Shown here: one piece after another, positions 1-64,000 of the stretch
Layout of the letters: each line of letters begins with the position of its first letter
How positions within the stretch are numbered: position 1 is the stretch's first letter
Origin: an uncultured delta proteobacterium
GTDB lineage: Bacteria; Myxococcota_A; Polyangia; Polyangiales; Houyiibacteriaceae
Assembly (NCBI GenBank): GCA_963699755.1
Contig: CAVOVB010000001.1
Span: 384,001 to 448,000, forward strand
Direction of reading: 5' to 3'
DNA length: 64,000 bases
Made by a program: the position numbers and the translations under genes
The notes under the pieces: generated by a model
Seen by the model: only the letters and a program-made list of their open reading frames with translations
Databases searched by the model: none
What the model was told of the DNA's origin: nothing

Positions 1-639
1 GGCGCGTTTTCCGCCGCCGCGCTCCACATCGTGGCGCATTCGCTCTACAAAGCGCATGCATTCCTCTCATCGGGTAGCGTCATCGACCTTTCGAGGGCTT
101 CTTGGGTTGCCAAACCTCACGGCAAGCCGCACCCATGGCGTCTGGTCATCGCGCTCACGGGCGCGGTCGGCATCACCTGGGGGGTGAGCCTCGCGTTCGG
201 CGCCTCCCTGACGCAAGCGCCCGGCATCTTCGCGCTCGGCGCGATCATGGTCATGGGCGTGACGCATCTGGTGGCCAATGCGATCGATGAACGCCCGAAC
301 GCCTTTGTCATCGCCCGAGGCATCGGGCTAGCCGCTGGGGTCGCAGTCGCATACTTCGCCCTTCAACTCGGAGCCGAGCAGCTCATGACAGGAAGCCTAC
401 CTTCGAAGCAGGCGCTCCGCGGTCCCTTTGATCTCGCCATCGTCGCGGTAGTGGTCGTCCTATTCGGCGCGGTGACAGTCCTACAGAACACGATGCCGTA
501 TCGCATGTCCAATCCCCGATGGCAGGCGTTCTACGTTCACCTCTTCAACGGCCTCTACGTCAACGCAATCACCAACCGTCTCGTTCAGCGCTGGTGGCCG
601 GTCGGCCCGGCCTCTGCCGCAAAGGGAGTTCATCCATGA
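1..639 (+). CDS. dabB: DabB-like NuoL/ND5-family membrane subunit of DAB inorganic carbon pump (5'-truncated by window)
   Basis: Open from base 1; HIVAHSLYKAHAFL motif of NuoL/MrpA family; TGA overlaps ATG of dabA (ATGA 636-639). Confidence 0.85.
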   Translation, partial: GAFSAAALHIVAHSLYKAHAFLSSGSVIDLSRASWVAKPHGKPHPWRLVIALTGAVGITWGVSLAFGASLTQAPGIFALGAIMVMGVTHLVANAIDERPNAFVIARGIGLAAGVAVAYFALQLGAEQLMTGSLPSKQALRGPFDLAIVAVVVVLFGAVTVLQNTMPYRMSNPRWQAFYVHLFNGLYVNAITNRLVQRWWPVGPASAAKGVHP

Positions 640-3182
640 GTCAACCCATCGCCCAGGAGCTGTCGCAAGCGCAATCCATCGAAGCGGTCCTTCCGGTTTC
701 TTCTCCAAACGATTCTCGGCCCGTGACACCGTATGCCCTCGACGCGGTGCTCAGCACCGCGCGCAGTCGAATCGCGCCCCTCTGGCCTCTCCAACACTTC
801 GTCGCGGTGAATCCGTTCCTCGGTCTGTCGAGCGAGCGCTTCGAGGAGGCCTGCGCCACCATGCGACGGGTCGCGGGTGCGGACATGCTCATGTCGCGCG
901 CCTACTATCGAACGCTCCTAGCAGAAGGTCGGATCACCAAGCGAGACCTCGCGGGCGCTCTTCGCAGGGCGGAATCAATTCCGGGAGCCCCGAAGGATCT
1001 CGCAGAGCTCGGTCGCGCAATCGAAGTCGACCCGGGCTCGTGCGACCCGATCGCGTGCACCGTGGCCGATGTCGTCGCCCATGTGCATGGCCACGTGGCC
1101 TCGGCTTCCGTCGTCGAGGAGATCTCGAAATGGTGCGCGGCGTACTGGGACGAGGGACAGGCCGCATGGCGCATGCCTTGGCGAAGCCTACCCCTCTACT
1201 CGGCATGGCGCGCCGCATCCGGTCTCGACCGGACCCCCGAGGTGATCGGTTTCCACGGCTTCCGCGATGCGATCGCAGCGCTCCCAGACGACCCGATCGA
1301 TACGATCGAGACCATCCTGGAAACGTTGGGGGTCTCCGGTCCTGCGCTCGACCTCTACCTTCATCGAGCGCTCTTCAGCGTCCGGGGCTGGGTCGCGTAC
1401 GCCCGATATCTCGGTTGGAGCCAGGAGCTCGATGGCGAAGCGGATGATGCCGTGAGCCAGCTCCTCGCGATTCGGCTCGCATGGGACTACGCGCTATTCA
1501 GACTCCATGAAGAAGGGCCCGTTGGTAGCGCATGGACGGCTGCCGTGCGCTCGATGGCCGACTCGGCCAGAGCGGGGGCGCCGCCCGATCGTGACCTGCT
1601 GATCGACGGGATTCTCCAGACCGCGTTCGAGCTCTCGTTTCAGCGTGACTTGGTCGAGAAGCTTGCGGCTGCGCCCGCGGCCCCAGCCGTCACCTTGATG
1701 CGCGCACCGGTGCAGGCTGCCTTTTGCATCGATGTGCGGTCCGAAGTCTTTCGACGCGCGCTCGAGGCAGCGGCACCGGCGGTTCAAACGATAGGATTCG
1801 CCGGCTTCTTCGGATTCCCCATCGAATACGTGCCCATCGGACGGCAGAGCGGAACCGCGCAGTGCCCCGTTCTTCTGAAGCCGAAGTTCGTCGTTTGTGA
1901 GGAAGTGGCCGAAGCCGACGAAGAGGAGAGAACCGAGATCCTCGGCCTCCGTTTGCTCCGTCGCCGCGCCGCCAAGGCATGGAAGTCGTTCAAGAGCTCG
2001 GCGGTCTCCTCGTTCGTCTACGTCGAGACGGCGGGGCTCGCATTCGCGGCAAAGCTCGTCGGCGATGCCACCGGAATCACGCGCACCGTGACCCATCCGA
2101 GCGCCGACGGGCTCGATCCCAAAGTCGTCTCGCGCATCGGACCGGAAATCGAACCGGGCACCCTTGCGGGGCGCGCGACAGGGTTGACCGAGAGCCAGCG
2201 CATCGAAACCGCAGCCGGCGTGCTCAAAGCGATGTCGTTGACCAATGGTTTTGCCCGACTCGTCGTGCTGGCGGGTCATGGAAGCACCACGGTGAACAAC
2301 CCCCACGCATCTGGTTACGACTGCGGCGCCTGCGGCGGCAACCCCGGCGGGGCGAACGCTCGAGTGGCCGCGTCGATCCTCAACGACCCTGCCGTCCGCG
2401 CTGGCCTTGCGGAACGTGGGATCGTCATTCCGGCCGATACCTGTTTCCTCGGATGCCTGCACGACACGACCACCGACGGGGTGACGATCTTCGATCGTCA
2501 TGAGATCCCATCCTCCCACGCTTCGGACCTCGAACGGCTGGAAACCTGGCTCACAGAGGCCTCTTCGCTCGCGCGCGCGGAACGGGCAGTGCTTCTCGAC
2601 GTCCCTGCGACCGTCGAGCTCGATACAGCGATCGTGAAGCGCAGTCGGGACTGGTCGCAGGTCCGACCGGAATGGGGTCTCGCCGGCAACGCCGCGTTCA
2701 TCGCCGCGCCGCGCGAACGCACGCGGGGCATCGACCTTGGAGGCCGAGTCTTCCTGCACGACTATCGCTGGCAACAAGACGATGGCTGGAACGTTCTCGA
2801 GTTGATTCTGACGGCCCCCATGGTGGTCGCGAGCTGGATCAATCTCCAGTACTACGGGTCCTCGGTGAACCAGGAAGCCTTCGGCTCTGGAAACAAGGTG
2901 CTCCACAACGTCGTCGGCACCCTCGGCGTTCTCGAGGGCAACGGGGGGGACCTCAAAGTAGGCCTCCCCTGGCAAACTCTGCACGACGGCGAACGTCTGG
3001 TTCACGAGCCCTTGCGCCTGAGCGTGTTCATCGAAGCTCCAAGCGATCAGATCGACGCGATCCTGAAGAAGCACGACGCCGTCCGCGAGCTCGTCGACAA
3101 TGGTTGGGTGCACTTGTTCGCGCTGACCCAGGGAGGCCGGTCCTGCCTTCGCCGTACAGGAGAGGGTCTGTGGGTGACCTAG
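636..3182 (+). CDS. dabA: DabA (DUF2309/UPF0753) beta-carbonic-anhydrase-like subunit of DAB pump
   Basis: IAPLWPLQHFVAVNPF, FCIDVRSE, GHGS, CGACGG, DWSQVRPEWGLAGNA, HEPLRL motifs. Confidence 0.92.
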   Translation: MSQPIAQELSQAQSIEAVLPVSSPNDSRPVTPYALDAVLSTARSRIAPLWPLQHFVAVNPFLGLSSERFEEACATMRRVAGADMLMSRAYYRTLLAEGRITKRDLAGALRRAESIPGAPKDLAELGRAIEVDPGSCDPIACTVADVVAHVHGHVASASVVEEISKWCAAYWDEGQAAWRMPWRSLPLYSAWRAASGLDRTPEVIGFHGFRDAIAALPDDPIDTIETILETLGVSGPALDLYLHRALFSVRGWVAYARYLGWSQELDGEADDAVSQLLAIRLAWDYALFRLHEEGPVGSAWTAAVRSMADSARAGAPPDRDLLIDGILQTAFELSFQRDLVEKLAAAPAAPAVTLMRAPVQAAFCIDVRSEVFRRALEAAAPAVQTIGFAGFFGFPIEYVPIGRQSGTAQCPVLLKPKFVVCEEVAEADEEERTEILGLRLLRRRAAKAWKSFKSSAVSSFVYVETAGLAFAAKLVGDATGITRTVTHPSADGLDPKVVSRIGPEIEPGTLAGRATGLTESQRIETAAGVLKAMSLTNGFARLVVLAGHGSTTVNNPHASGYDCGACGGNPGGANARVAASILNDPAVRAGLAERGIVIPADTCFLGCLHDTTTDGVTIFDRHEIPSSHASDLERLETWLTEASSLARAERAVLLDVPATVELDTAIVKRSRDWSQVRPEWGLAGNAAFIAAPRERTRGIDLGGRVFLHDYRWQQDDGWNVLELILTAPMVVASWINLQYYGSSVNQEAFGSGNKVLHNVVGTLGVLEGNGGDLKVGLPWQTLHDGERLVHEPLRLSVFIEAPSDQIDAILKKHDAVRELVDNGWVHLFALTQGGRSCLRRTGEGLWVT

Positions 3183-3746
3183 CGCAACTCGACGCAGAGT
3201 CGATCTTCGTCATTCGAGAAACCGCTGCCCAGCTCCAAGAATCTGCTTCGCGTCGACACGGGTAAGAAGTTCCGCGTGTGCCGATCTTGGCAGAGCTTTG
3301 TCACTGCCTTCTCCATACCATCTGGTAGACAGATGACGACTAGTTCGTAGAGAGATGGACGGTCGCAACCAGACTCTGATGCAGGCGACGGGCTCGGTTG
3401 CGGAGCAGGGTCACGATGTAACCTCCGTGCAGAAGATCGCCGTTCACCGAAGAGCGCCTCGACGCGACCATGCATGCGCTCAGCGAGTTTCTTCATCGAG
3501 TACCCGGACCGCGCTCGGCTGTTTCTGCGCAAGATCCTCGAAACGAACTTCTTCTTGCGATCGCCCCATGACTTCAAGGTGCGAAGCGACAGTCTTGCGT
3601 TTCGAGGCGCACAAACGCAAAGGTTGCGAGGCACTTAATTGTTTACTTGTCTGTATTTCTTTCTCATTTCGACCCCGCTCTGAGTGGCCATCGCAGCTGC
3701 CCAGTTGGCATGTGTTGTGCCCGTGTGGTTGCCAAGGGAGGTTCTG

Positions 3747-4210
3747 ATGGGCCGTCTATTTTGATGCGCGGTTTGCTCGGCTTTGGTGGCGCTTACGACT
3801 GGGTGCAATGAGGAGAACGCTGGAGCCGTTGGCATGGGCGGCACGGGAGCAACCGGTGGCGCTGGGGGGGAGCGACACCGTGATACTCTCCGTGATGACC
3901 AGCGAGGGCGAAGGCTTCGCGCCCATCGGGCCTCCGCTAGAAGGTGTCCGGCCCTGTGAGAGCGATACGGCGAACTGCGCAACGATCGACGCGGACGGCA
4001 CTCATCGCTTGGCATGGTCTCACCCGTGGAGTACGAACTACGGAACGCGTCATGAAGGGCCGCGAGTCCAGTTATCTCTCTCCGGAAAAGCCAGGACACA
4101 CCACTCCGGTAAAGCCGGGCCGATTCAGTGGTTTCGTCGAGCAAGCCACTGAGGAGTATCAAGTCGAGTATGGCGGGACCGCCACGAACTGCAGCGTCCA
4201 GATTGGGTGA
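3747..4210 (+). pseudogene. Degraded myxobacterial-type lipoprotein gene
   Basis: MGRLF*CAVCSALVALTTGCNEENAGAVGMGGTGATGGAGG: lipobox plus Gly-rich linker, in-frame TGA, frameshift in G-run near 3864-3870. Confidence 0.5.
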
Positions 4211-4531
4211 ACGGGGGATGCGCCAAGCCGGGTCAAGGTGCCCGTCAGGGCTGGGTACTTGAGTTTCGGCACCATGGTCTGTGACGAACCTTGACCTCTC
4301 TCGCGATCCTGTTCGGCCATCTCGGCGTCCGGCGTGCGAACCGCTGTTGCCATGGTCATATTCTTCCTCGCCTGGAGCTCAACGAGGAGCACGATGCCTC
4401 GGTGCTGGGGGCAGTGCTCGAAACGCCAGGAGGCGTGGCGGACGTTCGTGCTGGTCGAGATGGCCGCGAGCGTATAATCTCGTTTTCCGTTCCTCCTCGC
4501 TGAGCCACGGACAAAGCGCGGTCAGGTATTC

Positions 4532-5332
4532 ATGGAACCCAGCAAGCTAAGCGAGTACGACGACAGGCTAAACCAGTACCTGCGGCTCAATACGTTTCCG
4601 GTCGCGATCCGATTCCTGCGCAGCTGGGCCGATGTGCCCGCACGGGCAAAGCGTCCTGGCAAGGATTTGAACAATCGCTTCACCACTTGCCAGGCGATTG
4701 CGATGTCGCGTCGTTACGGCTGGGTGCTGGCGCTCGGACGGGAGGACAGCAGCTGCGTGCTTGGTGCAATGGCGCTTGGTCTCGAACGGCGCCTGCCTCA
4801 CTATGCCGAAGGCAATCTTTGTATCAACCTCTACACGGAAAATCTGCGCGCCGGACGCATCAGCGAAGAGAGCGTGCCGCGCTTTGCCGAGGGGGAGTAC
4901 GTAGGCGTGGTGACCGCTCCCTTGAACCGCGCATCGGGTACCCCAGATTCCATCGTCATCTACGGCAATGGTGCGCAGATCATGCGGCTCGGCCAAGCCT
5001 ACCTTTGGAAGCGCGGCGGCACGCTACGCAGCGAGTTCCGCGGCCGCATCGACTGCGCCGATCTCGCCATCGCTCCAGTGATCAAAGGCGAGCCGCAGAT
5101 GATCGTCCCCTGCAGTGGAGATCGGATCTTCGGGCAGGTCCAGGACCATGAAATAGCCTTTGGTTTTCCGTTCTCGTTGATGGGGGAGATCCTCGAAGGG
5201 CTCGAGGCGACACACAAGGCTGGCACCCGCTATCCAGTCACCAACTGGCTCAGCTACACCGGCGGGTTCCCACCCTCGTATGACGAGTACCGCAAGATGC
5301 TCGATGACGCCGGCCCACCCGAAAAGGACTGA
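4532..5332 (+). CDS. DUF169 family protein
   Basis: PVAIRF...TCQAIAMSRRYG...SCVLGA...DCAD...PCSGDR Cys pattern. Confidence 0.8.
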   Translation: MEPSKLSEYDDRLNQYLRLNTFPVAIRFLRSWADVPARAKRPGKDLNNRFTTCQAIAMSRRYGWVLALGREDSSCVLGAMALGLERRLPHYAEGNLCINLYTENLRAGRISEESVPRFAEGEYVGVVTAPLNRASGTPDSIVIYGNGAQIMRLGQAYLWKRGGTLRSEFRGRIDCADLAIAPVIKGEPQMIVPCSGDRIFGQVQDHEIAFGFPFSLMGEILEGLEATHKAGTRYPVTNWLSYTGGFPPSYDEYRKMLDDAGPPEKD

Positions 5333-5533
5333 CGAACGGTGGGGCTTTCGCGCCCTCCACAGAGGTCAGTTTGGGTACTTGATGAACGGCGTTCTGGGCT
5401 CGGCAACGCGGTCTTCGACGAACGGGTGCGCGGCAGCGACGTCCTCGGGATTTTCGATTCGATGGGTGACGTCTGGAGCTCCGATCTCCAGAAAGCCGCG
5501 TTCGAATCGTAGGTGATGCTAGCTCGTTGAGCG

Positions 5534-5627
5534 CATCGCGAATTCAAGCGCTCTGTCCGCGCGGGACGCCGGATGGCACAACCAGCCAGTACCGCGCAAT
5601 TCGATGGACCCAATCGGTTAAGAGAGC
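5534..5627 (+). repeat. Dispersed oriIS/xrs-like repeat, copy A
   Basis: CATCGCGAATTCAAGCGC ... CAG-TACCGCGCAATTCG ... CCCAATCGGTTAAGAGAGC. Confidence 0.65.
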
Positions 5628-5657
5628 AAATGCCGCGATCATGGCGGCGAACATCTA

Positions 5658-6713
5658 GTGACGGAAAAGGTTGTGGGGAACGACACCGCTTGGACTGCGA
5701 GCTTCCTCCTTTCTACAGACCTTCCATCGATCGCTTGGCCGACTAACATCCCCTTCGAGCCTCCAGTCCCAACGATGCTAGATCAGCAAAGCGATCGCAT
5801 GAACATGAGCGCCGAACTGCCCGACCTGGACCTCGCCGTTCGCGTCGGATACGAGATCTCCTACGAGGCCGCGGCGGCGACGCCCGCGCTGGCGACACTC
5901 AAGCCCCGTGAGGATTCCTTTCAGGCCATACGGGAGGAAAGCATTTCTTTCCAGCCCGGATTGGAATGGACGGAGTTCGAAGACGACCACGAGAACACCG
6001 TCTATCGACTCGTCCTGGAACCCGGTCTGAACGTCCTACGTTACGACGCGATCGTGAACGTCCCCAGCCAACGCGAAGACTTCCTTTGGCTCGACGATCC
6101 GCATCCGCCCCACCTGCTGCCGGCCACCATCCTTCGCTACACGGCGCCGTCGCGCTATTGCGACTCCGACAAGCTCCTCGACTTTGCGTGGAACCATTTC
6201 GGGCACCTCCCCAACGGGCTCGAACGCATCCGCGGGATCTGCACGTGGCTCAACGCCAATATCGAGTATCGCACCGGATCGGGTCGCTCGGATCTGTCGG
6301 CCTGGGAAGTCATCGAGCGCCGCTACGGTGTCTGCCGGGATCTCGCTCATGCCGCTGTCGCCCTGTGCCGTGCGTTCAACCTCCCCGCCCGGTATGTGAG
6401 CGGCTTCGTGCCCGACATCGGGGTTTTAGACCCTGGGACGATCCAAGATTTTCATGCGTACTTCGAGGTCTACATGGGAGGCCGTTGGCAGGTTTTCGAC
6501 GCGCGATTTCTCGATCCCCGTATCGGCCGAATTCGGATCTGTGCTGGTTACGATGCCGTGAACTGCGCGGTGAGCACACTCTACGGCGCGGCCGCCCTCA
6601 CCGGGTTCTACGTTTGGTCCTACCAGGTCGATCCCGCCGAGGTGCGGGTCGGCGACCCCTTGGATCTCTCCAAACGCCTTTGCGGCACCCTCGAGATCCG
6701 TCACCACCGGTGA
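5658..6713 (+). CDS. Transglutaminase-like family protein (true start probably downstream, ~5775-5805)
   Basis: PSRYCDSD, GVCRDLAH, PARYVSG, DFHAYFEVY, FDA catalytic Cys-His-Asp motifs. Confidence 0.88.
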   Translation: MTEKVVGNDTAWTASFLLSTDLPSIAWPTNIPFEPPVPTMLDQQSDRMNMSAELPDLDLAVRVGYEISYEAAAATPALATLKPREDSFQAIREESISFQPGLEWTEFEDDHENTVYRLVLEPGLNVLRYDAIVNVPSQREDFLWLDDPHPPHLLPATILRYTAPSRYCDSDKLLDFAWNHFGHLPNGLERIRGICTWLNANIEYRTGSGRSDLSAWEVIERRYGVCRDLAHAAVALCRAFNLPARYVSGFVPDIGVLDPGTIQDFHAYFEVYMGGRWQVFDARFLDPRIGRIRICAGYDAVNCAVSTLYGAAALTGFYVWSYQVDPAEVRVGDPLDLSKRLCGTLEIRHHR

Positions 6714-6759
6714 GGAAGGGGGGAGATCGCTCACGCGAGCTTAGCTCAGGGGGCGACGC

Positions 6760-7026
6760 GAGCTTGCCCCGCCCAGCTTGTTCATCGCATTCCAAATCGA
6801 ATCGGGCTGATTCGGAATCGTCCCTACGCCACGGCCACGAGCCCGGCCGCATTTTCCTTCCGCCACCGTGATCGTGTCCGCGTGCACATCCGATTCCACG
6901 CACGTCCAGCTTGTTGCATGGCTCGACACGACCGACGCCCTTCGCATGTAGCTCTGCGCTACGGTCTTTTCCGATTCGGAGCGTACACTCCGGTCTGCGA
7001 TCGGAGTCGGTCGCTACATCCTGACT
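6760..7026 (-). mobile_element. IS110-family (IS1111 group) left-end remnant with 5' transposase fragment
   Basis: Near-identical to ~48470-48725; DVHADTITVA...GTIPNQPDSI; subterminal IR GGTCGCTACAT 7009-7019; CT core 7025-7026. Confidence 0.85.
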
Positions 7027-7073
7027 AGTACCGCGAAATTCGGCACTCCGCATGAGCCCATGGTCTAAGAGAC
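7025..7073 (+). repeat. Dispersed repeat copy B (distal half, cut at CT by IS1111)
   Basis: CTAG-TACCGCGAAATTCGGCACTCCGCATGAGCCCATGGTCTAAGAG. Confidence 0.75.
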
Positions 7074-7130
7074 TCGCATCATCGCGGCCTTCTTGCGGGG
7101 AGGAACGTACGGCGTATATGCCCCGGCCGG

Positions 7131-8357
7131 ATGCAGGACTCGGGACCTAGGTCGAAGCGCAGAGTCGGACCCATGGCCCTCGCGGCCGTGGCTCTCGGCG
7201 CGTGCAGCGCTCCCCGTGCGGCGGAGGCCCAGGCGGGCGGAGACGCGACCAGTGTCCAGGCCGCCATGAAGCAGACCGAGCGACAGGTCGCCGAGGGTCT
7301 CAGCAGCGACTACAGGCTGGAGTTTGGCGATACCGATGACTGGATCGAGCTCAAGACAGGTGAGTGGCTGAGGGGCGACCTCCAGTGGCTGCGTCCAAAA
7401 GGGCTCGAAGCCGGCAAGAACGTAAACTTCTACAGCAACAAGCTCGACAGCCTGACGCTTAGTTGGGGGAGCATCGCCGGCGTCCATTCTCCCAAGATCA
7501 AGAGCTACGTGTTCAAGAACAAGACCACAGTCTCGGGCAAGGCCATGATCACCAAAGACCTGGTCATTGTCGAGACCAACGAAGGCGTCGTGACACATCC
7601 TCGCAGTGAGCTCGCCTCCATCTCCGAGGGACCGCCTCGGGAGCGGACCTGGTGGTCGACGATGCTCAGCCTCGGGTTCTCTGCCAATGCGGGAAATACG
7701 AACCAGGGTTCGCTCACCACGCAATGGAGTCTGTCGCGCCAAGATGGCCACTCGCTCGAAGCGGTCAGCTACAATGGAACCGTGGCGTACACCGACGGCG
7801 AGCTCAACGTCAATCGGCACCTCGGCGACCTCGATACCGCTCTGTTCCTCTGGGACAGTTTCTACCTGATTCCGGCCGACGCGCAGCTTCTCCACGATGC
7901 GTTCCAGAATATCAAGCTGCGAGCGACTCCAGGCGTGGGGGCCGGGGTCTATGTCTTCAAGAAGACCCGGCAGAGAAGGAACCATACGAACCAGTTCGAG
8001 TGGGACATGCAGAGCGGTCTTGGGTATCAGTTTCTCAGATTGATTTCGACCGTACCTGGAGTCGACAACCCGCAGAACGATGGATTCATCATGTTCCGAA
8101 CTCATTGGAAACTGGAGTTTCTGAATGACAACGTCGAGCTCACCATCGACTGGCGCAGCAACCTCGTCTATACGAGCTTCGGACAGACGAACCACACGGG
8201 GACGGTGGACGTGAGCATCGAAATCACGGACATGTTCAACTTCGTCAACTCGTTCCTCTTCCTGCGAACCCGGGATCCAGAGCCACGATCGGACGGGACC
8301 GTGCCCAGGAAGAACGACTATCAAGTGGTCGTCAGCCTCGCCATCAAGATCAATTGA
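7131..8357 (+). CDS. DUF481-like outer-membrane beta-barrel protein
   Basis: Signal peptide; DWIELKTGEWLRGDL N-domain; GNT motif; amphipathic strands to C-terminus. Confidence 0.7.
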   Translation: MQDSGPRSKRRVGPMALAAVALGACSAPRAAEAQAGGDATSVQAAMKQTERQVAEGLSSDYRLEFGDTDDWIELKTGEWLRGDLQWLRPKGLEAGKNVNFYSNKLDSLTLSWGSIAGVHSPKIKSYVFKNKTTVSGKAMITKDLVIVETNEGVVTHPRSELASISEGPPRERTWWSTMLSLGFSANAGNTNQGSLTTQWSLSRQDGHSLEAVSYNGTVAYTDGELNVNRHLGDLDTALFLWDSFYLIPADAQLLHDAFQNIKLRATPGVGAGVYVFKKTRQRRNHTNQFEWDMQSGLGYQFLRLISTVPGVDNPQNDGFIMFRTHWKLEFLNDNVELTIDWRSNLVYTSFGQTNHTGTVDVSIEITDMFNFVNSFLFLRTRDPEPRSDGTVPRKNDYQVVVSLAIKIN

Positions 8358-8451
8358 CACCATCCAAGTCGGGGAGCGCCCGCGGGGTGCGTAGGCTCAT
8401 CGAGCGAGACATCTTGACATTCTGGGCCAGCGCAGTGACCGCGCTCAGGTC

Positions 8452-8596
8452 ATGGGTGCACATCACAAAGCCGTAGGAATCATCACGCTCTGCGTCATTG
8501 TGCTGCTGCCGGGCAAACTATCCGCGCAAGATGAGGGCATCCAGTCGGAGACGCTGCGGGTCGGTGTGGTCGAGTTAGAGCGGTTCGCGATGAAGG
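8452..8596 (+). pseudogene. 5' end of solute-binding-protein-like gene cut by IS3
   Basis: Signal peptide then TLRVGVVELERFAMK; stops at the IS3 left end. Confidence 0.45.
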
Positions 8597-9840
8597 CCGT
8601 CAGAAGAACTCGGAGACAAGAGGGCTCTGAGTTGAGAGACACTTTGCCGAGGGCGAGAGCCCTGCTGAGGAGTGTGCCATGCCGAGAAGAGAAACGCTTC
8701 GAGTGAGGCCGCCGTGCGTGACATCTGTCGCAAGACGCGCTGGAGGTTTTCTGCGGAAGAAAAGATCCGGATCGTGCTCGACGGCCTGCGCGGTGAGGTC
8801 AGCGTGGCCGAGTTGTGCCGACGCGAAGGTATCGCCGCGAATCTGTGCTACCGCTGGAGCAAGGACTTCCTCGAGGCCGGTAAGGAGCAGCTGAGCGGCG
8901 ACACGGGGCGGGAGGCGACGAGCACCGAGGTCAAGAACCTGCGAACCGAAAACAGTGAGCTCAAGGAGGTCGTGGCGGAGATGACGCTCAAGAACCGTGT
9001 GCTCAAAAAAAGTCTGATGGGTCATGGCGACAAGGACGGCACATGAGACGCCGTGCATCCGAGATGGAACCAAGTCCCCGAGAAGGTCCGGGCCGAGGTG
9101 ATCGATTTGGCCCTCAAAAAGACGGAGCTTTCAGCCCGGGAGCTCGCGTGCCACTTCATCGATGAGCGCCAGGATTTCCTGAGCGAATCGAGCGTCTACC
9201 GCATCCTCAAGGCCGCCGATCTGATCACGAGCCCGGCGTACGTCCTGATGAGTGCGTCGGACCGCTTCAAGCATCCGACCAAGCCGGTACACGAGATCTG
9301 GCAGACCGACTTCACGTACCTGCGGGTCATCGGCTGGGGCTGGTACTACCTGTCGACGGTGATGGATGACTTCGGTGCATAGCGTCCGAGTCCGCCACCG
9401 ACCGAGGCTCCTGAGCGACAACGGTCCAGCCTACGTCTCGAAGGACCTGCAAGATTACCTGCAGGAACAGGGCATGACGCACACCCGAGGTCGCCCTTAC
9501 CACCCGCAAACACAGGGGAAGATCGAGCGCTACCACCGCTCGATGAAGAACGTCGTGAAGCTACAGCACTACTACTTCCCGTGGGAGCTGGAGGCAGCGG
9601 TGCGCGATTTCGTCGCCTACTACAACCATCGCCGCTACCACGAGTCGCTCGACAACTGCACGCCGGCGGACGTGTACTACGGCCGGCGCCACCGGGTCCT
9701 GTCCGAACGGGACAAGATCAAGCAGCTTACGATGCAACGTCGCAAAAAGGAGTACCGGGCCGCAAACGCGCGCCTAGGCCAAAACCATGAACCGTCTCTT
9801 AGCAAACGCGCCCTCTTGTCCGAAATCTTCTGGCGACGCA
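8597..9840 (+). mobile_element. IS3-family element, internally deleted
   Basis: orfA ~8672-9046 (RFSAEEKIRIVL...VAELCRREGI); orfB pieces WQTDFTY, SDNGP, QGKIERYH; imperfect IRs; sister copy at 62475-63969. Confidence 0.9.
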
Positions 9841-9873
9841 CAGCGCGCGAGATTACAGGGCCCAGGCGCTTCG

Positions 9874-11025
9874 TCAGTTGAGTGGCAGTGTGAGCACAGG
9901 CCCGGCTTTCCTCACGTTTCCGGACTGCAGCTGGAAGAGCTGATCGAGCAAGTTGAACGTCGACTTCGAGTTGAGGTCCGAGTCGTCGATGTAGAACCAG
10001 GTCCCTCGATACTCCACACGAACGAAGGCGTGGTTTGGGACCTGGTCGCTCGAGGCGACCCGAAACAGCGCATCGGTCAAGACTGGCCATTCGAACTCGG
10101 TCCCGTTGCGATATCGGGTCACGGTCACTTTGCCGGCTTCGACGTCCTGCGGCGGCGGCTCGACGCCCTGGGAGAGATAGCTCATCACGCCGATGAGCGC
10201 GCGCGGCAAAATGCCGATTTCGCGAGGCGAGCGATAGGTCGGGTTCGTCGTCAAGAAGAACTCGTTGAGGTCCGACCGGAGGCCCAGAATCTCTTTCAAG
10301 CGTTTCGATTGCTCCGCGATCTCGGGAGCGTCCCCGAATACCAGGGTCATTACAAAGGGCGTATCTGGGTCCCCGAGCGGGATCGTGCCGAGGGCCTCTT
10401 CGGGACCGAGGCGCCGGTAACGCAAATCCAAAGCGTCGGCCTGGCTCATTTCGTCGAACAGTGTTGCGACTTCGACGAATCGCTCGAAGTCCGGCGCGAG
10501 ATCAGGCGTCGGCCCAGCCGCAGTGGGCGCGTTCCACACGTCGTTGATCCGTTGGACACAGCAGCGGAGGAGACGTTCGAACCGCCAACCCGAGTGACTG
10601 AGGAGCACAATCGCCCCCATCGGCACGGGGGACAAGAGGCGGTTCACGAACGTTTCGCCTTGAAGCGGCGTGTACGTGATGGTGGGTCGGTCTTCGTAGT
10701 ACACGTCGCCGCCAACGCCACCCACTGCTTTGCTACCCCGCCCACCGATTCCGCCCACCGATGCGGAGCCTGCAACACCCATCACGTACTGGGTCGCGAC
10801 GCTCGACACTTCGATGAAATAGGGGGTGTCGCGATAGCGGAGTCGGACGAGGTTGGCGAGCATCTGCTCGTTGCGGGTATCGATGATGGCCGAGTTGTAG
10901 TCGAAGCGCGTGTTTCGGATCGATTTGGGACCGACTTTCGTGCAACTCGACAGCAAGACCACAGCCATGAGGCAGGCCAGGCGAAGAGGGGAAAAAGGGC
11001 GAGCGATTCGCAGGATTGCCGTCAT
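9874..11025 (-). CDS. Hypothetical lipoprotein
   Basis: 383-aa ORF with lipobox LSSC; RLRYRDTPYF and PTITYTPLQG segments. Confidence 0.7.
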   Translation of the reverse strand: MTAILRIARPFSPLRLACLMAVVLLSSCTKVGPKSIRNTRFDYNSAIIDTRNEQMLANLVRLRYRDTPYFIEVSSVATQYVMGVAGSASVGGIGGRGSKAVGGVGGDVYYEDRPTITYTPLQGETFVNRLLSPVPMGAIVLLSHSGWRFERLLRCCVQRINDVWNAPTAAGPTPDLAPDFERFVEVATLFDEMSQADALDLRYRRLGPEEALGTIPLGDPDTPFVMTLVFGDAPEIAEQSKRLKEILGLRSDLNEFFLTTNPTYRSPREIGILPRALIGVMSYLSQGVEPPPQDVEAGKVTVTRYRNGTEFEWPVLTDALFRVASSDQVPNHAFVRVEYRGTWFYIDDSDLNSKSTFNLLDQLFQLQSGNVRKAGPVLTLPLN

Positions 11026-11145
11026 CTCGCCGCAGAGAGTATCTCAATTCACCAGTTTGTCTTGTCCCGACTCCACAATCTTGGTTGGCCCTTTTCGTTT
11101 CGAATGGGTAAGGAGGTCCCCAAGCATTTGCTTCGGAGGTCGGCC

Positions 11146-11775
11146 ATGGAACCCTTGCCTCGATTCGTCCCGATAGACAGGATGGTTGCTTTCAGCGACG
11201 GCGTGTTTGCGGTTGTCATTACGCTGTTGGTCCTCGGGATCGAGCTGCCCTCCTCCGACGCCGTTCTGACGGGAACTGGGCTCGCGCAGGAGCGCGAAAA
11301 GATCCTCCACCAGCTGCTCATCTACTTTGTCGCGTTTTGGCTGGTCGGGATGTATTGGTCCCAACAAAGTCTCTTTACTGCAGGGCTCAAGCAGATCGAC
11401 CGGGGAACCTTCGTCCTCAATCTCCTGCTTCTCTTGCCCATCACGCTGCTTCCCTTCGTCACCCAGCTCATGGGAACCATGCGCGATGACTGGAGGGCCG
11501 TTCTGAACTTCGCTCTAATCAATGTATTCGCGACGCTCGTGATCGAGCGCATGTGGAACCGCATCGCGTCTCTCCCCGAAACTCAAAAGAGCCCGCAGAC
11601 AGCGACGCTCGCTGCGAGGATGCGGGTGGAGGTCCGCGCTCACGCGGCTGTGATGGTCCTCGGTGTTCTCGTCGCGCTACTCGACGTTAGGGCAGGCACG
11701 TTACTATTCATTCTGATTCCGTTCGCCCACTTCTACAATTTCCTCCGCGATCCGTTTCGCTCTCGCGTGGGCTAG
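11146..11775 (+). CDS. TMEM175 (DUF1211) family potassium channel-like protein
   Basis: RMVAFSDGVFAVVITLLVL signature; GGAGG RBS before ATG 11146. Confidence 0.88.
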   Translation: MEPLPRFVPIDRMVAFSDGVFAVVITLLVLGIELPSSDAVLTGTGLAQEREKILHQLLIYFVAFWLVGMYWSQQSLFTAGLKQIDRGTFVLNLLLLLPITLLPFVTQLMGTMRDDWRAVLNFALINVFATLVIERMWNRIASLPETQKSPQTATLAARMRVEVRAHAAVMVLGVLVALLDVRAGTLLFILIPFAHFYNFLRDPFRSRVG

Positions 11776-11784
11776 GGCCCCCGA

Positions 11785-13431
11785 TTACTGCACCAGTTTG
11801 AGTTCGCTCGGGCGCCAGCTCTTCGTGAAGAACGATTCGAGCGGGCTGTAGAGGCGCAGGAGCATGAACCAGCCTTTTTCCGGCAGGGTTTGAATCCAGT
11901 TGCCGCGATCGACGCCATCGGGTTGCTTCGGCCCGATGTAGACGGTCGTCGAGCCGTCCTCGTTCGATTCGGCCGCGGGCGAAGGATAGGCTTGGCTACC
12001 CGCGCGGGGGTACTTTTGAGGCGTCTGAAGCATCGAGCGAGTCTGGTTGTCGTAGAGAGTGATCGACCAGAATTTGGCTGCGGGAATGCCCTTGGGCAGT
12101 GTCACCTCGTAGGTCTTCGCCCCATCGAACGGGTCGCCGTTCTCATCGAGGAAGCTCATCAAGTACTGCGATCCGACCTTGGGAACCTGCATGATCATGC
12201 CGGGCGAATCGAGTGTGTATGCGTAGTAGAACGCCGTGCGTGAGTCGAGCGTGCGCGCGCCGGTGGGGGGGTACGGTTTGAACATCCCCCCTTCGAACGC
12301 CGGAGGCGGCGTCTCGAAAAATGCCCCACCTTCGAAAAGCATGTTGAACCACTGCGAGTCAGGATAGTACGCCCACTCGGGATGGACCTGTGCGGATCGC
12401 CAGTTGAGCGCACGGCCAAAGGCGCTTCCGACCGCGGCCGCATCGCTCAGGATCTTCTTCATTCTGTCGTCGGGGGCGAACTCCTTGCCCTTGACGATCC
12501 CGATCGCAGCGAGCTGGCCGGCAAGCTCCGTGTCGTAGCTGCTGGCCGGCTCTGCCTGTACGTTGGCGTCAATCATCTCGAACAGACCGTAGCCGCTCGG
12601 CGGAATCGTGTTGAACGAGAGCCCGCTGCCTTCGATGAACTTCATCTCGGGAACCTCCGGATTGTTGGCCAACGCTACTTTCCCTTCGAGTGCGGTGGCG
12701 ATGCTCGTGCCGTAACCGCCGGGCGTGTAGGGGTAAACTTTCATGTGGCGCTTGATCACGTCCACGGTCGGCTTCGGGTCGTTGTCCGTGAGGAAGGCGC
12801 GCGCCGCGTAGAGTATGTGATTGGTCTTTGAGTGCGCGACGAAGAAACCGTCGTCGGGCAGTGGCCCGTCGTAGCCAGGGGGCACAATCAGGTACTTGCC
12901 GCCATGGCCTCGGTCGGGCCCGGGGGCGCCGATGTCGATGATCCACGAAAACCACATGTCGTTGATGGTGCCGAGCCCTTGCGGCGGCTGCTCGATGACC
13001 ATGGGGCCGTTCGAGAGATCGACGCTCGCCAGGTAGTAGACCGTGTCCGCGTTTCCAGTGAGAAACAAAGAATTGGAGTCCATGAGCTCGGAGAAGATGA
13101 CGACGTCCCCGTCCCTCGCACCGATGCTTTGGAAGCCTTGCCTAATCGCATACGCAGATGCCCCGCGGAAGGTGTTGTTGTAGACGTTGAGGGCGCGGGT
13201 GAAATCAATGGTGTCGTATACCGTTGCAGCAGTGTCTGCGGTCGGTACACCGTCCTGTAGCTCCAGCGTACCGATGCGCGTTTCCACGCTGTTGGGCGTG
13301 CCAAGCGACGAGGGCGTGGCAACCGCCAGCTTCGGGGTCTGCGCGGCGGGCGTCGGAGGCGGGGTAGCGTCTTGGCAACCGGCCAAGGCAAGAATCGCAA
13401 GTGCCATCGAGAAGCTGCTTCGCATCGTCAT
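11785..13431 (-). CDS. DUF1254/DUF1214 domain lipoprotein
   Basis: Lipobox LAGC; LTGNADTVY, GGKYLIVPPGY, FWSITLYD, LRLYSP motifs. Confidence 0.88.
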   Translation of the reverse strand: MTMRSSFSMALAILALAGCQDATPPPTPAAQTPKLAVATPSSLGTPNSVETRIGTLELQDGVPTADTAATVYDTIDFTRALNVYNNTFRGASAYAIRQGFQSIGARDGDVVIFSELMDSNSLFLTGNADTVYYLASVDLSNGPMVIEQPPQGLGTINDMWFSWIIDIGAPGPDRGHGGKYLIVPPGYDGPLPDDGFFVAHSKTNHILYAARAFLTDNDPKPTVDVIKRHMKVYPYTPGGYGTSIATALEGKVALANNPEVPEMKFIEGSGLSFNTIPPSGYGLFEMIDANVQAEPASSYDTELAGQLAAIGIVKGKEFAPDDRMKKILSDAAAVGSAFGRALNWRSAQVHPEWAYYPDSQWFNMLFEGGAFFETPPPAFEGGMFKPYPPTGARTLDSRTAFYYAYTLDSPGMIMQVPKVGSQYLMSFLDENGDPFDGAKTYEVTLPKGIPAAKFWSITLYDNQTRSMLQTPQKYPRAGSQAYPSPAAESNEDGSTTVYIGPKQPDGVDRGNWIQTLPEKGWFMLLRLYSPLESFFTKSWRPSELKLVQ

Positions 13432-13561
13432 CGTTTGGAGGGTCCTTTCGTCCACTGGCTCGCTGAAGCAGTTCGATCTCGCGCGTTTGCCATCTCTTGT
13501 CAAAGAACGATTCGAGTCGTTGGAGCCGCAGGGTCTAGGCGAGCGCTTGGCTTCGCGTCCC

Positions 13562-13900
13562 TCAACTCCCGCGAATCGCCCGCGATGTCACCCCGCACCA
13601 GCGCTTGCAGGCCCGACTGAAGTTCGACGTATCCCGATACCCAAGCCGCTCCGCAATCGCCTCTACCGACATGTCAGTTTGCCGGAGGTACCAAACAGCG
13701 AGCTCCTGTCGCACGTCGTCGAGGAGCATCTGATGCGAGGTTCCCTGCGCTTTGAGCTTTCGGTTAAGCGTGCGTTCCGACATATGGAGCGTCCTGGCCA
13801 TCTTTCTCAGGCTTGGATACTCGCCTTCTCGGTCGAGCAAATGGTCGAGCTCCTTCTGCGCGCCATCGCGTAGCCGAGCGGACCGTACGACGGAATCTGC
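13562..13900 (-). pseudogene. AraC-family regulator, C-terminal HTH fragment
   Basis: MSERTLNRKLKAQGTS...AIAERLGYRDTSNFSRACKRW; N-terminal domain not recognisable. Confidence 0.75.
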
Positions 13901-14087
13901 GTCGAGCGTCTGACATCGAGCCCTAGCCAAGGTTCTTGCGAATGCGCCCTGCACGCAGACTGAGGCAGCCGCGCGTGTCGTGGCCCCGGCTTGTTCGAGT
14001 GCGTGCCCGTCTTCGAGTCCATATCGCACGCAAAGCGCCGCACGTCGCTTGGGCCGGAAACAGCGTATGAACGGGCTTCGGGGCGGG

Positions 14088-14189
14088 CCTAGCAGAAGCA
14101 AAGGCCCTGTCGGCACGGTGGCTGGCACGACACAATATCTGGCTACCGCGCAATTCGGCCCTCCGCATGAGCCTGACCGGCTAAGAGGC
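14088..14189 (+). repeat. Dispersed repeat copy C
   Basis: CCTAGCAGAAGCAAAGGCCC ... GCACGACACAA-TATCTGGC-TACCGCGCAATTCGGCCCTCCGCATGAGCCTGACCGGCTAAGAGG. Confidence 0.75.
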
Positions 14190-14924
14190 ATGATCTCCAC
14201 GAGACTTCGCTGGGTCTTGGACGCATGCGCGTCGAGGACTCGCCGGCGCTCGCCCTCGTAGCAAGAGAAGACCTCCTCCGCCGACTCAGAGGATCGCGCC
14301 CCCGCCACGAGACTGGCCCTGAGAAAGCGGCGCCGAGAGAGAAAGCTGAGGAGTTATCAATCCAAAACGTCGAATCGATTCTCCGCGCGTAGGCGATGCG
14401 CGCTGCAGAAGTTGGGCGGGTGCGTGTGCTGGGCTCGCGATGAAACGGGCAACCGACCTTCGTCTAACCCCAACCCTGGCACTTGCCGCGTTCACGATGC
14501 CGGGAGTGCTCAGCGAATACGACGGGCTCGACGGAGGACGCGCCGCGCTAAACCTGCGCTTCGAAGAGATGTTCGGCGAGGCCGGGTACGAAAGTCCTGA
14601 CCTGGGGCGACGCCGGCAAGAAACGCTCGTTTTCCACCGAGCGTATGGAGGCGCCCTCCGAGCCGAAGGAGCTTCGTCGCTTGCATACGACACCATGCTC
14701 GAGCGCGGCAGGATCGCGGTGGACACCAAAGCGCATCGCGCCGAGTGGGAGGCCGTGGATCGACAAGTCCGCGATCGGCTTGCCGGACGGATCTATCCGA
14801 AGCGCTTACTCGACTCCATGATCGCGGCGGTGGGAAAGCCGGAATAGCAAACCGGAACGAAGAGATCTGGTGGCCCCGCAGATCTTCGCTGAGTCTCCTC
14901 CGGAAAGCGGCATCCCGGACTACC

Positions 14925-16802
14925 TCAGATAGGTTTCCTACGGGACGCTGGTTCCTTGCTGCGCACGAACCCCGCCTGCTGCAGTCGCTCGTGCGCCTCT
15001 TCCTGCCGGGCCTGATCGACGAGAACCGCCACTCCGTCCTTGCGCCGAAATCGAGTTCGGGTTCCCACGGTGATCCTCCGCTTGCATCTTCGCCGGACCA
15101 TCGGCAGGTACGCGGGACGACTCTCACCCTCGGTAAAGATCCCCCTGGGCCTCCATGCGCGGCAAGACCACCACTCGACTTCCGCCTCACCGCGATCGAT
15201 CCGCTGACTCCAATGAGTCACATCGGTCGCTCCACCGAAAAGCACCTCTGCGTCCTTTGTTTCCAAGATCTCCGGCGTGACTCCGCTCGACCAAGTATCG
15301 ATCGCGACGACGCAGCGCTGCTCCTTGGCCTCTTGGTGGACTTCGTTGACGAACAAGAGATTGACCTCGGGGCTCTCGGTGATGGCCACGGCGCCGGTGC
15401 GAAGCGCGACTTCGGCACGCAGCAAGAGCCGAGTTTCGAGAGCATTGCCGAGCAGCACCCTGATCCCGAGCACCTCCGCGCGCTGCACTCGATGCGGGTC
15501 CTCGTCGAGGCAGACGACCTCCTGTCTTGGGGTTTGCAAGAGCTGTGCGAGTGCGAGCGCAAGCTCGTTCGTCCCCAGGATCACCCAGCCGGCGTCTGAA
15601 CGTCGGCGCAGATCGAGCAGTTGAGCGATCGGCCCTCCGCTGAGACCCGACCAGATGACGGTAGCGGCGATCGTTGCGAAAACAAGCGCTTGCAGCTGCG
15701 CGCCTCCAGCCATCCCCTCGCTCTCCAGCCGAATCGCGAACAAGGACGCGACCGCGGCCGCGACGATACCTCGGGGTGCGATCCATGCGATGAGGACTCG
15801 CTCTCGCCACGACAGCGTGGTGCCGAGCGAGCACACGAGCACCTCGATCGGACGAACAAGAACGACGAGCGCGATCACGGTCAGCGCACCTGCCCAACCG
15901 AGCGCGATGATGTCGTCCACCCGAGTGTTCGCTGCAAGCAGGATGAAGACCATTCCGATGAGCAGCACGGTCAGCTGCTCTTTGAATTCGACCAAGTCGC
16001 GGCTCTTCCGGATCGGGGAGTTCGCTAGGACCATACCGGTGATGGTGGCTGCGGCAAGGCCGCTCTCGTGCACCACCGAATTGGCGAGCTCGTAGACCAG
16101 GACCGCGATCGAGAGCGTCAAGACCTTCTGATAAGCCTCCGGAATCACACCCCGGAATCGAAGCAAGCCCGCGAGCACGCCGCCAGCGATCAGCCCTGCC
16201 ACAATGCCAAAGCCGAGCCGCAAGGCGATCTGAGGCGCTGCCAGGATGAGGCTCTCGTCCGAAGGCCGGAGCACGGCCTCGAGAACGACTGCCGCCGTAA
16301 TCGCACCGATGGCGTCGATCAGGACGCCCTCGGCCTCGAGAACGGTCGCGACTGCACCCCGGATGCGCAAGCGCCTAAGAAGCGGGGTCACCACGGTGGG
16401 CCCGGTCACGATCACCAAGGCGCCAAACAAAGAAGCGAGACGCCAGTCCCAGCCGAGCAAGCTGTGGGCCGCAACCGCTCCGCCGATCGCGGTGAACGCC
16501 GCACCCAACGTGACGAGGCGCCGAATGACGACTTGCTCTCGCCGTAGTCTGCGCAACTCGAGCTGCAGCCCACCTTCGAGCAGAATGATCGCAACGCCCA
16601 TGCCGACGAGCGTGTGTAGCGAGGAACCCAGCGACTCTGGATCGACGATACCCGCGACCTCGGGCCCTAGCAGCACCCCGACGGCGAGGAGCAAGACGAT
16701 GCTCGGTATCCGGAGATGGTACGCAACCGATTGAGTCACCATGCCCCCGGCAAGCGCAATCGCCACGGTAAGCGCAGGGTTGTGCATGAGATCGAAGTCC
16801 AT
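14925..16802 (-). CDS. CPA1/NhaP-type cation:proton antiporter with TrkA-N domain
   Basis: LLAVGVLLGPE, VTGPTVV, EAEGVLID, APRGIVAAAVAS; C-terminal VILGTNE Rossmann-like domain. Confidence 0.88.
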   Translation of the reverse strand: MDFDLMHNPALTVAIALAGGMVTQSVAYHLRIPSIVLLLAVGVLLGPEVAGIVDPESLGSSLHTLVGMGVAIILLEGGLQLELRRLRREQVVIRRLVTLGAAFTAIGGAVAAHSLLGWDWRLASLFGALVIVTGPTVVTPLLRRLRIRGAVATVLEAEGVLIDAIGAITAAVVLEAVLRPSDESLILAAPQIALRLGFGIVAGLIAGGVLAGLLRFRGVIPEAYQKVLTLSIAVLVYELANSVVHESGLAAATITGMVLANSPIRKSRDLVEFKEQLTVLLIGMVFILLAANTRVDDIIALGWAGALTVIALVVLVRPIEVLVCSLGTTLSWRERVLIAWIAPRGIVAAAVASLFAIRLESEGMAGGAQLQALVFATIAATVIWSGLSGGPIAQLLDLRRRSDAGWVILGTNELALALAQLLQTPRQEVVCLDEDPHRVQRAEVLGIRVLLGNALETRLLLRAEVALRTGAVAITESPEVNLLFVNEVHQEAKEQRCVVAIDTWSSGVTPEILETKDAEVLFGGATDVTHWSQRIDRGEAEVEWWSCRAWRPRGIFTEGESRPAYLPMVRRRCKRRITVGTRTRFRRKDGVAVLVDQARQEEAHERLQQAGFVRSKEPASRRKPI

Positions 16803-16879
16803 CGGAAAGCCCTCGCGCAGAACGCGCGAGCGTAGCACGCTGCGACCCTCCGAGCGACGGCTCACCCGAAGCTCGGCTG

Positions 16880-17250
16880 GGATCGGCCAAGCCTTGGCCG
16901 TCGACTTGTTGCGCGGCGCTCAGCAAGTGCTTGCCGCCGCGAATCGGAATCGACTCACTCGGACCGATCAGGTCCGCCTGGATGTGCGAAGCGCCGTTCC
17001 CGTCGATGCGATCGTGGAGCCAGATCCCCTTGGGGATGAGCTTGTCGAGGCAGCTCACGACGTCTTTGCCAATGTTGGGGTCGTCGTTCTCTTGGATCAT
17101 CAAAGCCGCGGTCGCGCCGTGGGCGCAGAGCGCGCAGAGCCCGCTCTAGACTCCAGACGCGCGAACGAGTTGCTGAGCTTCGCGGGCGAAGTCGACGAGC
17201 TCGCGCTCACTGGTCGTCGAAAGCGTGATCGTATCGGTGAAGAGCTTCAT
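16880..17250 (-). pseudogene. yjbQ: YjbQ/UPF0047 family, in-frame TAG and damaged C-terminus
   Basis: MKLFTDTITL...SGV*SGLCALCAHGATAALMIQENDDPN...HDRIDGNGASHI; TWQ..EFDGPR tail missing. Confidence 0.75.
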
Positions 17251-17259
17251 CGTAGGCTT

Positions 17260-19209
17260 TTAGCTTCGCAACAAGTCGGTTGCCACCGAGACGAAACGCC
17301 CGGGCAGGGAATGCACATCGGGGAGCAGCATCCAGCCGTGCAACCCGAACATCTGCGTCAGGTACGGCTCGCCTTTGTCTCGTACGGCGAGCGTGAGGCA
17401 ATGAGCGCCCAGCTCCCCGGCCTCTCGAAGCGCCTGGCGCACGTCTTCGACGCCGTAGTGACCCTCGTAGTGATCGTAGTCCGTTGGCTTGGCATCGGTG
17501 AGCAGCAAGATGAGGCGACGGCGCGCCCCACTGCGGCCGAGCACCTCGAGGGCATGCCGAACGGCCGGACCAATGCGCGTGTAACCCACCGGCGCGATCC
17601 CGTGCAACCGTTGCAACCCCAAACGCGTGCTGTCTTGGAACCCTTTGACAAGCAAGAATCGGCAGTCGCGCCTCGTGTTGCTGTAGAACGCGCCGATCGC
17701 AAGCTTGGCGGAGGTAGGCTCGAATGCCTCGGCGAGCACCTGTGTGGAATCGCGGACGACGTCGAAAATCCGTTTGCCCGAGACCCAGGAATCGCTCGAG
17801 AGACTTGCGTCGACCAAGATCAGCATGGCGAGCTCGGAGTCGTGCACCTTTCTGCGGAAGTAGATTCGCGGATCCGGATTCCGGCCCGCCAAGAGCGTCG
17901 CCTGCCGATCGACGAGCGCGTCGATGTCGACTTCGCTGCCGTCGAGCTGACGGTTGCGCCAGCGGCGCTCGAGCTCGAGACGTTTGAGCTCCGCTTGAAG
18001 ACGTAGCACCTCCCCGTGCAGTCGCCGGCTCGCTGCAGCAACACTGGAGAATGAACCGCTTGGTGGTGAGGCTTGCTCGTTGACCGTGCACCAGTCGTCA
18101 CGATACTCGCGTCGCTTGAAATTCCATTCGGGATACCGATGGGCGCGACTCGACGGCGGCTCTTCGTGTAGGTCGGCGGTATGCAAGCCGGCCTGTAGAT
18201 CCGCGCGGTAGACCGATTCGGCCGTCTCCGAGCTTCGCGTGAGCTTGCTCAGCTCCAGCTCGCCGAGCGCCTCCTCGTGTTCGGCGAGCTGATCGGAGCC
18301 ATCGAGCTGCTTGCGTCCGCTCTGATACTCGGTGGCGGTGTGCACCTTCTCGAAGGAATGAACCAGAGGATTGTCTCTGTCTTTCTGAGATTCGAGGTCG
18401 ACGTACTCGACCTCGCTGGGCCGGCCCCGCATCTTTCTTTCGGTGCCGCTCGGTAAGTTGCTGTGAGGGTCCTCTGGAGGCTCGAGGGAAGCATTCCAGG
18501 GCCTGGAATGCGGCAGTAGGAGTCCCCAGGGTGATCGATAGTCATCCTGGGCTCTTCTTTTCGAGAGCTCTTGGAGGCGGCGCTCGAAGTCGGACGACGC
18601 TTGGGAAAGACTCCGTTGGTCGTGTTGAGCTCTTGTCGCATCCACGAGATCCCGCTCTACGACATGCGCTGCGGAGTCGTCCTCCAACGGCTCCGGGTCG
18701 CGGCGCAAGATGGTTCGACACGCATTCGAGAAGCAACGGCTCGCAGCGGTCCGGTCATCGAACGGGAACTGACTGCCGACAGTCTCCGCAGCACGATCGA
18801 CGAGCGACTCGGCCCCGGGATAGCGAGCCTCGATATCTTCGTGGATCCTTGGAATCGCGATCAGCATGGCCAAGGTGCGCCTCTGACTCGACCAGTCTCC
18901 GTCGGCAACGAACCCGAGCTCCGACGCGGTTACCCCGATGACGACACGGTAGAGATAAAAGGAGGCCTGCTCCTCTGGGTCCGCAATCCAGGCGACGCTC
19001 TCGGGTAAGACGAGCCTTTCGGGCCCGGCGCCGCCCATGGCTTTGCCAGAAACGACCTCCCACTTCGCGCCAGTGAGCAGATTGCTCAAGGTCTCGAAGC
19101 GAGCTCTTAGGGACTCGAGCGGAGGCTCGACCTCGGCAGCGGAGCTCTTGCCCGCGACTCGCCGAAACGACCGGTAAAGCCAGGCAAACGCTCGCTGATC
19201 CCATTCCAT
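17260..19209 (-). CDS. norD: Nitric oxide reductase activation protein NorD (vWA)
   Basis: YPEWNF, MIDAS DASLSS, GYTRIGPAVRHA, LLTDAKPTDYDHYEG; follows norQ. Confidence 0.9.
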   Translation of the reverse strand: MEWDQRAFAWLYRSFRRVAGKSSAAEVEPPLESLRARFETLSNLLTGAKWEVVSGKAMGGAGPERLVLPESVAWIADPEEQASFYLYRVVIGVTASELGFVADGDWSSQRRTLAMLIAIPRIHEDIEARYPGAESLVDRAAETVGSQFPFDDRTAASRCFSNACRTILRRDPEPLEDDSAAHVVERDLVDATRAQHDQRSLSQASSDFERRLQELSKRRAQDDYRSPWGLLLPHSRPWNASLEPPEDPHSNLPSGTERKMRGRPSEVEYVDLESQKDRDNPLVHSFEKVHTATEYQSGRKQLDGSDQLAEHEEALGELELSKLTRSSETAESVYRADLQAGLHTADLHEEPPSSRAHRYPEWNFKRREYRDDWCTVNEQASPPSGSFSSVAAASRRLHGEVLRLQAELKRLELERRWRNRQLDGSEVDIDALVDRQATLLAGRNPDPRIYFRRKVHDSELAMLILVDASLSSDSWVSGKRIFDVVRDSTQVLAEAFEPTSAKLAIGAFYSNTRRDCRFLLVKGFQDSTRLGLQRLHGIAPVGYTRIGPAVRHALEVLGRSGARRRLILLLTDAKPTDYDHYEGHYGVEDVRQALREAGELGAHCLTLAVRDKGEPYLTQMFGLHGWMLLPDVHSLPGRFVSVATDLLRS

Positions 19210-19988
19210 CAGAACATCAGATTGGCCAGATCCTGCAAGGCTTCCAACTGCGTACGATCATCGGTGATCGGTTGTACGACCGCCGCGTTGCAGGCAACTC
19301 GGGGCGCGACCCCGCTCGCGATCAGCTTTCCGGCCGTCACGAGAAGTCGAGTTGAGACCGTCTCGGCGAGCTGGAGCTCCTCCATGGTGCGTACCTTGCT
19401 CGCAAACTCCACGAGTCGCTTCGCCGTGCCGTTCTCCAGCTCGGCTTCGTGCGCCACGATTTCGGTTTCGACTTTGGCTTCAGGATAGGAGAACCGGTGC
19501 ACCACGAAGCGCTGCCGGGTGGACGGCCGGAGCTCTTTGAAGCCACGCGCATAGCCCGGATTGAAGCTAGCGACGACCATGAACGTGTCGGGCGCAATCA
19601 GGGTTTCGTCCAGCCGGTCGATGTAGAGCTCGCGTCGATGGTCGGTCAGCGAATGAAGGACCACGATGACGTCTTCACGCGCCTCGATGATCTCGTCGAG
19701 GTAGAGAATGGCGCCCGCTCGCACCGCTCGGGTCACGGGGCCATCCTGCCAAATCGTCTCGGCGCCCCTGATCAAAAAACGCCCAACCAGATCGATCGAC
19801 GAGGTTTCGTCGTGGCAGGCCACTGTAATCAGGGGCAAGTCGAGTTGCGCCGCCATCGCCTCGACGAACCGCGTCTTGCCGCAGCCGGTGGGTCCGGCGA
19901 GCAAGAGCGGTAGCCTTTGCCGATGGGCGTGCTCGAACAGCTCGACCTCTCGGCCGACCGAGCGATACCAGGGTGGGGTCCCGCTCAT
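19209..19988 (-). CDS. norQ: NorQ/CbbQ AAA+ ATPase
   Basis: GPTGCGKTRFVE Walker A; YLDEIIEAREDV; ASFNPGY; LRPSTRQRF; STRLL. Confidence 0.95.
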   Translation of the reverse strand: MSGTPPWYRSVGREVELFEHAHRQRLPLLLAGPTGCGKTRFVEAMAAQLDLPLITVACHDETSSIDLVGRFLIRGAETIWQDGPVTRAVRAGAILYLDEIIEAREDVIVVLHSLTDHRRELYIDRLDETLIAPDTFMVVASFNPGYARGFKELRPSTRQRFVVHRFSYPEAKVETEIVAHEAELENGTAKRLVEFASKVRTMEELQLAETVSTRLLVTAGKLIASGVAPRVACNAAVVQPITDDRTQLEALQDLANLMF

Positions 19989-21352
19989 TGCGCCGGAGCC
20001 ACTGCCCTGGTGCCCGTGGGAATCGGCTCCTCAACGTCACCTACGGGCCAGCCATGGCGAATGAAGTTGTAAATGAATGCGAGGATGCCCGACGTGAAGA
20101 GCGTCGCCGCAAGGATGAGCCCGATGAAATGGACCTGCAGCTCCCGCTGAACGTCGAGGAACTCCATCCCCGCGCGACGCTCTAGGTAGACCTGGGCGAC
20201 GCCGGCAATGCCGAACGCAACCGTCATGGCGGTCATGCCGATGTTGGTCGACCAAAACGCATAGATCGCGCTCGGCGTATCGAAGAGCTTGCGACCGGTT
20301 AGTTGCGGCATCGCGTAGCTGATGATCGCCAGGACTAACATCGCGTAAGCGCCCCAAAAAGCCATGTGACCGTGCATCGCGGTCACCAGAGTGCCATGCG
20401 TGTACAGGTTCACCTGCGGAAGTGTATGTGCAATGCCGAGGAAGCCAGCTCCGACAAACGACATGACACAGGTACCCACCGTCCAGAACAAAGCGATTCG
20501 ATTCGGATGGTTTCGACCGCCCTTTCGCGCGAGCGCGAGGCCGTAGATCGCCATGCCCAAGAAGGCGAGCGGCTCGAGCGCGCTGAAGATGCCGCCGATC
20601 CAGAGCCAGTAGTTCGGCGTGCCGATGAAGTAGTAGTGGTGGCCCGTGCCGAGTATGCCGGACAGGAACGTGAAGCCGACGATGACATAGAGCCACTTCT
20701 CGACGATCTCGCGGTCGACGCCGGTGAGCCGGATCAACAGATACGCGAGAATGCCGCCCATGATGAGCTCCCAGACGCCCTCGACCCAGAGGTGGACGAC
20801 CCACCAGCGCCAGAACGCATCGTGTGTCTGATGATCGGTCGGGATCATGCCCGGCAGGTAGAGGACTGCTGCCATCAGGAGGCCGAAGAAGAGCACGATC
20901 GAGGTCGTGGTCATCTTGGGAGCCTTCCAAATCGTCATGCCAATGTTGGCGACGAACAAGAGCACGTCGACGACGACGAGGTAGTCGAGAGGACGCGGAA
21001 TTTCGAGGAACTTGCGCCCTTCCCACCAGTTGAAGTGGAAACCGAAGATCGCCGTGACGCCGACAATCACGAACGCAATCAATTGTACGTACGCGAGCTT
21101 GGGCCAGTAGAGAGGCCGCTCACATTCATCCGGAATGATGTAATACGCGGCGCCCATGAAGCCCGCCAAGAGCCACATCACCAAAAGGTTGTTGTGCGAC
21201 GCGCGCGCGACGTTGAAGGGCACCCAGGGATGCAGCCCGTCCAAGCCGACGTGCGCAAACGCCATGATGAACCCGTACACCAGCTGCAGGCCCAGCAAGA
21301 GCATGCAGGTCGCGAAAAACCAGTACGCTACTTTTTGTGATTCGTACTTCAT
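19985..21352 (-). CDS. norB: cNOR large subunit NorB
   Basis: RWWVVHLWVEGVWE, GTGHHYY, MHGHMAFWGAY, GRKFLE. Confidence 0.95.
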   Translation of the reverse strand: MKYESQKVAYWFFATCMLLLGLQLVYGFIMAFAHVGLDGLHPWVPFNVARASHNNLLVMWLLAGFMGAAYYIIPDECERPLYWPKLAYVQLIAFVIVGVTAIFGFHFNWWEGRKFLEIPRPLDYLVVVDVLLFVANIGMTIWKAPKMTTTSIVLFFGLLMAAVLYLPGMIPTDHQTHDAFWRWWVVHLWVEGVWELIMGGILAYLLIRLTGVDREIVEKWLYVIVGFTFLSGILGTGHHYYFIGTPNYWLWIGGIFSALEPLAFLGMAIYGLALARKGGRNHPNRIALFWTVGTCVMSFVGAGFLGIAHTLPQVNLYTHGTLVTAMHGHMAFWGAYAMLVLAIISYAMPQLTGRKLFDTPSAIYAFWSTNIGMTAMTVAFGIAGVAQVYLERRAGMEFLDVQRELQVHFIGLILAATLFTSGILAFIYNFIRHGWPVGDVEEPIPTGTRAVAPAQ

Positions 21353-22044
21353 AGCCCGCCCTCGCGTTGCTTGGAGAGAAAGATGACCACTTCATTGCGT
21401 TGCTGCTCGGTGAGCCCGAGCGTCGGCATGGTGGTGCCGGGCTTCACGGCCTGGGGGTCGGTGATCCACCTCATCAGGTAGCCTCGATCGAAGCGGTCAC
21501 CCACGAAGTCGAGTGCCGGTCCAATGGCGCCGCCAACCCCGCCCAGGGAGTGGCACGCAGTGCAAACCTGAGAAAAGATCTCCGGTCGCTCGCCGCCAGG
21601 GATCGGAATGGGCGCCGCGCCCGCCAAACCGATCGTGGGTTTCGGAGGAAAGCCGTTGAGGTCCATTCGGCCGATCCACTCGAAGAATGCGTTCATGTCG
21701 TCGATCTGGGCTTCGCTGAAGTCGTACTTCACCATCCGACGCTGCCCGGGATAGACCGCCTCGGGGTCCCGGAGCATCTGAGCGATGAAGGCTGGCCCGC
21801 GACGCTCGTAGACACGCGTCAGCTCGGGCGCGTAGTACGCCCCCTCGCCGAGTAGCGTGTGACAGCCCATGCAGTTGTTGTCCTCCCAGAGCTGCTTGCC
21901 TCGTGCGACCGATTCGGTCAGCTCGCTCGAGTTGGTCTGAGCTGGGATGCGTTGGAACGTGTCGACCGTGAGCCAAATGAAAACCGCACTGAAAAGTAAC
22001 GTTCCAGACAAAAAGAACGCGCGCGCCGCAGACTTCGACAGCAT
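21349..22044 (-). CDS. norC: cNOR small subunit NorC with extra C-terminal cytochrome c domain
   Basis: LSKSAAR...CMGCHTLLGEGAYYAPEL plus second CTACH...PGTTMP; GGAGG RBS. Confidence 0.92.
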   Translation of the reverse strand: MLSKSAARAFFLSGTLLFSAVFIWLTVDTFQRIPAQTNSSELTESVARGKQLWEDNNCMGCHTLLGEGAYYAPELTRVYERRGPAFIAQMLRDPEAVYPGQRRMVKYDFSEAQIDDMNAFFEWIGRMDLNGFPPKPTIGLAGAAPIPIPGGERPEIFSQVCTACHSLGGVGGAIGPALDFVGDRFDRGYLMRWITDPQAVKPGTTMPTLGLTEQQRNEVVIFLSKQREGGL

Positions 22045-22242
22045 GGTCACCTCCTCTCCTCATAAAGATTGGTGAATCCTTCTTTAGAGACCGCGGTCTC
22101 CAGACGATCGGGCCGGATGCTAGTGGGGGCGCGCGCAACTGCAAGTCCGATTGGTGCGTGGCGCAAACTTTGCGCGTGTGGGAAACGCGAGTCCATCCTC
22201 ATCTGTGGGCGTCGTTTCGAGCTCCTGGCACAAACCGCGACC

Positions 22243-23190
22243 CGTCCGAAGAGCAAACGCTCCCGCGACGAGGCTGCTTACGATTCGGACCCGCGGCGTC
22301 AGGAACGCTTTGACTTGAAGAGGTCCGCGCTCTCTTGCACCAGCGCTAAGAAGACGGCGCCGAGGCCGCCGAGACGCAACGAACGCACCGGTCCCATGGC
22401 TCCACCCCTGAGGTGAGCGCGGTCAACAAGCCCAAGCGTCGTCGAGCTCGGGGGGTGCTCGAGCGGGCGCAAGCTCGACCGGGTGCGCAGGGAGACCGAG
22501 ATGGCGGAGGATTCCGCGGATGGCGCTCGACAGCATGATGGCGGCCACGAAACGCAGCCGGCCACTGCAGTTGGGGCACTCGAGGACATCGATGTCGAGG
22601 CCGCGGCGCATCAGCTCGGCCAAGGTACGATCGTAGGAGCCGGCGACCTTCCTCGGGCTGCTTGCCGATGATGCGCCGTCGACGCGCAGCCGTCCAAAGT
22701 CCATGACCTCGCGACGCCACTTGGCGTTCGGCGCGAGCATGCCGTGATAAACGATGAGGTTGAAGTAGGGCCGCGGAATCATCGCGGCGAGCTTTTCGAG
22801 TAGCTCCAGGGGCTGAAGGGCAAGGTGGCTAGTCCCATCGCGCCATGGTGTCTTGGGTCGGAGGAGCACGGTTCCAGCAGGTGTAAGGGACAAACGGTCC
22901 TCGGCGACCGCGGCCGCAAGAGATATCGGCAAAGGGGCTCCAGCTTGGAGCGGTTCTTCGCACGGACAGACGTGTTGGCGTGAAGGTCCACGACCACAGG
23001 ACCGCATCAAGACTCGTGCTGGGGTTCGCCCCTGCGTTTTCCACGCGTCTCCGATCGATCGCGCTGAAGCGAGGTGGCGGACAGCGTCGGAAAGCTGGCG
23101 GCCGCTACCCTCGGCACATGCGTGGCCTTGGTCTCACCGAAGCCCCAGCCGCGAGCGTGGCGAAGGCGTCGCCGGCGGCAGGAGTGTCTG
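22243..23190 (-). mobile_element. IS91/ISCR-like rolling-circle element remnant (transposase C-terminal half plus oriIS-like end)
   Basis: LCRY / AEDRLS...KTPWRDGTSH...ELLEKLAAMIPRP...YHGMLAPN...CPNCSG (frameshifted); GAGCGTTTGCTCTTCGGAC on minus strand at ~22244-22262. Confidence 0.8.
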
Positions 23191-23292
23191 ATTGATGCCT
23201 AACCCAAAAACAAATGCGTCGCTAAATAGCCCATGTCATGCCGAAGATGACATGTGCGCATGGGAGAATGAACCCCGAACGAACGCCCCACC

Positions 23293-24104
23293 CTACACCA
23301 CCTTCGCAAACCCCCTATCCACCAGCTCCTGATTGAGGTACCGCCCCTTCAAGAACGTCTGCTCAATCCCGCGGTTGTTAAACACGTAGAACACGTGCGC
23401 CACGTAGCGGCCGTGCAAATCGGTCTTTACGGTTTTGATGACGATGGAGCGAGCGACTGCGAGTTGTTCGCGGACGTAGCGGCGGCCACGGGCGCCTTCG
23501 GGGGCGTCGATGCGGGCGAGGCGGATGCGCTGGCGGCGGATGACTTCGAAGCCTAGGTCGATGTCGAGGAGCAGGGTGTCGGCGTCGATGATGTCGCGGG
23601 GCTCGGCTTTGTAGAGGTAGCTTGGGTCGCTGGGGCGGGGGAGCTCGACGGGGGTGCCCGGCTTGCGGGTGATTGCGTCGGTGTAGCGGTTGCCGTTGAT
23701 GGCGACGGTGAGGCGTTTGGCGGAGAGGGTGTCGTCGAGGGCGAGGTCTTCGTAGAAGGCGCGCTCGTCGGGATCTTGGAGCTGCATGAGGACGCGGTAG
23801 TGGGCCCAGGTCAGACCTTGGACGCGCGGGGGGCGTCGGTAGGTTCGGTAGAAGATCACGTGCGTTGGAGGGTGCAAACGCCGATGTCAAGATCGGCGCT
23901 GAGGTCGGTGAGGATGGCGTTGTGGTAGCCGGCTTGGGCGTTGAGCTTCTCTTGGGCGATGCGCTTGCCGATGGCCCAGTAGCTCTCGATCAGCGCCTGG
24001 GTCGCGGCGCGCTCGGCCTCCTCTTTGCCTTCGACGATCATGCGACGGAGGTCGGTGAGGAGCCTCTGGTAGTCGCGTTTGCTCAGGGTGGTGGCTCGGC
24101 GCAT
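23293..24104 (-). pseudogene. DUF1016_N (YhcG N-terminal) fused to thermonuclease-like domain; one frameshift near 23858
   Basis: SYWAIGKRI, LTWAHYRVL...ERAFYE (DUF1016_N); IIDADT, RIRLARIDAPE, DLHGRYVAHV, LNQELVDRGFA (SNase). Confidence 0.75.
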
Positions 24105-24180
24105 TACATCTCTTCCCTAAAGGACGAGATTATCATCATTTGAGCTCGGTGGCGGGTCGGTTCAAGCTTGCCGAGGAGAA

Positions 24181-24678
24181 ATGGCTTCGTACTTGGAACT
24201 CGGTCCCGGCTACGGATCGGCCGAAGACGAGGGCTTCGTCGTGAAGCACCGCGCGCGCTGCCATTGCGGGGCGGTTCGCTACGAAGTCTGTGCAGACCCG
24301 GTTGATGCGAAGATCTGCCATTGCCGCGCCTGCCAGGTGTTGCATGGAGCGCCGATGCAATGGGCGGCCATCTTTCACAAGCGTGATGTGCGGCTCGTCG
24401 CTGGACTCGAGGCGCTGCGCTTCTACAACGGCGAGCTCGACCGGCCCAAGAGAGTGTTGCCCTGTAAGGTGAGCTGCGCGCGTTGCGGCACGCTCATCGC
24501 AGACGAAGGGCGCAGCATGTGGCTGGCGTTCCCGACGCTCTTCGACTTCGGGGCGCCTCCGCAAGTGCCCGACACCTTCCGCCCCACCTGCCACATCTTC
24601 TACGCCACGCGCGCGATAGATATGGACGACGGCCTACCGAGGTGGTCGGGACACAAGAACGAATCGACGTTGCTTTGA
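24181..24678 (+). CDS. GFA/CENP-V family Zn-binding protein
   Basis: CHCGAVRY, CHCRAC, CARCGT, PTCHIFY; GAGGAG RBS. Confidence 0.9.
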   Translation: MASYLELGPGYGSAEDEGFVVKHRARCHCGAVRYEVCADPVDAKICHCRACQVLHGAPMQWAAIFHKRDVRLVAGLEALRFYNGELDRPKRVLPCKVSCARCGTLIADEGRSMWLAFPTLFDFGAPPQVPDTFRPTCHIFYATRAIDMDDGLPRWSGHKNESTLL

Positions 24679-24921
24679 GCTGCGCAGCGAGCGACTGAGA
24701 CCCCACAAGCCATGACCAGAAACGGCAGATCGGTTTCGAGACGCTGTGCGATGGGCCCTCGGTGGCGAGGAGCCCGCGGAGCGCTTCTTCGTACTCATCG
24801 GCCGTAGGGATTTTCGTTCCTGGGCGAGCGCCCCCGCGGCGAGCGACCGAGGCGCACTTGCGTGCGCCGCAGGGAGCGAGCGAGGAGGTAAGCCGGCCAG
24901 GGGCGAAAACACCCCGGCCGA

Positions 24922-24967
24922 TGGTGGGCCATCCTGGACTCGAATCAGGAGCCAATGGGTTAAGAAA
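24922..24967 (-). other. Degenerate tRNA 3' half (probably Lys), att-like scar
   Basis: Reverse complement TTCTTAACCCATTGGCTCCTGATTCGAGTCCAGGATGGCCCACCA: anticodon arm, T-loop, CCA. Confidence 0.6.
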
Positions 24968-25130
24968 AGCGATCGGCCTGTCGCTTTCCCCTGTGAGACG
25001 CGAGATTTTAGGAAATTGGCGAGACACCTGGTGTCGCAGAACGACAGGAAACGACACTCGAACCTCGGCCGTCACACCGAATATGACACCAACATCGGGC
25101 ACACGGCAGCTCGGCGTGCCCGGCTCACCA

Positions 25131-25235
25131 AGGCGCTCTCCCGACACACGGGACCTTTCGGTGAGCCCGATTGCACAGAACTAGATGTTAGGTCGCGTGG
25201 GGCGCGAAACTGAAAGGGCGTTGGTTCTTCCTAGG
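25131..25235 (-). repeat. Dispersed repeat copy D (inverted)
   Basis: Plus strand ATTGCACAGAA-CTAGATG-TTAGGTCGCGT...GAAAGGGCGTTGGTTCTTCCTAGG. Confidence 0.75.
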
Positions 25236-25242
25236 TTCTCAC

Positions 25243-26394
25243 TCACTGATGGGGGTCGTCGGTGCGCTTCGATTCGAAGTCCGGGGGAGGGGGACTCCCT
25301 ATCCAGCCGCGGCGTTTGAAGTAGAACGCCATTCCGACCGCCACGCTGATCATCACGCCCCAGACGACGAAGTAGCCATTCCGACTTCGCAATTCGGGCA
25401 TGTACTCGAAGTTCATGCCGTAGATGCCTGCGACGAACGTGAGCGGGATGAACGTGCTCGCCATCAAGGTGAGTACCTTCATGATCTCGTTCGTACGATG
25501 GCTGACGTTCGACAGATAGGCGTCCGCCAGGTCGGAGGCCATGTCTCTCGATGAATCGATGAGCTCGGCAATCTGCGCGATGTGGTCGTACGTATCACGG
25601 AGGTAGACGCGTTCTTGCTCGCCGAAAAACGTGCTTTGTTCACGGAGCATAGCGTTGAGCGCCTCCCGTTGAGGCCAGGCGACCCTCCGCAGCACGACCA
25701 GCTTGCGTCGGAGCGCCCGAATGCGATCGAGGACGTCAGGGTGAGGGTTCTCGAGCACGAGCTCTTCGAGCTCTTCGAGCCCGTCGGAAAGGCCTTGAAC
25801 GATCGGGTAGTAGCGGTCGATCATCGCGTCCATGAGTGCGTAGGCAAGATAGCCCGGACCCCTCGAACGGATCGCTCCGAGGCCGGCGGTGATCCGCTCA
25901 CGAATCGGATCGAAGAATCCGAAGTACCGCTCCTGGAACGTGAGCAGATAGTGTTTGCCGACGATGAAACAGACTTGGGGAGTCCGCACGTTCCCGTGAT
26001 CGTCCACGCGAGGCGTGCGTGCGATGATCAACTGGTGATTTTCGTACAACTCGGTTTTCGCCCGTTGCGGCACGTTCACAGCGTTCTCGAGCGCCAAGGG
26101 ATGCAGGCCGAACGTGTCACCAATTGTGCGAATGGTCGCCTCGTCGCCCAGCCCCTGCACGTCGATCCAAGTCGTTCGACCGTCGTCCTGCAGCGCCTTC
26201 AGCTCGGAGGGGCTCTGGATTTCAATTCGCTCGACCGAGTGTTCGTCGTATCGAACCACCGCGATCTTCGGAAACGGAGAGCCAGGTGGGATCGCCAATG
26301 TCCCGGGGCGTGAGCCAATTTCGGGGTTGTGCTTCTCGAACAAAGGTGCCTCTCTACGTCGCGTCGTCTCTCGTCCTGGATCTTGCTCTTCCAT
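25243..26394 (-). CDS. corA: Magnesium/cobalt transporter CorA
   Basis: TWIDVQGL, LHPLALE, NEIMKVLT, GIYGMNF, MPEL. Confidence 0.95.
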   Translation of the reverse strand: MEEQDPGRETTRRREAPLFEKHNPEIGSRPGTLAIPPGSPFPKIAVVRYDEHSVERIEIQSPSELKALQDDGRTTWIDVQGLGDEATIRTIGDTFGLHPLALENAVNVPQRAKTELYENHQLIIARTPRVDDHGNVRTPQVCFIVGKHYLLTFQERYFGFFDPIRERITAGLGAIRSRGPGYLAYALMDAMIDRYYPIVQGLSDGLEELEELVLENPHPDVLDRIRALRRKLVVLRRVAWPQREALNAMLREQSTFFGEQERVYLRDTYDHIAQIAELIDSSRDMASDLADAYLSNVSHRTNEIMKVLTLMASTFIPLTFVAGIYGMNFEYMPELRSRNGYFVVWGVMISVAVGMAFYFKRRGWIGSPPPPDFESKRTDDPHQ

Positions 26395-28603
26395 TGTCGG
26401 TGAGGACGCGCACCTCCAAGGGTGCGGAGCTGTCAATGTGAACGTCTCGCTGCGGGAATGCAATCACGAGCTCGTGTTGCCGGAAGAGGTCGTCGATCCG
26501 AAAGCGAACACGACTTTGTACCATCCGCATCTCCATCGGTGAGCGCGCCTTGACCCAAAAATAAACGTCGAAGATCAGTGCGTTGTCGCCGAAATCCTCG
26601 AATATGAGGACCGGCTCGGGGACTTGCAGAATCTGATCATCCTCGTCGATCACTCGCCTTATGAGCTGCTCGACCAGGCGAGTCGGTGACCCGTAGACCA
26701 CGCCCACACTGACTTTCGCGCGTATGAGGTCATCCGACAGCGTCCAGTTCACGACGTTGCTCTCCAAGAAGAAGCTGTTCGGTACGATGATGTGACGACC
26801 GTCGACAGACCGAATCTGTGTGCTGCGCGCGCCAATCTTTTCGATCGTGCCGTGATTGCCATCGACCTCCACGACGTCGTGCGCCCGCACGGGCCGTTCG
26901 AGCATGAGAATCAGCCCGCTGATGAAGTTGTTCATCACGTTCTGACTCCCGAACCCGACCCCTATCGCCAAAGCGCCGCCCAAGACTGTGAACGCGGTGA
27001 GCGGAAAGTGAATCGCGCGGAGAGCGAGCAGCGTGAATGCCGCGAGCAGCGCGTAGAAGCTCAGAGTCCGGAGCGCATGTGCAGCTCCCGCATCGAGCTT
27101 GAAGCGGCGTCGCGTCGTCTGCGCGACAAAGCTCGAGCCGCGCCGCGCCGCCCAAAGCCCGATGAGGAAGAGCAGGATTGCAAGAACGATCGACCCGGTT
27201 GTGATCGAAGCATCGTCGACCGTCGTAATCTCGTAATTCCACAGGTCGCCGGCCGTCTGCGCAGCTTGGGCGACATACTCCTGCCAATCGATGAGCTTCG
27301 TTTGATCACGAATCTCAGCGAGCACGCGCTCGGCAAACCTTAGGTCCGCGGCAGCCGCAGCGGCTTCTGCCTGCTGCTCGTCGTACAATCGAGACAGGGT
27401 GTCGACGTGTTCCAAAAGGGTTCGGTGTAGGTTCGAACCGGCAGGTGCCTTCGCGAGTTGGCGTCGGACCCCGTCGAGGTTGCGCCCGAGCTCCGAGACC
27501 CTCCCTGCGACTTCGCGCTCCATGTCGCCGAGCGCCGCGATCTCTTCTTCGGCCGAAGCTTCCCAGGCTTGCAGGTCGCCTCGAGGGGCCTGCCCTCGGA
27601 CCAAATAGTCCCAGTAGCTCCGGATTTGGCGCTGTCCTTGCTGACGCGAGAGCTGGGCCTGGGTCATTGCGATCTGTCGGCGCAACAGTTCCCGAAGCCC
27701 GGTGAGCGCCTCGACCTCGGCGAGCAACTCGGCCGACGGTTCGGCGCGACGGAGGTAGCGGTTCTGGGCCGCTTCGAGCGCGAGCTCCACACTTGCCAGG
27801 CGCCGCTCGGCAGCCTCGTGCCGCCGCGTGAGACCTCCTTCGCGTTCGGTCAAGGGGCTGACGCTGGGAGGCGAGCCTTCTCCACCTTTCAGAAGCATGT
27901 CGCGCATCTCCTCGATGCGACGTTCAAGCTCGGCGCGAGCTTCTGGATGCGCGACCTCTTGCAGGGCGCGCGCCTCGGTTCGACGCAGATACACTTCCTC
28001 CTGCGCCACGCGGCTTTCCAACTCTCGAAGCTCGAGCATTCTCGCGGCGCCGGCCCTGGCACCGGGCTCGGCCTCGGCGAGGAGGTCTCGCGCTTTCCGT
28101 CGCTCCTTTTCCGCCTGCTCGAGACGGTCCTTTGCGGCTTCGAGCGCGTCACGCGCTGCCCCGAGAAGCGCGTCGCGCTCCTCGCTTTGCGCCGCAATCG
28201 CGAAGTGCAGCTCGTAGAGCGCGTTCAACGCAAGTGGCGAAGGCGCCTCCGGCGGGGGCAGTTGGGACGCCTCTGCTGCCGGAGATGGCCGGGACAGGAT
28301 CGCGGCCTGATTGTCGAGGAGCTCACCGAGTTTGCGGAGTTTGTCTTGGAGGGCGCGCAGGTGGTCGACGTCAGCCTGATCCCCCTCGCGCAGCGTTTCC
28401 TCCAGGGCCCGAAGCTCGGACGTCAGCTCCGATCGACGGGCCGCGATCGCACTGGGGCCGGTCGGGTCCTGTACCGGCGCAGCCTCGCCGCTCGGTCCAC
28501 CAGGCAGGCCCGGAAACTCCTGCGCATCTGCAGTCGCGCAGAGGAGCAGCACGACGGCGACAGTCGAGATCCGGTCGAACGCCGATCGTGTGAACGTGAC
28601 CAT
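26354..28603 (-). CDS. MscS-family mechanosensitive channel with large periplasmic coiled coil
   Basis: GVGFGSQNVMNNFISGLILMLERPV, IIVPNS, VVNWT, IAFPQRDVH. Confidence 0.9.
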   Translation of the reverse strand: MVTFTRSAFDRISTVAVVLLLCATADAQEFPGLPGGPSGEAAPVQDPTGPSAIAARRSELTSELRALEETLREGDQADVDHLRALQDKLRKLGELLDNQAAILSRPSPAAEASQLPPPEAPSPLALNALYELHFAIAAQSEERDALLGAARDALEAAKDRLEQAEKERRKARDLLAEAEPGARAGAARMLELRELESRVAQEEVYLRRTEARALQEVAHPEARAELERRIEEMRDMLLKGGEGSPPSVSPLTEREGGLTRRHEAAERRLASVELALEAAQNRYLRRAEPSAELLAEVEALTGLRELLRRQIAMTQAQLSRQQGQRQIRSYWDYLVRGQAPRGDLQAWEASAEEEIAALGDMEREVAGRVSELGRNLDGVRRQLAKAPAGSNLHRTLLEHVDTLSRLYDEQQAEAAAAAADLRFAERVLAEIRDQTKLIDWQEYVAQAAQTAGDLWNYEITTVDDASITTGSIVLAILLFLIGLWAARRGSSFVAQTTRRRFKLDAGAAHALRTLSFYALLAAFTLLALRAIHFPLTAFTVLGGALAIGVGFGSQNVMNNFISGLILMLERPVRAHDVVEVDGNHGTIEKIGARSTQIRSVDGRHIIVPNSFFLESNVVNWTLSDDLIRAKVSVGVVYGSPTRLVEQLIRRVIDEDDQILQVPEPVLIFEDFGDNALIFDVYFWVKARSPMEMRMVQSRVRFRIDDLFRQHELVIAFPQRDVHIDSSAPLEVRVLTDNGRARSRTRDDAT

Positions 28604-29076
28604 CGCGACCCTTCCTGTATCACGATCGTGTCGAAGCCACTAATACGACTTGGCGCGTCTGCGCGAAGCTTCTGGCTAAGCACCGTTGAGAGCGTTACTC
28701 GCCATGGACGTCGAGCCAACCCACCTCATGAGGATTCAAGTCCTAGCGCTTGGGAGCGCTCTTGGTGCCTGGCAGACTCTCGAATCCGACTTCGAAGTCG
28801 ACCATCGTGGACCCGAGCTCCGCGAGGATGGACGGACCGCCACTGACCGAGGAGCGTCCTTGCCGCCGTTCGATTCGGACGATCGGCATCTCTGATCAGT
28901 CTATCTTCAAGTCTTGGGAAGGCTGCCAAGAGGGTACCGTCTGGATCGGCCGACGCATTTCGGTGCCGCCGGCCCACGTCCCCGTCGGAACGGATCAACA
29001 GCGCGCCTTCAGGTTCGATTTCACAGGCTGCCTCAAGACGAGCGATGCCCTCCAAGGCCGATGAGGTCATGCGTCG

Positions 29077-29115
29077 AGCCTCTTAGCTCATCGGGCTCAT
29101 GCTGAGAGAGCGCCT
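29077..29115 (-). repeat. Dispersed repeat copy E (tail only, inverted)
   Basis: Reverse complement CATGAGCCCGATGAGCTAAGAGG. Confidence 0.55.
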
Positions 29116-29396
29116 CGTCGAAGGCACTGGCTACCATGGTGCCGTGCACCGCGGCATGATGATGCGTGGTGAGAACGTCGCCTCGATGTTTCGTGAAGTG
29201 GAGGGCTCGTGCCCCTCTCTCAGACCGACGAGGAGCGCGATCGGCTGCGACCTGTTGGGCGGCTTGCCCGTTCCGAAGAGCCTCAGCGTTGCACAGAAGC
29301 GAGCGCGGCGGTTTCATCATCGCCGCGGGTCGGGTGCATTGAGAGCGTCCGCATTGACCTGGATCGCGTGAGCGAAATAAGCGCCTCGAAGGCAGC

Positions 29397-30038
29397 CTAT
29401 GGGTTGGGCTCGATCAGCCGTCGGACCATGGCTGCACCCGTAGTGACGCCGAGAACGATCCCACCCGCAACGATCGCCCCCAGGAACCACAGAAGCCCGG
29501 GATTGGCGTCGCCAACGATTCGGAGACTCGCGACGACGACGGTTCCCATCGCGGCCGCGCTCAACCCCCAGCCGACTGCACTTGCTGCCACCCACGAACC
29601 AGCCCGACGAACCTGCGACCGCAAGACACGCCACTGCAACAGGCCGGCGATCGCTCCGCCGCAGGCAGTGACCAGGGTCCACCCCACAATGGCAGCAAGG
29701 CTCCCAAGTTCCTCCAGCTCCTCGGAGTAGCCGAAGATCAGGACTGCAACGCCATAGCCCGCGCCTCCAGCGATACCCAAGCCGGCAGCGCTTGCCGTTA
29801 CCCATGCGCCCGATCCGGAGACGCGCTTCCGAAGGACTCGCCATTGCATCAAGCCCACGGCCAACCCGACGAAGACCCCGAAAACGGAATACGCAAGGAC
29901 GCCCTGAACGGGGCCGGTTCCCACGAGGGGCTCCAAGGAACCGGCCACGTTCAAGCCAACTAGGAACCCTGCGAACCAGCCTGCTGTGGTTCCTCCCACC
30001 CAGAGCCGCCGAAACCGCCGGTCAGAATCGCTGTGCAT
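29397..30038 (-). CDS. Hypothetical multi-TM membrane protein with internal QWRVLR repeat
   Basis: Two G(L/M)xQWRVLR..V...G.WV.ASA.G units; GGAG RBS. Confidence 0.7.
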   Translation of the reverse strand: MHSDSDRRFRRLWVGGTTAGWFAGFLVGLNVAGSLEPLVGTGPVQGVLAYSVFGVFVGLAVGLMQWRVLRKRVSGSGAWVTASAAGLGIAGGAGYGVAVLIFGYSEELEELGSLAAIVGWTLVTACGGAIAGLLQWRVLRSQVRRAGSWVAASAVGWGLSAAAMGTVVVASLRIVGDANPGLLWFLGAIVAGGIVLGVTTGAAMVRRLIEPNP

Positions 30039-30085
30039 GCTTTCTCCATAGCCGATCGAATCCGTCAAACAAAACACGGCTGGTC

Positions 30086-30160
30086 ATAGCGAATTCAAAG
30101 GCCCTGTCTGCGCTGTGAGTCACGCGACCTAGCATCTAGAACCGCGAAATTCAGCTCACG
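30086..30160 (+). repeat. Dispersed repeat copy F (tail replaced by RAYT flank)
   Basis: CATAGCGAATTCAAAGGCCC ... ACGCGACCTAG-CATCTAG-AACCGCGAAATTCAGC. Confidence 0.75.
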
Positions 30161-30169
30161 GACCGCCGC

Positions 30170-30420
30170 GGAGATCCGACCCACGTTGCCCGACACGAAA
30201 CCGTCGCCACGAAGCCGCCAAGCCCCTCGGAGATCCCGCGGAGATCCCGGAGATCCGACCCACGTTGCCCGGAGATCCCGGAGATCCGACCCACCTTGCC
30301 CGAAACGCAGGGAGCTTTGAGGGATTTGGCTGTGATCTCGTGAAGTGGCGCCCGCCGGCGGCCGCGCACGAAACCGTCGCCACGAAGCCGCCAAGCCCCT
30401 GAAATCACGAGATCCCGGCT
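30170..30420 (+). repeat. Repeat array left of RAYT1
   Basis: GGAGATCCGACCCAC(G/C)TTGCCC x3 (30170, 30249, 30280), GGAGATCCC units, 34-bp direct repeat at 30194 and 30367. Confidence 0.9.
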
Positions 30421-30450
30421 CGGCATGGCGTTCGCTTCTATCGACGCGGC

Positions 30451-31368
30451 ATGACCCGACCCCGCATTGTCGATCCGGGTGCTACCTTGGCGCTCTCTCG
30501 GCGGACCACGCGTCGCTATTTCCTCCTGAACCCCGACGAAGCGCGGCAGATGGAGCAGGTGTATTGGTATTGCCTCGCCTACGCGGCGAAGCTCCATGGC
30601 GTCTTGGTTCATGCAGCATGCCTCATGTCGACCCATTCCCATGAGGTCATCACCGATGTGCGAGGGGAGTATCCGAAGTTCCTGCAGACGTTTCACCGCT
30701 ACTTGGCGTTGTGCACCAAGGCCTATCGCGGGTGGCCCGAAGAGGTGTTCAACAAGGATAGCAGTGGCGCCCATGTGTTGCTGACGCCGGAAGCCACCAT
30801 GGAGGCCATCGCCTACCTGATTGCCAACCCCGTCGAGGGAGGAGCCGTACGGTATGCCAAAGACTGGCCCGGGGCGCACACCCTGCCGGCGCACGTCGGG
30901 ACGCGCGTCATCCGGGTGAAGCGGCCCAGGCACTACTTCGACCCCAACAATCCGGAGTGGCCCGAGGAGCTCAAGCTTCGCTTGGAGATGCCGGTCGCAC
31001 TCGAGCTCGACTACGGACCCGAGTTCGCTCGAGCGCGCATCGCGGAGCTGGTGCGGGGCCGACAGCATCAGGCGTGGAACAAGGCCAGGCGCACCGGTCT
31101 CGCGTTTGTGGGTCCGAGGCGTGTACTGCGACTTGCACACACCAAGCGCGCCAAGAGCTACGAGGTCTTCGGGAGCGTGAACCCGCAGTTTGCCACTGCA
31201 GGCAACCGAGTGGCTGCCACCGCGGCGGTGAAGCGGCTCCGGGCATTCCGGGCGCATTACGCACGCGCGCTCGCGGCGTGGACCGCCGGCGACCGAAGCG
31301 CGTTCTTCCCGCAAGGCACCTGGTGGATGCGGGTGTGCCATGGGGCGCGCTGTGGGCCTGGGCCGTAG
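30451..31368 (+). CDS. RAYT-like Y1 HUH transposase
   Basis: HAACLMSTHSHEVITD (HUH), AYLIANPVEGG (Y1), FPQGTWW. Confidence 0.82.
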   Translation: MTRPRIVDPGATLALSRRTTRRYFLLNPDEARQMEQVYWYCLAYAAKLHGVLVHAACLMSTHSHEVITDVRGEYPKFLQTFHRYLALCTKAYRGWPEEVFNKDSSGAHVLLTPEATMEAIAYLIANPVEGGAVRYAKDWPGAHTLPAHVGTRVIRVKRPRHYFDPNNPEWPEELKLRLEMPVALELDYGPEFARARIAELVRGRQHQAWNKARRTGLAFVGPRRVLRLAHTKRAKSYEVFGSVNPQFATAGNRVAATAAVKRLRAFRAHYARALAAWTAGDRSAFFPQGTWWMRVCHGARCGPGP

Positions 31369-31525
31369 CGTACGAAAACCTGGCTGAGGATTTGGCGGCT
31401 GCCCTAGGGAGCAGAAGCGCAGGGGTGTATGGCGAGGGGCCGATTCGCTGCAGAGACGCCGCGAGAAGTCGGCCTTGGGCGATGAAATCGATGGCGCTGG
31501 CTGCCTTCATCGGGACGATTGCACT

Positions 31526-31780
31526 GATCGCACGCTTACGGGCGGTGCTCGACGAGCTCCGTGTGGCTTTGCATCACCGCCAACGTCGGTTGGATCTTTG
31601 TGCATCACCGCCAACGTCGGTTGGATCTTTGATCGCACGCTTACGGGCGGTGCTCGACGAGCTCCGTGTGGCTTTGCATCACCGCCAACGTCGGTTGGAT
31701 CTTTGCATCACCGCCAACGTCGGTTGGATCTTTGATCTGGGTTGGATCTTTGGATCTTTTTTTTGTTGGTTGGATCTTTG
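31526..31780 (+). repeat. Repeat array right of RAYT1
   Basis: GCATCACCGCCAACGTCGGTTGGATCTTT x4 within a ~105-bp tandem duplication, plus TTGGATCTTT echoes. Confidence 0.9.
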
Positions 31781-31824
31781 TCAACTTGCTCGGCGGCGAG
31801 CCAAGCTCCACAACCCTCCGCAGC

Positions 31825-33456
31825 GTGCCGCAGCTCGACTTTCTCAAAGACCTCGTGGTCATCCTCGCAGCTGCCGTCGTCGTCGTCGTGGTGCTTCGCC
31901 GCCTCGGGGTTCCCGCGATCGCAGGCTTCATTCTCACGGGCGTGCTGATTGGGCCCACGACCCTGGAGCTCGTCGACGACACCCATCAAGTCGAAGTCCT
32001 CGCCGAGGTCGGAGTCGTTCTTCTTCTCTTCGGGATCGGCCTCGAGCTGTCTCTCGAGCGCCTCCGCCGGCTCTGGAAGGCGGTCGTCCTCGGCGGCGGC
32101 ATTCAGGTCACCGTGACCGTCGCGCTCACCGCGCTGGTTGCGAGCTCGTTCGGGCTTTCCCAAGGAGCGTCGGTATTCGTGGGCTTCATCGTCGCCGTAT
32201 CGAGCACGGCGGTGGTTCTCCGCGGGCTCTCGCGGCGTGGCGAGCTCAACGCACCGCACGGGCGACTCGCCGTTGGGATTCTGGTCTTTCAAGACCTCTG
32301 CGTCGTTCCCATGGTCCTCGCCGTCCCATTTCTTTCCGGCCGAGGCGGTTCGAGTGAAGAAGTGCTTCGCACCGCCGTCACCGTCGTCCTCGTCCTTGCT
32401 GGCGTGCTCGCGGCAGGCGTCGTGCTCATTCCACGCGTGCTCGCATTCGTGGCCAAGACTCGAGAGCGCGATCTCTTCGTGCTCACCGTCTTTCTGATTT
32501 GCCTCGGCACGGCCTGGCTGCTCTCGCTCGCCGGGATCTCCTTGGCGCTCGGCGCCTTCCTCGCAGGCCTCGTCGTTTCGGGAAGCGAGTTCCGCCATCA
32601 GGCCTTGTCGGACCTCATCCCCACGCGTGAGGTCTTCGCGAGCCTCTTCTTCGTCTCGGTCGGCATGCTGCTCGACGTGCCCGATGTACTTGCGCACTGG
32701 CTTCCCGTTTCCTGGCTCCTGCTCGCGATCCTCGCCGGGAAGTTCGTCATCGTCCTCGGCACCGCGCTCGCTCTGCGCTTGCCGCTCAACGTCGCGATTC
32801 TGTCCGCGGCGACCCTCAGTCAGGTGGGCGAGTTTTCGTTCGTGCTTCTCAAAGCGGCCTCCGGGACAGATCTGCTCACGGCATCGTTCTCCCACATCTT
32901 GCTCGTGGCCATCGTCCTCTCCATGCTTCTGACCCCTCTAGCCATCAGGTTCGGCCCGCACCTCGCGAGCGGGGCCGGTCGCTTTACCTGGCTCAATCGC
33001 CGCCTCGGAGCGCCGCCGCCAGGCGTCGACACGCAGGAGCCACACAGCGACCATGTCATCGTTGCGGGCTACGCGATCACGGGACGAGCGGTTTGCCAGG
33101 CCCTTCGCGACGCCGGGGTCCGATACATCGCCGTGGATATCAACCCAGACAACGTGCGTGAAGCCCGGGCCGCAGGAGATCGAGTCGTCCTCGGCGACGT
33201 CACTCAGCACGAGCTCCTCGAAGAGCTCGGCTGCTCGCAGGCACGCCTCGTCATCTTGAGCATCAATGACCCAAGGGCCGCGGAGCGTGCCGCGCGGACG
33301 ATTCGTCATGCCGCACCCAAGGTTCCCATTCTTGCGAGAGCCCAGTATGTCATGGACAGGGACGCGCTCCTCGCCGCCGGCGCCACCACGGTCGTCACCG
33401 CCGAGGAAACCGCCAGAGACGCCATCGTGAGGACGCTTCGGCTGCCGAAGGCCTAG
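31825..33456 (+). CDS. CPA2 (KefB/KefC-like) cation:proton antiporter with TrkA-N domain
   Basis: LAEVGVVLLLFGIGLELS, SSTAVV, GILVFQD, LGAFLAG, SQVGEFSF, VIVAGY. Confidence 0.9.
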   Translation: MPQLDFLKDLVVILAAAVVVVVVLRRLGVPAIAGFILTGVLIGPTTLELVDDTHQVEVLAEVGVVLLLFGIGLELSLERLRRLWKAVVLGGGIQVTVTVALTALVASSFGLSQGASVFVGFIVAVSSTAVVLRGLSRRGELNAPHGRLAVGILVFQDLCVVPMVLAVPFLSGRGGSSEEVLRTAVTVVLVLAGVLAAGVVLIPRVLAFVAKTRERDLFVLTVFLICLGTAWLLSLAGISLALGAFLAGLVVSGSEFRHQALSDLIPTREVFASLFFVSVGMLLDVPDVLAHWLPVSWLLLAILAGKFVIVLGTALALRLPLNVAILSAATLSQVGEFSFVLLKAASGTDLLTASFSHILLVAIVLSMLLTPLAIRFGPHLASGAGRFTWLNRRLGAPPPGVDTQEPHSDHVIVAGYAITGRAVCQALRDAGVRYIAVDINPDNVREARAAGDRVVLGDVTQHELLEELGCSQARLVILSINDPRAAERAARTIRHAAPKVPILARAQYVMDRDALLAAGATTVVTAEETARDAIVRTLRLPKA

Positions 33457-33559
33457 CTCAAAGCTACGCCGCAGGACGAACGAGCACACTGCCCCAGAGC
33501 ATCGCCCTGTCATCTTCGGCGCGGTTAAACGGCGAATCGGCATCGGCGTCTCCGAAGCT

Positions 33560-34070
33560 CCGCAGCACGGTCATCGCATCGGGCGCGGCGGCGTGCCTCA
33601 CGGCGGCAAGCAGTCTCTCCCGTACGCTTCGTCCGCTCCATCGAGGATATTCGAAAGCGTGATTCCACCGAAGGTTCCGGGCCGTTCGCTCTCGAGGAAG
33701 CTCGCCGCGTCCGCATGCACGAGGCGAACCTCTCGGGCCTCAGGAGGCGGCGGCTCGACCGAGAGCTCGCCGAGAAGGAGTGAACGCGCGTACGGGTTGC
33801 TGCGGTTTGGATGGAGAGCGAAGCAGCGTTCCATCCGAGCGCGCATCGCCGAGCCTAGGCGCTTCGGGAGTAAGTCGAGCAGCCGCGACGGCCACCAGCC
33901 TGCTAACGGCGCGAAGAATCGCATGAAGTCCATGATGCGCTCGGCCCGCCCACGGAAACCGGGGTCGCCCGCGAATCGACGCTCTCCGTACGTGAGCTGC
34001 ACCGGATTGATGTCGATGGCCACCACCTCGTGCTCGGGCGCGAGCCTCATCGCCTCTTGGCCCATCAGGC
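33560..34070 (-). pseudogene. DUF3419/BtaA-like SAM-dependent transferase fragment
   Basis: VVAIDINPVQL...NPYAR...VHADAASFLE...ITLSNILD; no proper start. Confidence 0.5.
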
Positions 34071-34211
34071 TCAAGGTGAGAGCCGGTAGGCGTTTCGGAG
34101 CTTCTGACTCTTTCTTAGATCCAAACGGAGGTGTCGCGCGTCCCCTTCGGCGAGAACGGACTGTCGACAAGCGCGACCGTCCTGCGTAATGCAAAGGCCG
34201 GAGGAGCAACG

Positions 34212-35636
34212 ATGAGGACACAACGAGCACTGATCATATGGGCCGCGCTGGTCGTTGGGGCTGCCGACACGGAGGCCGGAGCGGACGACGCTGAGGGCGT
34301 GGCGCTCACCATCTATAACCAGGACTTCGGGGTGGTGCGCGAGAAGCGAACCGTGGACCTCAGGGAGAAGGTTGGGACGATTCGATTCACCGGAGTTGCC
34401 GCCCAGATCGACGGCGCCACCGTGCAGTTCAAATCACTCACCCATCCAGGCACCACGGTACTCGAGCAAAACTACGAATACGATCTGGTCTCCGCAGACA
34501 AGCTGCTCGACAAGCACATCGATCGGTCGATTGCGGTGCTGACCAAGGACGGCTCCCGATACGCCGGGACGCTTCTCAGCTTCGATCCCGCCCAGCTGGT
34601 TCTGCGCCAGGAGCAGAGCGTGGTGATGATCCAGCGCGGCGACAACGTTAAAGACATCCAGCTCGGCGCCTTGCCGGACGGATTGATCACCAAGCCGACG
34701 CTCGTCTGGAAGCTCGCCACGAAGAAGACCGGCCGTCAGTTGGTAGAGGTCGCCTACCAGACCGCTGGGCTCGGATGGCACGCGGACTACAACGCGGTCC
34801 TCAACGAAAAAGACACGGCGCTCGACTTGGGCGGATGGGTGACGATTGAGAATCACTCGGGCGCAACGTATGAGAATGCGCGTCTGAAGCTCATCGCGGG
34901 CGACGTGCGGCGTGTTCAACCGCCCATGCAGATGTATCGCAAGGACATGATGGCCGCCGAAGCCGCGTCCAGCTTCGAGGAAAAGCCCTTCTTCGAGTAC
35001 CACCTCTACACGCTCGGTCGGCAGACGACCGTCGCCGATAACCAGACCAAACAGGTCGAGCTCCTCAAGGCGGCAGACGTACCCGTAAAGACAGTGTTCC
35101 TCTACGACGGTGCACCCCAATACCGCTTCTACGGAGGACTCGTGAGTGACGCGGGCTACGGCAGCGAGCAGTCGAACAGCAAAGTCAGCGTCATTCTCGA
35201 GCTCACGAACTCAAAGCGAAACCACATGGGCATGGCACTGCCGAAGGGCAAGGTGCGGCTCTACAAGCGTGACGAAGCAGACGGGGCGCTCGAATTCATC
35301 GGTGAGGACGAGATCGACCATACGCCGAAGGACGAGACCATTCGGCTGCACATCGGGGATGCGTTCGACGTCGTGGGCGAGCGCAAGCGAACCGACTACA
35401 ACGTCGATACCAGTCGCCACGTCATCACCGAGAGCTTCGAGATCCGCCTTCGGAACCACAAGGACGAACCGGTCGAAGTGCTCGTGAAGGAGACGCTCTA
35501 CCGCTGGAACAACTGGGAGATCGTCAAGGCCTCGGACAAACACGAGAAGTACGATGCCAACGCGGCGCACTTCCGGGTCAAAGTCGGCAAAGACAGCGAG
35601 AAGGTCATTCAGTACACGGTGCGCTACACGTGGTAG
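34212..35636 (+). CDS. DUF4139 domain exported protein
   Basis: ALTIYNQDFGVVRE, EQNYEYDL, LKLIAGDV, EYHLYTL, GEDEIDHTP; GAGGAG RBS. Confidence 0.88.
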   Translation: MRTQRALIIWAALVVGAADTEAGADDAEGVALTIYNQDFGVVREKRTVDLREKVGTIRFTGVAAQIDGATVQFKSLTHPGTTVLEQNYEYDLVSADKLLDKHIDRSIAVLTKDGSRYAGTLLSFDPAQLVLRQEQSVVMIQRGDNVKDIQLGALPDGLITKPTLVWKLATKKTGRQLVEVAYQTAGLGWHADYNAVLNEKDTALDLGGWVTIENHSGATYENARLKLIAGDVRRVQPPMQMYRKDMMAAEAASSFEEKPFFEYHLYTLGRQTTVADNQTKQVELLKAADVPVKTVFLYDGAPQYRFYGGLVSDAGYGSEQSNSKVSVILELTNSKRNHMGMALPKGKVRLYKRDEADGALEFIGEDEIDHTPKDETIRLHIGDAFDVVGERKRTDYNVDTSRHVITESFEIRLRNHKDEPVEVLVKETLYRWNNWEIVKASDKHEKYDANAAHFRVKVGKDSEKVIQYTVRYTW

Positions 35637-35761
35637 GTCATCGAAGAGTTCTGGCACCCGGACAGTTTCAGAATCGCCAGAGCGCCAGATCTCTGTAGTT
35701 TCGATTGCGGAAAGGAACGCGTTTGTAGCGGCTATCTTCGCCCATGCGGCGACGTGGGGCT

Positions 35762-35798
35762 GATAGTCGACACAAACGCTCTTTCCGGTTCACGTCCC
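35762..35798 (+). repeat. Dispersed repeat copy G (oriIS half)
   Basis: GATAGTCGACACAAACGCTCTTTCCGGTTCACGTCCC matches 46292-46308 joined to 47791-47810. Confidence 0.75.
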
Positions 35799-35861
35799 TT
35801 CGGCTCGTTGGTGCGACACAACGCCGCCGTCGTGCTCTCCAGCGCCAGCAACGAGCTTCGC

Positions 35862-36167
35862 TCAGAAGCGCTCCGGCCGTAGCACCTGCACGTCGCCGAC
35901 GCTCAGCACACCAACGTGACGGTCGAGGAGTCGGTACAGGTCCTGGAGGGCTTTGTCGATTCTCTCGACGTCGCCAATCGCGATGACGACGACCATTTCC
36001 TGAGTGGTGGAGAGGTCGCCTTCGCTACGCCAGTGCGTGCTGCCGCCGAAGCCCGCCATCGCGGGCAGCACCGTGTATCCCGTGAGCTCGGCGTCCTCGA
36101 GGATGTTGCATGCCCGCGTGAGCGCCATTCGCTCGACGATCAGCTCGAGTCTGCGTTTGTCGTGCAT
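35862..36167 (-). CDS. sbtB: SbtB-like PII-family regulator
   Basis: KRRLELIVE...TGYTVL...GFGGS; directly downstream of sbtA. Confidence 0.8.
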   Translation of the reverse strand: MHDKRRLELIVERMALTRACNILEDAELTGYTVLPAMAGFGGSTHWRSEGDLSTTQEMVVVIAIGDVERIDKALQDLYRLLDRHVGVLSVGDVQVLRPERF

Positions 36168-36176
36168 CGCGTCCTC

Positions 36177-37160
36177 CTAGCCTGTCACCCACTGCGCCGC
36201 GAGGATGTAGAGAGGTATCCCGACCGTGAGATTGAAGGGAAACGTAACACCCAGCGACAGGGTGAGGTAGATGTACGGCCGCGCCTCGGGAAGCGCGAGC
36301 CTCATCGCTGCCGGTACCGCGATGTACGACGACGACGCGGCCAGCGTGATGAAGAGGGCGGCGTCGCCCGTTGAAATCGGGAGCAACGCGCAGACGAGGG
36401 TCGCTATGGCACCCGAGATGAGCGGCATGTAAAGCCCGAACGCGACGGTCGTGAGCCCGAGCATCTTGTAGCCCTTCCGAAGCCCGCGTCCTGCAGCGAG
36501 GCCCATGTCGAGGAGGAAGAGGCAGAGCACCCCCTGGAGTGGAGTGACGAAAAACGGCTCGACCTTCGCCATGCCCTGGGTTCCCGTCACCCACCCGATG
36601 ATGAGGGAGCCGATCAGAGTGACGACGGATGCATTGAGGGCGACCTCGCGAAAGAGCTCCTGGGGACCGCCACCGGGCTCGTCTTCGCCGCGGGTTCGCT
36701 CGCGGCGAACGAGCAGCAGGGCCGTCATGATCGCGGGCGTTTCCATCAACGCCGCGGCGGCCACGAGAAAGCCGGAGCTCTCGACGCCAGCAAGTGATAC
36801 GGCCTGCGTCGCGGCGACGAACGTGACGATGGAAATCGAGCCGTAGTGGGCGGCGGTCGCGGCGGCGTCCATGCGGCCAAGACGAGTCGTCAGGCGGAGC
36901 AGCGCGTAGGCCACCAGAGGGATCAGGAAGGAGAGGGCGATGGCGGAACCCATCACGGCCAACACCTCGGCGCTCAGCCCGCTCTTCGACATCTCGACGC
37001 CGCCCTTGATGCCGATGGCCATCATCAGGTAGATGGCGATTCCCTTGGCGAAGGCTTCGGGAATGGCCATGTCCGAACGCGCGAGCGCGGCCGTGAGACC
37101 GAGGACGAAAAAAAGGACCACCGGGGAGAGGATGGTCGCGAGGGCAAGCTCGAGCGCCAT
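36177..37160 (-). CDS. sbtA: SbtA (DUF897) sodium-dependent bicarbonate transporter
   Basis: YLMMAIGIKGG, AAHYGSISIVTF, METPAI, FLLDMG, SYIAVPAAMR, SLGVTFPFN. Confidence 0.92.
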   Translation of the reverse strand: MALELALATILSPVVLFFVLGLTAALARSDMAIPEAFAKGIAIYLMMAIGIKGGVEMSKSGLSAEVLAVMGSAIALSFLIPLVAYALLRLTTRLGRMDAAATAAHYGSISIVTFVAATQAVSLAGVESSGFLVAAAALMETPAIMTALLLVRRERTRGEDEPGGGPQELFREVALNASVVTLIGSLIIGWVTGTQGMAKVEPFFVTPLQGVLCLFLLDMGLAAGRGLRKGYKMLGLTTVAFGLYMPLISGAIATLVCALLPISTGDAALFITLAASSSYIAVPAAMRLALPEARPYIYLTLSLGVTFPFNLTVGIPLYILAAQWVTG

Positions 37161-37259
37161 GATGCCGCCGTCTACACGCTTCTAAGCGAGAAACAAGCGC
37201 TCATCCCCGGATGTTGTAACCGCCGTCGACGTTTCGCACGTCCCCCGCGATTCGTGTCC

Positions 37260-37415
37260 TCAGATCGAGCAGGTGGGCCACCTCGGTGGCGAGGTCCTCC
37301 GGCAGTGCATTGCTCAGCGGGCTGAGCTCGCGGCACAGCGCCTCGGTTTCAGAGAGCTCTTGGATGATGCGTTCGAGCGCAGCCTTGGCGACCCCGACGT
37401 TCTTGTAGGTCGCCG
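37260..37415 (-). pseudogene. Enoyl-ACP reductase/SDR-like fragment
   Basis: Minus-strand peptide TYKNVGVAKAALERIIQEL resembles the FabI Y..MGVAKAALE motif. Confidence 0.35.
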
Positions 37416-37466
37416 TACCGGTCGCTCACGGGCGCTGGCGCCGGGTCCGTGCTACCCCGCGCGGCG

Positions 37467-38441
37467 ATGGAACGGCTCGAGGCGAACGCTCGGGACTTGG
37501 AAAAAGCGGCCGAAATTCTTCGCACGGGCGGCCTCGTCGCGTTTCCGACCGAGACGGTGTACGGCCTCGGGTCTCGCGCGGACGACCCCAGGGCGGTGGG
37601 GCGCATCTTCGAGGCGAAGGGAAGGCCGAGCGACCATCCGCTCATCGTTCACCTCGCGCGCAAGGAATGGCTGCCCTCGTGGGCCAGCGAGGTTCCGGCC
37701 GAGGCCTCCGTCCTCGCGGAGCGATTTTGGCCAGGGCCCCTCACGCTCATCCTCCCGCGGCGCGAGTCGGTGCCGGACGTCGTGACTGGCGGTCAGCCCA
37801 CCATCGGCCTTCGCGTCCCCAGGCACCCGGTCGCGCTCGACCTTCTCGACCGCGTGGGCGTCGGACTCGCCGCGCCGTCGGCGAACCGATTCGGACATGT
37901 GAGCGCGACGACCGCGGACCACGTCGAACACGACTTCGGCGAGACCATCGACGCCGTTGTCGACGGAGGCCCCTGCGCCGTCGGCCTCGAATCCTCGATC
38001 GTCGACCTCAGCGGTGAGGAGCCGAGGCTCCTGAGGCCCGGTGCCGTCCTGCGCGGCGAGCTCGAAGACGCCCTCGGCCGCCCGCTCGGCGAGCCCACCG
38101 ACACGGCGCCGAGAGTGCCTGGCGCCTTGGCTTCGCACTACTCGCCGAAGACGCCGCTCACTCTCGTCGAGGAGAACCAACTGCCGCGCCAGGTGGAACA
38201 AAGCGCTGGAACACTTTGCGTCCTCGCCGCGGCTCATCCCGACCCGAGCTCCTCTCGACTGAGCTGGATCGAAATGCCAACCGACCCCCACGGCTACGCG
38301 CGGGCACTCTACGACACACTTCGACGCGCCGACCGCGCCCGCGCCGACCGCATCCTCGTCGCGCTCCCCGGCAGCGGCCCCGAGTGGTCGCCGATCCTCG
38401 ACCGATTGACCCGCGCCGCCCAGGTTGGGGAAACGGACTAG
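37467..38441 (+). CDS. sua5: L-threonylcarbamoyladenylate synthase, Sua5 type
   Basis: VAFPTETVYGLG, KGRPSDHPLIVH, FWPGPLT, AAPSANRFG, PGALASHYSP. Confidence 0.95.
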   Translation: MERLEANARDLEKAAEILRTGGLVAFPTETVYGLGSRADDPRAVGRIFEAKGRPSDHPLIVHLARKEWLPSWASEVPAEASVLAERFWPGPLTLILPRRESVPDVVTGGQPTIGLRVPRHPVALDLLDRVGVGLAAPSANRFGHVSATTADHVEHDFGETIDAVVDGGPCAVGLESSIVDLSGEEPRLLRPGAVLRGELEDALGRPLGEPTDTAPRVPGALASHYSPKTPLTLVEENQLPRQVEQSAGTLCVLAAAHPDPSSSRLSWIEMPTDPHGYARALYDTLRRADRARADRILVALPGSGPEWSPILDRLTRAAQVGETD

Positions 38442-38479
38442 CCCCGAGTCGCTACCCGTCCTCCATCGAGGTTTGCCCG

Positions 38480-38546
38480 GACATCCAGCTCCATTAGCAC
38501 AGCGAAGCTGGGCGTTTGCGACGAGCCCGACGGGCTAAGAGAGCGC
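38480..38546 (+). repeat. Dispersed repeat copy H (divergent; tail clear)
   Basis: GAGCCCGACGGGCTAAGAGAGCG. Confidence 0.5.
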
Positions 38547-38637
38547 CGGCCTGCTTGAGTCCCGCCGTTTCCTTATCCCTGGCTAGTCTGAGCGTTTTCG
38601 CTTGCGCGTGGCACACTCGAATGGTAGTGAATTCGCA

Positions 38638-38656
38638 ATTGATTTTCACTTTCAAT
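38638..38656 (+). promoter_or_regulatory. Fur-box-like palindrome
   Basis: ATTGATTTTCACTTTCAAT, AT-rich 19-mer 11 bp before the operon ATG; TTGCGC-N17-TAGTGA upstream. Confidence 0.7.
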
Positions 38657-38667
38657 AAGGACCCACG

Positions 38668-40125
38668 ATGACCCCTTCAGGACAGCGGAAAGTCTTGGTT
38701 TTCTTGGCAGTGTCCGCGTCCTTCGCCGGCTGCGGGGGCGGCGTCAACGATGGCGGAGAGACCCCGACCACTTACAGGTTCGAGCGCAGCGAGGAATCCA
38801 CCGTCGCCTACCTCGGTCAGAGCACCCGACAGCTGCTGATCAAGGACCTGGTCGGGCTGATGAAGGAGATCAGCGCCGAGGTGCTAGGCGGCCAGAACCT
38901 CGAGCGCTACGACACGCCGGAAGAGGTCGTGGCGTTTCTGACGCCGCTCTACGAGCTGGGCGGATTGGCGGACCCGAGTCGCGCGATTCCCGACCTCGTC
39001 GCCGAGGGGGATACGACGCTGCAGAGCACGTATGCAGACTTCAACGATGCCAACCTGCAGGAGAAGCTCGCCGGGAACGACGCCGTCACCGACCACGCCG
39101 ATTGGAACGGCGGAGATTTCGTCGGATGGAAGACGTCCAACTTGGTGATCGATGCCCAGGGAAACCGGGCCGCTCCGCAGACTCCCGAGTCGCTCTTGCT
39201 CGGGTTGTTCTGGACCTTCGCGACTCAGGCCTCGGGCGCGGCGACGGGCAGCTTCCCGATCGACGCAGCGACTCCACTCTACTTGACCCCCGACGGGCTC
39301 GATCTCACTCAGCTCCTCGAGAAGTTCCTACTGGGCGCGGTCAATTTCAGTCAGGGCACGGACGACTACCTCGACGATGACATCGACGGCAAGGGCTTGC
39401 TTTCGGCAAACGAGCTCGACGGAGACAACCCGTACACGACGCTCGAGCATCAATGGGATGAGGCCTACGGCTATTGGGGAGCGGCGCGCGACTACAGCGC
39501 TTACACCGACGAAGAGATCGCGGCCGCTGGCGGCCGATCCGATTATCAAAACGGTTATCACGACACAAATGAGGACGGCTTCATCGACCTTCTGAGCGAG
39601 CTCAACTTCAGCGCCTCGGTCAACGCGGCCAAACGCGACCTCGGCAGCGCCCCTAAAGCCCGCACCGACTTCACGGGGCAAGCAGACCTCGCATTTCGAG
39701 CTGGACGCGCCCTCATAAGCGCCGCGTACGAGGCAGGCACGCAGGTGGACCTGGCCGCACTCCAGGCCGAGCGCGACACCGCGGTCCTCGCATGGGAAAG
39801 GGCCTACGCAGCGACGGCCATCCACTACATCAACGAAATTTTGGGCGACATGGACGCCATCGGAGGCGAGGACTACAGCTTTGCCGACCACGCGAAGCAT
39901 TGGTCCGAGCTCAAGGGGTTCGCGCTCGGCTTTCAGTTCAACCCTCGGTCGCCGATGAGCGACGAGGATTTCGCCGCCCTTCACGCAGCAGTTGGAGACT
40001 CGCCAGTCGGCGCCTCGGCGAGCGGTCCCGTCGACAACGAGGCGTATCGAGCACAACTCCTCGATGCGAGAAACGGAATTGGAGATGCTTATGGTTTCGA
40101 TGAAGCGAACGTCACCTCTTGGTAG
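38668..40125 (+). CDS. DUF4856-like iron-regulated acidic lipoprotein
   Basis: Lipobox FAGC; LEHQWDEAYGYWG; ATAIHYIN; KHWSELKGF. Confidence 0.78.
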   Translation: MTPSGQRKVLVFLAVSASFAGCGGGVNDGGETPTTYRFERSEESTVAYLGQSTRQLLIKDLVGLMKEISAEVLGGQNLERYDTPEEVVAFLTPLYELGGLADPSRAIPDLVAEGDTTLQSTYADFNDANLQEKLAGNDAVTDHADWNGGDFVGWKTSNLVIDAQGNRAAPQTPESLLLGLFWTFATQASGAATGSFPIDAATPLYLTPDGLDLTQLLEKFLLGAVNFSQGTDDYLDDDIDGKGLLSANELDGDNPYTTLEHQWDEAYGYWGAARDYSAYTDEEIAAAGGRSDYQNGYHDTNEDGFIDLLSELNFSASVNAAKRDLGSAPKARTDFTGQADLAFRAGRALISAAYEAGTQVDLAALQAERDTAVLAWERAYAATAIHYINEILGDMDAIGGEDYSFADHAKHWSELKGFALGFQFNPRSPMSDEDFAALHAAVGDSPVGASASGPVDNEAYRAQLLDARNGIGDAYGFDEANVTSW

Positions 40126-41299
40126 GGTAGCGATCCTACTCGCGCTCGGCACGGCCGTCGTGAGTTGCAGCAGCGATGGCTCGACCGGCGGCGGCGGGAC
40201 TGGCGGAGACATGGGACGACGCGGCGAGGTGCTGGCAGCCCTCGGCGAGAACGTCGTGCTGCCACTGATCGAACGGTTCGCAACGGAGGCGGCGGCGCTC
40301 GAAACGGCGCTTGCGGGCGCCACGACGGACGCCGGCGGCCGCGATGCCGCGCAGAGCGCATGGCGAGAGGCGATGAGCATCTGGCAGGAGCTCGAGATGA
40401 TTCAGCTCGGCCCGCTCGGCTCGAGCCTCAGCGTGATGGGCGGGCAGGATCTGAGGGCGCGCATCTATTCGTGGCCGCTTCTCAATCTCTGCGAGGTCGA
40501 TCGGCAAACGATCGGAGAAAGCTACGACGACCCCGACGCGCTGGCACAGATCTCGGGCGCCCCGATCGGTCTGTGGGCGATCGAGTATTTGTCGTTCACC
40601 GACGACCCGGGCAACAACTGCGCTCCCTTCGACCCGATCAACCAGGAGGGCACCTGGGAATCGATGGCCGACATGGTCCCCGAGCGGCGGCTCACCTATG
40701 CCGCTTCGCTCTCCACGTTGGTCCGTCGTCGGGCTGAAGAGCTCGTCGACGCCTGGTCACCCGCTGACGGCAACTTTCTCGAAGAGCTCAGCAATCCGAC
40801 CCGCAGCGGCTCGGTCTATCGCACTGCGCAAGAGGGGTTGAACGCGATCTCGGATGCGTTGTTTTATCTCGACAGGGAAACCAAGGACATGAAGCTCGGC
40901 GCGCCGTTGGGGATCACCGGCTGCTCGGCCGCGCAATGCCCAGAGGCGCTCGAGTCACAGTGGGCGCTTCGATCCAAAGAGCACGTAATCGCCAATCTCC
41001 GCGGCTTCGAGCTCTTGTTTCTCGGAGGTGACCCAGACGCCGACGATCTCGGCTTCGACGACCTGTTGCGAGACATGGGCGCGGACGGCGTCGCGGACGA
41101 CATGGCAAGCGCGCTGACGGCGGCTATCGCCGCGACCGAGGAAGTTCCAGGAACGTTTCGTGACGCATTGACACAGAACGAAGCAGCGATGACGACGGCG
41201 CACACTGCGCTGATATCCGTCACCGACATCCTCAAGTCCGAGTTTCTTTCGGTTCTCGATCTCGAGGCGCCCGACCGAGCCGCGGGCGACAACGACTGA
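40091..41299 (+). CDS. Imelysin-like (IrpA/peptidase M75) lipoprotein
   Basis: Lipobox VVSC; AQSAWREA, IYSWP, GLWAIEYL, KDMKLGAPLG, ESQWA, GDND end. Confidence 0.82.
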   Translation: MVSMKRTSPLGRVAILLALGTAVVSCSSDGSTGGGGTGGDMGRRGEVLAALGENVVLPLIERFATEAAALETALAGATTDAGGRDAAQSAWREAMSIWQELEMIQLGPLGSSLSVMGGQDLRARIYSWPLLNLCEVDRQTIGESYDDPDALAQISGAPIGLWAIEYLSFTDDPGNNCAPFDPINQEGTWESMADMVPERRLTYAASLSTLVRRRAEELVDAWSPADGNFLEELSNPTRSGSVYRTAQEGLNAISDALFYLDRETKDMKLGAPLGITGCSAAQCPEALESQWALRSKEHVIANLRGFELLFLGGDPDADDLGFDDLLRDMGADGVADDMASALTAAIAATEEVPGTFRDALTQNEAAMTTAHTALISVTDILKSEFLSVLDLEAPDRAAGDND

Positions 41300-42723
41300 T
41301 GCTCCGCTCGCTTCAAAGAAGGCTGCTCGAGCCTCGCGACGCTGCCTCCTTGGCGGCGTTTCGTTTTCTCTTCGGCGCTATTCTCTGCGTGAGCTCGGTT
41401 CGTTTCCTCTGGAACGGCTGGGTCGAGCGCTTCTACGTACAACCGACGTTCTTCTTCAAGTACTGGGGCTTCGAATGGGTGCGCGTCCTACCAGAGCCCT
41501 GGATGACCGCGGCCTACGTCGCGATGGCGGTGCTCGCCGCATTCGTCGCGCTCGGGTTCCTTTATCGTTTCTCGATCGCCGCGCTGTTCCTGCTGTTCAC
41601 GTACGTGGAGCTCATCGACGTCACCAACTACCTAAACCACTACTACCTCGTCAGTCTCCTCGGATTTCTGATGTGCTTCTTGCCGTTGCAACGCGCCTAC
41701 TCGATCGACGCGTGGCTCCGGCCGGACCGATTCGAGCCCGTGGTGCCGGCCTGGATGCTCTACCTGATGCGCTTTCAGATCGGGGTCGTCTACTTCTACG
41801 CCGGAATCGCGAAGCTTCAGCCTGACTGGCTCCTGCACGCGCAGCCTCTCGGAATTTGGCTCGCCGCGCGAGCGGAGACACCGCTCATCGGAGCGCTTCT
41901 CACGTGGCCCACGATGCCCCACATCATGAGCTGGGCGGGCTTCTTGAACGACACCTTGGTCGTCCCGTTTCTTCTCTGGCGTAAGACGCGACCGTACGCC
42001 TTCGCCACGGTCGTTTTCTTTCACTTCTGCACACACCTGCTCTTCGTCATCGGCGTGTTTCCGTTCTTGATGGTCAGCGGAGCGACCTTGTTCTTCGATC
42101 CGGATTGGCCGAGAAAGCTCGCCTCGCGCTTGGGCGCATGGGTCGGCCGTCCGATCACGCCAGCCGTCGGCTCTGGCGAGCCTCGAAGTGAGCCGGCGGG
42201 ACGTTGGTCGACGGCGGCCGCGGCGCTCGTGGCGGTTTACTGCCTCGTGCAGGCGGTCGTTCCGCTTCGGGCCCATCTCTACCCCGGAGACGTGCTCTGG
42301 CACGAGCAGGGGATGCGCTACTCCTGGCGCGTGATGGTTCGCGAGAAGAACGGAAGCATCCGTTACCGCGTCCGGTGGCGTGGAGCGCAACGCGAGGTCC
42401 AGGTCCCGCCGAGCCGCTACCTCACCAACCATCAGGAGCGGGAGACGTCCGGACAGCCCGACTTGATCCTTCAGCTCGCGCGCCGAATCGCCCGCGACTA
42501 CGAGGACCGCGGCCATGAGGACGTCGAGGTTCGCGTCGACGCGCTGGTGTCGCTGAATGGCCGGCGCGCCGCAGCCATGATCGACCCTGACGTCGATCTC
42601 GCGAGCGAGTCGGACACGCTCGCCATCATGCGTTGGATTGCACCCTCCCCTCCGGGCGAGCCTCTGCCTGCTTATCCCGACGCACGGAGGCTCGTAGTCC
42701 AGTCGAAGCGGATCGCGAGGTGA
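41299..42723 (+). CDS. HTTM domain / vitamin K-dependent gamma-carboxylase-like membrane protein
   Basis: LAAFRFLFG, YLNHYYL, VYFYAGIAKLQPDWL, FHFCT, IGVFP, EQGMRYSWRVMVREK, QPDLILQLA, SLNGR. Confidence 0.9.
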   Translation: MLRSLQRRLLEPRDAASLAAFRFLFGAILCVSSVRFLWNGWVERFYVQPTFFFKYWGFEWVRVLPEPWMTAAYVAMAVLAAFVALGFLYRFSIAALFLLFTYVELIDVTNYLNHYYLVSLLGFLMCFLPLQRAYSIDAWLRPDRFEPVVPAWMLYLMRFQIGVVYFYAGIAKLQPDWLLHAQPLGIWLAARAETPLIGALLTWPTMPHIMSWAGFLNDTLVVPFLLWRKTRPYAFATVVFFHFCTHLLFVIGVFPFLMVSGATLFFDPDWPRKLASRLGAWVGRPITPAVGSGEPRSEPAGRWSTAAAALVAVYCLVQAVVPLRAHLYPGDVLWHEQGMRYSWRVMVREKNGSIRYRVRWRGAQREVQVPPSRYLTNHQERETSGQPDLILQLARRIARDYEDRGHEDVEVRVDALVSLNGRRAAAMIDPDVDLASESDTLAIMRWIAPSPPGEPLPAYPDARRLVVQSKRIAR

Positions 42724-45161
42724 GCAAACGGCGATTCAAGCGCGCTCGGGCAGGACTCGTGGCGCGACTGCTGGTCCTCGTGGTATTCGGCGTCGCTCCG
42801 CGGGTAGCGCACGCGGAAGAGCCCGAGACCCACCCGGAGACGGACGCCCGCGTCAGCGCCGACTCCAATGCTCGCGACGACGCCATGCTCGAGGAGGAGC
42901 TACAGTTACTCGAGGATCAAGTCTACGAAGACGGGGAAGGCGCGCCGCCGTCCGAGGGCGAAGGCGAGCCCTCGCCGCCGAGCTCGAAACCGGAACCGAG
43001 CTCGGCGGTACCCGAGCTCCGCGAAGTGACGGTTCGCTATCGGCCTCAGGACATCTTTCGCATGGGCGGCTCGGTGCAGGCGCTCGACCAGAAACAACTG
43101 CAGACCGTCCAGTACGATGATCCCAACGCGGTCCTGCTTCAGGTTCCCGGCGTCTACATTCGGCAGGAAGACGGTTTTGGCCTTCGCCCCAACATCGGTC
43201 TTCGGGGAACCAATCCCGACCGAAGCTCGAAGGTCACGCTGATGGAGGACGGCGTGCTCTTCGGCCCGGCGCCCTACTCGGCTCCTGCCGCTTACTACTT
43301 TCCGATGATGGCCCGAATCACCGGTGTCGAAGTCTTCAAAGGCCCGGCAGCGATTCTCTACGGCCCACAGACCGTGGCTGGTGCGATCAACTACCTGAGC
43401 CGCCCAGTGCCCGAGAAGCCGCGGGGGCAGGTCGATCTTTCGTACGGACGATTTCAGACCTTCCGCGGCCATCTGCACTACGGACGCCAGAACGACTGGG
43501 GGGGATTCATCGTCGAGGGCATTTACCTCGGCACTCAGGGCTTCAAAGAGCTCGATGGCGACTACGGCCGCGGCAACACCGGCTTTCAGCGGGGCGAGCT
43601 GATGGTCAAGGGCTTCGTCAACAACGACCTCGCATCGCATGCGTTCAATCGGCTGACCGTCAAGTTCGTCGGATCCAGAGAGAGCTCGAATGAAACATAT
43701 CTCGGCCTCACCGACGAGGACTTCGCCTCGAACCCCGACCGCCGCTATGCCTCGAGCCAGCTCGACAACATGCAGTGGTGGCGCACCGCGATCGATTTGA
43801 CCCACAACTTGGCCGTCGGCGATCACATCCTGCTCGAAACCACCGGATACTGGCGTAACTTCGATCGAACGTGGGAGCGGCTCAACCAGTTTCGAGATGG
43901 GACTCAGCTCCTCGACGTTTTGACCCAGCCGACGACACCGCCTCTGGACTCGTACTACCTCGTGCTCACCGGCGAGCAGAACTCGCCATCGGTGACTGGC
44001 GGAACCGACGCCCAGGACCTGATGGTCATCCGCAATCGACGCCGGTTCGTCGTGATGGGGATCCAGACGCGTCTTCGGGCGGATTTCAAGACGGGAAAGG
44101 TCCGTCACGAGATCGAGTCCGGCTTGCGATTTCACTACGACTCGGTGGACCGCTTTCAGCCCGAGCAGGGCTACCGTATGCAAAACACGCAGCTCGTCTG
44201 GGACGGGCTCACGTACGTCGACGATCCCGACCTGCTGATCGACGACAACAAGGGAGAGGCGCAGGCCCTGGCCGGTTACCTCGTCTACGGCCTCGAGATC
44301 GACGAGCTCGTCATCAAGCCCGGCGTGCGCGTGGAGTACATCCGCACGTTCTTCGAGGACGAGAGGAATGCGCCCGAGCTGGGCCGGGTCAGCGAAGACC
44401 CCCAACTCGTGTTCCTTCCGGGCATCGGCCTCCAATACACCATCTTCGAAGGCTTCGCGGTGCTTGGCGGGGTGCACCGCGGGTTCAGCGCCGTAACTCC
44501 GGGCAACCGCGAAACCACGGATCCCGAGCTATCGATCAACTACGAGGCCGGCTTTCGCTACGTCACGAGGGACGGAACCGGCTTTGGAGAAGTGATCGGG
44601 TTTTTCAACGACTACAACAACATCACGAGTGAGTGCACCCAGTCCGCCGGGTGTGATCCCGACCTCGTCAACCAACAGTTCAACAACGGGCGTGCCTTCA
44701 TCGGCGGGGTCGAGGTGATGGGAGGCTACACGGTCGCGCTTCCGCGCGAGCTGTCGATGCCGCTTCGAGTCGCATACACGTACACCAGTGCGACGTACCA
44801 AACGACGTTTGAGTCGTCCGATCCGACGATCGGCGACGTCGAGAAGGGCGATCCGATCCCCTACGTTCCCGCCCACGTGCTCAACGCCCGGCTCGGGTTC
44901 GAGAAGAGCTTCTGGGGTACCTATTTGATCGGGAACTACTTCGGGAAGATGGGGGAAGGCTTCGTTGGCTTGCAGCGGCTGCCCGACACCGAGAGTTACT
45001 TCATGTTGGATGTCGTCGGCCGCGTTCGCTTCGAACCCGTGGAGGCTTACCTTCGCCTTCAGAACATCACCAATGCGCGCGCGATCGTGTCCCGACGACC
45101 CTACGGCGCCAGGCCGACCGCGCCGCTCATGGTCCAGGTCGGCGTTCAAGTCACCTTCTAA
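42720..45161 (+). CDS. TonB-dependent receptor (FecA-like)
   Basis: Plug VPGVYIRQEDGFGLRPNIGLRG, VEVFKGPAAILYGP; C-terminal Phe. Confidence 0.93.
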   Translation: MSKRRFKRARAGLVARLLVLVVFGVAPRVAHAEEPETHPETDARVSADSNARDDAMLEEELQLLEDQVYEDGEGAPPSEGEGEPSPPSSKPEPSSAVPELREVTVRYRPQDIFRMGGSVQALDQKQLQTVQYDDPNAVLLQVPGVYIRQEDGFGLRPNIGLRGTNPDRSSKVTLMEDGVLFGPAPYSAPAAYYFPMMARITGVEVFKGPAAILYGPQTVAGAINYLSRPVPEKPRGQVDLSYGRFQTFRGHLHYGRQNDWGGFIVEGIYLGTQGFKELDGDYGRGNTGFQRGELMVKGFVNNDLASHAFNRLTVKFVGSRESSNETYLGLTDEDFASNPDRRYASSQLDNMQWWRTAIDLTHNLAVGDHILLETTGYWRNFDRTWERLNQFRDGTQLLDVLTQPTTPPLDSYYLVLTGEQNSPSVTGGTDAQDLMVIRNRRRFVVMGIQTRLRADFKTGKVRHEIESGLRFHYDSVDRFQPEQGYRMQNTQLVWDGLTYVDDPDLLIDDNKGEAQALAGYLVYGLEIDELVIKPGVRVEYIRTFFEDERNAPELGRVSEDPQLVFLPGIGLQYTIFEGFAVLGGVHRGFSAVTPGNRETTDPELSINYEAGFRYVTRDGTGFGEVIGFFNDYNNITSECTQSAGCDPDLVNQQFNNGRAFIGGVEVMGGYTVALPRELSMPLRVAYTYTSATYQTTFESSDPTIGDVEKGDPIPYVPAHVLNARLGFEKSFWGTYLIGNYFGKMGEGFVGLQRLPDTESYFMLDVVGRVRFEPVEAYLRLQNITNARAIVSRRPYGARPTAPLMVQVGVQVTF

Positions 45162-45227
45162 CTATTTGAATTTACGCGGGATTCAAGCTCTTCAATTGAG
45201 CCGGCCCCGGAAGATGGCGGCGGGGTT

Positions 45228-45246
45228 GTTGAAGATGATTATCAAT
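45228..45246 (+). promoter_or_regulatory. Fur-box-like palindrome upstream of tonB
   Basis: GTTGAAGATGATTATCAAT. Confidence 0.7.
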
Positions 45247-45263
45247 GTCAGAGTTCTCTCGCG

Positions 45264-46007
45264 ATGAACCCCCGCTCGCCGAGCTTTCTGCTCTCTTCCA
45301 TCGTGGTTCACGGTGCGTTTTTCTCCGCGTTGGCGGCCACGCCCACCGAGGTGGAACCGAGCCCCATGAGCCGTGCGATCGAGTTCATCACGATCACCGA
45401 GCATGGTGGCGGACGCCTCGGAAACGACGAAAGCATCGGAGACGCGGCGAAGGTTCCCGAGACGCCACCCGAACGGCTCTTCCGAAAGGTGGAGCCGAAA
45501 CCGAAACCCTCACGTCCGGTCGCTGAGACCGCCCCGAAACCCGAGGCGCCGTCGGTTCCGAACGAGCCCATCGCGTCCGGCGCGCAAAGCGAGGGAGTCA
45601 CGGAGAATGCGACCGCTGCAAACGGCGATGCCTCGGCAATGGGCTCGGCGGGCACCGACCCGGAAGCGACGAAGTCGGGTGTGGGCAGTGGCGCGGAAGG
45701 CGTCGATCGACGGTCCGCGCTGCGTGCGTGGCTCAAGGAGGTCCAGCGCGAGGTCAACAAGATCGCCACGCGCAACTATCCACGCTCGGCCCTCCGCATG
45801 CGACTGGAAGGCAGGTTGCGCCTCGGCGTGACGATCGGCCCCGACGGAAAGATTCTCGGGGTCCGAGTTCTTTCGTCTTCGGGTCACAGCGTGCTCGACG
45901 AGTCGGCCACGGCCTCCGTCAACGCGCTCCACATTCCGCCGCCGCCCGAGGCCCTCGGCTGGCGCGCACGCGAGATCTCACTTCCAGTTCGGTACGCGCT
46001 GGATTGA
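45264..46007 (+). CDS. tonB: Energy transducer TonB
   Basis: SIVVHG TM anchor, Pro/Lys/Glu linker, YPRSA...EG, SSGHSVLD. Confidence 0.88.
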   Translation: MNPRSPSFLLSSIVVHGAFFSALAATPTEVEPSPMSRAIEFITITEHGGGRLGNDESIGDAAKVPETPPERLFRKVEPKPKPSRPVAETAPKPEAPSVPNEPIASGAQSEGVTENATAANGDASAMGSAGTDPEATKSGVGSGAEGVDRRSALRAWLKEVQREVNKIATRNYPRSALRMRLEGRLRLGVTIGPDGKILGVRVLSSSGHSVLDESATASVNALHIPPPPEALGWRAREISLPVRYALD

Positions 46008-46308
46008 ATCGAGCTGAAACGAGTCCCGGCTCGAGATCGAACCCGCGGCCAACACGAGGACCCGATCCCCGTCAATCGTTCGTGACGCCTGAGTCCGGGA
46101 TGGCTGCTTCGCTGATACCGGCGCCTCGTGCCTCGGGCTCCCCGGCGGTCGCGTCCCCGGAATCCTTGCATCCAGGACCGCCCTCGATCTTCACGGCATC
46201 GTGCTCGCAGGTGATCTTGTCCGATTTGGCCCTACTGGTGATGAGAAGGCGCATCCGACCGAGTAGCCCCCCTGCTCCCGCCGAGTCAGAGCATAGTCGA
46301 CACAAACG

Positions 46309-47780
46309 CAATGCCGTTCACTTAGGAGTCCCGCGGCGGTTTCCCTTTGCGGTTTGAAGGATACTGACTGGCTTTTCGCTTGAACGCTCTAGGGTAGCGG
46401 CGCGAGGAGCGCCGCTCTGGCAGGAGGAAAAGCGACAGTTGTTGCCGCAAGCGTTTGAGGTGCGTGGGAATGGCTCCCGGCTGAGCCACTGCGCACCAGA
46501 GAAACTCGTCACGAATGAATCGGTGGGACGCGATGAAGCTGATCCTCAGAGGGCTTACGTTCGCTTCCTTTGCGACCTGCTCCATCTCGCGACGCACGAG
46601 GTTGTACGCTAGAAGGACGCCCCACAATTCCTGCCGCACTCCCTGCGGAGTTTGACTTCGCATCGGGACGTTGCGCTCGAGCATGTCGGTCTTGAGCTCA
46701 CCGAAGCCCATCTCGATTTCCCATCGCTCGTGATACAGAGCGATGATCTCTTTTGCCGGATACTTCGTTGGGTCCAGCAACGAGGTCAGCAGCATTTGCT
46801 CCTTTCCACCTTTCATCCGATAGCGGATACGACGCACCCTCCAATGCAAGGGCAGCGTCGGCTCCTTTGCTCGTGTGGCCGCACATATCGTAAACTCCAC
46901 GAGCTCATCGGTGTGGGTGGTGCGCGTGACCACTCTGCCCGTTGTATCCGAGCGTGCACGAACCAGAAAATGGCGATTGGCGCCACCTTGGTGCAACGGG
47001 TGCAACACGTTGGAGGCCTGAAACCCGCGGTCCACAATCGTCAGAGAATCGTCGGGAATCTCATCCCAAAGTTGCCGCGCATAGGTGTGCTCGCCCTGCT
47101 TGCAAGGTCCAAAGGCGACCGCAGCAAGCATCTGTGAACGAAGCGCCATCAACGCAACCGCTCGCATCACGGGATATCCGCTGCCTTCTGGTGCGAGGCG
47201 ACCGACAATGAGTCCGAACTCGTGTCGGTTCGCCTCTGAATCGGGAACACGCAACGACGTTCCATCCACTGCATACAACGCCAGACCACGCCACCGACCC
47301 CGATCGGCGCTTTGATGAGCCCACTTGTTCGCGCACTGCTCAAACAGCCACCGCACAGGCTCTTGTCCCAGCCGCGCTCGAGCCTGCGAAATGGCGCTCG
47401 GAGCCACCGTTACGTGACCCGAGCCGGGCAACGCCAGGTCGAGCTTGTTCACCACGTCCGTGATCGACCGGTCCTTGAACAGCGCCATGCCGAGCACCAA
47501 CCACACCACTTGCTCCGCCGGTAGCCGTCTGCGTCTCAGCGTCGCCGTGCCTGTCGCACGCAGCGCCTCTTCAATCCACTCTCGCGGGAGGTGCTTGCGA
47601 AATGCATCGAGCTCCGGCGGTCCACCTAGACTCGCACAACCAGTGACAATCTCCTGCAACATGGGCCAACCCCCCTCGGTGCTGGCCAGTCTGATCTCAT
47701 CGGCGACCGATTAACAGAACCTTTCCACGCCGACTTCCCAAAGCATTTCGATCACTTCCATCACTAACTGATCGGCATTG
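46309..47780 (-). mobile_element. IS4-family element, apparently intact
   Basis: IRs CAATGCCGTTCACTTAG and CTAACTGATCGGCATTG; 10-bp target duplication GACACAAACG (46299-46308, 47781-47790). Confidence 0.95.
46322..47662 (-). CDS. IS4-family DDE transposase
   Basis: [31 protein letters not shown] (YREK). Confidence 0.95.
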
Positions 47781-47824
47781 GACACAAACGCCCTTTCCGG
47801 TTCGCGTCCCTGGCGACATACCAT

Positions 47825-48725
47825 CTGATATGTAGCGACCTGTCTACTGAGAAGATGGGGTTTGCTTTGTTTCCGTTGTGGTTGGTTGAACGGCTCAAAG
47901 AAGCTGGCGAACAAAGCGACGGTTGACCAATCTGATATTCGTGGATCGACCCGAAGGCCGCCGACATGGTCATCATCCGTCGGGAGCTCGCTCAGACTAG
48001 TGGCGCGAGTTGGGCACGGCCGTGCCTATCGCATAGATGTTTCGAGGCTTGTCCTTCCCGTGGGGATGCTTGCCAGCTTCTTTGAACCGTTCAACAAGGA
48101 GGCCCTGCGTGTTCATCTCGGCTTCGCGCTGCCGCCCGACGGCCCACACAAACCCGGCGAGCTCTCGACTCATCGCGGTCACCGCGGTAAGCATCGCCAC
48201 CCCGCGAAGGCTTTGCAGGGCCAGGACCAGCTCTTGCATCCGTGGCGGCGCCTGCTCGACCGCGCGGTCGAGCGCCTTGTCGAGCCGCGCCACGCGCTCG
48301 GTGGCATGCTCGACTTCGTTCTTGTAGTCCACAAACGTCTCCTCTTGCGCCGTATGGTCGAACACCTGCGAATCGAGCCAACGCCAATGCGCCTGGCCCC
48401 AGGCTTGGCTCTGGATATCTCGACGGCGGCCCAGGCGAAGCAAGAATTCCCCAGCCGGTTCGCCCTGCCGAGCTTTTTCATCGCCTTGCGAATCGAGTCG
48501 GGCTGATTCGGAATCGTCCCTACCCCGCGACCACGACCACGGCCGCCTCCTTCGGCCACCGCCACCGTGATCGTGTCCGCGTGCACATCCAGTCCCACGT
48601 ACGTCCAGCTTGCTGTATGGTTCGACATGACCGACTCCCTTCGTATGTAGCTCTGCGCTACGGTCTTTTCCGATTCGCGGCGTAAACTACGGTCTGCGAT
48701 CGGAGTCGGTCGCTACATCTTGACT
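47825..48725 (-). mobile_element. IS1111-group IS110 element with internally deleted transposase and intact ends
   Basis: YVGLDVHADTI; subterminal IRs ATGTAGCGACC 47830-47840 and GGTCGCTACAT 48708-48718; CT at both junctions. Confidence 0.88.
47885..48095 (-). ncRNA. Predicted seekRNA/bridge RNA in the IS1111 3' non-coding end
   Basis: Closed by ~24-bp inverted repeat; contains AACATCTA and ACTAG (target match) and ATATCAG (donor match). Confidence 0.65.
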
Positions 48726-48743
48726 AGTACCGCGAAATTCGGC

Positions 48744-49791
48744 TGTAAGCCCAATATAGAAATGTCGGGTTTGTGCCAGATTCAAATGTCGGGGTTACCC
48801 GCCCCCGATGGACTCAGGGCTCGTCGTCATGAGCCGGCGCGAGATCGAGCGAGCGCATGTGATGCGCGCGATTGAGGAGCGCCGGCTGACCCAGAAACAA
48901 GCCGCTACGCAGCTGCGGTTGAGCGTGCGTCAGATCGAAGAAGGCATTCGGAAGACTCGTGCGCAGCGTTGCAAACGCATTCAGCAGCCGCGTCACCGTC
49001 GCGATCGCACGGGCGAGCTTGTGCAGATCGACGGCTCGGACCACCACTGGTTTGAGAACCGCGGTCCGAAATGCGTGCTCCTAGTCTACGTCGACGACGC
49101 GACGGGCAAGCTCATGGCGCTCCGGATGTGTGAGTCGGCGTTGAGCTACTTTCACGCGACGCGCGGCTATCTAGAGCGTCACGGCAAGCCGGTGGCCTTT
49201 TACAGGGACAAAGCGGGGGTGTTCCGCGTAATGCCAAGAGTCCCAGGGCCGGCGACGGCTTCACGCAATTTGGCCGCGCCATGACCGACCTCAATATCGA
49301 CGTGATTTGCGCCAATACGCCCGCGGCCAAAGGCCGCGTGGAGCGCGCACACCAAAGGCTTCAAGACCGGCTCGTTAAGGAGCTCCGGCTGCGCGGCATC
49401 TGCACGATGGACGACGCCAATCGGTACTTGCCCGAGTTCATCGAGGACTACAATCGGCGCTTCGCACGGGCCGTCCGAAAACGCCAACAACAAGAAGAAC
49501 AGGAGCTCGTCCGCTCCGCCAAGAGCAAGCGCGAGCAGCGCATCGTGCGCGACCGCTTCGCGGACCGGCTGCCGCCTCCGGGACCCTGAGCCGACCGGCC
49601 CGCGCGAGGCCTACCGACGCCCTCTCAAGCCATCCGCCCTCTTGCCCCCACGGCGACGTTCCCCCAGACGCACCGACGTGTTCGCCCTGCAGAAACCGCC
49701 GTCAGACGCAGCTTCCGGCCGGCCCGCACCCGGCTCCTCCCCGACATTTCAATCTTGGAGAACTAGCCGACGCCTCAGTTTGGTTTTGACA
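48744..49791 (+). mobile_element. IS1202-family (ISNCY) element, degraded
   Basis: TGT...ACA ends, repeated AAATGTCGG/CCGACATTT; GELVQIDGSDHHWFE, VDDATG, AKGRVER; deletions and frameshift. Confidence 0.8.
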
Positions 49792-49829
49792 TGGCGCTCA
49801 CCTTGAGCCCGATGGGCTAAGAGGCGGGT

Positions 49830-50004
49830 CGTCGATCGCGAGCAGCCGAGCTCCTCGTTTCCAAGCTTCGGCGACGCCGCCGGCGGGTTCGAGGTCTTCA
49901 TGTCCGAGGGGTATAGCCATGTGGACGTCGTGTCCGCCGAAGACGACGAGACCAACAACTTCGTCGCGCCGCTACTCGCGTTCATCGAGCGCTACCTGGA
50001 GTAG
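49830..50004 (+). pseudogene. C-terminal fragment of hydrolase-like gene
   Basis: GGFEVFMSEGYSHVDVVSAED...IERYLE*, begins right after the repeat tail. Confidence 0.35.
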
Positions 50005-50012
50005 TTGCAGCG

Positions 50013-50822
50013 TCAGCCCCAAAGCTCGTAGAGCGAGATTACGATCTCGAGGAGGATGAGCATGACGATGTACCACTCGACTCGGAGACTCTGGCTGTGC
50101 AGCCGGAGATCGAGGAGCACGCGGGCGGCGCTCGACATGACGTCGAGCTTGCGTTCGAGAGCTCGGTGCCGCTCGACGAGCTCGAGCTCGTCGCTGAGCC
50201 GCGCGTAGAGCGAGTCCAACTCCGGGTGCTCCCAGAGGACCTCGGGCTTCTCGGCCGCTTCGACTCTACCTACCGTACGAGTGAGGGCGAGAAGGGTACT
50301 GCCGATGCGTTTGGCGAGTGCGCGTGCGCTGCGCGGGGTGCGTCCCTCGCGTTCCAGGTCAAGGGCCAGAGGCTCCACCTCCTCAAAGGCAGACGCCGCT
50401 GTCTGCTCGTAGTGAATCAGTGCGACACTCTTCGCGAGGGCGTCGGCAATCACTTGCATCCGGTGGATGTCGATGGTCGGACAGACCACGACCCCATCGC
50501 GTACGCGATCGCCATCGATCTTCTGCGTCGTGAGCCGGAGCCCGTCGCTGACCGGCTCCTCGAATCGCTCGCGCAAGAGCGCGTCGAGCTCGGCCTGAAA
50601 TGCTCGCTGTTCCACGGGCATCACGTTGATGAACACGGCTACCCCGTACCGAAACAGCACGCAGAGCCCATCGCGACCCGCCTCGACCACCAGTGGCGTC
50701 GAGGCCAGACGGTGTGCTTCGAGCTGACGCGTGTCGATTCGCTGAGCGAGGTACACAGCGTCGACCGCAATGTGACGACCTTCGAGGGCCGTCCGGCGCA
50801 ATGCGTCGATACGCTTGACCAT
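50013..50822 (-). CDS. RMD1/DUF155 family protein
   Basis: VLFRYGVAVF, LAKSVAL..YE, EKPEVLWE, ELELVER, RVEWYIV. Confidence 0.88.
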   Translation of the reverse strand: MVKRIDALRRTALEGRHIAVDAVYLAQRIDTRQLEAHRLASTPLVVEAGRDGLCVLFRYGVAVFINVMPVEQRAFQAELDALLRERFEEPVSDGLRLTTQKIDGDRVRDGVVVCPTIDIHRMQVIADALAKSVALIHYEQTAASAFEEVEPLALDLEREGRTPRSARALAKRIGSTLLALTRTVGRVEAAEKPEVLWEHPELDSLYARLSDELELVERHRALERKLDVMSSAARVLLDLRLHSQSLRVEWYIVMLILLEIVISLYELWG

Positions 50823-50881
50823 TCGCGCCTGATAGCATGGAGCCGGGCCGGCAACCCGAGGCCTCTAGGACCTACGAGAGC

Positions 50882-50940
50882 AACAAACCTTCCAACAAAC
50901 CTTCCCAGGTTGAAACCAACGAACCTTCCCAGGTTGAAAA
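50882..50940 (+). repeat. Repeat array left of RAYT2
   Basis: AACCTTCCCAGGTTGAAA x2 plus partial AACAAACCTTCC. Confidence 0.85.
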
Positions 50941-50978
50941 GAAGGAAACCCGCGGGGGCAGCGACCGAAGAGTAGGGC

Positions 50979-51866
50979 ATGACGCTTCCTCGGCGCGTGG
51001 TCCCGAACGCGACCTACTTGGTAACCCGCCGGTGCCTCGGGCGACGCTTTCTCCTTCGTCCTGACCGCATCCTCAATCAGGTATTCGTCTACTGCCTCGC
51101 CCGGGCCGCCGAAAAGCACGGCGTCGAGGTCCACGCCCTGGGTGTGATGAGCAATCACCATCACCTGGTTGTGACCGACGTTCAGGGCGTGCTCCCCGAC
51201 TTTTTGATGAGCCTCCATCGCACTCTGGCGATGTGCATCAAGCGGCTCCGAGACTGGGATGAAGTGGTGTGGGAGCCCAACGTTTCGACGAGCGCCGTCG
51301 AGCTCACCGGGCCCTCCGAAATCCTCGACAAGGTCGCCTACACGATTCTCAACCCGGTGAGCGCAGGGCTCGTGCGCGCGCCGCACTGCTGGCCGGGGGT
51401 GCTCAGCACGTGCGCCGAGCTTGCGCGGGGCACGCTCGAGGCCAAAAGGCCCCCGGTGTGGTTCAAGGACAGCGCACCGAAGACGGCGAAGCTTCGATGG
51501 ACGGTGCCACCGAGCTTTGTGCGCAAGGAAGCCTACCTCGATGCGCTCGGCAACCTGGTCGGGAGCCGCCTTCGTGAACTCCGCGTCGCCCATCGCCGTT
51601 CGGGCAAGGGCTATCTCGGAGGCATCCGGGTTCGAAAGACGCGCGTGACGGACCGGCCCAACACCCGGAAATCCCGCTTCGGCCCAAGCCCCACGTTCTC
51701 GGCCCTGACGCGGAGGAAGTGGCTCGAGGTCGTGAAACGCCTTCGCGCGTTTCGAAGAGCGTATCGCGAAGCCTATGCGGCGTGGCGTCAGGGCGAGTCG
51801 AGCGTCGAGTTCCCGCTCGGCACCTGGTGGGTCGTCCGCTACGCCGGGGCCCAGGCAGCGACCTAG
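50979..51866 (+). CDS. RAYT-like Y1 HUH transposase
   Basis: YLVTRRC, VMSNHHHLVVTD, AYTILNPVSAGLV, FPLGTWW. Confidence 0.85.
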   Translation: MTLPRRVVPNATYLVTRRCLGRRFLLRPDRILNQVFVYCLARAAEKHGVEVHALGVMSNHHHLVVTDVQGVLPDFLMSLHRTLAMCIKRLRDWDEVVWEPNVSTSAVELTGPSEILDKVAYTILNPVSAGLVRAPHCWPGVLSTCAELARGTLEAKRPPVWFKDSAPKTAKLRWTVPPSFVRKEAYLDALGNLVGSRLRELRVAHRRSGKGYLGGIRVRKTRVTDRPNTRKSRFGPSPTFSALTRRKWLEVVKRLRAFRRAYREAYAAWRQGESSVEFPLGTWWVVRYAGAQAAT

Positions 51867-52062
51867 CGAACGGACGCCCACAGCCCTGAGCTGGTCGACC
51901 CCTTGCGAGTCGTGCGTACGCATCCACCCTTCGCAACCGTCTTCTGTTCGGAGGACGGTTTCGAGCGTTCGCCAAAGTGCCCGGAGCGCTGTGCGGCCCG
52001 CTTACTGCGCTCGCTGCCGTCGCAAGCAGTAGGGGACCGGCCCCCGCCAAACGGACTCGTTA

Positions 52063-52125
52063 CAACTTCAACGTGGGAAGGTCGGGCCGGGCCGTAACTT
52101 CAACGTGGGAAGGTCGGGCCGGGCG
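52063..52125 (+). repeat. Repeat array right of RAYT2 (inverted relative to left)
   Basis: AACTTCAACGTGGGAAGGTCGGGCCGGG x2. Confidence 0.85.
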
Positions 52126-52154
52126 GCGGGCCGGGCGGGGGGGGGTGGGGAGGA

Positions 52155-52400
52155 AGGAGCAGAAGGCAGGCCTCACGGAGTACGAAGCCCGATACATCAA
52201 CGCACGCTCATTTCGACATGCCGCGGTGACCGACATGACCGTGCGTAGCAACGAGCTCGCCAGCGTCTCGTGCCTGGCCGGCCACAAGGACGTGCAGACC
52301 ACCTCACGGTACGTCCATCCACCGTTTGAGGCTAGCAAACGAGTCAACGATGCCCGTTTTCGGGACACCGTTTGGAACACGAGCGAGTTCTACGAAGAAG
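52155..52400 (+). pseudogene. Tyrosine integrase C-terminal relic
   Basis: RSFRHAAVT...LAGHKDVQTTSRYVH (box II and catalytic Tyr). Confidence 0.75.
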
Positions 52401-52429
52401 GCGAAATCGCTAACTCGTTGAAACTACTA

Positions 52430-52472
52430 GCGGACGCGAAGGGATTCGAACCCCCGACTTCTGCCTCCGGAG
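52430..52472 (-). other. 3' half of tRNA-Arg(CCG), att-like
   Basis: Reverse complement CTCCGGAGGCAGAAGTCGGGGGTTCGAATCCCTTCGCGTCCGC. Confidence 0.65.
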
Positions 52473-52933
52473 CCCACTCCGCGATCGCGTTGGCCTGCGT
52501 TTTCTAGGGTTTCGTGATTCCGTCGAGCGTGCCGTAGCGCGCGAGAGTGTTCGGTCTTGCGCGCTCGTGGGATTACTAATCCCACCCGAAGTCGTGCAGC
52601 TGGCCTGGGCCGTGTTGGAGGATAAAAGCGCCACCGAGCGCGAGGTCGAGCTCGCCCGCTGGGCGCTGAGCGCGTGCGCATAGCCACCCCGGGTAACATG
52701 ACATGAGGGACCGCGCATCGGCTCTAGGCTCACTACTCGGCCTATTCGAAGTCGCAGAGGTACATGAGATCGCCCGGATTCGAGCCCGGATACCCGCCCT
52801 CGAGGAAGCGCTCGCTGTTCTCAAACAGAAGAACTCAGAAGACCGATGAAGCCAAGCTTGGGCTCTAGCGATCCAGGTCGTGTAAGCATGCTGGAGCTTT
52901 GATCGGCAGAGGCGCTAAACACATACTCGATGC

Positions 52934-53400
52934 GTGAACGACCAAGACAGGCGGAAAGACACCTGGTCAGCCAGGCCCTTGGTGCGGAAAATCATCAGCT
53001 TCTTCTCGCAACTGAACGTGACGGTTTACCGATGGACCGCGGGCTTTCTAGGCTCGAACTGGCGCCTCGGAAGCGCCTTCCCTTGGGGTATTCCGCTCCT
53101 CTTGCTGTCGACACTTGGACGCAAGACTGCGGGACGCGGACCACGCCGCTTGGTTTCCTCGAAGAAGGGGACAGGGGCATCGTCGCGGCGTCGCAGCTTG
53201 GGCTTTCCAAGGACCCGCTCAGGTACAAGAACCTTCAGGTCCACCCTGAATGCCGCGTGCAGATCAAACGCAGCAAGATGAAGATGCAGGCACGCACGGC
53301 GGCTCCGGAGGAGCGTGCCCATCTGCGGCCCAAGCTCGTGGCGCGCTACTCGGGTTTTGCCGCGAGCGCCCAATACGCGCGTCTTCGTCGACCTGGTCAG
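52934..53400 (+). pseudogene. Ddn-like deazaflavin-dependent nitroreductase, frameshifted
   Basis: LLLSTLGRKT / RTTPL...IVAASQLG..KDP.RYKNL..HP...ARTAAPEER split over two frames. Confidence 0.78.
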
Positions 53401-53420
53401 GACGGAGAGCGGCCCCCAGA

Positions 53421-55067
53421 TCAGAAGTTATACAGCCAGTAGTCGCGCGACACGGTGGCGCGGATTGGACCGCCAAAGCTGGCTTCTGAGCCCAGGCCAA
53501 CGCCATTGCGAATGCTCAGTTTGGCCTCCACCCCAGCGGCAGCGAAACCCACGTCGGGACCGACGCCAATGGAAAAGATCAGGTCCGGGTTTTCGTAGTC
53601 TGCCTCGATCTCTCCCTCAGCAATGGCGACGCCCACCGAAAAGCCCACCGTGCTCTCACCAAAGGTCAAACAGACGAAGCCATCGGCGCAGGCTTCCATC
53701 CCGGTTTCGAAGCTCGGCTGGCGAGCGGTCGGATCGATTGCTTCCATGGCCTCGATGACACTCGGCGCACGACAGACGGACGAGATTCCGTCGAGCTCGC
53801 CAAGGTAAGATTCATATTCATCGGGGATTGTGTTCACGTCCCCACTCTCCAGGGCGGCCACCATCCAATCGACGAGGTCAAGGAGCGCCGTGACCTCGCG
53901 TTCGTCAAGGTCACCGATGCGTTCTTCGATGGCGGCATAGGAGCAAGCTCGGTACCGAGCGCGGTGCGCATGGTTCAGGCCGAGCAACTCGCCAACCCGA
54001 CCTAGTTCGTATTGAAAGGCGGCCATAATCTCTGAGGCCATCGAGGTGCAGTACGACATCTCACAACCGAGGTCACAGGCGTCGTCAAGACAGTCGTAAT
54101 TACAACGGGTGTATTCACGGCGAAGCGTGTTCTTCCGGTCCTCATGCGCATACCCGTTCACCATCAGGTCCTCGACGATCGGGCTCGCTGCCCGCATCAG
54201 CCAGGCTGTTTCGTCGTCTATGCACGTCTGGATGCCGTCCCGAATCTCTCGCCCAGCATCGGAGGAAGCACCGGTGGGCATCCGGTCCGTGGGGTCGACC
54301 CCCGAATCCAGAGGACCCGCAAGATCGGCCAGTTCGTTTGCCTCCGGGTCATCTGGGTCGATGGCCAGGGCTTGTTGTGCATGGATGCGCGCTGCATCGT
54401 CATCGCCGCTCTCCAGTTGCAACTGGCCCGCCCGCAGGTGATTGAACAAGGAGGTGGGGTGCCCACTGAAGCTTCGCTGCAAGAAGTAGATGGCGCGGCG
54501 GCGGTCCCCTTCCTGTTGATAGATGTGAGCCAGGCTCGCCAGCGCAGTGAAGAGCTCGGGATCTTCGGCCAAGGCGCGTAGCAGGACGGAGCGCGCATCG
54601 CCCGTGTTGTCATTGGCGAGCAGAGCCCACCCCAGTTGGTTCAAGGCGAACGGATCGGTGGGATCCGAGAGCACGGCCTCGGCAAAAGCCCAGGTGCCGC
54701 CGCTGAGGCTTCCGGCGAAGACCAGGGCGACGCCGGCCATGAGATAGGCGTCAGCCTCGCTCGTTGGGTCGCTCTCGACCCGAGGCGGCGCGGCGAGCGG
54801 TGCAAGGCGCATGGCCTCGGTGGCGATATGGTCGGCAATCGCTGTCCGTACCGCCTCCGGAACCTCGTCTCGCACCTCGGATTCAACCGCCATGGCGATG
54901 GCCACCACCTCGTCTCGCGACGGTGCCGTCGGCATGAACGGACCCGTCCAGGGCAGAGCGCCATGGTCGGGCAAAGATCCTCCGTTCTCCTCGCCCCCCG
55001 CACACGCTGCTACGCAAAGTAGGGTGCAGACATTCACGACACCTTTTCGAACTCGGCTCGACAACAT
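53421..55067 (-). CDS. TPR-containing Cys-rich lipoprotein
   Basis: Lipobox VAAC; TPR helices; CNYDCLDDACDLGCEMSYC; beta-rich C-terminus. Confidence 0.7.
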   Translation of the reverse strand: MLSSRVRKGVVNVCTLLCVAACAGGEENGGSLPDHGALPWTGPFMPTAPSRDEVVAIAMAVESEVRDEVPEAVRTAIADHIATEAMRLAPLAAPPRVESDPTSEADAYLMAGVALVFAGSLSGGTWAFAEAVLSDPTDPFALNQLGWALLANDNTGDARSVLLRALAEDPELFTALASLAHIYQQEGDRRRAIYFLQRSFSGHPTSLFNHLRAGQLQLESGDDDAARIHAQQALAIDPDDPEANELADLAGPLDSGVDPTDRMPTGASSDAGREIRDGIQTCIDDETAWLMRAASPIVEDLMVNGYAHEDRKNTLRREYTRCNYDCLDDACDLGCEMSYCTSMASEIMAAFQYELGRVGELLGLNHAHRARYRACSYAAIEERIGDLDEREVTALLDLVDWMVAALESGDVNTIPDEYESYLGELDGISSVCRAPSVIEAMEAIDPTARQPSFETGMEACADGFVCLTFGESTVGFSVGVAIAEGEIEADYENPDLIFSIGVGPDVGFAAAGVEAKLSIRNGVGLGSEASFGGPIRATVSRDYWLYNF

Positions 55068-55090
55068 GATTGCCGCCCTTTGGGGACTCC

Positions 55091-56242
55091 TTACGGCCTC
55101 GACCGGATGATCGTCGCGCTGTCTACGAGTCCATCTTCCAGCAGGACGTAGAGATCCTCACCGACGGCGGCGATCCCCTGCAACTCCTGAAAGAGCGAGC
55201 TGTAGCCGAAGATCTCATACGTACTGCTCACCTGCTGTGAGTCCAAGTCGATTTGAACGATCGGCGAAGGGCTCTCCGGAACGATGCCCCAAAGATGAGT
55301 CCCGTCCCACGTCATCGCCCGAAGGTCGATAGAGAAGTCGTATCGGTTGACGAGGGTCTTGGTGGTGGGATCCACCTCGAGCAGCTCAGCAGTATCCGTG
55401 CTTGCCGATCGGCCGGCGAGCCACAGATGAGCGCCGTCCCACGCCATCGCTCCGATGTATAGCTTGTGTCCGAGGTCCAGCTCGGTGTCGATGGTATCCA
55501 CCTCCACATCAGCCCGATCACGACCGGTCGCGATGTGATCGAGAGGGGCTATGAGCCAAAAGAGAGAGCCATCATAGGCATGGACCTCGTTGACGCCGCT
55601 GGGCCGGTCCAGTGGCGTTCCCAGTGCTTCATCGTTCAGGTCGAACGGAATCAGGGCGTCGCTCATGCCTGCGTTGGCGCCAAACCACAAAGCTGCGCCA
55701 TCCGAGACCAAGCCGGTGTCCCTGAGTCTGGTTTCGCTAGCTTCCACCAAGACTGTCGGAGCGAGCTTCACACACTCGCTACCCTCAGGCGAGGATGACA
55801 GTCTACTGAAGATCTGTCGGCGCCCTGTGCTGTCGGTTAGCCCGAGCAGGTCGTCTTGAATGTCGTAGGCATAACTCTTTGCGACAAATGCCGCGTATTC
55901 GTTGAACACCTCGATTTCCATGAATACGGCGTCTTCGCTGAGCTGGGTGAAGAGAAGATCTACACAAGCCAGCACATTGCTCTCGGGATGCCTGAACGTG
56001 GCAACCCCGGTGCTGTCTTCACGGAGCTCGAGCACCACGAACTCGACCTCGGGGAAGAACCTGAAGATCTCGCCGTCCAGGGGCTCCCAGCTTCCAACCA
56101 GCGCCTCATTGCTTATCCCGCCGCTTCCGTCATCAGAGCAGCCTACCGGCACCATGGCCAGGACGAGACTCACAACGACAAGGCTGACAAGCACTCGCCC
56201 CGACCGCGGAACAGTCACCACACATCCGTGCGTCTTCATCAC
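55091..56242 (-). CDS. Lipoprotein with beta-propeller (WDG-x-xLW repeats)
   Basis: Lipobox PVGC; SDGAALW, YDGSLFW, WDGAHLW, WDGTHLW. Confidence 0.72.
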   Translation of the reverse strand: MMKTHGCVVTVPRSGRVLVSLVVVSLVLAMVPVGCSDDGSGGISNEALVGSWEPLDGEIFRFFPEVEFVVLELREDSTGVATFRHPESNVLACVDLLFTQLSEDAVFMEIEVFNEYAAFVAKSYAYDIQDDLLGLTDSTGRRQIFSRLSSSPEGSECVKLAPTVLVEASETRLRDTGLVSDGAALWFGANAGMSDALIPFDLNDEALGTPLDRPSGVNEVHAYDGSLFWLIAPLDHIATGRDRADVEVDTIDTELDLGHKLYIGAMAWDGAHLWLAGRSASTDTAELLEVDPTTKTLVNRYDFSIDLRAMTWDGTHLWGIVPESPSPIVQIDLDSQQVSSTYEIFGYSSLFQELQGIAAVGEDLYVLLEDGLVDSATIIRSRP

Positions 56243-56405
56243 CTTACTCCTTGCCGGCTCGACTCAAACCCGTTGGCCGGCGTACGGAGACCCGATGCAC
56301 GGTTAGTGCCAACGCAGGACCTGCTGATCACTCGTTTCTTGGGGAAAGCTAACGCGCAAGTCTTGCGTTTGTCTGCGAAACTACGAAAAGAGTGCGCCGA
56401 AAATC

Positions 56406-56500
56406 GTGAGCGACGCGAAGGACGACATCGTGGCTTCCGGGTTCATCGACACCCATTCCCACGGACAGGATCCGTTTGTCTTCAAGCTGTACCCTGCCCT
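56406..56500 (+). pseudogene. Amidohydrolase N-terminal fragment
   Basis: IVASGFIDTHSH (PGFIDxHxH-like). Confidence 0.5.
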
Positions 56501-56569
56501 CTACAGGCATTCCCTACGTGGTCGTGGACGACTGGTTCCCGGCGGACAGGACGCACCTCGATTCAGGGT

Positions 56570-57110
56570 CGCGGGGAGGCGTTGTCATCCATCCGCTGGC
56601 GAGGCAGATCGCGCAGCGGTGCAAGGAGAAGCTCCTCGAATCGTCCGAGAGGTGACGCTCGGCCCAGGTACGAAAGACCTTCGCCAGCGCTGGAGGTGCC
56701 GCTCACGGACCTCTTCGCGAGCTGGCTGGCAGCGATGGGAGCCGAGGTGTCGAAGGATACCGTCCGCTGCTGGGAGACGTACGCAGCCGCTCATTTCATC
56801 CCGTTCTTCGAAACCTGTTGGGCACCAAACCAGCGATTCCGAGGATTCCGAGACGCGCTACCGGTACGGCCCATCCGAAGGGGAAGCGCGAGACGGTTAC
56901 GCTGACGCCGGAGGAAATGGACGCCATCGTGGCTCAGCTCCCAGAGCGTTCGAAGCTCGGCTATCCGATGCGGGCGTACTACGAGGTGGTGCGAGAAACG
57001 GGGCTTCGGCCTTCGACGCGCAGCATTGGAGGCTAGTCTCAAGGAGTACGAGCCGCAATACATCAACGCACGCTCATTTCGACATGCCGCGGTGACCGAC
57101 ATGACGGTGA
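56570..57110 (+). pseudogene. Tyrosine integrase relic (multiple deletions)
   Basis: LTPEEMDAI...ETGLRPS box I; ~65 bp nearly identical to 52177-52243 (RSFRHAAVT). Confidence 0.7.
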
Positions 57111-57161
57111 CACGAACGATTTCTGCGAGGAGGACGAGAGCACTAGCTCGTTGAAATCGCA

Positions 57162-57183
57162 GCGGAGGCGGTGGGAATCGAAC
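57162..57183 (-). other. tmRNA/tRNA 3'-end-like att scar
   Basis: Reverse complement GTTCGATTCCCACCGCCTCCGC. Confidence 0.5.
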
Positions 57184-58059
57184 AGCCGGGAGCTCGCCCG
57201 ATTCCGACGTTTCTCGAACGGTTTCGCGGACAGGTATCGATGAGAACTGGACTTCCCCCGCCCCTGTAGACACCTCGAAGCCAAACGCGAGGTGCTTAAG
57301 CTTCGAGCCGAGCTTCGGCGCGCGCAAGAAGAGCGGGACATATTAAAAAAGCCGCTGTGTACTTTGCGCGAGAGCCCGAGCAAAGTACGCATTCATCGAA
57401 GCGCACCGCAAGGAGCACCGCATCCAGACGATGTGCCGGGTGCTCGGCGTGGCGCGCAGCGGGTTCTACGCCTGGCTTCATCGGCCGCTGTCGGATCGAG
57501 CGCGGCAGGACGGCCGTTTGCTCGAGCTCATTCGCGCCTCGTGGTTTGCGAGCGGGGGTATCTATGGGAGCCCCCGCATGTGGGGCGACCTTCGCGAATC
57601 GGGCGTTCGGTGCAGCAAGAAGCGCATCGCCCGCATCATGAGAGAGCACAAGATCCGGGCCATTCGTGGCTACAAGCGCCCGCGTCACCGCCCTGGGCGT
57701 CCCGCCGCACTCGCACCCAATCGGTTGCAGCAGCAGTTCACGGTGAGCCGTCCCGACGAAGCCTGGGTGACCGACATCACCTACCTCCGCACATGGCAAG
57801 GGTGGCTCTACTTGGCCGTCGTGATCGACCTCCACTCGCGCCGCGTCGTCGGATGGTCGATGAAGTCGTCGCTACACCGCGAGCTCGTACTCGATGCGCT
57901 CTTGATGGCGGTGTGGCAGCGCAAGCCTCGGCAGCACGTCATCGTGCATTCCGATCAAGGCACGCAATACGGCAGCGATGAGTGGCAGCGTTTCTGCCGA
58001 GCGCACCGGCTCACCACGAGCATGAGCCGCCGCGGCAACTGCTACGACTGTGATGATGC

Positions 58060-58290
58060 TTGGACGCCGATCGATCCTCTGGAAAGATCGTCGTGGTCGT
58101 TGCTTCGGGTGATCTGACCCTTGCTATGATCGACCTTGGGTGTCCTGGCGTTGACGTGTCGGTCACCCGCAAGCAGCGGCGTATCCTTACCAGCCAGGCG
58201 GGTCGTGACCTCATAGGAGCCTGAATACTTCGGTCCCATCACAGTCCTGTCCTTCCTCGTCTGACCGGTGAGTTCAACCACTGACCGGAA
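58060..58290 (+). ncRNA. Predicted IS110 bridge RNA
   Basis: Two stem-enclosed loops: TGCTATGA/GGCGTTG (target) and ATAGGAGC/CATCACAG (donor). Confidence 0.75.
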
Positions 58291-58301
58291 GGAATACCTG
58301 C

Positions 58302-59381
58302 ATGCCAAGCGTCTCGCCGAAGCCCACCGAAATCATCGTGGGCGTGGATACACACAAGCACCAACATGTCGCATTCGCGATCGATGGACTGGGCCGCGTC
58401 GCCGCCGAGCCTATCACGATTCCCGCAACGGGGGCCGGCTATGCCCAACTGCTTGCATGGGCCGATGCGCTGGGCACCGTTCACGCCTTTGGGGTGGAGG
58501 GTTGTGGCTCCTACGGAATCGGTCTGGCACGCTTCCTTCGGCGCCATGGTCGTAGTCTGCAAGAGGTCGCTCGCCCTGTTCGCCGAGGGGAGCGTCGAAA
58601 GTCTGGAAAGAGCGACGCGATCGATGCCGAACATGCCGCACGCACCATCCTCACCAGCACAGGAACTGCGACTCCAAAGCTCGCGAACGGTCCTGTGGAG
58701 GCGCTCCGACTCATCAAAATCGCCCGAGATACAGCGGTGAAAGCGCAGTCGATGACCATGATCACGCTCAAGGCCATGGTCGTCACAGCGCCCAGCGGGT
58801 CGCGCGAACGAATCGAGCCGCTCAACAACCACCAGCTCGTCCTGGCATGCTCCGCTCTCGATTCGTCGGAGGCAGTGTCCGACCCCGAAGTCGCCGTCCG
58901 GTACGCACTCGGTGCGCTCGGCCGCCGGTGGCTACAACTCCACGAGGAGATCAAGACGCATACCGCTTATCTCAAGGAGCTCACGCGAGCGTCGGCGCCG
59001 GAGCTGGTCGACACGTTCGGAGTCGGGTTCGACAGCGCAGCCGAGTTTCTCATCGCGGCCGGTGACAATGCCGACCGTATTCGTTCCGAAGCGGCTTTCG
59101 CCAAGCTCTGCGGAGCATGTCCGATCCCCGCAGGGTCGGGCATGACCAACGGTCGTCATCGTTTGAACCGAGGCGGTAATCGCCAAGCCAATGCCTCACT
59201 CTATCGAATCGTCATCGTCCGGATGCGCTGGCATCCCGCCACCATGGCGTACGTCGAACGCCGCACTGCCGAAGGTTTGTCGAAGAAGGAGATCATTCGT
59301 TGCCTCAAGCGTTTCGTCGCTCGGGAGATCTATCGCCTCCTGCCAAGACCAAGTTCTGCGAGTCTGCCAAAAGCCGCCTAG
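58302..59381 (+). CDS. IS110-family DEDD recombinase
   Basis: GVDTHK, GVEGCGSYG, GKSDAIDA, PAGSG, RLNRGGNRQAN. Confidence 0.95.
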   Translation: MPSVSPKPTEIIVGVDTHKHQHVAFAIDGLGRVAAEPITIPATGAGYAQLLAWADALGTVHAFGVEGCGSYGIGLARFLRRHGRSLQEVARPVRRGERRKSGKSDAIDAEHAARTILTSTGTATPKLANGPVEALRLIKIARDTAVKAQSMTMITLKAMVVTAPSGSRERIEPLNNHQLVLACSALDSSEAVSDPEVAVRYALGALGRRWLQLHEEIKTHTAYLKELTRASAPELVDTFGVGFDSAAEFLIAAGDNADRIRSEAAFAKLCGACPIPAGSGMTNGRHRLNRGGNRQANASLYRIVIVRMRWHPATMAYVERRTAEGLSKKEIIRCLKRFVAREIYRLLPRPSSASLPKAA

Positions 59382-59712
59382 CCTCCTTGACATCTATAGG
59401 AGCATCAATGCGGTCGCCGAGTCGTTTTTCAGCAGCTTGAAGAAGGAACGGATTCGAAGGAAAATCTACAGGACCCGGGCCGAAGCCCGGGCCGACGTGT
59501 TTGACTACATCGAGGTCTTCTACAATCGAAAGCGGCGGCACAGCCACATCGGAGACATGAGTCCGGCGGCCTTCGAGGCCGTCCTCAGCAACCCTAGCCG
59601 GGTGTCTACGGAAGCGGGGTAAGTCCAGCAACCCTAGCCGGGTGTCTACGGAAGCGGGGGAAGTCCATTTCGACGCGTATTTGACGCGCACTTGGTGAAG
59701 ACCCTCATGTGC

Positions 59713-61152
59713 TCAGCGTCGATGTCGGCCCGCTTGTCTCTCCAAGAAGCGGATGAAGTCGTGCCCGAAGGCATCGTTCGGGCGGAGCTTCGCATAGACA
59801 TTCACCTCTGCCAGCGCCGTTTCGTATTGGAAGAAGCTATGGACGTTGTAGATCGCCGCGTACTTGTAGACGTCGGGATGATTTGGAGCCAGTGTCTTAA
59901 GACGCGTAATCAACGGCATGACGTGAACAGGGCGCCGACCGGTAATCACGTTCAGCCGGAGCAGCGCCATGAGGACCTCGATATCGTCGCTCGCCCGCTC
60001 ATGGGCCTTTTCGAGCGCGCGGATCTGCGCGGCCATTTCTTCGTCCTCACTACACGAGTACCGGTCTTCTCTCGGCAGGGGCAGGTCCTTGCCGCTCGAT
60101 TGGGGTGCGTCCGGAAGGAGCGCGACGTAGGGGTAGTCGCCGCGCGCGATCCACCAGCTCGGGCTGGGTCCCATCACGACGAGGCGGCGCTGGTGCACGA
60201 TGTCGAACTTCCAGCCCGTCGATGTGCGGCAGAACAAGAACGGTGCGTTGTCCCACCCGTCGCGGTTGCCGAACCAGATCACTGCGTGATCCTCGTCCTG
60301 TCGCACCTCGTAGTCGGCCTGACGCCAGTGTGGGAGCGAGCGCACGGTGCGAGGATCGGGGTGGTCGGCGCTGCCCATCGCCATCTTGGTCATCTCGGTG
60401 TACACATCCACGTCGATGTCGGCGCCTTCACCCGCCCACTTCAGCAATAAGGTTTCCCAGGCCTCCTTCGCAGAGCGTGCTCCGAGACGCGCGCCATGCG
60501 GGGCCGCAATCATGGCGTCGTCTTCTTTGCGCCCGTAGCGATCGAGGCTGCGCTTTGCTCCGGCGCCGCCGGAAAGCAGCTCTCGATCGAGCTTGGCGAT
60601 GCGATCGGCGCCGTCTCTCCCATAGTGTTCGAGCTCGGCTCGCTTTTCGATCTCTTCCATGACCGCAGCGAGACCGGTCCCGATATCGCCGGTGAGATAG
60701 TACGGACGCAGCTGCAGATCTTGGATGTCTGCAGTGAATGCATCGGTGAACACGTCTTCGAGCTCGTAGGTCACTTCGAGCTTCACCTGTTTGTCGTCTT
60801 CCACCAGTAGCAGGAGCAACCCGCGCCCATCCTTGTCGCCGCCGATTCGCCAGCGGTCCACGAGCTTGACCGCGACCTCCTCGAGATAGGTCCCTGCCGG
60901 AAGCTTGGGCAAGGTCACGATGACCGCCTCGATTTGGACGCGTTGGGACATTCGGCGCAGAAACCGCCCGATGTTTTCTTCGTAGTGGTGGAGGTCGCCC
61001 GTGTAGTCGAACAACTGACGGCCTATCTCCGGTCGACTCTCGATTGAAAAGCGCTGTAACGGCGGCGTGCTGTGGGTATCCCGGTGTGTGGTCTTCAGCC
61101 CTATAGCAACGAGCCCCGTCACCAAAACCCCAGCGGCGATCAGCCACCTCAT
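59713..61152 (-). CDS. TPM (DUF477) domain protein with extended, TPR-like C-terminus
   Basis: WRIGG..GRGLLLLL, LEVTYELEDVFTD, SGGAGA. Confidence 0.75.
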   Translation of the reverse strand: MRWLIAAGVLVTGLVAIGLKTTHRDTHSTPPLQRFSIESRPEIGRQLFDYTGDLHHYEENIGRFLRRMSQRVQIEAVIVTLPKLPAGTYLEEVAVKLVDRWRIGGDKDGRGLLLLLVEDDKQVKLEVTYELEDVFTDAFTADIQDLQLRPYYLTGDIGTGLAAVMEEIEKRAELEHYGRDGADRIAKLDRELLSGGAGAKRSLDRYGRKEDDAMIAAPHGARLGARSAKEAWETLLLKWAGEGADIDVDVYTEMTKMAMGSADHPDPRTVRSLPHWRQADYEVRQDEDHAVIWFGNRDGWDNAPFLFCRTSTGWKFDIVHQRRLVVMGPSPSWWIARGDYPYVALLPDAPQSSGKDLPLPREDRYSCSEDEEMAAQIRALEKAHERASDDIEVLMALLRLNVITGRRPVHVMPLITRLKTLAPNHPDVYKYAAIYNVHSFFQYETALAEVNVYAKLRPNDAFGHDFIRFLERQAGRHRR

Positions 61153-61245
61153 TCGTGCCCCATGAGCCGCTGGGCTCCGTTCCCCTCCCATGCCCTCAGT
61201 CTAACGGGTGATAGATCTGCCTCGCAAAACTGGGCAGGTCTTTGT

Positions 61246-61283
61246 GAGCTCATCACCCAAAGGTCGCCGGTTCAAATCCGGCC
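61246..61283 (+). other. Degenerate tRNA-Met(CAT) 3' part
   Basis: GAGCTCATCACCCAAAGGTCGCCGGTTCAAATCCGGCC; no acceptor end. Confidence 0.6.
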
Positions 61284-61531
61284 TTTTCGGCACTTGCTGT
61301 CTCCTGCTGGCGAAAAACACGCTGCCAAAGCTGAGCTCGTTGAACGGCGTTCGGAAATGGGAAGCAGACGAAGGAGATCCGACCGACGTTGACGGAAGCG
61401 AAGGCCGATGGGAGGGCTAAGCACCAAGCCGTCGTGAGCCGACCGGGCACCCGAGTTGCTCGGCGAAAGCCCTCCCAGCCTCGTTGCCGGCGGCGTTAGT
61501 GCTGATTCGGGCGCATATGGGAGAGCTGGCA

Positions 61532-61632
61532 GATAGTCGATATGAACGCCTTTGAGGTTCACGTCCGGCGCGACATGAGATCTAGTACCGCGTAATTCAG
61601 ACTTCCGACTGGGCCCAATCGGCTAAGAGAGC
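61532..61632 (+). repeat. Dispersed repeat copy J (complete, uninterrupted)
   Basis: GATAGTCGATATGAACGCC..GGTTCACGTCCGGCGCGACATGA-GATCTAG-TACCGCGTAATTCAG..GGGCCCAATCGGCTAAGAGAGC. Confidence 0.8.
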
Positions 61633-61780
61633 GGGGCACCCCAGCGCCTCCGGTAGAGCTGGACCGATTCAGGAGTAGACGCGACCTGAATGTCGGTCGA
61701 AAAGCCCGGATAGCGGATGAATGGCGGTTGCATGCCGACGAGGTCGAAGTGCTCGACTACTATCCGTAAAGGAGAAAACA

Positions 61781-62449
61781 ATGCCAAAGAAAGTGCGGGA
61801 ACCCATGATCGTGCGCCAGATACTCGCTAGCTTTGCTGCTTTGTCGATTCTCGCTCCGAGCGTGTCGATCGCACAATCGCGAGACCAGGTTTCGGCGCAA
61901 GAAGAAGCGCAAGGAGTAGACGAAGAGGACCCCAAAGAAACCAAAGTCGGCATCGTCGAGCAAGAGGAGGAGCTCAAGAACGGACTGCTATTCGGCTTCT
62001 CGCACGCGTTTCGTCTCTCGCGAAACCGACAAGGCGCTGCTGCAAGCGAGTTGCGCGGCTCCGAAAACGTCTATGGCCTCCTGTTTGGCTACGAACGAAT
62101 CCTCCACCGCTCCCTCGCGCTCAGCGTCATCAAGCCCTTCTACTTCAACAGCAAGCGGGTCGATTCGTCGCTCGAGATCGTCTTGGCCGGCAAATACCGC
62201 AAAAACAGATGGGAGCCTTTCCTCGGAGCCGGAGTCGTCTCCACAATCAGCAGCGTCACCGAGGAACAAGGCGGGGAAAAGGTCGAGACGGTCGACTTTT
62301 CAGTGGGGCTTCTATTAATCGTGGGTTTCAAGTATTTCTTTTCGCCCAACTGGGCAATCGAGCTGGAGTTTGGCTACGAGCTCGCACCCAAGCGCACCAC
62401 CGTCGAGCACGCTTTCGCCGATTCGTACCAAGGTGCGTATTTCTTCTAA
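61781..62449 (+). CDS. Small outer-membrane beta-barrel protein
   Basis: AAGGAG RBS, signal peptide, EPFLGAG, GFKYFF, C-terminal YFF. Confidence 0.7.
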   Translation: MPKKVREPMIVRQILASFAALSILAPSVSIAQSRDQVSAQEEAQGVDEEDPKETKVGIVEQEEELKNGLLFGFSHAFRLSRNRQGAAASELRGSENVYGLLFGYERILHRSLALSVIKPFYFNSKRVDSSLEIVLAGKYRKNRWEPFLGAGVVSTISSVTEEQGGEKVETVDFSVGLLLIVGFKYFFSPNWAIELEFGYELAPKRTTVEHAFADSYQGAYFF

Positions 62450-62474
62450 GGGCCTCAGCAGTCTTGCAGAAGGA

Positions 62475-63969
62475 TGTACGTCATCAGAGTATTTCGGAGA
62501 AGAGGGCATGTTTGTTAAGAGACGGTTCGTGGTTTTGACCTAGGCCGCGTTTGCGGCCCGGTACTCCTTTTTGCGACGCTGCATCGTAAGCTGCTTGATC
62601 TTGTCCCGTTCGGATAGGACCCGGTGGCGCCGGCCGTAGTACACGTCGGCCGGCGTGCAGTTGTCGAGCGACTCGTGGTAGCGGCGATGGTTGTAGTAGG
62701 CGACGAAGTCGCGCACCGCTGCCTCCAGCTCCCACGGGAAGTAGTAGTGCTGTAGCTTCACGACGTTCTTCATCGAGCGGTGGTAGCGCTCGATCTTCCC
62801 CTGCGTTTGCGGGTGGTACGGGCGGCCTCGGGTGTGCGTCATGCCCTGCTCCTGCAGGTAGCTCTGCAAGTCCTTCGATACGTAGGCCGGTCCGTTGTCG
62901 CTCAGGGTCTCGGACGATGGCGCACTCGCACGCTCTGTACTCCGGTGAGCGCCAGTGCTTCGTCGAGCGTCTCGGTCACGTCCGTGGTCGCCATCGTCGG
63001 GCCCAGTTTGTAGGCGAGGATGAAGCGCGAGAAGTCATCCATCACCGTCGACAGGTAGTACCAGCCCCAGCCGACGACCCGCAGGTACGTGAAGTCGGTC
63101 TGCCACATCTCGTGTACCCGCTTGGTCGGATGCTTGAAGCGGTCCGACGCGCTCATCAGGACGTACGCCGGGCTCGTGATCAGATCGGCGGCCTTGAGGA
63201 TGCGGTAGACGCTCGATTCGCTCGGGAAATACTGGCGCTCATCGATGAAGTGGCACGCGAGCTCCCGGGCTGAAAGCTCCGTCTTTTTGAGGGCCAAATC
63301 GATCACCTCGGCCCGGACCTTCTCGGGGACTTGGTTCCATCTCGGACGCGGCGGCGGCGTCTTGTCTTGCAGGGCATCGAATCCACCGTCGACATACCGC
63401 TTGTACCGGCTGTAAGAGGTGCTCGATGGGATGCCAGTTGTCGCAGCGTGACCCGTACCGGCAAGTCGGTGCGCTCGGCCATGTCAATCAGCTCCATCTT
63501 CTCGGATGCACTGCGTCTCATGTGCCGTCCTTGTCGCCATGACCCATCAGACTTTTTTTGAGCACACGGTTCTTGAGCGTCATCTCCGCGACGACCTCCT
63601 TGAGCTCACTGTTTTCGGTTCGCAGGTTCTTGACCTCGGTGATCGTCGCCTCCCGCACCGTGTCGCCGCTCAGCTGCTTCTTACCGGCCTCCAGGAAGTC
63701 CTCGCTCCAGCGGTAGTACAGATTCGCGGCGATACCTTCGCGTCGGCACAACTCGGCCACGCTGACCTCACTGCGCAGGCCGTCGAGCACGATCCGGATC
63801 TTTTCTTCCGCAGAAAACCTCCGGCGCGTCTTGCGACGGATGTCACGCACGGCGGCCTCACTCGAAGCGTTTCTCTCTTCTCGGCATGGGACACTCCTCA
63901 GCAGGGCTCTCGCCCTCGGCACAGTGTCTCTTAACTCAGAGCCCTTTTGTCTCCGAGTTCTTCTGACGG
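62475..63969 (-). mobile_element. IS3-family element, full length but frameshifted (sister of 8597-9840)
   Basis: Same orfA/orfB and ends as 8597-9840; orfB broken into several frames. Confidence 0.92.
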
Positions 63970-64000
63970 GCTACAATCTCACTTCACCCCGACGATCGGC

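Follow-up and report, generated by a model that had tools for sequence, protein, structure and literature searches.

A repeat of gene islands in an uncultured Polyangiales-like genus probably joins an ISCR/IS91-type transposon end to a mimic of the host dif site

We describe a repeat of ~105 bp, dispersed across a gene island within a stretch of 64,000 nucleotides (the window) from an uncultured Polyangiales-like (Myxococcota) genus. Judging from its sequence and contexts, the repeat is probably the terminal module, on the oriIS side, of a rolling-circle lineage of the ISCR/IS91 family; it carries a mimic of dif and would be moved by an HUH transposase together with a tyrosine recombinase. The pairing of a rolling-circle end with a dif mimic may account for the build-up of foreign genes in such islands.

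The repeat is real, and profile-level statistics rule out chance. The window was searched, filters off, with a covariance model of 15 copies (R1). Of its 28 rows at E<=5, 13 reached E<=1e-3, and all ten positions listed in the original prediction proved to hold the family. The profile search that had been proposed as a check (nhmmer, five window copies) also did better than chance, with 43 matches at E<1e-3 in the 5.35-Mb genome, an assembly whose contamination is estimated at 9%, and a top match at 2.7e-23. Taken by itself, the short core word lacks significance: with <=2 mismatches it has 10 matches against a shuffle mean of 4.4, and 2 of 100 shuffles reach 10. The source genome holds 43-48 copies, and 34 of 36 further congeneric genomes contain the family too. 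Most of the copies stand alone as solo ends, with no transposase attached, in keeping with the non-autonomous ends first proposed. One could think of a MITE- or REP-like miniature non-autonomous repeat that inserts itself in intergenic DNA and has no role in moving genes, the modules being ordinary rearrangement blocks. The solo copies are indeed sharply bordered on both sides, there are up to 54 copies per genome in the genus, and several module borders, e.g. 16880/16929, have no copy. Yet this explanation is very improbable, since the copies are concentrated in a few islands at spacings of 1-8 kb and are not scattered genome-wide, no locus with the contiguous flanks of a solo copy in its absence was found among the loci compared, and the sole resolved insertion brings 5.5 kb with the end.

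The layout of the repeat can be followed in the complete solo copy at 61531..61636 (+; R1 E 5.8e-22). From the outer side, the sequence reads as four nucleotides plus ATAG (61529-61536) and block 1, an oriIS-like end extending to about 61567; then come a XerD-like arm GCGCGACATGA (61568-61578), a 7-bp spacer GATCTAG (61579-61585) and a XerC-like arm TACCGCGTAAT (61586-61596), both arms having been compared with the dif of the genus, and the hairpin region of block 3, which runs to 61632 with the terminus ..GGCTAAGAGAGC. Two other complete solo copies lie at 14086..14192 (+; R1 E 8.1e-23; sequence read) and, in the opposite orientation, at 25131..25236 (-; R1 E 2e-20), where the outer ATAG end (25236) falls on the left border of a CorA-MscS module (25235/25251-28649). 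The predicted order of the three blocks and the 11-7-11 strings quoted for block 2 proved correct when the sequences were read. In the solo copy at 5532..5630 (+; R1 E 1e-16; alignment A1), block 2 is degenerate in its XerD-like arm and block 3 is shortened. The copy at 30083..30179 (+; R1 E 5.7e-18) has block 1 and the core, lacks block 3, and passes straight into tandem GGAGATCC.. repeats.

Other copies are partial or interrupted. At 6753..7077 (+; repeat families D1 and D7; R1), the right end of an IS110-family element (6753-7028) is fused at the core spacer to a right-half copy (7025-7077; R1 match 6994-7077, +), and a DUF481 module starts at 7071-7087; contigs from runs X2 and X3 show the right half from 7025 continuing upstream into non-IS sequence. 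A DUF4139 module has a block 3 tail adjoining its start (34084), at 34053..34085 (-; R1 E 1.2e-4; inverted repeat I7), which was absent from the original list, and a left half, made of block 1 and hairpin 1, adjoining its right end (35750), at 35761..35821 (+; R1 E 5.6e-4). There is another block 3 tail at 29078..29108 (-; R1 E 1e-3; inverted repeats I17 and I23) and a degenerate right half, with a weak XerC-like arm and block 3, at 38495..38547 (+; R1 E 7.3e-6; direct-repeat family D2). We agree that a single copy (46292..49825, +; R1 and comparisons) is broken up by three IS. It comprises the start of block 1 (46292-46308, +), an IS4-family element (about 46309-47779; transposase 46322-47662, -), the remaining block 1 with the XerD-like arm (47781-47802, +; R1 piece 47781-47829), a deleted IS110-family element inside the spacer (about 47803-48723), the XerC-like arm (48724-48744, +; R1 piece 48693-48750), an ISNCY/IS1202-family element 5-6 nt past this arm (about 48745-49790), and block 3 (49793-49825, +). 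The copies are intergenic and lie between unrelated modules, as had been claimed, but exact coincidence with borders holds for some of them only: module borders fall exactly on a copy at 7071-7087, 25235-25251, 34084 and 35750, and others are 50-740 bp from a copy. The window also contains a C-terminal fragment of an ISCR/IS91-family transposase (22391..23010, -; Pfam Y2_Tnp E 2.9e-7; tblastn, blastn), which is 78-82% identical in DNA to complete copies on contigs C7, C2 and C1 and has lost its own oriIS repeat, a fragment of a phage-integrase-family tyrosine recombinase (51977..52507, +; Pfam Phage_integrase E 1.3e-5; blastn, tblastn), and a second integrase fragment (about 56559-56815), 88% identical to the N-terminal part of the integrase neighbouring the C7 transposase.

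A number of arguments favour the view, already put forward in the original prediction, that block 1 is an oriIS-type end of the IS91/ISCR kind. First, both complete transposases, whose ORFs were called at 476 and 492 aa, have Zn_Tnp_IS91 and Y2_Tnp domains, and the top NCBIfam model for the transposase is 'ISCR element clade Ia' (E 4.6e-110). Second, each of them is followed, ~110 nt past the stop codon, by the repeat in reverse orientation with ..CTAT outermost, and 13 of 17 relatives (transposases at least 74% identical) have the repeat just 3' of the gene in the same way. This is where PMC13393415 places the oriIS of ISCR elements, downstream of the gene and with diverse genes beyond it. 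Third, distant relatives (36-60% identity) have ..TTCCTATC-like termini downstream of the transposase gene. From the transposase outward, the module consists of a GCGTTTGTTTGCCGG motif, block 3, the XerC-like arm, the spacer, the XerD-like arm, a hairpin and the oriIS terminus, which is ..GCGTTTGT.TCGACTAT plus about 4 nt; the inner GCGTTTGTTTGCCGG motif is restricted to transposase-adjacent copies. Block 3 is a short hairpin-capable stretch and the second small hairpin lies between the XerD-like arm and the oriIS terminus, with covariation giving no support for their pairing (of 500 shuffles, 204 score as high as the real alignment). No terIS was identified, nor a target tetranucleotide flanking the outer end consistently across copies.

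The agreement with ISCR oriIS in position and terminus would also be expected if rolling circle were the whole story, i.e. if the HUH transposase recognised the entire 105 bp as its oriIS region and no tyrosine recombinase acted on it. Arrays would then build up as one-ended transposition recurs and DNA is captured, 'sandwich'-fashion, between consecutive oriIS copies, and the likeness to dif would be inherited by chance or serve the transposase. PMC12772301 cites such a capture between two sequential oriIS for ISCR28. Moreover, by-eye reading indicates that solo copies start directly past an inner motif, GCGTTTGT, of the same sequence as the terminal one, so a start at one and a stop at the other could release the 105-nt unit. 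We consider this alternative unlikely.

Block 2 is, as far as sequence comparison can tell, a mimic of the genus's own dif. The latter, ATTTCGCAGAA-N6-TTATGTAAACT, is located at C3:687011 and occurs in 32 of 41 genomes, as a single copy except in one (G021, with two, both at contig ends); it varies in the spacer, the reversed control gave 0 matches, and the host encodes a XerC-like protein as well as a XerD that passes the curated cut-off. The comparison with host dif suggested at the outset turned out positive: in 51 aligned copies the arms have median identities to dif of 8/11 and, for the XerD-like arm, 7/11, with a best value of 19/22. A genome scan with <=4 mismatches returns dif and four repeat copies, against 0 in five shuffled genomes. 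Against the reading as a dif mimic stand the spacer, 7-8 bp long versus 6 in dif, and the weak XerD-like arm, both pointed out in the original prediction. Among distant relatives, a XerD-arm-like word, picked after the sequences had been viewed, occurs within 300 nt past the gene in 8 of 38 cases versus 9 of 584 control windows, and two of these relatives, L085 and L058, match the genus dif at 19/22 when read by eye. Block 2 is also handled like dif by one IS family that, according to the literature, targets XerC arms. In 5/5 genomes examined, true dif has an ISNCY/IS1202-family IS (483 bits, cut-off 250) 5-6 nt from its XerC arm, and three repeat copies have one at this same distance from the XerC-like arm; PMC10132070 reports that IS1202-family members lie 5 bp from XerC sites, both in pdif and in dif. 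Three IS families are inserted at fixed points of the repeat site, this being the one also found beside true dif. The equal offset of a dif-targeting IS, and the fact that repeat copies are the top dif look-alikes of the genome after dif itself, argue against a site that serves the HUH transposase alone.

Part of the site is shared by other elements. The transposase element carries its own Xer-like integrase, divergently placed beside the transposase, and int-nikA-relaxase elements have the dif-like half and block 3 in common with the repeat; they have neither block 1 nor an HUH transposase of the ISCR/IS91 kind found here, which again speaks against rolling circle as the sole process. The proposed tyrosine-recombinase site stands as dif-like, and its assignment is modified, because with these integrases available host XerCD becomes one candidate recombinase among others. 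The full-length integrase paralogues are 34-58% identical to each other. The element's integrase matches IntI models weakly, and the one next to the C7 transposase lacks its box-I region; the integrase partner is restricted to genus-level relatives, which leaves its part at the site a putative one. Two element types that share little but a related integrase and a common site half might suggest that the repeat is the att site of this integrase, block 1 being an arm of it and the IS91-family transposase a mere passenger, and that integrative or mobilizable elements and CIME-like remnants pile up in tandem. This is quite improbable: block 1-like oriIS termini occur in relatives from many phyla with no integrase nearby, and the examined relaxase elements are not bracketed by directly repeated sites.

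The arrays bear on both alternatives. Their single orientation (14/14 sites '+' in G031:C5; 9/9 '+' in G014:C4, followed by the transposase (-), the integrase (+) and housekeeping genes; 9/10 '-' in G000:C7, downstream of integrase and transposase) is what integrase-driven accretion would give, as is the integrase at the array end in G014 and G000:C7. Array units are multigenic and of 0.5-8 kb, and the arrays are located elsewhere than the chromosomal dif. In G014, four sites show no difference over about 100 bp, and one of these is the site next to the transposase; this fits rolling-circle transposition alone. So does a 5.5-kb insert in G011:C13, missing from three other loci, for which one end suffices: it has the repeat at a single end, with terminus ..GCGTTTGAACTCGCTAT+GCTC; its cargo lies towards block 3, and its opposite end is arbitrary. 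It lies in a spacer without a pre-existing site, contrary to what accretion at att sites predicts. Left- and right-half identities of copies correlate weakly (r = 0.21), and 6 of 1225 pairs are discordant, e.g. left 97%/right 66% or right 100%/left 49%; such mosaic site halves suit an acting integrase and count against rolling circle alone. In line with movement, modules of the window match their copies in other genomes at 85-95% identity, while the remaining blocks shared with these genomes show 71-84%, mostly 75-80%. The sites may capture or shuffle genes, as first proposed. Counting against this, repeats flank the homologues of window modules at 1 of 8 loci, further comparison was mixed, with most homologues unflanked, and no empty site, circle junction or recombination product was found among the genomes and contigs compared; the events observed are one clean insertion and the mosaic halves.

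The reading we favour, with transposase and recombinase acting together, could work as follows. The HUH transposase would nick at the ..CTAT end and replication would proceed inward, so that any solo end could be driven in trans, carrying DNA of its block-3 side in a one-ended, ISCR-like capture. The circular products would have one dif-like site each, and a tyrosine recombinase (host XerCD, the element's Xer-like integrase, or both) may integrate them at resident sites, excise them and exchange DNA between sites. This would yield one-orientation stacks of modules next to a master element, and site halves of unlike ancestry.

These islands resemble four known systems. Like integrons, they have a one-orientation array of ~100-bp sites between unrelated genes, a tyrosine recombinase at one end, and a site targeted by an IS110/IS1111-type element; bioRxiv 10.1101/542381 places the tyrosine recombinases that IS91 elements carry with IntI. 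Unlike integrons, the units are multigenic and of 0.5-8 kb, the integrase is weak against IntI models, and the repeat has no attC-like fold (z-scores +1.2 to -3.6, mostly near 0; consensus fold empty). IMEX, mobile elements which make use of XerCD at dif, include the Vibrio CTX, VGJ and TLC phages and the gonococcal island; they combine a circular-DNA replicon of HUH rolling-circle type with a dif-like site and form tandem stacks with dif-like sites in between. Our elements share with them this combination and the stacks separated by dif-like sites, but the stacks lie away from the dif of the chromosome, a transposon takes the place of the phage as vehicle, and the site has no folded single-strand form. 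The pdif sites of Acinetobacter alternate in orientation, whereas those described here are mostly direct, have spacers of 7-8 bp, are each fused to a rolling-circle transposon end, and go with element-encoded integrases. The likeness lies in gene modules bounded by sites resembling host dif and in an IS1202-family IS near the XerC arm, since Acinetobacter modules are bounded by 28-bp-type XerC/XerD sites like the host dif, with the IS1202 family 5 bp from the XerC arm (PMC10132070 and bioRxiv 10.1101/2022.12.17.520857). The ISCR/IS91 elements (ISCR1, ISCR2, ISCR28) also have an HUH Y2 transposase with an N-terminal zinc domain, an oriIS downstream of the gene with a ..CTAT terminus, and unrelated diverse genes adjoining the oriIS side; capture between successive oriIS copies is proposed for ISCR in PMC13393415 and PMC12772301. 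As described, they differ from the present elements, which have a dif mimic inside the oriIS region, solo 105-bp ends in one-orientation arrays of 9-14, a divergent Xer-like integrase accompanying the transposase, and, on a Myxococcota chromosome, a cargo of ordinary transport and metabolic genes.

On comparative sequence grounds, the dispersed repeat is probably the oriIS end module of an ISCR-like rolling-circle transposon, into which a mimic of the host dif site is built. Most copies are solo ends (copies without an adjoining transposase) that mark gene-island junctions. Three blocks in constant order are common to every copy named in the original prediction when the sequences are read: an outer, ATAG-led block 1 with ..ACAAACGCCCT.., a dif-like core (block 2) with an 11-7-11 layout, e.g., GCGCGACATGA-GATCTAG-TACCGCGTAAT, and an inner tail (block 3), GAGCCC-N3-GGGCTAAGAG. 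A covariance model (R1) built on an alignment of 15 repeat copies (A1) gave 13 matches at E<=1e-3 in the window, which recovered all ten places where such a three-block repeat had been proposed and revealed an additional block-3 tail at 34053-34085(-). Counting the split copy once, R1 places eight sites on the "+" strand and three on the "-" strand; the split copy (46292-49825) is interrupted by three insertion sequences, as had been claimed for 46292-49826. The scan of the genome and its relatives that had been proposed was also positive: a profile of five window copies produced 43 matches at E<1e-3 in the 5.35-Mb genome, and R1 detected the family in 34 of the 36 other genomes of the genus (1-54 matches per genome) and in one of 24 genomes of other families of the same order.

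We considered a single-strand fold of the attC type and rejected it, since the consensus fold was empty. Relative to simple shuffles, single copies had fold z-scores of +1.2 to -3.6 on either strand, most of them between +1.2 and -2. Block 3 and a small hairpin before the XerD-like arm had 73% of their cells paired, versus 24-42% with slid partners, and the covariation of these hairpins was no better than in shuffles.

The transposon side of the reading comes from the genes that adjoin some copies. The window's own genome encodes two complete IS91-family transposase genes (Zn_Tnp_IS91 and Y2_Tnp) and three fragments, with a fragment in the window at 22391-23010. The Pfam scores of the transposases all exceed the cut-offs (61.6-63.5 bits for Zn_Tnp_IS91, 73-84 bits for Y2_Tnp), and the top curated NCBIfam match is "ISCR element clade Ia" (E 4.6e-110), at 368 bits, which falls below the 925-bit exception cut-off of that model. 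On the 3' side of each complete gene, from ~110 nt past the stop, one finds GCGTTTGTTTGCCGG, block 3, the core, and block 1 ending in ..TCGACTAT; the transposase-adjacent repeat is thus reverse-oriented, with its ATAG end outermost. R1 has a match at the same post-gene position in 13 of 17 public relatives whose transposase is at least 74% identical, and termini like ..CTTGAACTTCCTATCC occur downstream of the gene in distant relatives (36-60% identity) from several phyla. In ISCR elements, as outlined in the available text of PMC13393415, the oriIS lies downstream of the gene, terIS and the promoter lie upstream, and diverse genes lie past the oriIS. Because its post-gene position and terminus match this anatomy, we read block 1 as an oriIS-type end. 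The IS91/ISCR oriIS-like end of the original prediction is therefore supported by its 3' position, its ..CTAT-type terminus, and its presence in 13/17 close relatives, and the suggested link to full IS91-like transposases is found in this genome, where a copy lies downstream of both complete genes. At the other end, no shared terIS was found between the elements of contigs C2 and C7, whose homology stops at the transposase gene start. IS91 inserts next to a specific tetranucleotide, GAAC/CAAG. Apart from the G..(C/G) and NTAG that belong to the element itself, the outer flanks of ~60 copies had no tetranucleotide in common, and the single resolved insertion (contig C13 of genome G011) abuts CAAG.

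The core must be compared with the dif site of the host. The latter encodes XerD at C3:404354-405211 (354.9 bits, above cut-off) and a second, XerC-like, Xer protein at C5:26049-26933 (286 bits). Full scoring of the genome with a degenerate dif consensus gave one outstanding candidate, C3:687011-687038. At <=3 mismatches, 32 of the 41 genus genomes contain this candidate, each of them once save for G021, whose two copies are both at contig ends. Genomes differ in the central 6 bp, and the reversed control had zero matches. The GC skew of contig C3 at 10-kb resolution had no visible turning point, and the assignment therefore rests on genus-wide conservation, on which we take C3:687011-687038 as the putative genus dif. 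The repeat core reads, on the other strand, ATTTCGCGGTA-CTAGATG-TTATGTCGCCT, against ATTTCGCAGAA-CCTATA-TTATGTAAACT in dif. Across 51 aligned copies, the median identities of the arms to the genus dif are 8/11 and 7/11, and the best match, 19/22 with a perfect XerC arm, is found in some copies of the relaxase type (described below). When the genome was scanned for both arms (6-8 bp between them, <=4 mismatches), the search returned dif and four repeat copies, and the same scan of five shuffled genomes returned none. The comparison with the host dif thus favours the Xer/dif-like character originally assigned to block 2. Its spacer is 7-8 bp long (7 had been claimed) versus 6 bp in the genus dif. 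Farther away in the phylogeny, an XerD-arm-like word, picked after the data were seen, lies within 300 nt past the gene at 8 of 38 distant loci versus 9 of 584 control windows, and the sites of two distant relatives, read by eye, are 19/22 identical to the genus dif, with spacers of 7 and 6 bp. Dif-like words lie beside oriIS in transposase relatives from several phyla; on a more speculative reading, which we consider doubtful on balance, a built-in Xer site would be an old, general feature of one ISCR clade, with each site following the dif of its host.

Insertion sequences provide another line of evidence. The third one of the split copy (~48745-49790) is an ISNCY-family element (483 bits for a full copy, versus a cut-off of 250). 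In this genome, three repeat copies have its end, TGTAAGCCC.., 5-6 nt past their XerC-like arm. The true dif likewise has this end of an ISNCY/IS1202-family element 5-6 nt past its XerC arm in 5/5 genomes examined, this one included; the copies of the family are those of window 48745-49790, of the extracted locus L131 (1045-2645), and, beside dif, of loci L128, L129, L130, and L132. The available text of two studies reports IS1202-family elements at a distance of 5 bp from pdif and dif, on the XerC side (PMC10132070; bioRxiv 10.1101/2022.12.17.520857). The same offset at dif and at the repeat, together with this published targeting, argues that an insertion sequence seeking Xer sites treats the repeat as one of them; if that targeting holds here, its range includes Myxococcota. 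Two other families use precise positions of the repeat. An element with an RNA-guided transposase of the IS110 family is inserted inside the spacer of the dif-like core (window 47803-48723 and 6753-7028; locus L035, 590-2105; C7:29626-31198); its right end mimics the XerD-like half of the site, and the window copy has two internal deletions. An IS4-family element occupies one block 1 position in two separate repeat copies (window 46309-47779, flanked by an 11-bp duplication, and C1:1554887). Separately, two inverted IS3-family copies (8591-9842 and 62475-63975), whose segments are 85-98% alike (most 94-98%), bracket 52.6 kb containing most repeat copies of the window, and recombination between them could invert this stretch.

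Which enzymes might act on the core? Divergently upstream of the transposase, both C7 and the end of C1 carry a gene of the phage-integrase family, and the pair is intact in genome G014, where the integrase, at 9192-10376 of locus L025, has 394 aa. It is a simple Xer-like tyrosine recombinase with weak scores against the XerD, XerC, XerA, and IntI models, and its position beside the transposase is confined, among the relatives examined, to those at the genus level. A second type of element has the gene order integrase, NikA-like protein, TraI/MobA(P) relaxase, and its end combines a different left half with the same XerD-like arm, spacer, XerC-like arm, and block 3. The left ends of the relaxase elements had no matching second site, and conservation at the DNA level spans only ~1.6-1.8 kb (nikA and relaxase). 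IS91 elements containing tyrosine recombinases, grouped with integron integrases, are on record in the available text of bioRxiv 10.1101/542381. If any recombinase acts on the core, it may be the host XerCD, the integrase of the element, or both.

Repeat copies are clustered in genomes, with arrays mainly of one orientation: 14/14 sites lie on the same strand within 44 kb on contig C5 of genome G031; 9/9 within 20 kb on contig C4 of G014, followed by the transposase, the integrase, and housekeeping genes; and 9/10 on C7 of the window's own genome, downstream of the integrase and transposase. The genes between sites are ordinary transport, metabolic, and regulatory ones. Four sites of the G014 array are identical, the transposase-adjacent one among them. 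The modules of the window (gene blocks between copies) are 85-95% identical to their homologues elsewhere in the genus, and other blocks shared with those genomes are 71-84% identical, mostly 75-80%. Four module borders coincide exactly with a site (7071-7087, 25235-25251, 34084, and 35750) and the others are off-site; the homologues in other genomes mostly have no bounding repeat. A DabA-containing block of 5.2 kb (C1:382042-387232, i.e., up to position 3232 of the window, versus 607982-613171 on contig C3 of genome G026) reaches 90% identity between genomes whose other shared blocks are at 71-84% (mostly 75-80%). That contig is the nearest flank match and has only this one block in common, so the island borders could not be set from synteny with it.

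Several observations concern the gene content of the window itself. The DabA block of this genome stops within a cysD-like gene, which is thereby truncated. A nitric-oxide-reductase cluster (VWA, CbbQ/NorQ, NorB, NorC; 16929-22150) has a second copy, 89% identical, at C1:1813876-1819095, and its left border, at 16929, is sharp in many genomes and has no repeat copy. The region 30170-31368 contains a multi-copy gene of 305 aa (also at C4:177542, C11:72267, C6:10714, and C1:282759) with no Pfam match and a weak match to REP-associated tyrosine transposases (E 5e-6, below cut-off); it is preceded by tandem GGAGATCC.. repeats, and a related repeat is found at 61373-61416. At 31525-31734, a 76-bp stretch that contains 34-bp sub-repeats is exactly duplicated in tandem, immediately upstream of a Na+/H+ exchanger ORF, whose start it overlaps.

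The one resolved insertion and the sites themselves bear on how copies move. On contig C13 of G011, a 5.5-kb insert lies in an intergenic spacer left uninterrupted in three other loci; it terminates in block 3, the core, and ..GCGTTTGAACTCGCTAT plus GCTC, and its opposite end is arbitrary, with 32 bp of the spacer replaced. One-ended transposition of the ISCR type that starts at a solo oriIS, with cargo on the block-3 side, would be predicted to leave such an insert. The same spacer, at 11112 in the window, lacks ~85 bp relative to three other loci. The two halves of the sites are mosaic: left and right identities correlate at r = 0.21, and 6 of 1225 pairs are discordant, one of them formed by the window copies 61531 and 5532 (right 90%, left 35%). 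Such mosaicism would fit exchange at or near the core. Empty sites, i.e., contiguous solo flanks, were found neither when 87 sites were compared in 943 in-register pairs nor in four genus-wide DNA searches. Circular junctions were found neither in the genus DNA searches nor in four sediment-metagenome contig sets compared with window 4001-16000; the latter also contained no joint at two sites, and one metagenome contig joins 7025 to 11140, on opposite strands, with a shorter side of just 35 nt.

A role of the repeat in gene capture or shuffling, as originally put forward, is plausible. The copy of a dif site on an oriIS end and the dozens of ordered solo ends suggest a specific route, a two-enzyme platform for gene accretion, which we put forward as a possibility that is on balance doubtful. 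It would involve 1) copy-out by the HUH transposase, as circles, of the dif-like site and adjacent genes from any solo oriIS; 2) paste-in of these circles into resident dif-like sites by Xer-type recombination (host XerCD and/or the integrase of the element); and 3) as an outcome, integron-like stacks of multigene cassettes in one orientation beside the master element. ISCR elements are widely blamed for the assembly of gene clusters, including those of resistance, and the origin of the DNA beyond their oriIS end is still debated. A full-text literature search, with most subscription journals outside its reach, found no work tying an IS91/ISCR end to an Xer site.

The system is a new combination of known parts. 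Like IS91 and ISCR elements, it has an HUH Y2 transposase, a zinc-binding N-terminal domain, and a downstream oriIS-type terminus. Like Xer sites (dif, pdif/xrs, and the attP of IMEX), the repeat has two 11-nt dif-like arms, although its spacer is longer. IMEX integrate at the chromosomal dif, whereas the repeat arrays sit away from it: integration of this type was rejected here, with dif at C3:687011 and arrays on C1, C2, C5, and C7 (the repeat matches of C3 nearest to dif are at 10-39 kb and 476-493 kb). The attC sites of integrons fold as bulged single-strand hairpins, unlike the repeat. Acinetobacter-type dif modules are flanked by sites in alternating (inverted) orientation, whereas the arrays described here are direct. 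The repeat may thereby connect three fields that are usually separate, IS91/ISCR transposition, dif modules and IMEX, and integron-like cassette arrays, and a harmless environmental genus of myxobacteria offers a natural system in which to test this connection.

Follow-up and report, generated by a model that had tools for sequence, protein, structure and literature searches.

This locus raises the question of why one copy of a short repeat should have received three unrelated insertion sequences (IS), and of what kind of site the repeat is. The window, as we call the whole stretch of 64,000 nucleotides that was analysed, contains this interrupted copy together with several further copies, whole or partial, listed in Table 1.

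Reconstruction of the interrupted copy

Excising an intact IS4 element together with the remnants of IS1111 and IS1202, at junctions that were read directly in the sequence, restores one repeat of about 105 bp, as the original prediction had proposed. The repeat in the sequence rebuilt at that time was real, but the rebuilding had retained four surplus bases (49792-49795), which belong to a damaged 5-bp target duplication. The end-to-end match with the copy at 61532 stands with 73 identities over the 100-nt rebuilt unit, although a copy on another contig (C7:15675) is closer, with 89. The corresponding alignment scores were 119 and 170, against maxima of 49 and 54 among 500 shuffles each.

Compared with a full copy on contig C7, the IS1111 remnant has lost about 310 and about 280 nt in two internal deletions. 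The IS1202 remnant has TGT/ACA ends and lacks about 215 and about 320 nt at two places; a full copy of this element is also present on contig C7. The triple-hit copy probably represents, within one unit, the tail of a process of IS convergence. In the 64-kb window the tRNA scan returned nothing, and a promoter scan over positions 46000-50100 found none. The tRNA and integrase of the island of about 56 kb whose distal boundary appears in Table 1 are located at C1:463714-464645, outside the window.

Table 1. Components of the interrupted repeat and other repeat copies, in window coordinates
Feature	Position	Strand	Remarks
Degenerate full copy	5532..5627	+	
Second IS1111 end joined to repeat right half	6766..7073	+	IS1111 end ~6766-7022, joined at CT to right half 7023-7073
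Full copy with 8-bp centre	14088..14188	+	
tRNA-Lys 3'-end copy	24924..24944	-	distal boundary of ~56-kb island
Full degenerate copy	25135..25235	-	just within island boundary
Right flank alone	29078..29108	-	
Left flank and core	30084..30155	+	tandem stutters in place of right flank
Right flank alone	34053..34085	-	
Left flank alone	35760..35797	+	
Right flank alone	38509..38544	+	
Left (XerD-side) flank, start	46289..46308	+	start of the triple-hit copy (46289-49825); includes first IS4 10-bp duplication copy, 46299-46308
Intact IS4-family element	46309..47780	-	transposase 46322-47662 (446 aa); 16-17-bp terminal inverted repeats
Remaining left flank	47781..47810	+	second IS4 10-bp duplication copy at 47781-47790
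XerD-type 11-bp arm	47811..47821	+	similar to dif at C3:687011-687038
Central region (7 bp), first five bases	47822..47826	+	ends in CT core (47825-26) used by IS1111
IS1111-type (IS110 family) remnant	47827..48723	-	internally deleted; sub-terminal inverted repeats; downstream non-coding region
Second CT core (48724-25) and final two central-region bases	48724..48727	+	
XerC-type 11-bp arm	48728..48738	+	9/11 identical to C arm of the genome's dif
5-bp spacer, C arm to IS1202	48739..48743	+	left copy of target duplication
IS1202-family remnant (putatively ISAba32/ISAjo2-like)	48744..49791	+	left end faces C arm; ORF pieces 48808-49284, 49281-49589
Damaged right copy of 5-bp duplication	49792..49795	+	one base missing
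Right (XerC-side) flank of repeat	49796..49825	+	
Intact repeat copy	61529..61632	+	

Anatomy, abundance and fixed insertion positions

The unit of about 105 bp is made of two 11-bp arms, a centre of 7-8 bp and conserved flanks of about 40 bp (left) and 35 bp (right). Its outer ends are sharp, with random DNA outside (124 left and 152 right ends). The right flank contains a short palindrome. The centre measures 7, 8 or 6 bp in 58, 27 and 2 of 87 intact sites, respectively, and in 56, 16 and 3 of 75 further sites. Across 13 genome labels, conservation reaches 77-100% at most positions of the arms and of the three centre bases adjoining the C arm; these three bases hardly vary at all, in contrast to the XerD side of the centre, which varies in sequence and in length (7 or 8 bp).

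The host dif was located independently, with a relaxed score, at the KOPS switch on contig C3 (687011-687038); the KOPS bias was usable and GC skew was uninformative. The strict canonical dif pattern had no match in this genome, and the dif pattern had matches in 29 of 41 genomes (a single one in 27 of these), with one control match. Compared with dif, the consensus D arm is identical at 7-9 of 11 positions and the C arm at 9 of 11, and the true dif is without the flanks of the repeat. One subtype, type C, has a near-canonical dif core (arms 9/11 and 10/11) with a 6-bp centre. Its 19 extra copies occur in five of the 55 genomes, where the units have the left flank common to the other types, lie in the same arrays and form chimeras with them. 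The commonest arm variants (types A and B) deviate from dif, inner C-arm bases included, which counts against a Xer reading; in Acinetobacter, a site degenerate at the inner C-arm bases is inactive. The genome encodes XerD (355 bits, cut-off 330) and FtsK-gamma, and its best XerC match scores 324 bits, just below the cut-off of 335. Judging from these sequences, the repeat would be an extended dif-like Xer site (xrs) that XerCD may bind and recombine, a reading that rests on the IS1202 insertion geometry, the dif core of type C, the chimeric halves and the weaker linkage across the centre.

The repeat is abundant, as had been supposed: the model has 57 matches in this genome (flagged as 9% contaminated) and 3-57 per genome in all 24 genus genomes. 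The pieces in this genome number 59, many of them halves or decayed; two copies (C1:1586766 and C7:432507) are identical including their flanks, and one was excluded from the statistics. Confinement to islands is marked, with 95% of the pieces within 15 kb of another piece where 28% would be expected. Neighbours less than 12 kb apart point in the same direction in 54/68 and 45/56 cases (99/124 overall). The sites separate cassettes of 1-5 genes in arrays that are far from dif and spread over several islands; the islands terminate at a tRNA plus an integrase, and type B units come after a MobP relaxase and a mobC/traJ-like pair. By eye, site orientation had no consistent bias relative to replichore direction, and crude gene calls gave no gene-orientation rule (gene ends facing sites 52/56 and 57/49). 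Among 132 genomes from outside the genus, five had a single putative match to the model, four of these borderline and one with an E value of 4e-10. The exact core pattern had no match in viral contigs, and the plasmid collection gave no match either.

The idea of a multi-copy landing pad used by several elements through different mechanisms holds in a wider form, since five IS types use five fixed positions throughout the genus. Nearly every end of these IS lies at one fixed offset in the repeat, whose profile was built without IS1111 ends, yet the repeat family amounts to about 4.3 kb of a 5.35-Mb genome; the targeting is therefore beyond chance. IS4 is at its single fixed position in 20 of 22 end matches. 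An IS91-like element, whose transposase is present in 19 of 55 genomes, is found in 16/16 cases at the right terminus, with both flank types. IS1111 and a second IS110 element have one fixed position each.

In published work, IS1202 insertion geometry marks XerC arms (bioRxiv 10.1101/2022.12.17.520857; PMC10132070). Here, the IS1202 clade inserts 5 bp from the XerC-type arm, in the repeat and in true dif alike. Left ends were readable at 11 of 16 loci of non-Acinetobacter type (five in the repeat, four in dif, one in another xrs-like site and one unclear), and their spacing is 5 bp with a single exception of 2 bp; in this genome, three of five are in the repeat, one is in dif and one is at a tandem junction. 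Exact 5-bp duplications are found at C11, L053, L054, L055, L061, L063 and L066, and the duplication of the window copy is damaged. The transposase (about 440 aa) has 47-50% identity to the Acinetobacter copies and was scored with NF033594; by identity and score, these elements appear to be ISAba32/ISAjo2-like. The IS1111 elements present the features of their group, namely sub-terminal inverted repeats, a downstream non-coding region and a dinucleotide core, and between the non-coding region and the target there are only guide-like matches of 5-8 nt, uncontrolled. The suggestion that the repeat is probably protein-bound receives indirect support from the IS1202 geometry and none from IS1111, which is presumably RNA-guided and would need no bound protein.

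Proposed exchange at the centre and competing readings

We consider it likely, on comparative grounds, that the host XerC and XerD use the repeat as an extended xrs, and that it forms the joints of 1-5-gene cassettes in mobilisable tRNA-integrated islands. XerC would perform a single strand exchange at its own side of the centre and the junction would then be resolved by replication, as for the Vibrio phage VGJ site, so that cassettes could be gained, swapped or lost without FtsK. Migration of the junction through the flanks of about 40 bp would homogenise neighbouring units. Several IS lineages would converge separately on the unit because it is conserved, non-coding, redundant and carried by mobile islands, with IS1202 probably arriving via XerC and IS1111 and the second IS110 presumably through a guide RNA.

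Units with chimeric halves, which combine types, exist. Segment linkage among 87 sites gave rho values of 0.18-0.57 in the D-side block, 0.14-0.35 in the C-side block and -0.05 between the centre and the C arm; in the same set, the D versus R2 linkage of 0.25 counts against a clean break. The break is weaker in an independent set (D versus C 0.25, p 0.01; D versus R1 0.13; within the D block 0.16-0.52), and the C-side block is weakly linked (0.08-0.14) in the well-conserved subset. In pairs with at least 88% flank identity, the flank-side extension is often more diverged than the flank itself, and in one flank-sharing pair the entire unit is common and the break is outside it. Of 174 ends of cross-genome alignments, 14 were at most 70 bp away from a site in each of the two genomes, and several of these were IS-borne. 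Among 94 alignments of loci, one-sided breakpoints were found and no cassette had both ends intact in two neighbourhoods; in Acinetobacter, xrs pairs in direct repeat gave no excision in tests. The IS-free joints across the centre found in sediment metagenomes (contigs of 4 of the 20 listed runs) are not taken as the empty allele of this locus: with 88% likeness and short sides, they are most likely other copies.

Recombination at the core fails to account for the origin of new units with sharp outer ends. A rather doubtful possibility is that the repeat forms the joints in a gene-capture system that resembles an integron but is without its own recombinase: some activity would cut the outer ends and copy the whole unit of about 105 bp around captured DNA, in the manner of a CRISPR repeat, and host XerC would shuffle cassettes by single-strand exchange, with compatibility classes A, B and C set by the centre. 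If so, the five IS types would read out a protein and cut-site map of the machine. Also unlikely is that the unit is a small mobile or self-duplicating element around an xrs, copied on DNA capture by an enzyme acting at its outer ends, with Xer secondary. Such an element would fit the sharp ends with random DNA beyond, the frequency of near-identical halves (12-19% of the 89 pairs from the same array, 0.2-0.4% of other pairs), the series of identical units around unrelated cargo in three genomes (G014, G011 and G050), the back-to-back units 113 and 135 bp apart, the stutter duplications that end at the right terminus, one head-to-head right-end fusion and the use of that terminus by the IS91-like element with both flank types. 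However, target duplication is not above chance (lengths 0, 1 and 2 in 43, 16 and 5 of 64 cases, versus 44, 13 and 6 expected), and a terminal inverted repeat is absent, which also speaks against a MITE. Furthermore, no enzyme is tied to the ends, as the IS91-like transposase occurs in 19 of the 55 genomes and the unit in every searched genus genome, and gene conversion could equally homogenise neighbours.

The many halves and decayed copies among the 59 pieces, and the tolerated IS insertions in centre and arms, could suggest inert relics of IMEX or plasmid xrs, kept as safe havens for IS and by gene conversion. This is improbable in view of the conservation of the arms and of the three C-side centre bases (77-100% at most positions), and identical units with different cargo, together with chimeric halves, imply recent turnover. 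It is quite improbable that a tyrosine recombinase encoded on the islands targets the sites and that these only look like dif. In favour of this reading, phage-type integrases, or what remains of them, occur on several islands (22 PF00589 matches), 2-4 positions separate the A and B arms from dif, and arm-type binding could take place in the flanks. Against it, the integrases lie at tRNA genes whose ends are duplicated, and this already explains where they act; one IS1202 clade handles repeat and dif alike, type C carries dif arms and no integron integrase scores above the cut-off in this genome. It is most improbable that the IS target a REP-like element or a structured RNA (terminator or small RNA), and the dif-like core and the type C subtype already refute this for the most part. 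REPs are described as multi-family IS targets (PMC1525189), the right flank has its palindrome and one REP-transposase-like gene adjoins a site on contig C7; against this, the window scan gave no Rfam match, 29 copies folded on one strand gave no consensus pairs, no terminator was called within repeat pieces, and the sites have no orientation bias relative to genes and are confined to islands.

The reading of the repeat as an extended xrs, which we prefer, leads to predictions that can be tested: exchange through XerC alone, a homology requirement of three bases and a function for the flanks. In Acinetobacter, Xer-bounded cassettes carry resistance genes; for the study of how such cassettes move and first form, the genus examined here provides hundreds of natural sites of three sub-types, among them chimeras, arrays that run in one direction and units with sharply defined ends. 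IS1202 left ends could act as a locator of xrs sites in lineages without dif annotation, and IS4, the IS91-like element and the two IS110-family elements, with their single-position specificity, are candidates for the study of target choice. IS1202 targeting of xrs and chromosomal dif-module islands are already published; searches of the literature retrieved neither the extended unit of about 105 bp nor the five-IS map.

Comparison with known systems

The cer/psi sites, as described in PMC5357621, resemble the repeat in that their centre is longer (8 bp in cer) and the DNA next to the core is conserved, and their XerC-first exchange is like the one proposed for it. However, cer is single-copy and PepA and ArgR bind its accessory DNA, about 180 bp long, whereas the repeat is multicopy with flanks of about 40 and 35 bp, and ArgR had no match in this genome. 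The VGJ attP and the IMEX are similar in their 7-bp centre and XerD-side mismatch; in the accounts of PMC5357621 and bioRxiv 10.64898/2026.06.12.731946, their exchange is XerC-only and thought to be resolved by replication, and their arrays arise by successive integration. Integration of IMEX takes place at the one dif of the terminus, whereas the arrays studied here are distant from dif and their cargo is 1-5 ordinary genes. Integron arrays, including the IS1111-attC case treated in PMC11187229, resemble these in their direct-repeat arrangement, lineage-specific repeats and IS1111 aimed at a recombination site, but here there is no integron integrase (no match above the TIGR02249 cut-off in this genome) and no attC fold, and the multi-gene cargo lies in either orientation.

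The ISAba32/ISAjo2 subgroup (bioRxiv 10.1101/2022.12.17.520857; PMC10132070) has the same TGT/ACA ends, 5-bp duplication and 5-bp distance to the XerC arm as our elements, and likewise inserts at dif and other xrs and forms tandems; the text consulted names neither Myxococcota hosts nor extended targets with 7-8-bp centres. The Acinetobacter dif/pdif modules and 'dif module islands', as presented in PMC12907356 and PMC11705084, are alike in their rows of dif-like sites bounding one to several genes, in having no recombinase of their own and in their targeting by IS1202-type elements. The sites given there are of 28 bp, with 6-bp centres and no accessory sequences detected, and alternate between C/D and D/C, whereas those studied here are of about 105 bp, flanked, mostly with 7-8-bp centres and mostly in the same direction. 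Unlike those modules, ours belong to tRNA-anchored relaxase islands of a Myxococcota genus, where type C is the sole subtype with an Acinetobacter-like 6-bp centre, yet flanked.

A dif-like core in a clustered repeat family

The profile search identified 59 whole or partial pieces of the repeat in the source genome (about 4.3 kb of 5.35 Mb), 95% of which lay within 15 kb of another piece, versus 28% expected. The family model, built from 29 intact copies, matched all 24 genomes of the genus, with between 3 and 57 matches in each, and none of 16 genomes from other families. A second, wider sample gave matches in 18/18 genus genomes and one hit each in 5 of 132 other genomes. Units measure about 105 bp, with sharp ends and random DNA outside.

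The strict dif pattern had no match in the source genome, and the top site by a relaxed dif score was 687011-687038 on contig C3. This site falls at the KOPS polarity switch, between the last rightward and the first leftward KOPS. Since its pattern was found in 29/41 genomes across the order, with a single match in 27 of them, the site is dif. The sites ranked below it were mostly copies of the repeat, the middle of which consists of two 11-bp arms on either side of a centre. The consensus arms match dif at 7-9/11 and 9/11 bases. Among 87 intact sites, left after 31 split or truncated ones had been removed from the 118 anchored, the centre was 7 bp long in 58, 8 bp in 27, and 6 bp in 2; for 75 further sites (drawn from 97 anchored), these counts were 56, 16, and 3. 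The final three bases of the centre are conserved at 66-98%. The source genome encodes XerD, FtsK, and a XerC candidate scoring just under the cut-off, and neither an integron integrase nor ArgR was found in it. Membership tests rejected an integron, a cer/psi site, and a MITE as identities of the repeat.

A "missing link" was found in genome G050, where three identical units combine the left flank of the repeat with a right flank of shorter length and a near-canonical dif core, the centre of which is 6 bp. Units of this kind, named type C, add 19 matches in 5/55 genomes. The 13 loci examined showed 21 copies, with the left-flank motif in 20/20 of those with readable left DNA; the motif was absent beside true dif at 20 dif loci. 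Type C units occupy the same arrays as the common types, and two chimeras join a type C core to a type A right flank (locus L255) and an 8-bp centre to a type C right flank (L142). Between them, loci L248 (2906-2975), L249, L250, and L266 show the right ends of a type C and a type A unit joined head-to-head via a shared GC, and short duplications that stop exactly at the type C right terminus.

Insertion sequences at fixed positions of the repeat

The original prediction had placed three IS elements in a single copy of the repeat, and the reading of the junctions bore out their positions. Its reconstruction stood in that the rejoined unit aligns with other copies; the four bases kept after the third element have to be left out, being a damaged duplication copy. 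The 100-nt unit rebuilt in this way is identical at 89 positions to a copy on contig C7 and at 73 to the one at 61532, both far exceeding the similarities of shuffled sequences. Double IS hits in one repeat copy recur (C7:11011, C3:7776, and L154), and the triple hit is therefore the tail of a common process.

Features of the window
Feature	Position (nt)	Details
IS4, intact	46309-47780	446-aa transposase, 10-bp duplication
IS1111-type element	47827-48723	sits at CT core; ~590 nt lost in two deletions
IS1202-type element	48744-49791	~535 nt lost in two deletions
Damaged copy of the 5-bp duplication	49792-49795	four bases
tRNA-Lys island, far boundary	24924-24944	~56-kb island, holds the triple-hit copy
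Tandem stutters	30170-30400	in place of the right flank of unit 30084-30155
Same tandem stutters	31525-31734	1.2 kb further
Cargo regions	17260-22044, 35862-37160, 636-3182	
IS3-type element, two inverted copies	8591-9842, 62475-63975	not at repeat
IS3-type piece and unrelated IS110 gene	57431-59665	not at repeat

In general, each IS type keeps to its own position. IS4 occupied one left-flank position, in both orientations, in 20/22 end matches from 7 genomes; the other two have two mismatches each and no IS4 body. The accessible part of De Palmenaer et al. notes strong target-arm specificity in the IS4 subgroup concerned. Of 12 IS1111 matches on the C side, 9 lead back into the C arm at CT, and 3 have no IS context. 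On the D side, 6/10 junctions lie in the repeat; the other 4 (L183, L184, L178, and L186) join foreign DNA, also at CT, which suggests deletions or rearrangements made by IS1111 beside the sites. A second IS110 was found at the left edge of the repeat in 4/5 matches with IS context (9 pattern matches in the source genome), and also at one type C unit. An IS91/ISCR-like element lay at the right edge in 16/16 ends, with both flank types (30 loci, 19 genomes).

Once inserted, the sub-terminal repeat of IS1111 lies exactly in the XerD-arm register (window 48710-48727), and the IS1111 copies of C7 and genome G023 carry the same end. It matches 7/8 inner bases of the XerD arm, as do 113 of 63,989 window positions. 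IS1111 insertion may recreate an xrs-like site on the C side.

Elements of one IS1202 subgroup can report Xer sites: according to the accessible parts of Siguier et al. (bioRxiv 10.1101/2022.12.17.520857) and Harmer et al. (PMC10132070), insertion places their left end at a distance of 5 bp from the XerC arm of an xrs and makes a 5-bp duplication. The full copy on C7 (441 aa) shares 47-50% identity with Acinetobacter copies, most of which, among the loci shown, sit 5 bp from pdif arms. Of the five left ends in the source genome, three are 5 bp from the C arm of the repeat, a fourth is at the same distance from true dif, and the fifth lies in a tandem junction; 5/6 right ends rejoin the repeat at the 5-bp offset. 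The left end was readable in 11/16 related loci of non-Acinetobacter type; five of these ends were at the repeat and four at dif, another xrs-like site held one, and the last was unclear. Titled records partly hold the same sites as our genomes, and the IS1202 sets were not summed.

One of the five repeat-targeted loci (L054:1400-1435) has a centre 3 bases longer, with IS1202 2 bp from the C arm. The distance to the D arm equals that in 7-bp sites; the D arm may set the insertion register. Beside dif, an IS1202-like left end lies 5 bp after the site in at least 6/20 loci (L019-L038), including one from another family. In a more distant record (L066), IS1202 with a 5-bp duplication adjoins a different xrs-like site, the centre of which measures 6 bp. 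In two places (C11:76274-77591 and C7:40308-41591; L048 and L014), IS1202 ends enclose an IS30-family element, with a third near-identical copy at C7:17129-18376. At C7:426660-428759 (L016), two IS1202 ends are joined through a spacer of 2 bp, and a passenger ORF of 113 aa lies in the element.

Arrays, exchange, and origin of units

Neighbouring sites less than 12 kb apart share direction in 54/68 and 45/56 cases in two site sets, the median gap being 2.7 kb in the first and 1.9 kb in the second, and are separated by 1-5 ordinary genes in either orientation, on our own gene calls. Fifteen sites, mostly of the 8-bp type B, have a common D-side flank, which in the source genome and G014 reads as a mobC/traJ-like gene followed by a MobP relaxase. 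The three islands checked are bounded by a tRNA and an integrase with a duplicated tRNA end. At C1:1566866-1568149, a tRNA-Leu has an integrase gene facing it on either side, and a site array lies beyond each. Among the cargo of the window are a nitric-oxide-reductase-like cluster (cytochrome c, COX1-type, CbbQ/NirQ, and VWA), a Sbt bicarbonate transporter accompanied by a PII-like gene, and DabA.

Across 3141 cross-genome pairs of the 87 sites, the left flank, the D arm, and the centre vary together (rho 0.18-0.57, p 0.003 by site permutation), as do the C arm and right flank (0.14-0.35), versus -0.05 between centre and C arm. The cross terms mostly lie close to zero; that of the D arm with the distal right flank (0.25) is the exception. 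The same blocks appear in the 75 independent sites but are less cleanly separated (0.25 for D vs C, 0.13 for D vs R1), and the C-side block was weak in the 135 best-conserved sites. In pairs with one flank alike at ≥88%, the switch is mostly in or near the core; the extensions are often more diverged than the flank, and one pair breaks outside the unit. Of 174 alignment ends, 14, several of them IS-borne, lay no more than 70 bp from a site in both genomes; the sites make up 2% of the DNA. The cross-genome alignments caught no whole cassette in two different settings.

The 7-bp VGJ site is described, in the accessible parts of two sources (PMC5357621; bioRxiv 10.64898/2026.06.12.731946), as following a XerC-only, replication-resolved route. 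A centre that moves together with the D side, differs in length at that side, and is fixed next to the C arm fits this route, by which the centres of the repeat would likewise be exchanged.

Exchange at the core cannot give rise to new, sharp-ended units. Of 89 same-array pairs, 12-19% have halves that are nearly identical, versus 0.2-0.4% of other pairs, and whole identical units flank unrelated cargo in G014, G011, and G050. Gene conversion from a migrating junction can account for the likeness of neighbouring units. Duplication of the whole unit on capture would account for both likeness and origin, and the right terminus, where stutters end, may be a cut site; however, a target duplication was looked for and none was found, and we regard this model as rather unlikely.

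Comparison with known Xer-bounded arrays

Our literature search, with subscription papers mostly outside its scope, found no account of this repeat and no xrs targeted by IS4, IS91, or IS1111. Nor did it find Myxococcota described as having extended same-direction xrs arrays; the supplements of both IS1202 papers may list such hosts. As far as the accessible sources describe, attC sites are targets of IS1111 elements, and REPs are a precedent for a repeat targeted by several IS families.

In their working, the arrays resemble the dif-module islands of Acinetobacter, as presented in the accessible parts of Wang et al. (PMC12907356) and Blanchais et al. (PMC11705084). Unlike these islands, they have neither the alternating orientation nor the bare 28-bp form, and the repeat was therefore not classed with them. 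The arrays are a real and well-supported new variety of Xer-bounded cassette arrays.

Follow-up and report, generated by a model that had tools for sequence, protein, structure and literature searches.

A deleted IS110-superfamily element with a predicted guide RNA lies in the spacer of a dif-like site within an ISCR-like ori end in an uncultured Polyangiales bacterium

Comparison of a partly deleted insertion sequence with its homologues indicates that a known mechanism, RNA-guided insertion by IS110-type elements, is directed here at a new target class, the dif-like site carried by the ori end of an ISCR-like element. The sequence lies in a stretch of 64,000 nucleotides from an uncultured bacterium of the Polyangiales, the whole of which we call the window. 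The ends of the element, the two-loop fold of its RNA, the covariation between its guides and flanks and its fixed insertion point are established by sequence comparison, as is the identity of the interrupted repeat as an ISCR-like ori end resembling the host's dif; we consider it highly likely that the element moves like IS621 and ISEc11 and is set to the spacer of this ISCR-borne dif-like site, which is abundant and dispensable. A first-pass annotation, made from the letters of the window, had proposed RNA-guided targeting of the repeat core, and this proposal is supported by guide/flank covariation across homologues together with repeated insertion at one position; the repeat itself, which it had taken for an anonymous new class, proved to be an ISCR-like ori end with a dif-like site.

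The element (47827..48725, minus strand; 899 bp, against 1515 bp in full-length copies) is an internally deleted member of the IS110 superfamily with the layout of IS1111. It is 95% identical to a full-length copy on contig C7 (852 of 899 aligned bases), relative to which 279, 1, 327 and 9 bp have been deleted. Two intact 1515-bp copies, each with a 412-aa open reading frame (ORF), were found, both on contig C7 of the same genome (G000), although with bin contamination of 9% they may come from another cell than the window copy. The left end (48708..48725, minus strand) comprises a 7-bp extension and an 11-bp subterminal inverted repeat (IR), and the right end (47827..47846, minus strand) a −35-like hexamer, the 11-bp subterminal IR and a 3-bp extension; the two IRs are perfect and stand 7 bp (left) and 3 bp (right) from the element ends. 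With the boundaries at 47827-48725 and these IR offsets, the second AG is part of the target. The AG had been read as a duplicated core, a reading that we abandon because several homologues have AA or AC on the right. The ends of the window copy, when joined, give TAGACA-N17-CAAGAT, as had been read from the sequence, and those of the full-length copies give TTGACC-N17-CAAGAT, a promoter-like spacing among ends for which the end finder itself demanded TTGAC. The end-to-end joint was absent from the contigs of four runs (two DNA, two RNA) that cover the element, contigs being able neither to prove absence nor to reveal a small RNA. The joint where the first deletion sits is present in one run, possibly the source sample. 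The left-end remnant of a second copy (6766..7026, minus strand) occupies the equivalent position in another repeat, starting, as the first-pass annotation had recognized, at the equivalent CT|AG (7026, minus strand). Close homologues are labelled as uncultured Polyangiales or deltaproteobacteria, and the sources that hold the element are mainly metagenomes of sediment, estuary and salt marsh. Elsewhere in the window, a further IS110-family transposase gene lies at 58302-59378.

The transposase gene of the window copy is a pseudogene (47997..48628, minus strand) from which codons ~57-150 and ~242-351 are deleted, with loss of E64, D102 and D105 in the first deletion and of the SG motif in the second; neither of its remnant ORFs has a Pfam match. 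The full-length transposase matches both PF01548 (DEDD_Tnp_IS110) and PF02371 (Transposase_20) and scores above the cut-off for NF033542, and its catalytic D-E-D-D and S residues, mostly deleted in the window copy, align with those of IS621, so that the full-length copy has both the domains and the residues that define the IS110 superfamily. The intact 412-aa ORF extends into the RNA region, its stop codon being the TAG of the left guide. The IS1111 label given earlier holds for the layout: IRs within the 11-13-bp range stand subterminally, with 7 bp outside the left one and 3 bp outside the right one, a long non-coding region follows the transposase gene, and the RNA's top-strand match lies 5′ of its bottom-strand match, the order of IS1111-type seekRNAs. 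The label does not extend to the transposase, which is closer to those of ISEc45 (40.8% identity over 92%) and ISSso6 (40% over ~90%), has only 27.5% identity to that of IS4321 over 61% of its length and, by pairwise similarity, lacks full-length relatedness to the 330-350-aa transposases of the group. On these sequence grounds the element has an IS1111 layout, yet should not be placed in the core IS1111 family.

Downstream of the transposase gene lies a predicted bridge/seekRNA (47885..48095, core 47913-48063, minus strand) in which a long outer stem would enclose a target-binding and a donor-binding loop. Folding of 47885-48095 (minus strand) gave z = −5.7 for the single-sequence minimum free energy (MFE) structure. 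Guides falling in paired stems had been named in advance as an outcome that would count against the idea, and the MFE structure does pair the left-target with the left-donor guide; this helix was rejected, as it is not conserved (58% of cells paired across homologues). A five-helix fold that leaves the guides in loops had 91% of cells paired, against 32-51% for slid controls, a figure biased towards the model because the helices were drawn by hand on the very MAFFT alignment that was scored. In the loop-out fold, 8 of 23 pairs (32 cells) carried changes on both sides; RNAalifold on the MAFFT alignment returned two helices only (9 pairs). No Rfam family matched the window at gathering score.

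The motifs that the first-pass annotation had listed lie where it placed them. The right-target guide (TAGATGTT, 48034..48041, minus strand) is the complement of the target's top strand to the right of the cut. The proposed 11-nt left guide (CTAGTGGCGCG, 47997-48007) had to be shortened: its CGCG falls in a conserved stem, which leaves (A)CUAG, 4-5 nt, as the left match. We place the left-target guide at 47995..48001 (minus strand), consisting of ACUAG and a further 2 nt that vary along with bases 3-4 at the left end of the element; these 2 nt are TC, AC or TA in most homologues, following each element's own left end, and by analogy may resemble the handshake positions of IS621. The left-donor guide (47932..47938, minus strand; CTGATAT on the plus strand) corresponds to the final 5 nt of the right end followed by AG. 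A right-donor guide of 4 nt (47969..47972, minus strand) is tentative, being a weak match found by eye whose register differs among homologues. RNA and target match over short stretches, 4-5 nt on the left and 5-8 nt on the right. The site of the window copy itself reads ATGGT, one mismatch to the guide, and the two full-length C7 copies have U for C facing the G, requiring a wobble pair.

We measured covariation as the number of nucleotides, counted from its start, over which the right flank has a complement in the element's own 3′ region, using 16 elements from homologues in genomes and metagenomes; left out of the set were an unpublished locus (L067, genome G313), three duplicates of close copies, five loci lacking the 3′ region, three in which the script located no end, and three near-duplicates. 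The right flank was matched over 6.7 nt on average by an element's own RNA and over 4.6 nt when flanks of other elements were used (0 of 100,000 permutations), and the left flank over 3.2 and 2.0 nt, respectively (1 of 100,000 permutations; n = 14), with P values that overstate the significance because related elements have targets in common. The left-donor guide (last five right-end bases plus AG) was found for an element's own end in 16 of 16 cases, compared with 40% for the ends of others. Across homologues, the guide matches occupy fixed slots in the alignment. These observations bear on the possibility that the motif matches arose by chance and that the window element is inert junk, which we judge very improbable. 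The transposase gene of the window copy is indeed destroyed, and the guide-matching 10-mer (ACTAGATGTT) is not enriched in the window (18 occurrences with up to two mismatches against a chance mean of 18.5), nor across the genus against a reversed control; but chance is contradicted, at the level of the family, by the guide/flank covariation, the conserved fold and the constant point of insertion.

That point lies 2 bp into the spacer of the dif-like site, repeat sequence adjoining the element on its left side in 14 of 15 close copies and on its right side in 11 of 17, the second C7 copy included. Insertion of same-guide homologues at unrelated sequences had been put forward as a possible refutation of RNA guidance: the flanks just counted speak for guidance, whereas the unrelated ones (6 of 17 on the right, 1 of 15 on the left) do not fit it. 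All six unrelated right flanks retain AG, and by analogy they could result from 'half-match' recombination, which is reported for IS621. Two types of guide occur among close copies, type II having four bases changed. Type I copies with repeat on the right occupy sites with a 7-bp spacer in seven of seven cases, and type II copies 8-bp sites in three of four, the exception (L012) lying in a 7-bp site (Fisher P = 0.024, for copies that are not independent).

As first reported, ACTAGATGTT is exact at 25180-25189, in the empty repeat copy 'D' (25149..25233, plus strand); it also occurs exactly at 5650-5659 (minus strand), outside the repeat core. As a target it is not sufficient: in 55 genomes of the genus, just 45 of 98 exact empty copies have strict repeat-core context. 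Since 53 of the 98, roughly half, do not have this context, either a further source of specificity is needed or off-target insertions have been purged. Among 26 intact repeat copies in G000, the 10-mer is exact in none and has one mismatch in seven; set in register against the host's dif, the guide mismatches at 7 of 10 positions. One could propose that the site is chosen mainly by protein or DNA context (bound XerC, or the structure of the ori end) and that the short RNA match only sets the position of the cut. The left flanks do match the whole arm, though the RNA matches just 4-5 nt there, and L012 and the six right flanks misfit their guides; the 10-mers outside the strict core also suit this proposal. 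However, more distant homologues carry different guides and are inserted in unrelated sequences to which those guides correspond, and selection against insertions into genes could yield an equal bias; we regard primary choice by context as unlikely and favour choice by the RNA. A separate idea, that empty perfect sites are scarcer in genomes carrying the element (2 of 37 versus 43 of 188, P = 0.013), was dropped because two 'IS-free' genomes rich in perfect sites hold left-end remnants and the patterns do not nest. No collinear empty site across a repeat was found in the 44 relative loci examined. Some homologues of 50-55% identity (L061 and L063; also L062, L069 and L081) are inserted at CT|AAC in attC-looking sites; an attC motif test on the targets of distant homologues was positive in 2 of 18, and in 0 of 16 with a shorter range, and serves as a lead only. 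A relative of 79% identity with other guides (L016) has a short segment between two right ends in inverted orientation.

The repeat unit is ~103 bp long, with 57 profile matches in G000, some of them halves, that cluster in islands, mainly in direct orientation within an island. Of 54 further genomes of the genus, 43 contain its core pattern; of 346 genomes outside the genus, none does. An IS91-family gene with PF04986 and PF14319 domains and ~40% identity to ISCR1 and ISVsa3 precedes the repeat: in three of the four close G000 gene copies that reach the C-terminus, the repeat begins 119 bp past the last aligned codon, and the repeat model matched behind the gene at all 10 genus loci examined; the window remnant and a distant fragment of the gene have no repeat at that spacing. 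The last 25 bases of the repeat resemble the ends of the enterobacterial elements compared, and the unit stands where an ori end does, ~200-250 bp behind a Y2 transposase gene in the same orientation and with the ori motif at its end. The DNA that lies between repeats has counterparts of 70-95% identity in relatives, at places where no repeat flanks it, and homology to relatives often ends within ~55 bp of a G000 repeat. These breaks fit ori ends beside captured segments and are no proof of Xer crossovers. Two other identities for the repeat were considered. That of an attC or REP hairpin was rejected, since the repeat folds poorly (mean z of −0.40 and −0.32, below −2 in 2 of 26 and 1 of 26 copies), and 26 copies have almost no consensus structure; that of the attachment site of the islands' integrases seems less likely, these genes lying 0.7-143 kb from the nearest repeat on shared contigs. 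Most of the integrase frames presumably end in tRNA-like stretches, judging by eye.

The copy that serves as target in the window has been broken three times, by an IS1202-like element, by the RNA-guided element and by an IS4 element. Its first 32 bp (49793..49824, minus strand) were split off by a decayed IS1202-like (ISNCY) element (48744..49792, plus strand). The left part of the target (48726..48743, minus strand) then consists of 5 bp, a XerC-like arm (48728-48738; 9 of 11 positions as in the left arm of dif) and the first 2 bp of the spacer, and the right part (47781..47826, minus strand) of the other 5 bp of the spacer, a XerD-like arm (47811-47821) and the start of the oriIS motif. Within that motif lies an IS4-family element (46309..47780, minus strand) with a 10-bp duplication, beyond which the oriIS-end tip remains (46292..46308, minus strand). 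Two repeat copies (window 46309-47780; C1:1554887) have IS4-family ends at position ~95 of the ori motif.

A motif scan for the host's dif gave two hits, one of them a repeat copy and the other dif itself (C3:687011; ATTTCGCAGAA CCTATA TTATGTAAACT). It occurs once in G000, and octamers resembling the KOPS motif flip there (90:18 before, 3:14 after); across the genus, 42 of 55 genomes carry it, 40 of them as a single copy. The host encodes XerD, above cut-off, and a best XerC candidate that falls slightly below it (324 versus 335 for TIGR02224). The repeat has the layout of an xrs, two 11-bp dif-like arms around a spacer of 6-8 bp: its arms match dif at a mean of 8.2 of 11 positions on the left and 6.6 of 11 on the right (XerD-like) side, with a spacer of 7 bp in 17 of 26 copies and of 8 bp in nine (one of these mis-parsed), compared with 6 bp in dif. 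Genome-wide, 20 of 53 matches to the dif arms fall in the repeat, against 1 of 295 for shuffled arms. We surveyed 31 ISCR-like loci (the 30 best of a longer list and one more) for sites agreeing with dif at 16 or more of 22 positions. Such a site stands 130-167 bp past the gene at 16 of the 31, among them 10 of the 21 loci from outside the genus, and its XerC-like arm faces the gene in every case; the ends of four enterobacterial ISCRs scored 11-13, none reaching 16 of 22, and shuffles did so once in 465. ISCR-like elements of other families have near-perfect 11-6-11 sites with variable spacers at the equivalent place.

The IS1202-like elements provide an independent reading of the same sites. 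Elements of the IS1202 type are described as inserting 5 bp from the XerC arm (10.1101/2022.12.17.520857; PMC10132070), and the elements here share TGT..ACA ends, a ~440-aa transposase, a 5-bp duplication (perfect at C11, unequal 5-mers at C7) and the distance of 5 bp to that arm; an intact relative on C7 encodes 441 aa and passes NF033594. In the window, the left end stands 5 bp from the XerC-like arm; this distance holds for left ends at three repeats and at dif, and a fifth abuts another copy of itself. An IS30-family element lies within the IS1202-like element in two repeat copies (L087 and L088; C11 and C7). The placement of IS1202-like elements thereby supports, independently of the RNA-guided element, the view that ISCR-like ori ends of the Polyangiales carry sites read like dif.

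We think it somewhat more probable than not that XerCD act on the dif-like site of the repeat. A less likely alternative accepts RNA-guided targeting and holds that the target is only ISCR ori-end sequence, its likeness to dif being a non-functional leftover or else marking a site at which the ISCR protein or an integrase of the island acts. The degenerate right arm and the 7-8-bp spacers of the genus would suit it, as would the tendency of homology to end near the outer edges of the repeat and not in the spacer, which suits ori-end insertion over an Xer crossover. Against it, IS1202-type elements treat repeat and dif alike, on the same side and at the same 5 bp, and the near-perfect 11-6-11 sites recur at the equivalent place in other families; a spacer of 7-8 bp is also unexceptional, since that of cer is 8 bp and 6-8 bp is the usual range (10.1101/2022.12.17.520857).

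Under the explanation that we prefer, RNA-guided insertion into a dif-like site, the element would derive from a DEDD (IS110-superfamily) insertion sequence and be non-autonomous, one loop of whose 3′ RNA would pair with both target strands and the other with the joined element ends. The target loop would be set, in this genus, to the central spacer of the dif-like Xer site. Solo copies of the ori end that carries this site stand, in their dozens, between the gene blocks of genomic islands. By extension from IS621 and ISEc11, formation of a circle would create the junction promoter, from which transposase and RNA would be transcribed, and strands would be exchanged at AG. Because the guide reads the spacer, the part in which the repeat differs from dif, the abundant dispensable site would be used and chromosomal dif avoided, and insertion, by splitting the two arms, would presumably inactivate the site. 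The existence of full-length copies makes mobilization of the window copy in trans plausible, by the transposase of either intact copy; it keeps target-like flanks, with the one mismatch, and excision of ISEc11 reportedly requires such flanks (PMC11187229).

Several features recur in systems described elsewhere. IS4321 and IS5075 reportedly insert at the ends of Tn21. Members of the IS1111 family with seekRNAs include ISEc11, ISKpn4 and ISPst6 at attC and ISPa11 at REP (PMC11187229); with that family the present element has in common the 11-bp subterminal IRs with 7- and 3-bp extensions, the downstream non-coding region, the order of top- before bottom-strand match, the promoter-like spacing of the joined ends, natural retargeting and the choice of a recombination site belonging to another element as a safe place to insert, whereas here the target is the spacer of a dif-like site in an ISCR-like ori end and the 412-aa transposase overlaps the RNA. 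Separate target and donor loops, D-E-D-D and S residues and, by our conjecture, handshake-like positions are shared with IS621 (PMC11208160, PMC11208158), from which the element differs in that its RNA lies in the right end, the order of guides is reversed and several homologues keep only the first base of AG in their targets (AA, AC). The IS1202 family (ISAba32 subgroup; 10.1101/2022.12.17.520857, PMC10132070) also targets Xer sites, but with a DDE transposase and by inserting beside the site, dif included, whereas the RNA-guided element goes into the spacer itself, and no insertion of it at dif was observed. The host element's Y2 transposase is ~40% identical to those of ISCR1/ISCR2 of the IS91 family (PMC6218425, PMC13181058, PMC13393415), with which it shares an ori end ~220 bp behind the gene, a similar terminal motif and solo ori ends beside captured DNA; unlike many Polyangiales elements, the four enterobacterial ends compared have no dif-like site. 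Numerous additional dif-like sites, interspersed among blocks of accessory genes, are known from Acinetobacter pdif/dif modules and the hybrid dif-like site of Tn6022 (PMC12907356, PMC11014353), in contrast to which the site described here belongs to the end of a rolling-circle element, has a 7-8-bp spacer and is mainly in direct orientation. Judged by titles and the opening lines of abstracts, no paper that we found describes an IS110/IS1111 element directed against dif, other Xer sites or the ends of ISCRs, nor dif-like sites within such ends; supplementary target tables may also bear on novelty.

On our reading, Xer/dif-like sites join attC, REP and transposon ends as safe targets of RNA-guided IS110-type elements, and the two natural guide types, which track a one-base change in spacer length, are suited to gauging the slack of the target loop. 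A single 103-bp unit is struck by IS1202-type, IS4 and two IS110-type elements. The finding also bears on how ISCR elements move and gather genes; according to one report, as of 2018 transposition had been shown for no ISCR (PMC6218425). More speculatively, and with distinctly less confidence than in the targeting itself, we suggest that the ISCR-like elements of these myxobacteria rely on host XerCD, acting at a site in the ori end, for the resolution or integration of rolling-circle products, building gene arrays, and that at least two RNA-guided IS110-type elements are programmed against that end, one of which reads the Xer spacer, discriminates against dif, disables the site and has switched guides with the 7- and 8-bp classes, which would amount to an RNA-guided conflict over a host recombinase site.

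Other occupants of these loci were also recorded. The second IS110-family element, likewise with a downstream non-coding region and in opposite orientation, was traced at C7:11108-12600 (minus strand), C1:1558549, C1:1543398 and C7:15590, and is located at the ori-end tip in three of four probe matches; its RNA region matches the flank at 8 of 9 positions, by eye. At two loci (L165 and L166; genomes G184 and G283), the start codon of a truncated RNA-guided element adjoins an ISCR-like ori end, possibly through reverse insertion. Behind one ISCR-like gene (L169, genome G014) stand two tandem repeat copies with the same left halves and with right halves of the 7-bp and 8-bp type, the latter an exact match to guide type II. 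The repeat islands also hold tyrosine integrase and relaxase/NikA genes (C7:7621-8976, C7:46400-47991, C1:448030-448995 and C1:463714-464634). In the window, RAYT-like Y1 transposase genes lie beside short tandem repeats (50979-51866 and 30451-31365), and the starts of four ORFs (21349-22050, 19985-21352, 19209-19988 and 17260-19209) look, by eye, like those of nitric oxide reductase genes norCBQD.

Follow-up and report, generated by a model that had tools for sequence, protein, structure and literature searches.

ISEc21 of E. coli was published as targeting the second catalytic Asp of IS3 (Siddiquee et al. 2024, PMC11187229), and the available part of that paper describes an element that needs a non-coding RNA, can be reprogrammed through the loops of this RNA and belongs to a cluster whose recombinases measure 345-385 aa. 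For IS621, the available sections of PMC11208158 and PMC13626964 describe a CT core, 3' of which both strands are cut, and, following each right guide, two handshake bases that pair with the incoming strand. ISAar16 and ISAar18 of Arthrobacter lie near ISEc21 in the accessible portion of the source matrix of the seekRNA paper; they are reported in the available text of PMC2991359 as inserted within other IS elements, and one or the other may already represent in ISfinder the x-Y-D|N-A site described below. No paper on this site was found in the literature, and ISfinder, figures and some supplements may list it. Neither IS3 nor ISEc21 is mentioned in the main text of Durrant 2024 (PMC11208160), the main text of the language-model preprint holds no mention of IS3, and the accessible part of PMC2516522 is uninformative on x-Y-D|N-A.

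The window, that is, the whole stretch of 64,000 nucleotides that was analysed, very probably carries a bridge-recombinase element of the IS110 family and ISEc21 type, with an RNA directed at (T)(G)YTAYGA-C-AAYGC, the x-Y-D|N-A codons before the catalytic Glu of IS3-family transposases. Its anatomy and boundaries, the guide matches, the covariation of the stems and of guides with targets, and the recurrence of the site were read from sequence. The features are the following.

57247..58048, plus strand: left part of the host IS3, with the left inverted repeat, a 3' remnant only of orfA, and OrfB up to CYD (inverted repeats, translation, Pfam)
58040..58048, plus strand: left target half and core C, codons C-Y-D of the IS3 OrfB (sequence)
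58049..59406, plus strand: IS110-family element of ISEc21 type, 1,358 bp including one shared C at the right end (junctions, empty-site joint in run X2, single genome copy)
58052..58057, plus strand: predicted -10 box GATGAT of the circle-junction promoter (a G-x-x-x-A-T hexamer in 47 of 47 distinct junctions)
58096..58180, plus strand: target-binding loop domain, with a long outer stem, an internal loop and a 3-bp inner stem (fold, stem covariation)
58122..58129, plus strand: left target guide TGCTATGA, pairing with the 8 bases ahead of the core on the bottom strand (guide-flank matching)
58148..58153, plus strand: right target guide GCGTTG, pairing with the top-strand core C and AAYGC (guide-flank matching)
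58154..58155, plus strand: putative handshake dinucleotide AC of the target loop, whose A could pair with the donor T at -1 after strand exchange (AC in 60 of 60, the extraction pattern allowing AC or AT; model from the available part of PMC11208158)
58213..58220, plus strand: left donor guide ATAGGAGC (matches 59396-59403)
58237..58244, plus strand: right donor guide CATCACAG, about 6 nt of it consistently paired (covaries with the left end)
58245..58246, plus strand: TC, the putative handshake dinucleotide of the donor loop, which complements the target GA at -2,-1 (TC/GA in 59 of 61, the extraction pattern favouring TC)
58302..59381, plus strand: bridge recombinase, 359 aa, with D16/E66/D105/D108 (DEDD) and S279 of the SG motif (PF01548 and PF02371; 43% identity to TnpEc21 over 341 aa)
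59387..59392, plus strand: predicted -35 box TTGACA of the circle-junction promoter (TTGAC in 42 of 47 distinct junctions; register as in ISEc21)
59396..59406, plus strand: left donor (8 nt), two further bases and the core C (sequence)
59407..59411, plus strand: right target half, codons N-A of the IS3 OrfB, four codons before the catalytic Glu (sequence, Pfam)
59407..59668, plus strand: right part of the host IS3, with OrfB from NAVAE to the stop at 59622 and the right inverted repeat twice (Pfam, inverted repeats)

The left junction reads TGCTACGA-C-TGTGATG, with the C at 58048, and the right junction ATAGGAGCAT-C-AATGCG, with the C at 59406; the length of 1,358 bp follows from this single C alone being common to both. 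The IS3 flanks read through in one frame (...GNCYD, then NAVAESFF...) and match Pfam rve/HTH_21 on the left and rve_2/rve_3 on the right. The empty form was found in two contigs of the public DNA run X2, which join 58047 to 59406 and skip 1,358 bases, one base fitting either side, and other contigs of the same run cover the filled junctions. Several features of the IS110 family are present: neither the junctions nor the empty joint show a target duplication beyond the one-C core, the non-coding ends have the long left and short right layout of the group (253 nt before and 25 nt after the open reading frame), and Pfam matches together with the residues give the pair of a DEDD RuvC-like domain and a C-terminal Tnp domain with the catalytic Ser. 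An earlier note on this DNA had described an intact IS110 inserted at C-Y-D-N-A of an IS3 OrfB, just before the catalytic Glu. The one-frame flanks, the Pfam matches and the empty joint bear out the insertion, an open frame retaining D16, E66, D105, D108 and S279 agrees with the word intact as far as sequence can tell, and the motifs, stem and junctions that it quoted were all correctly located. The Glu of NAVAE is taken to be the E of DD(35)E, by counting from HSDQG in the translation. No solved structure matched the recombinase by sequence.

The predicted circle-junction promoter, TTGACA-N17-GATGAT, had been correctly read at 59387-59392 and 58052-58057. Among the junctions of relatives, the spacing between the two boxes is 17 (12 cases), 18 (29) or 19 (1). 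No circle joint was seen in the public runs, searched as contigs, and the contigs of RNA run X17 cover short pieces only.

The host IS3 is a decayed element. The 5' part of its orfA is missing directly after the left repeat (57247-57400), the A-run near the end of orfA is one base too short for the expected frame, and a 40-bp tandem duplication at 59586-59665 doubles the right end. The host assembly holds no other copies of the IS110 element or of the host IS3, and no sister empty sites. The strict 14-mer target has no further copy in the 5.35-Mb genome, and the relaxed 12-mer has six unoccupied matches elsewhere in it; contamination of the genome by marker count is 9%. Among 200 other genomes of the order, a single match at E <= 1e-60 was found, with 47% identity and a right flank reading NAVAES, and this near-absence (one genome in 200, with a distant match) fits a horizontal arrival.

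Other remains of mobile DNA lie nearby. A second, frameshifted IS3/IS481-like element without the target motif occupies 62540-63934 on the minus strand; it reads GKIERY at the equivalent place and carries no insertion there. On either side of the IS3, at 56680-57230 and 61230-61300, are gene fragments resembling integrases and two fragments resembling tRNAs, which suggest a decayed integration island; the integrase-like fragments were read by eye and have no Pfam match, and ARAGORN reports no tRNA.

When the bases of the non-coding end were shuffled 20,000 times, no shuffle gave the donor-guide pair, and the target-guide pair, with one mismatch in each guide, arose in 1.1%; the case for the target loop therefore rests on family evidence. 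Folding and covariation, which the earlier note had named as a check, favour the target-loop stems, with two-sided changes in 15 of 23 pairs across 42 sequences and 0 of 500 shuffles reaching this level, on a structure that was derived from the same sequences as were tested and so favours the result. Pairing was found in 95.5% of the target-loop cells, compared with 28-62% in slid controls. The left target guide previously proposed at 58122-58129 stands, whereas the right one, given as GGCGTTG (58147-58153), is really the 6-mer at 58148-58153, its seventh base being mismatched in 29 of 46 guide-flank pairs. The donor guides proposed at 58213-58220 and 58237-58244 were both confirmed, as they covary with the element ends: where the left donor guide varies to ATAGAAGC and ATAGGCGC, the right ends change likewise, and the A or G of the right donor guide tracks the T or C of the left end (A-guides with T in 12 of 12; G-guides with C in 45 of 50 and with T in 5). 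The outer stem of the donor loop folds in the window copy, and the consensus fold of relatives recovered the inner stem only. A 5' hairpin region of the non-coding end (alignment columns 14-50) seems dispensable, since it is missing in about one third of relatives.

Relatives were gathered from 61 genome loci and the best 80 of 106 metagenome loci. The counts cover 103 entries at an identity of at least 55%, the window included, and leave out loci of lower identity; L025, L035, L138 and L062 (<55%) were read by hand, as were 10 of 1,914 plasmid matches. These relatives span several phyla, mostly Actinomycetota but also Alphaproteobacteria and others. Among distinct junctions flanked by 20 bases or more, the window's own site included, the IS3 motif is found at 55 of 65 on the left and 56 of 68 on the right; the 10 left and 12 right junctions without it comprise some decayed IS3, some retargeted copies and some look-alike DNA. 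Of the flanks open for at least 20 codons, Pfam matched 33 of 61 on the left and 46 of 57 on the right. The 46 matches on the right start at rve_3 position 16, except one at 18, and many of the 28 left flanks without a match are short or frameshifted. The victim IS3s are diverse: in 49 right flanks, the ungapped identity over 35 residues has a median of 29%. Ahead of the cut, the codons (n=56) are SYD in 27, CYD in 9, CWD in 4, CFD in 3, CLD in 2 and single others in 11. Thus the prediction that relatives would be flanked by CYDNA of diverse IS3 held for the codon boundary, with a correction to the first residue, Ser-Tyr-Asp outnumbering Cys-Tyr-Asp by 27 to 9. On the sequences compared, the conserved part of the target is D|N-A-x-x-E, with the Cys excluded. 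With the same correction, the relatives support the proposal that an IS parasitises another IS family through its most conserved coding motif.

In ten plasmid loci (51-58% identity), both junctions lie at x-Y-D|N-A in five and one junction does so in three; one of the remaining loci has a non-IS3 right flank and one sits in an IS481-like motif. The guides retain the motif across recombinases that are only about 50% identical. A minority of copies with ordinary loops, for instance L078, L021, L110 and L126, sit at look-alike DNA without any sign of IS3, so it is the DNA motif that is read and not the identity of the IS3.

Some loci depart from this simple arrangement. The left and right flanks of L012, L085, L092, L103 and L113 seemingly come from different IS3 elements, through recombination between copies or misassembly, and some of these loci seem rearranged or misassembled. 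In L144, L146, L149, L154 and L063 the left part is interrupted or directly preceded by other IS, among them IS1380, IS30 and IS6, often with loss of the RNA region. At L138:1-1818, an IS110 of the same scaffold (46% identity) sits in a tnpB-like gene just before an IAVENL motif; its guides match both flanks, and the downstream part matches PF07282. At L152:1700-3240, another IS110 of this scaffold (48%) lies at the catalytic Glu, in a QTNGK/ERF motif of IS481-like type, with guides that fit and unexplained bases at the left junction.

The guides follow their own flanks. For the left guide, 339 of 480 positions are Watson-Crick matches to the copy's own flank, compared with 311.7 +/- 4.7 after permutation, a value reached in 0 of 20,000 permutations, which, like the Fisher values below, is overstated because the relatives are not independent. 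In L105 both guides have changed and match its non-IS3 flanks, L074 has a left guide exact to its own non-IS3 flank, and L004 has a right guide exact to its own non-IS3 right flank. Identical recombinase and guide occur in L096, L097 and L099 at three synonymous Ser-Tyr-Asp sites. It had been stated that all differences between guide and site fall at third codon positions. This is true of the window copy, where both differences inside the guides form wobble pairs at third positions and the remaining one lies outside the 6-nt right guide; across the family, mismatches fall elsewhere too. Non-wobble mismatches in 56 guide-flank pairs are common at -8 (20), -7 (15) and -4 (14), so the motif read is mainly Y-T-x-Y-GA-C-AAYGC.

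As an addition to the main model, the degeneracy of the guides may itself have been selected, a U in the left and a G in the right guide being kept opposite synonymous C/T so that one guide reads both spellings, much as a tRNA does by wobble. We give this about an even chance. Of 60 left guides, 44 carry U at -6 and 47 carry it at -3, although C is the base of 42 and 43 of the 60 targets at these two positions; 53 of 60 guides have C facing the invariant core C. The last base of such codons in the flanking IS3 is C in 644 of 787. At -3, C-guides are found on C targets only (12 of 12) and U-guides on C (31), T (9) and G (7) (p = 0.025); the right guide has G opposite the third base of the Asn codon in 45 of 46. 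At -6, however, there is no guide-target association of the kind seen at -3 (p = 1.0), and the G or A targets at that position, with the frequent mismatches at -8, -7 and -4, amount to a tolerance that is in large part plain laxity. The U may also come from a single ancestor, the tree being a quick one with many open forks, and at one third codon position the left guide of ISEc21 has C where its target has T. Wobbles do function in a relative, as U.G and G.T pairs support recombination by ISPpu10 in the available part of a preprint (10.64898/2026.03.19.712850). A structural need for U is not supported by folding, in which C versions of the left guide are equally or more open (unpaired mean 0.44 vs 0.34, 53 loops, free RNA).

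Left junctions read GA-C-T in 55 of 56 and right junctions have T before the C in 46 of 46, the donor base at -1 being T in 46 of 46; a two-base CT core of the IS621 type, shared by donor and target, is absent here. The earlier note rightly saw only one shared core base, as the C alone is common to donor and target. Its two-base reading, CT against CA, was not kept: in IS621 the cut falls 3' of the core, so that AC and TC are the pair to compare. Among the junctions examined, the -1 base of the donor is absent from every left junction and that of the target from every right junction, so the crossover is confined to the C, and a cut after this shared C would explain the one-base geometry. Since the extraction patterns favoured the expected dinucleotides, the distant relatives read by hand in which both sides have changed, TT/AA in L025 and L138 and GA/TC in L035, are the better evidence for a handshake; L152 was left out of this comparison because its left junction is ambiguous. 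The one-base core fits handshake pairing of the IS621 type.

By analogy with IS621 and ISEc21, the element would excise as a circle, and a promoter formed at the circle junction would drive the bridge RNA and the recombinase. The target loop would bind both strands of the IS3 motif and the donor loop the junction, the strands would be cut 3' of the shared C, and the two RNA bases after each right guide would pair with the incoming partner strand in a handshake, insertion being favoured over excision. Because the handshake bases would pair with the incoming strand, one shared base could suffice. Insertion would separate the Glu from the IS3 transposase, and the gain for the element is probably an abundant, mobile and dispensable landing site.

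The recurrence of IS3 sites could also arise if the element inserted at any matching 12-14-mer and only the harmless IS3 insertions persisted. Some relatives do sit at matching non-IS3 DNA, and the six relaxed 12-mers of the genome are unoccupied. We nevertheless consider this unlikely, given that the 5.35-Mb genome has no other strict 14-mer and that the guide has stayed on the motif across recombinases of only about 50% identity; such a bias would alter the share of off-target insertions and not the sequence of the guide. Much less probable still is a specificity coming mainly from the protein or from a local feature of IS3, with loop matches copied from flanks or ends: GA-C-A around the cut is nearly invariant in the close family and left-guide mismatches are frequent, but guides and flanks change together in L105, L074, L004, L138, L025 and L035, including the -2,-1 bases, and ISEc21 was reprogrammed through these very loops according to the available text of PMC11187229. 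An assembly artefact or chance nesting, which the 9% contamination and the decayed host IS3 might invite, is refuted by the filled junctions and empty joint of run X2, by L094 with the same left junction, and by the dozens of loci that repeat the site, with their junction counts and Pfam matches, and its probability is negligible.

With the RNA-guided reading thus preferred, the habit of ISEc21 is not a single case: a widespread sister group acts on a second active-site motif of IS3, and at x-Y-D|N-A the victim cannot easily alter its protein. A broader joint reading is possible, at somewhat less than an even chance, in which the ISEc21 cluster forms a wide lineage whose guide RNAs seek out the catalytic codons of other mobile elements (two IS3 sites, the IS481-like Glu, a tnpB gene), with guides selected to read a protein motif via U/G at synonymous positions and with a one-base core at which the handshake replaces core identity. 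If true, this use of the handshake would relax the constraint that the core places on bridge editing. The 60 guide-flank pairs constitute a natural data set for the mismatch and wobble rules of bridge RNAs, and the account of recombination with one shared base is testable and bears on bridge-editing design.

Compared with IS621, as described in the available parts of PMC11208160, PMC11208158 and PMC13626964, the element has the same two loops, the DEDD and catalytic Ser residues and the handshake logic, with left guides on the bottom strand and right guides on the top strand. In IS621 donor and target share the CT core; here the second of the two corresponding bases is the only shared one, and at the first the RNA carries a base suited to the incoming strand. 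The resemblance to ISEc21 is closer. The recombinase is 43% identical and of the same length, the RNA scaffold, the guide order, the 8-nt left guides and the 6-nt right target guide are alike, and both elements have a single shared C, a two-base gap from left donor to core, the same register of the junction promoter and an insertion after an Asp codon in an IS3 OrfB. The ISEc21 locus L062 itself shows the HSD|QG insertion with this scaffold, one shared C and the same promoter register. From the common scaffold, geometry and register and the 43% protein identity, the element would thus work like ISEc21 and belong with it, and membership of its cluster is indicated by the 359 aa, the identity, the scaffold and the one-base geometry. 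It is not ISEc21 itself, which is ruled out by the 43% identity and by a target other than HSD|QG, where the second catalytic Asp lies. In contrast to ISEc21, it lies at x-Y-D|N-A, 31 codons downstream and beside the catalytic Glu; all four guides differ, and the x-Y-D|N-A site is intact in L062. As the available text of PMC11187229 already reports the habit for ISEc21, this is not a new kind of parasitism. The mechanism and the strategy of an IS within an IS are known, and what is new is the target variant, the x-Y-D|N-A site.
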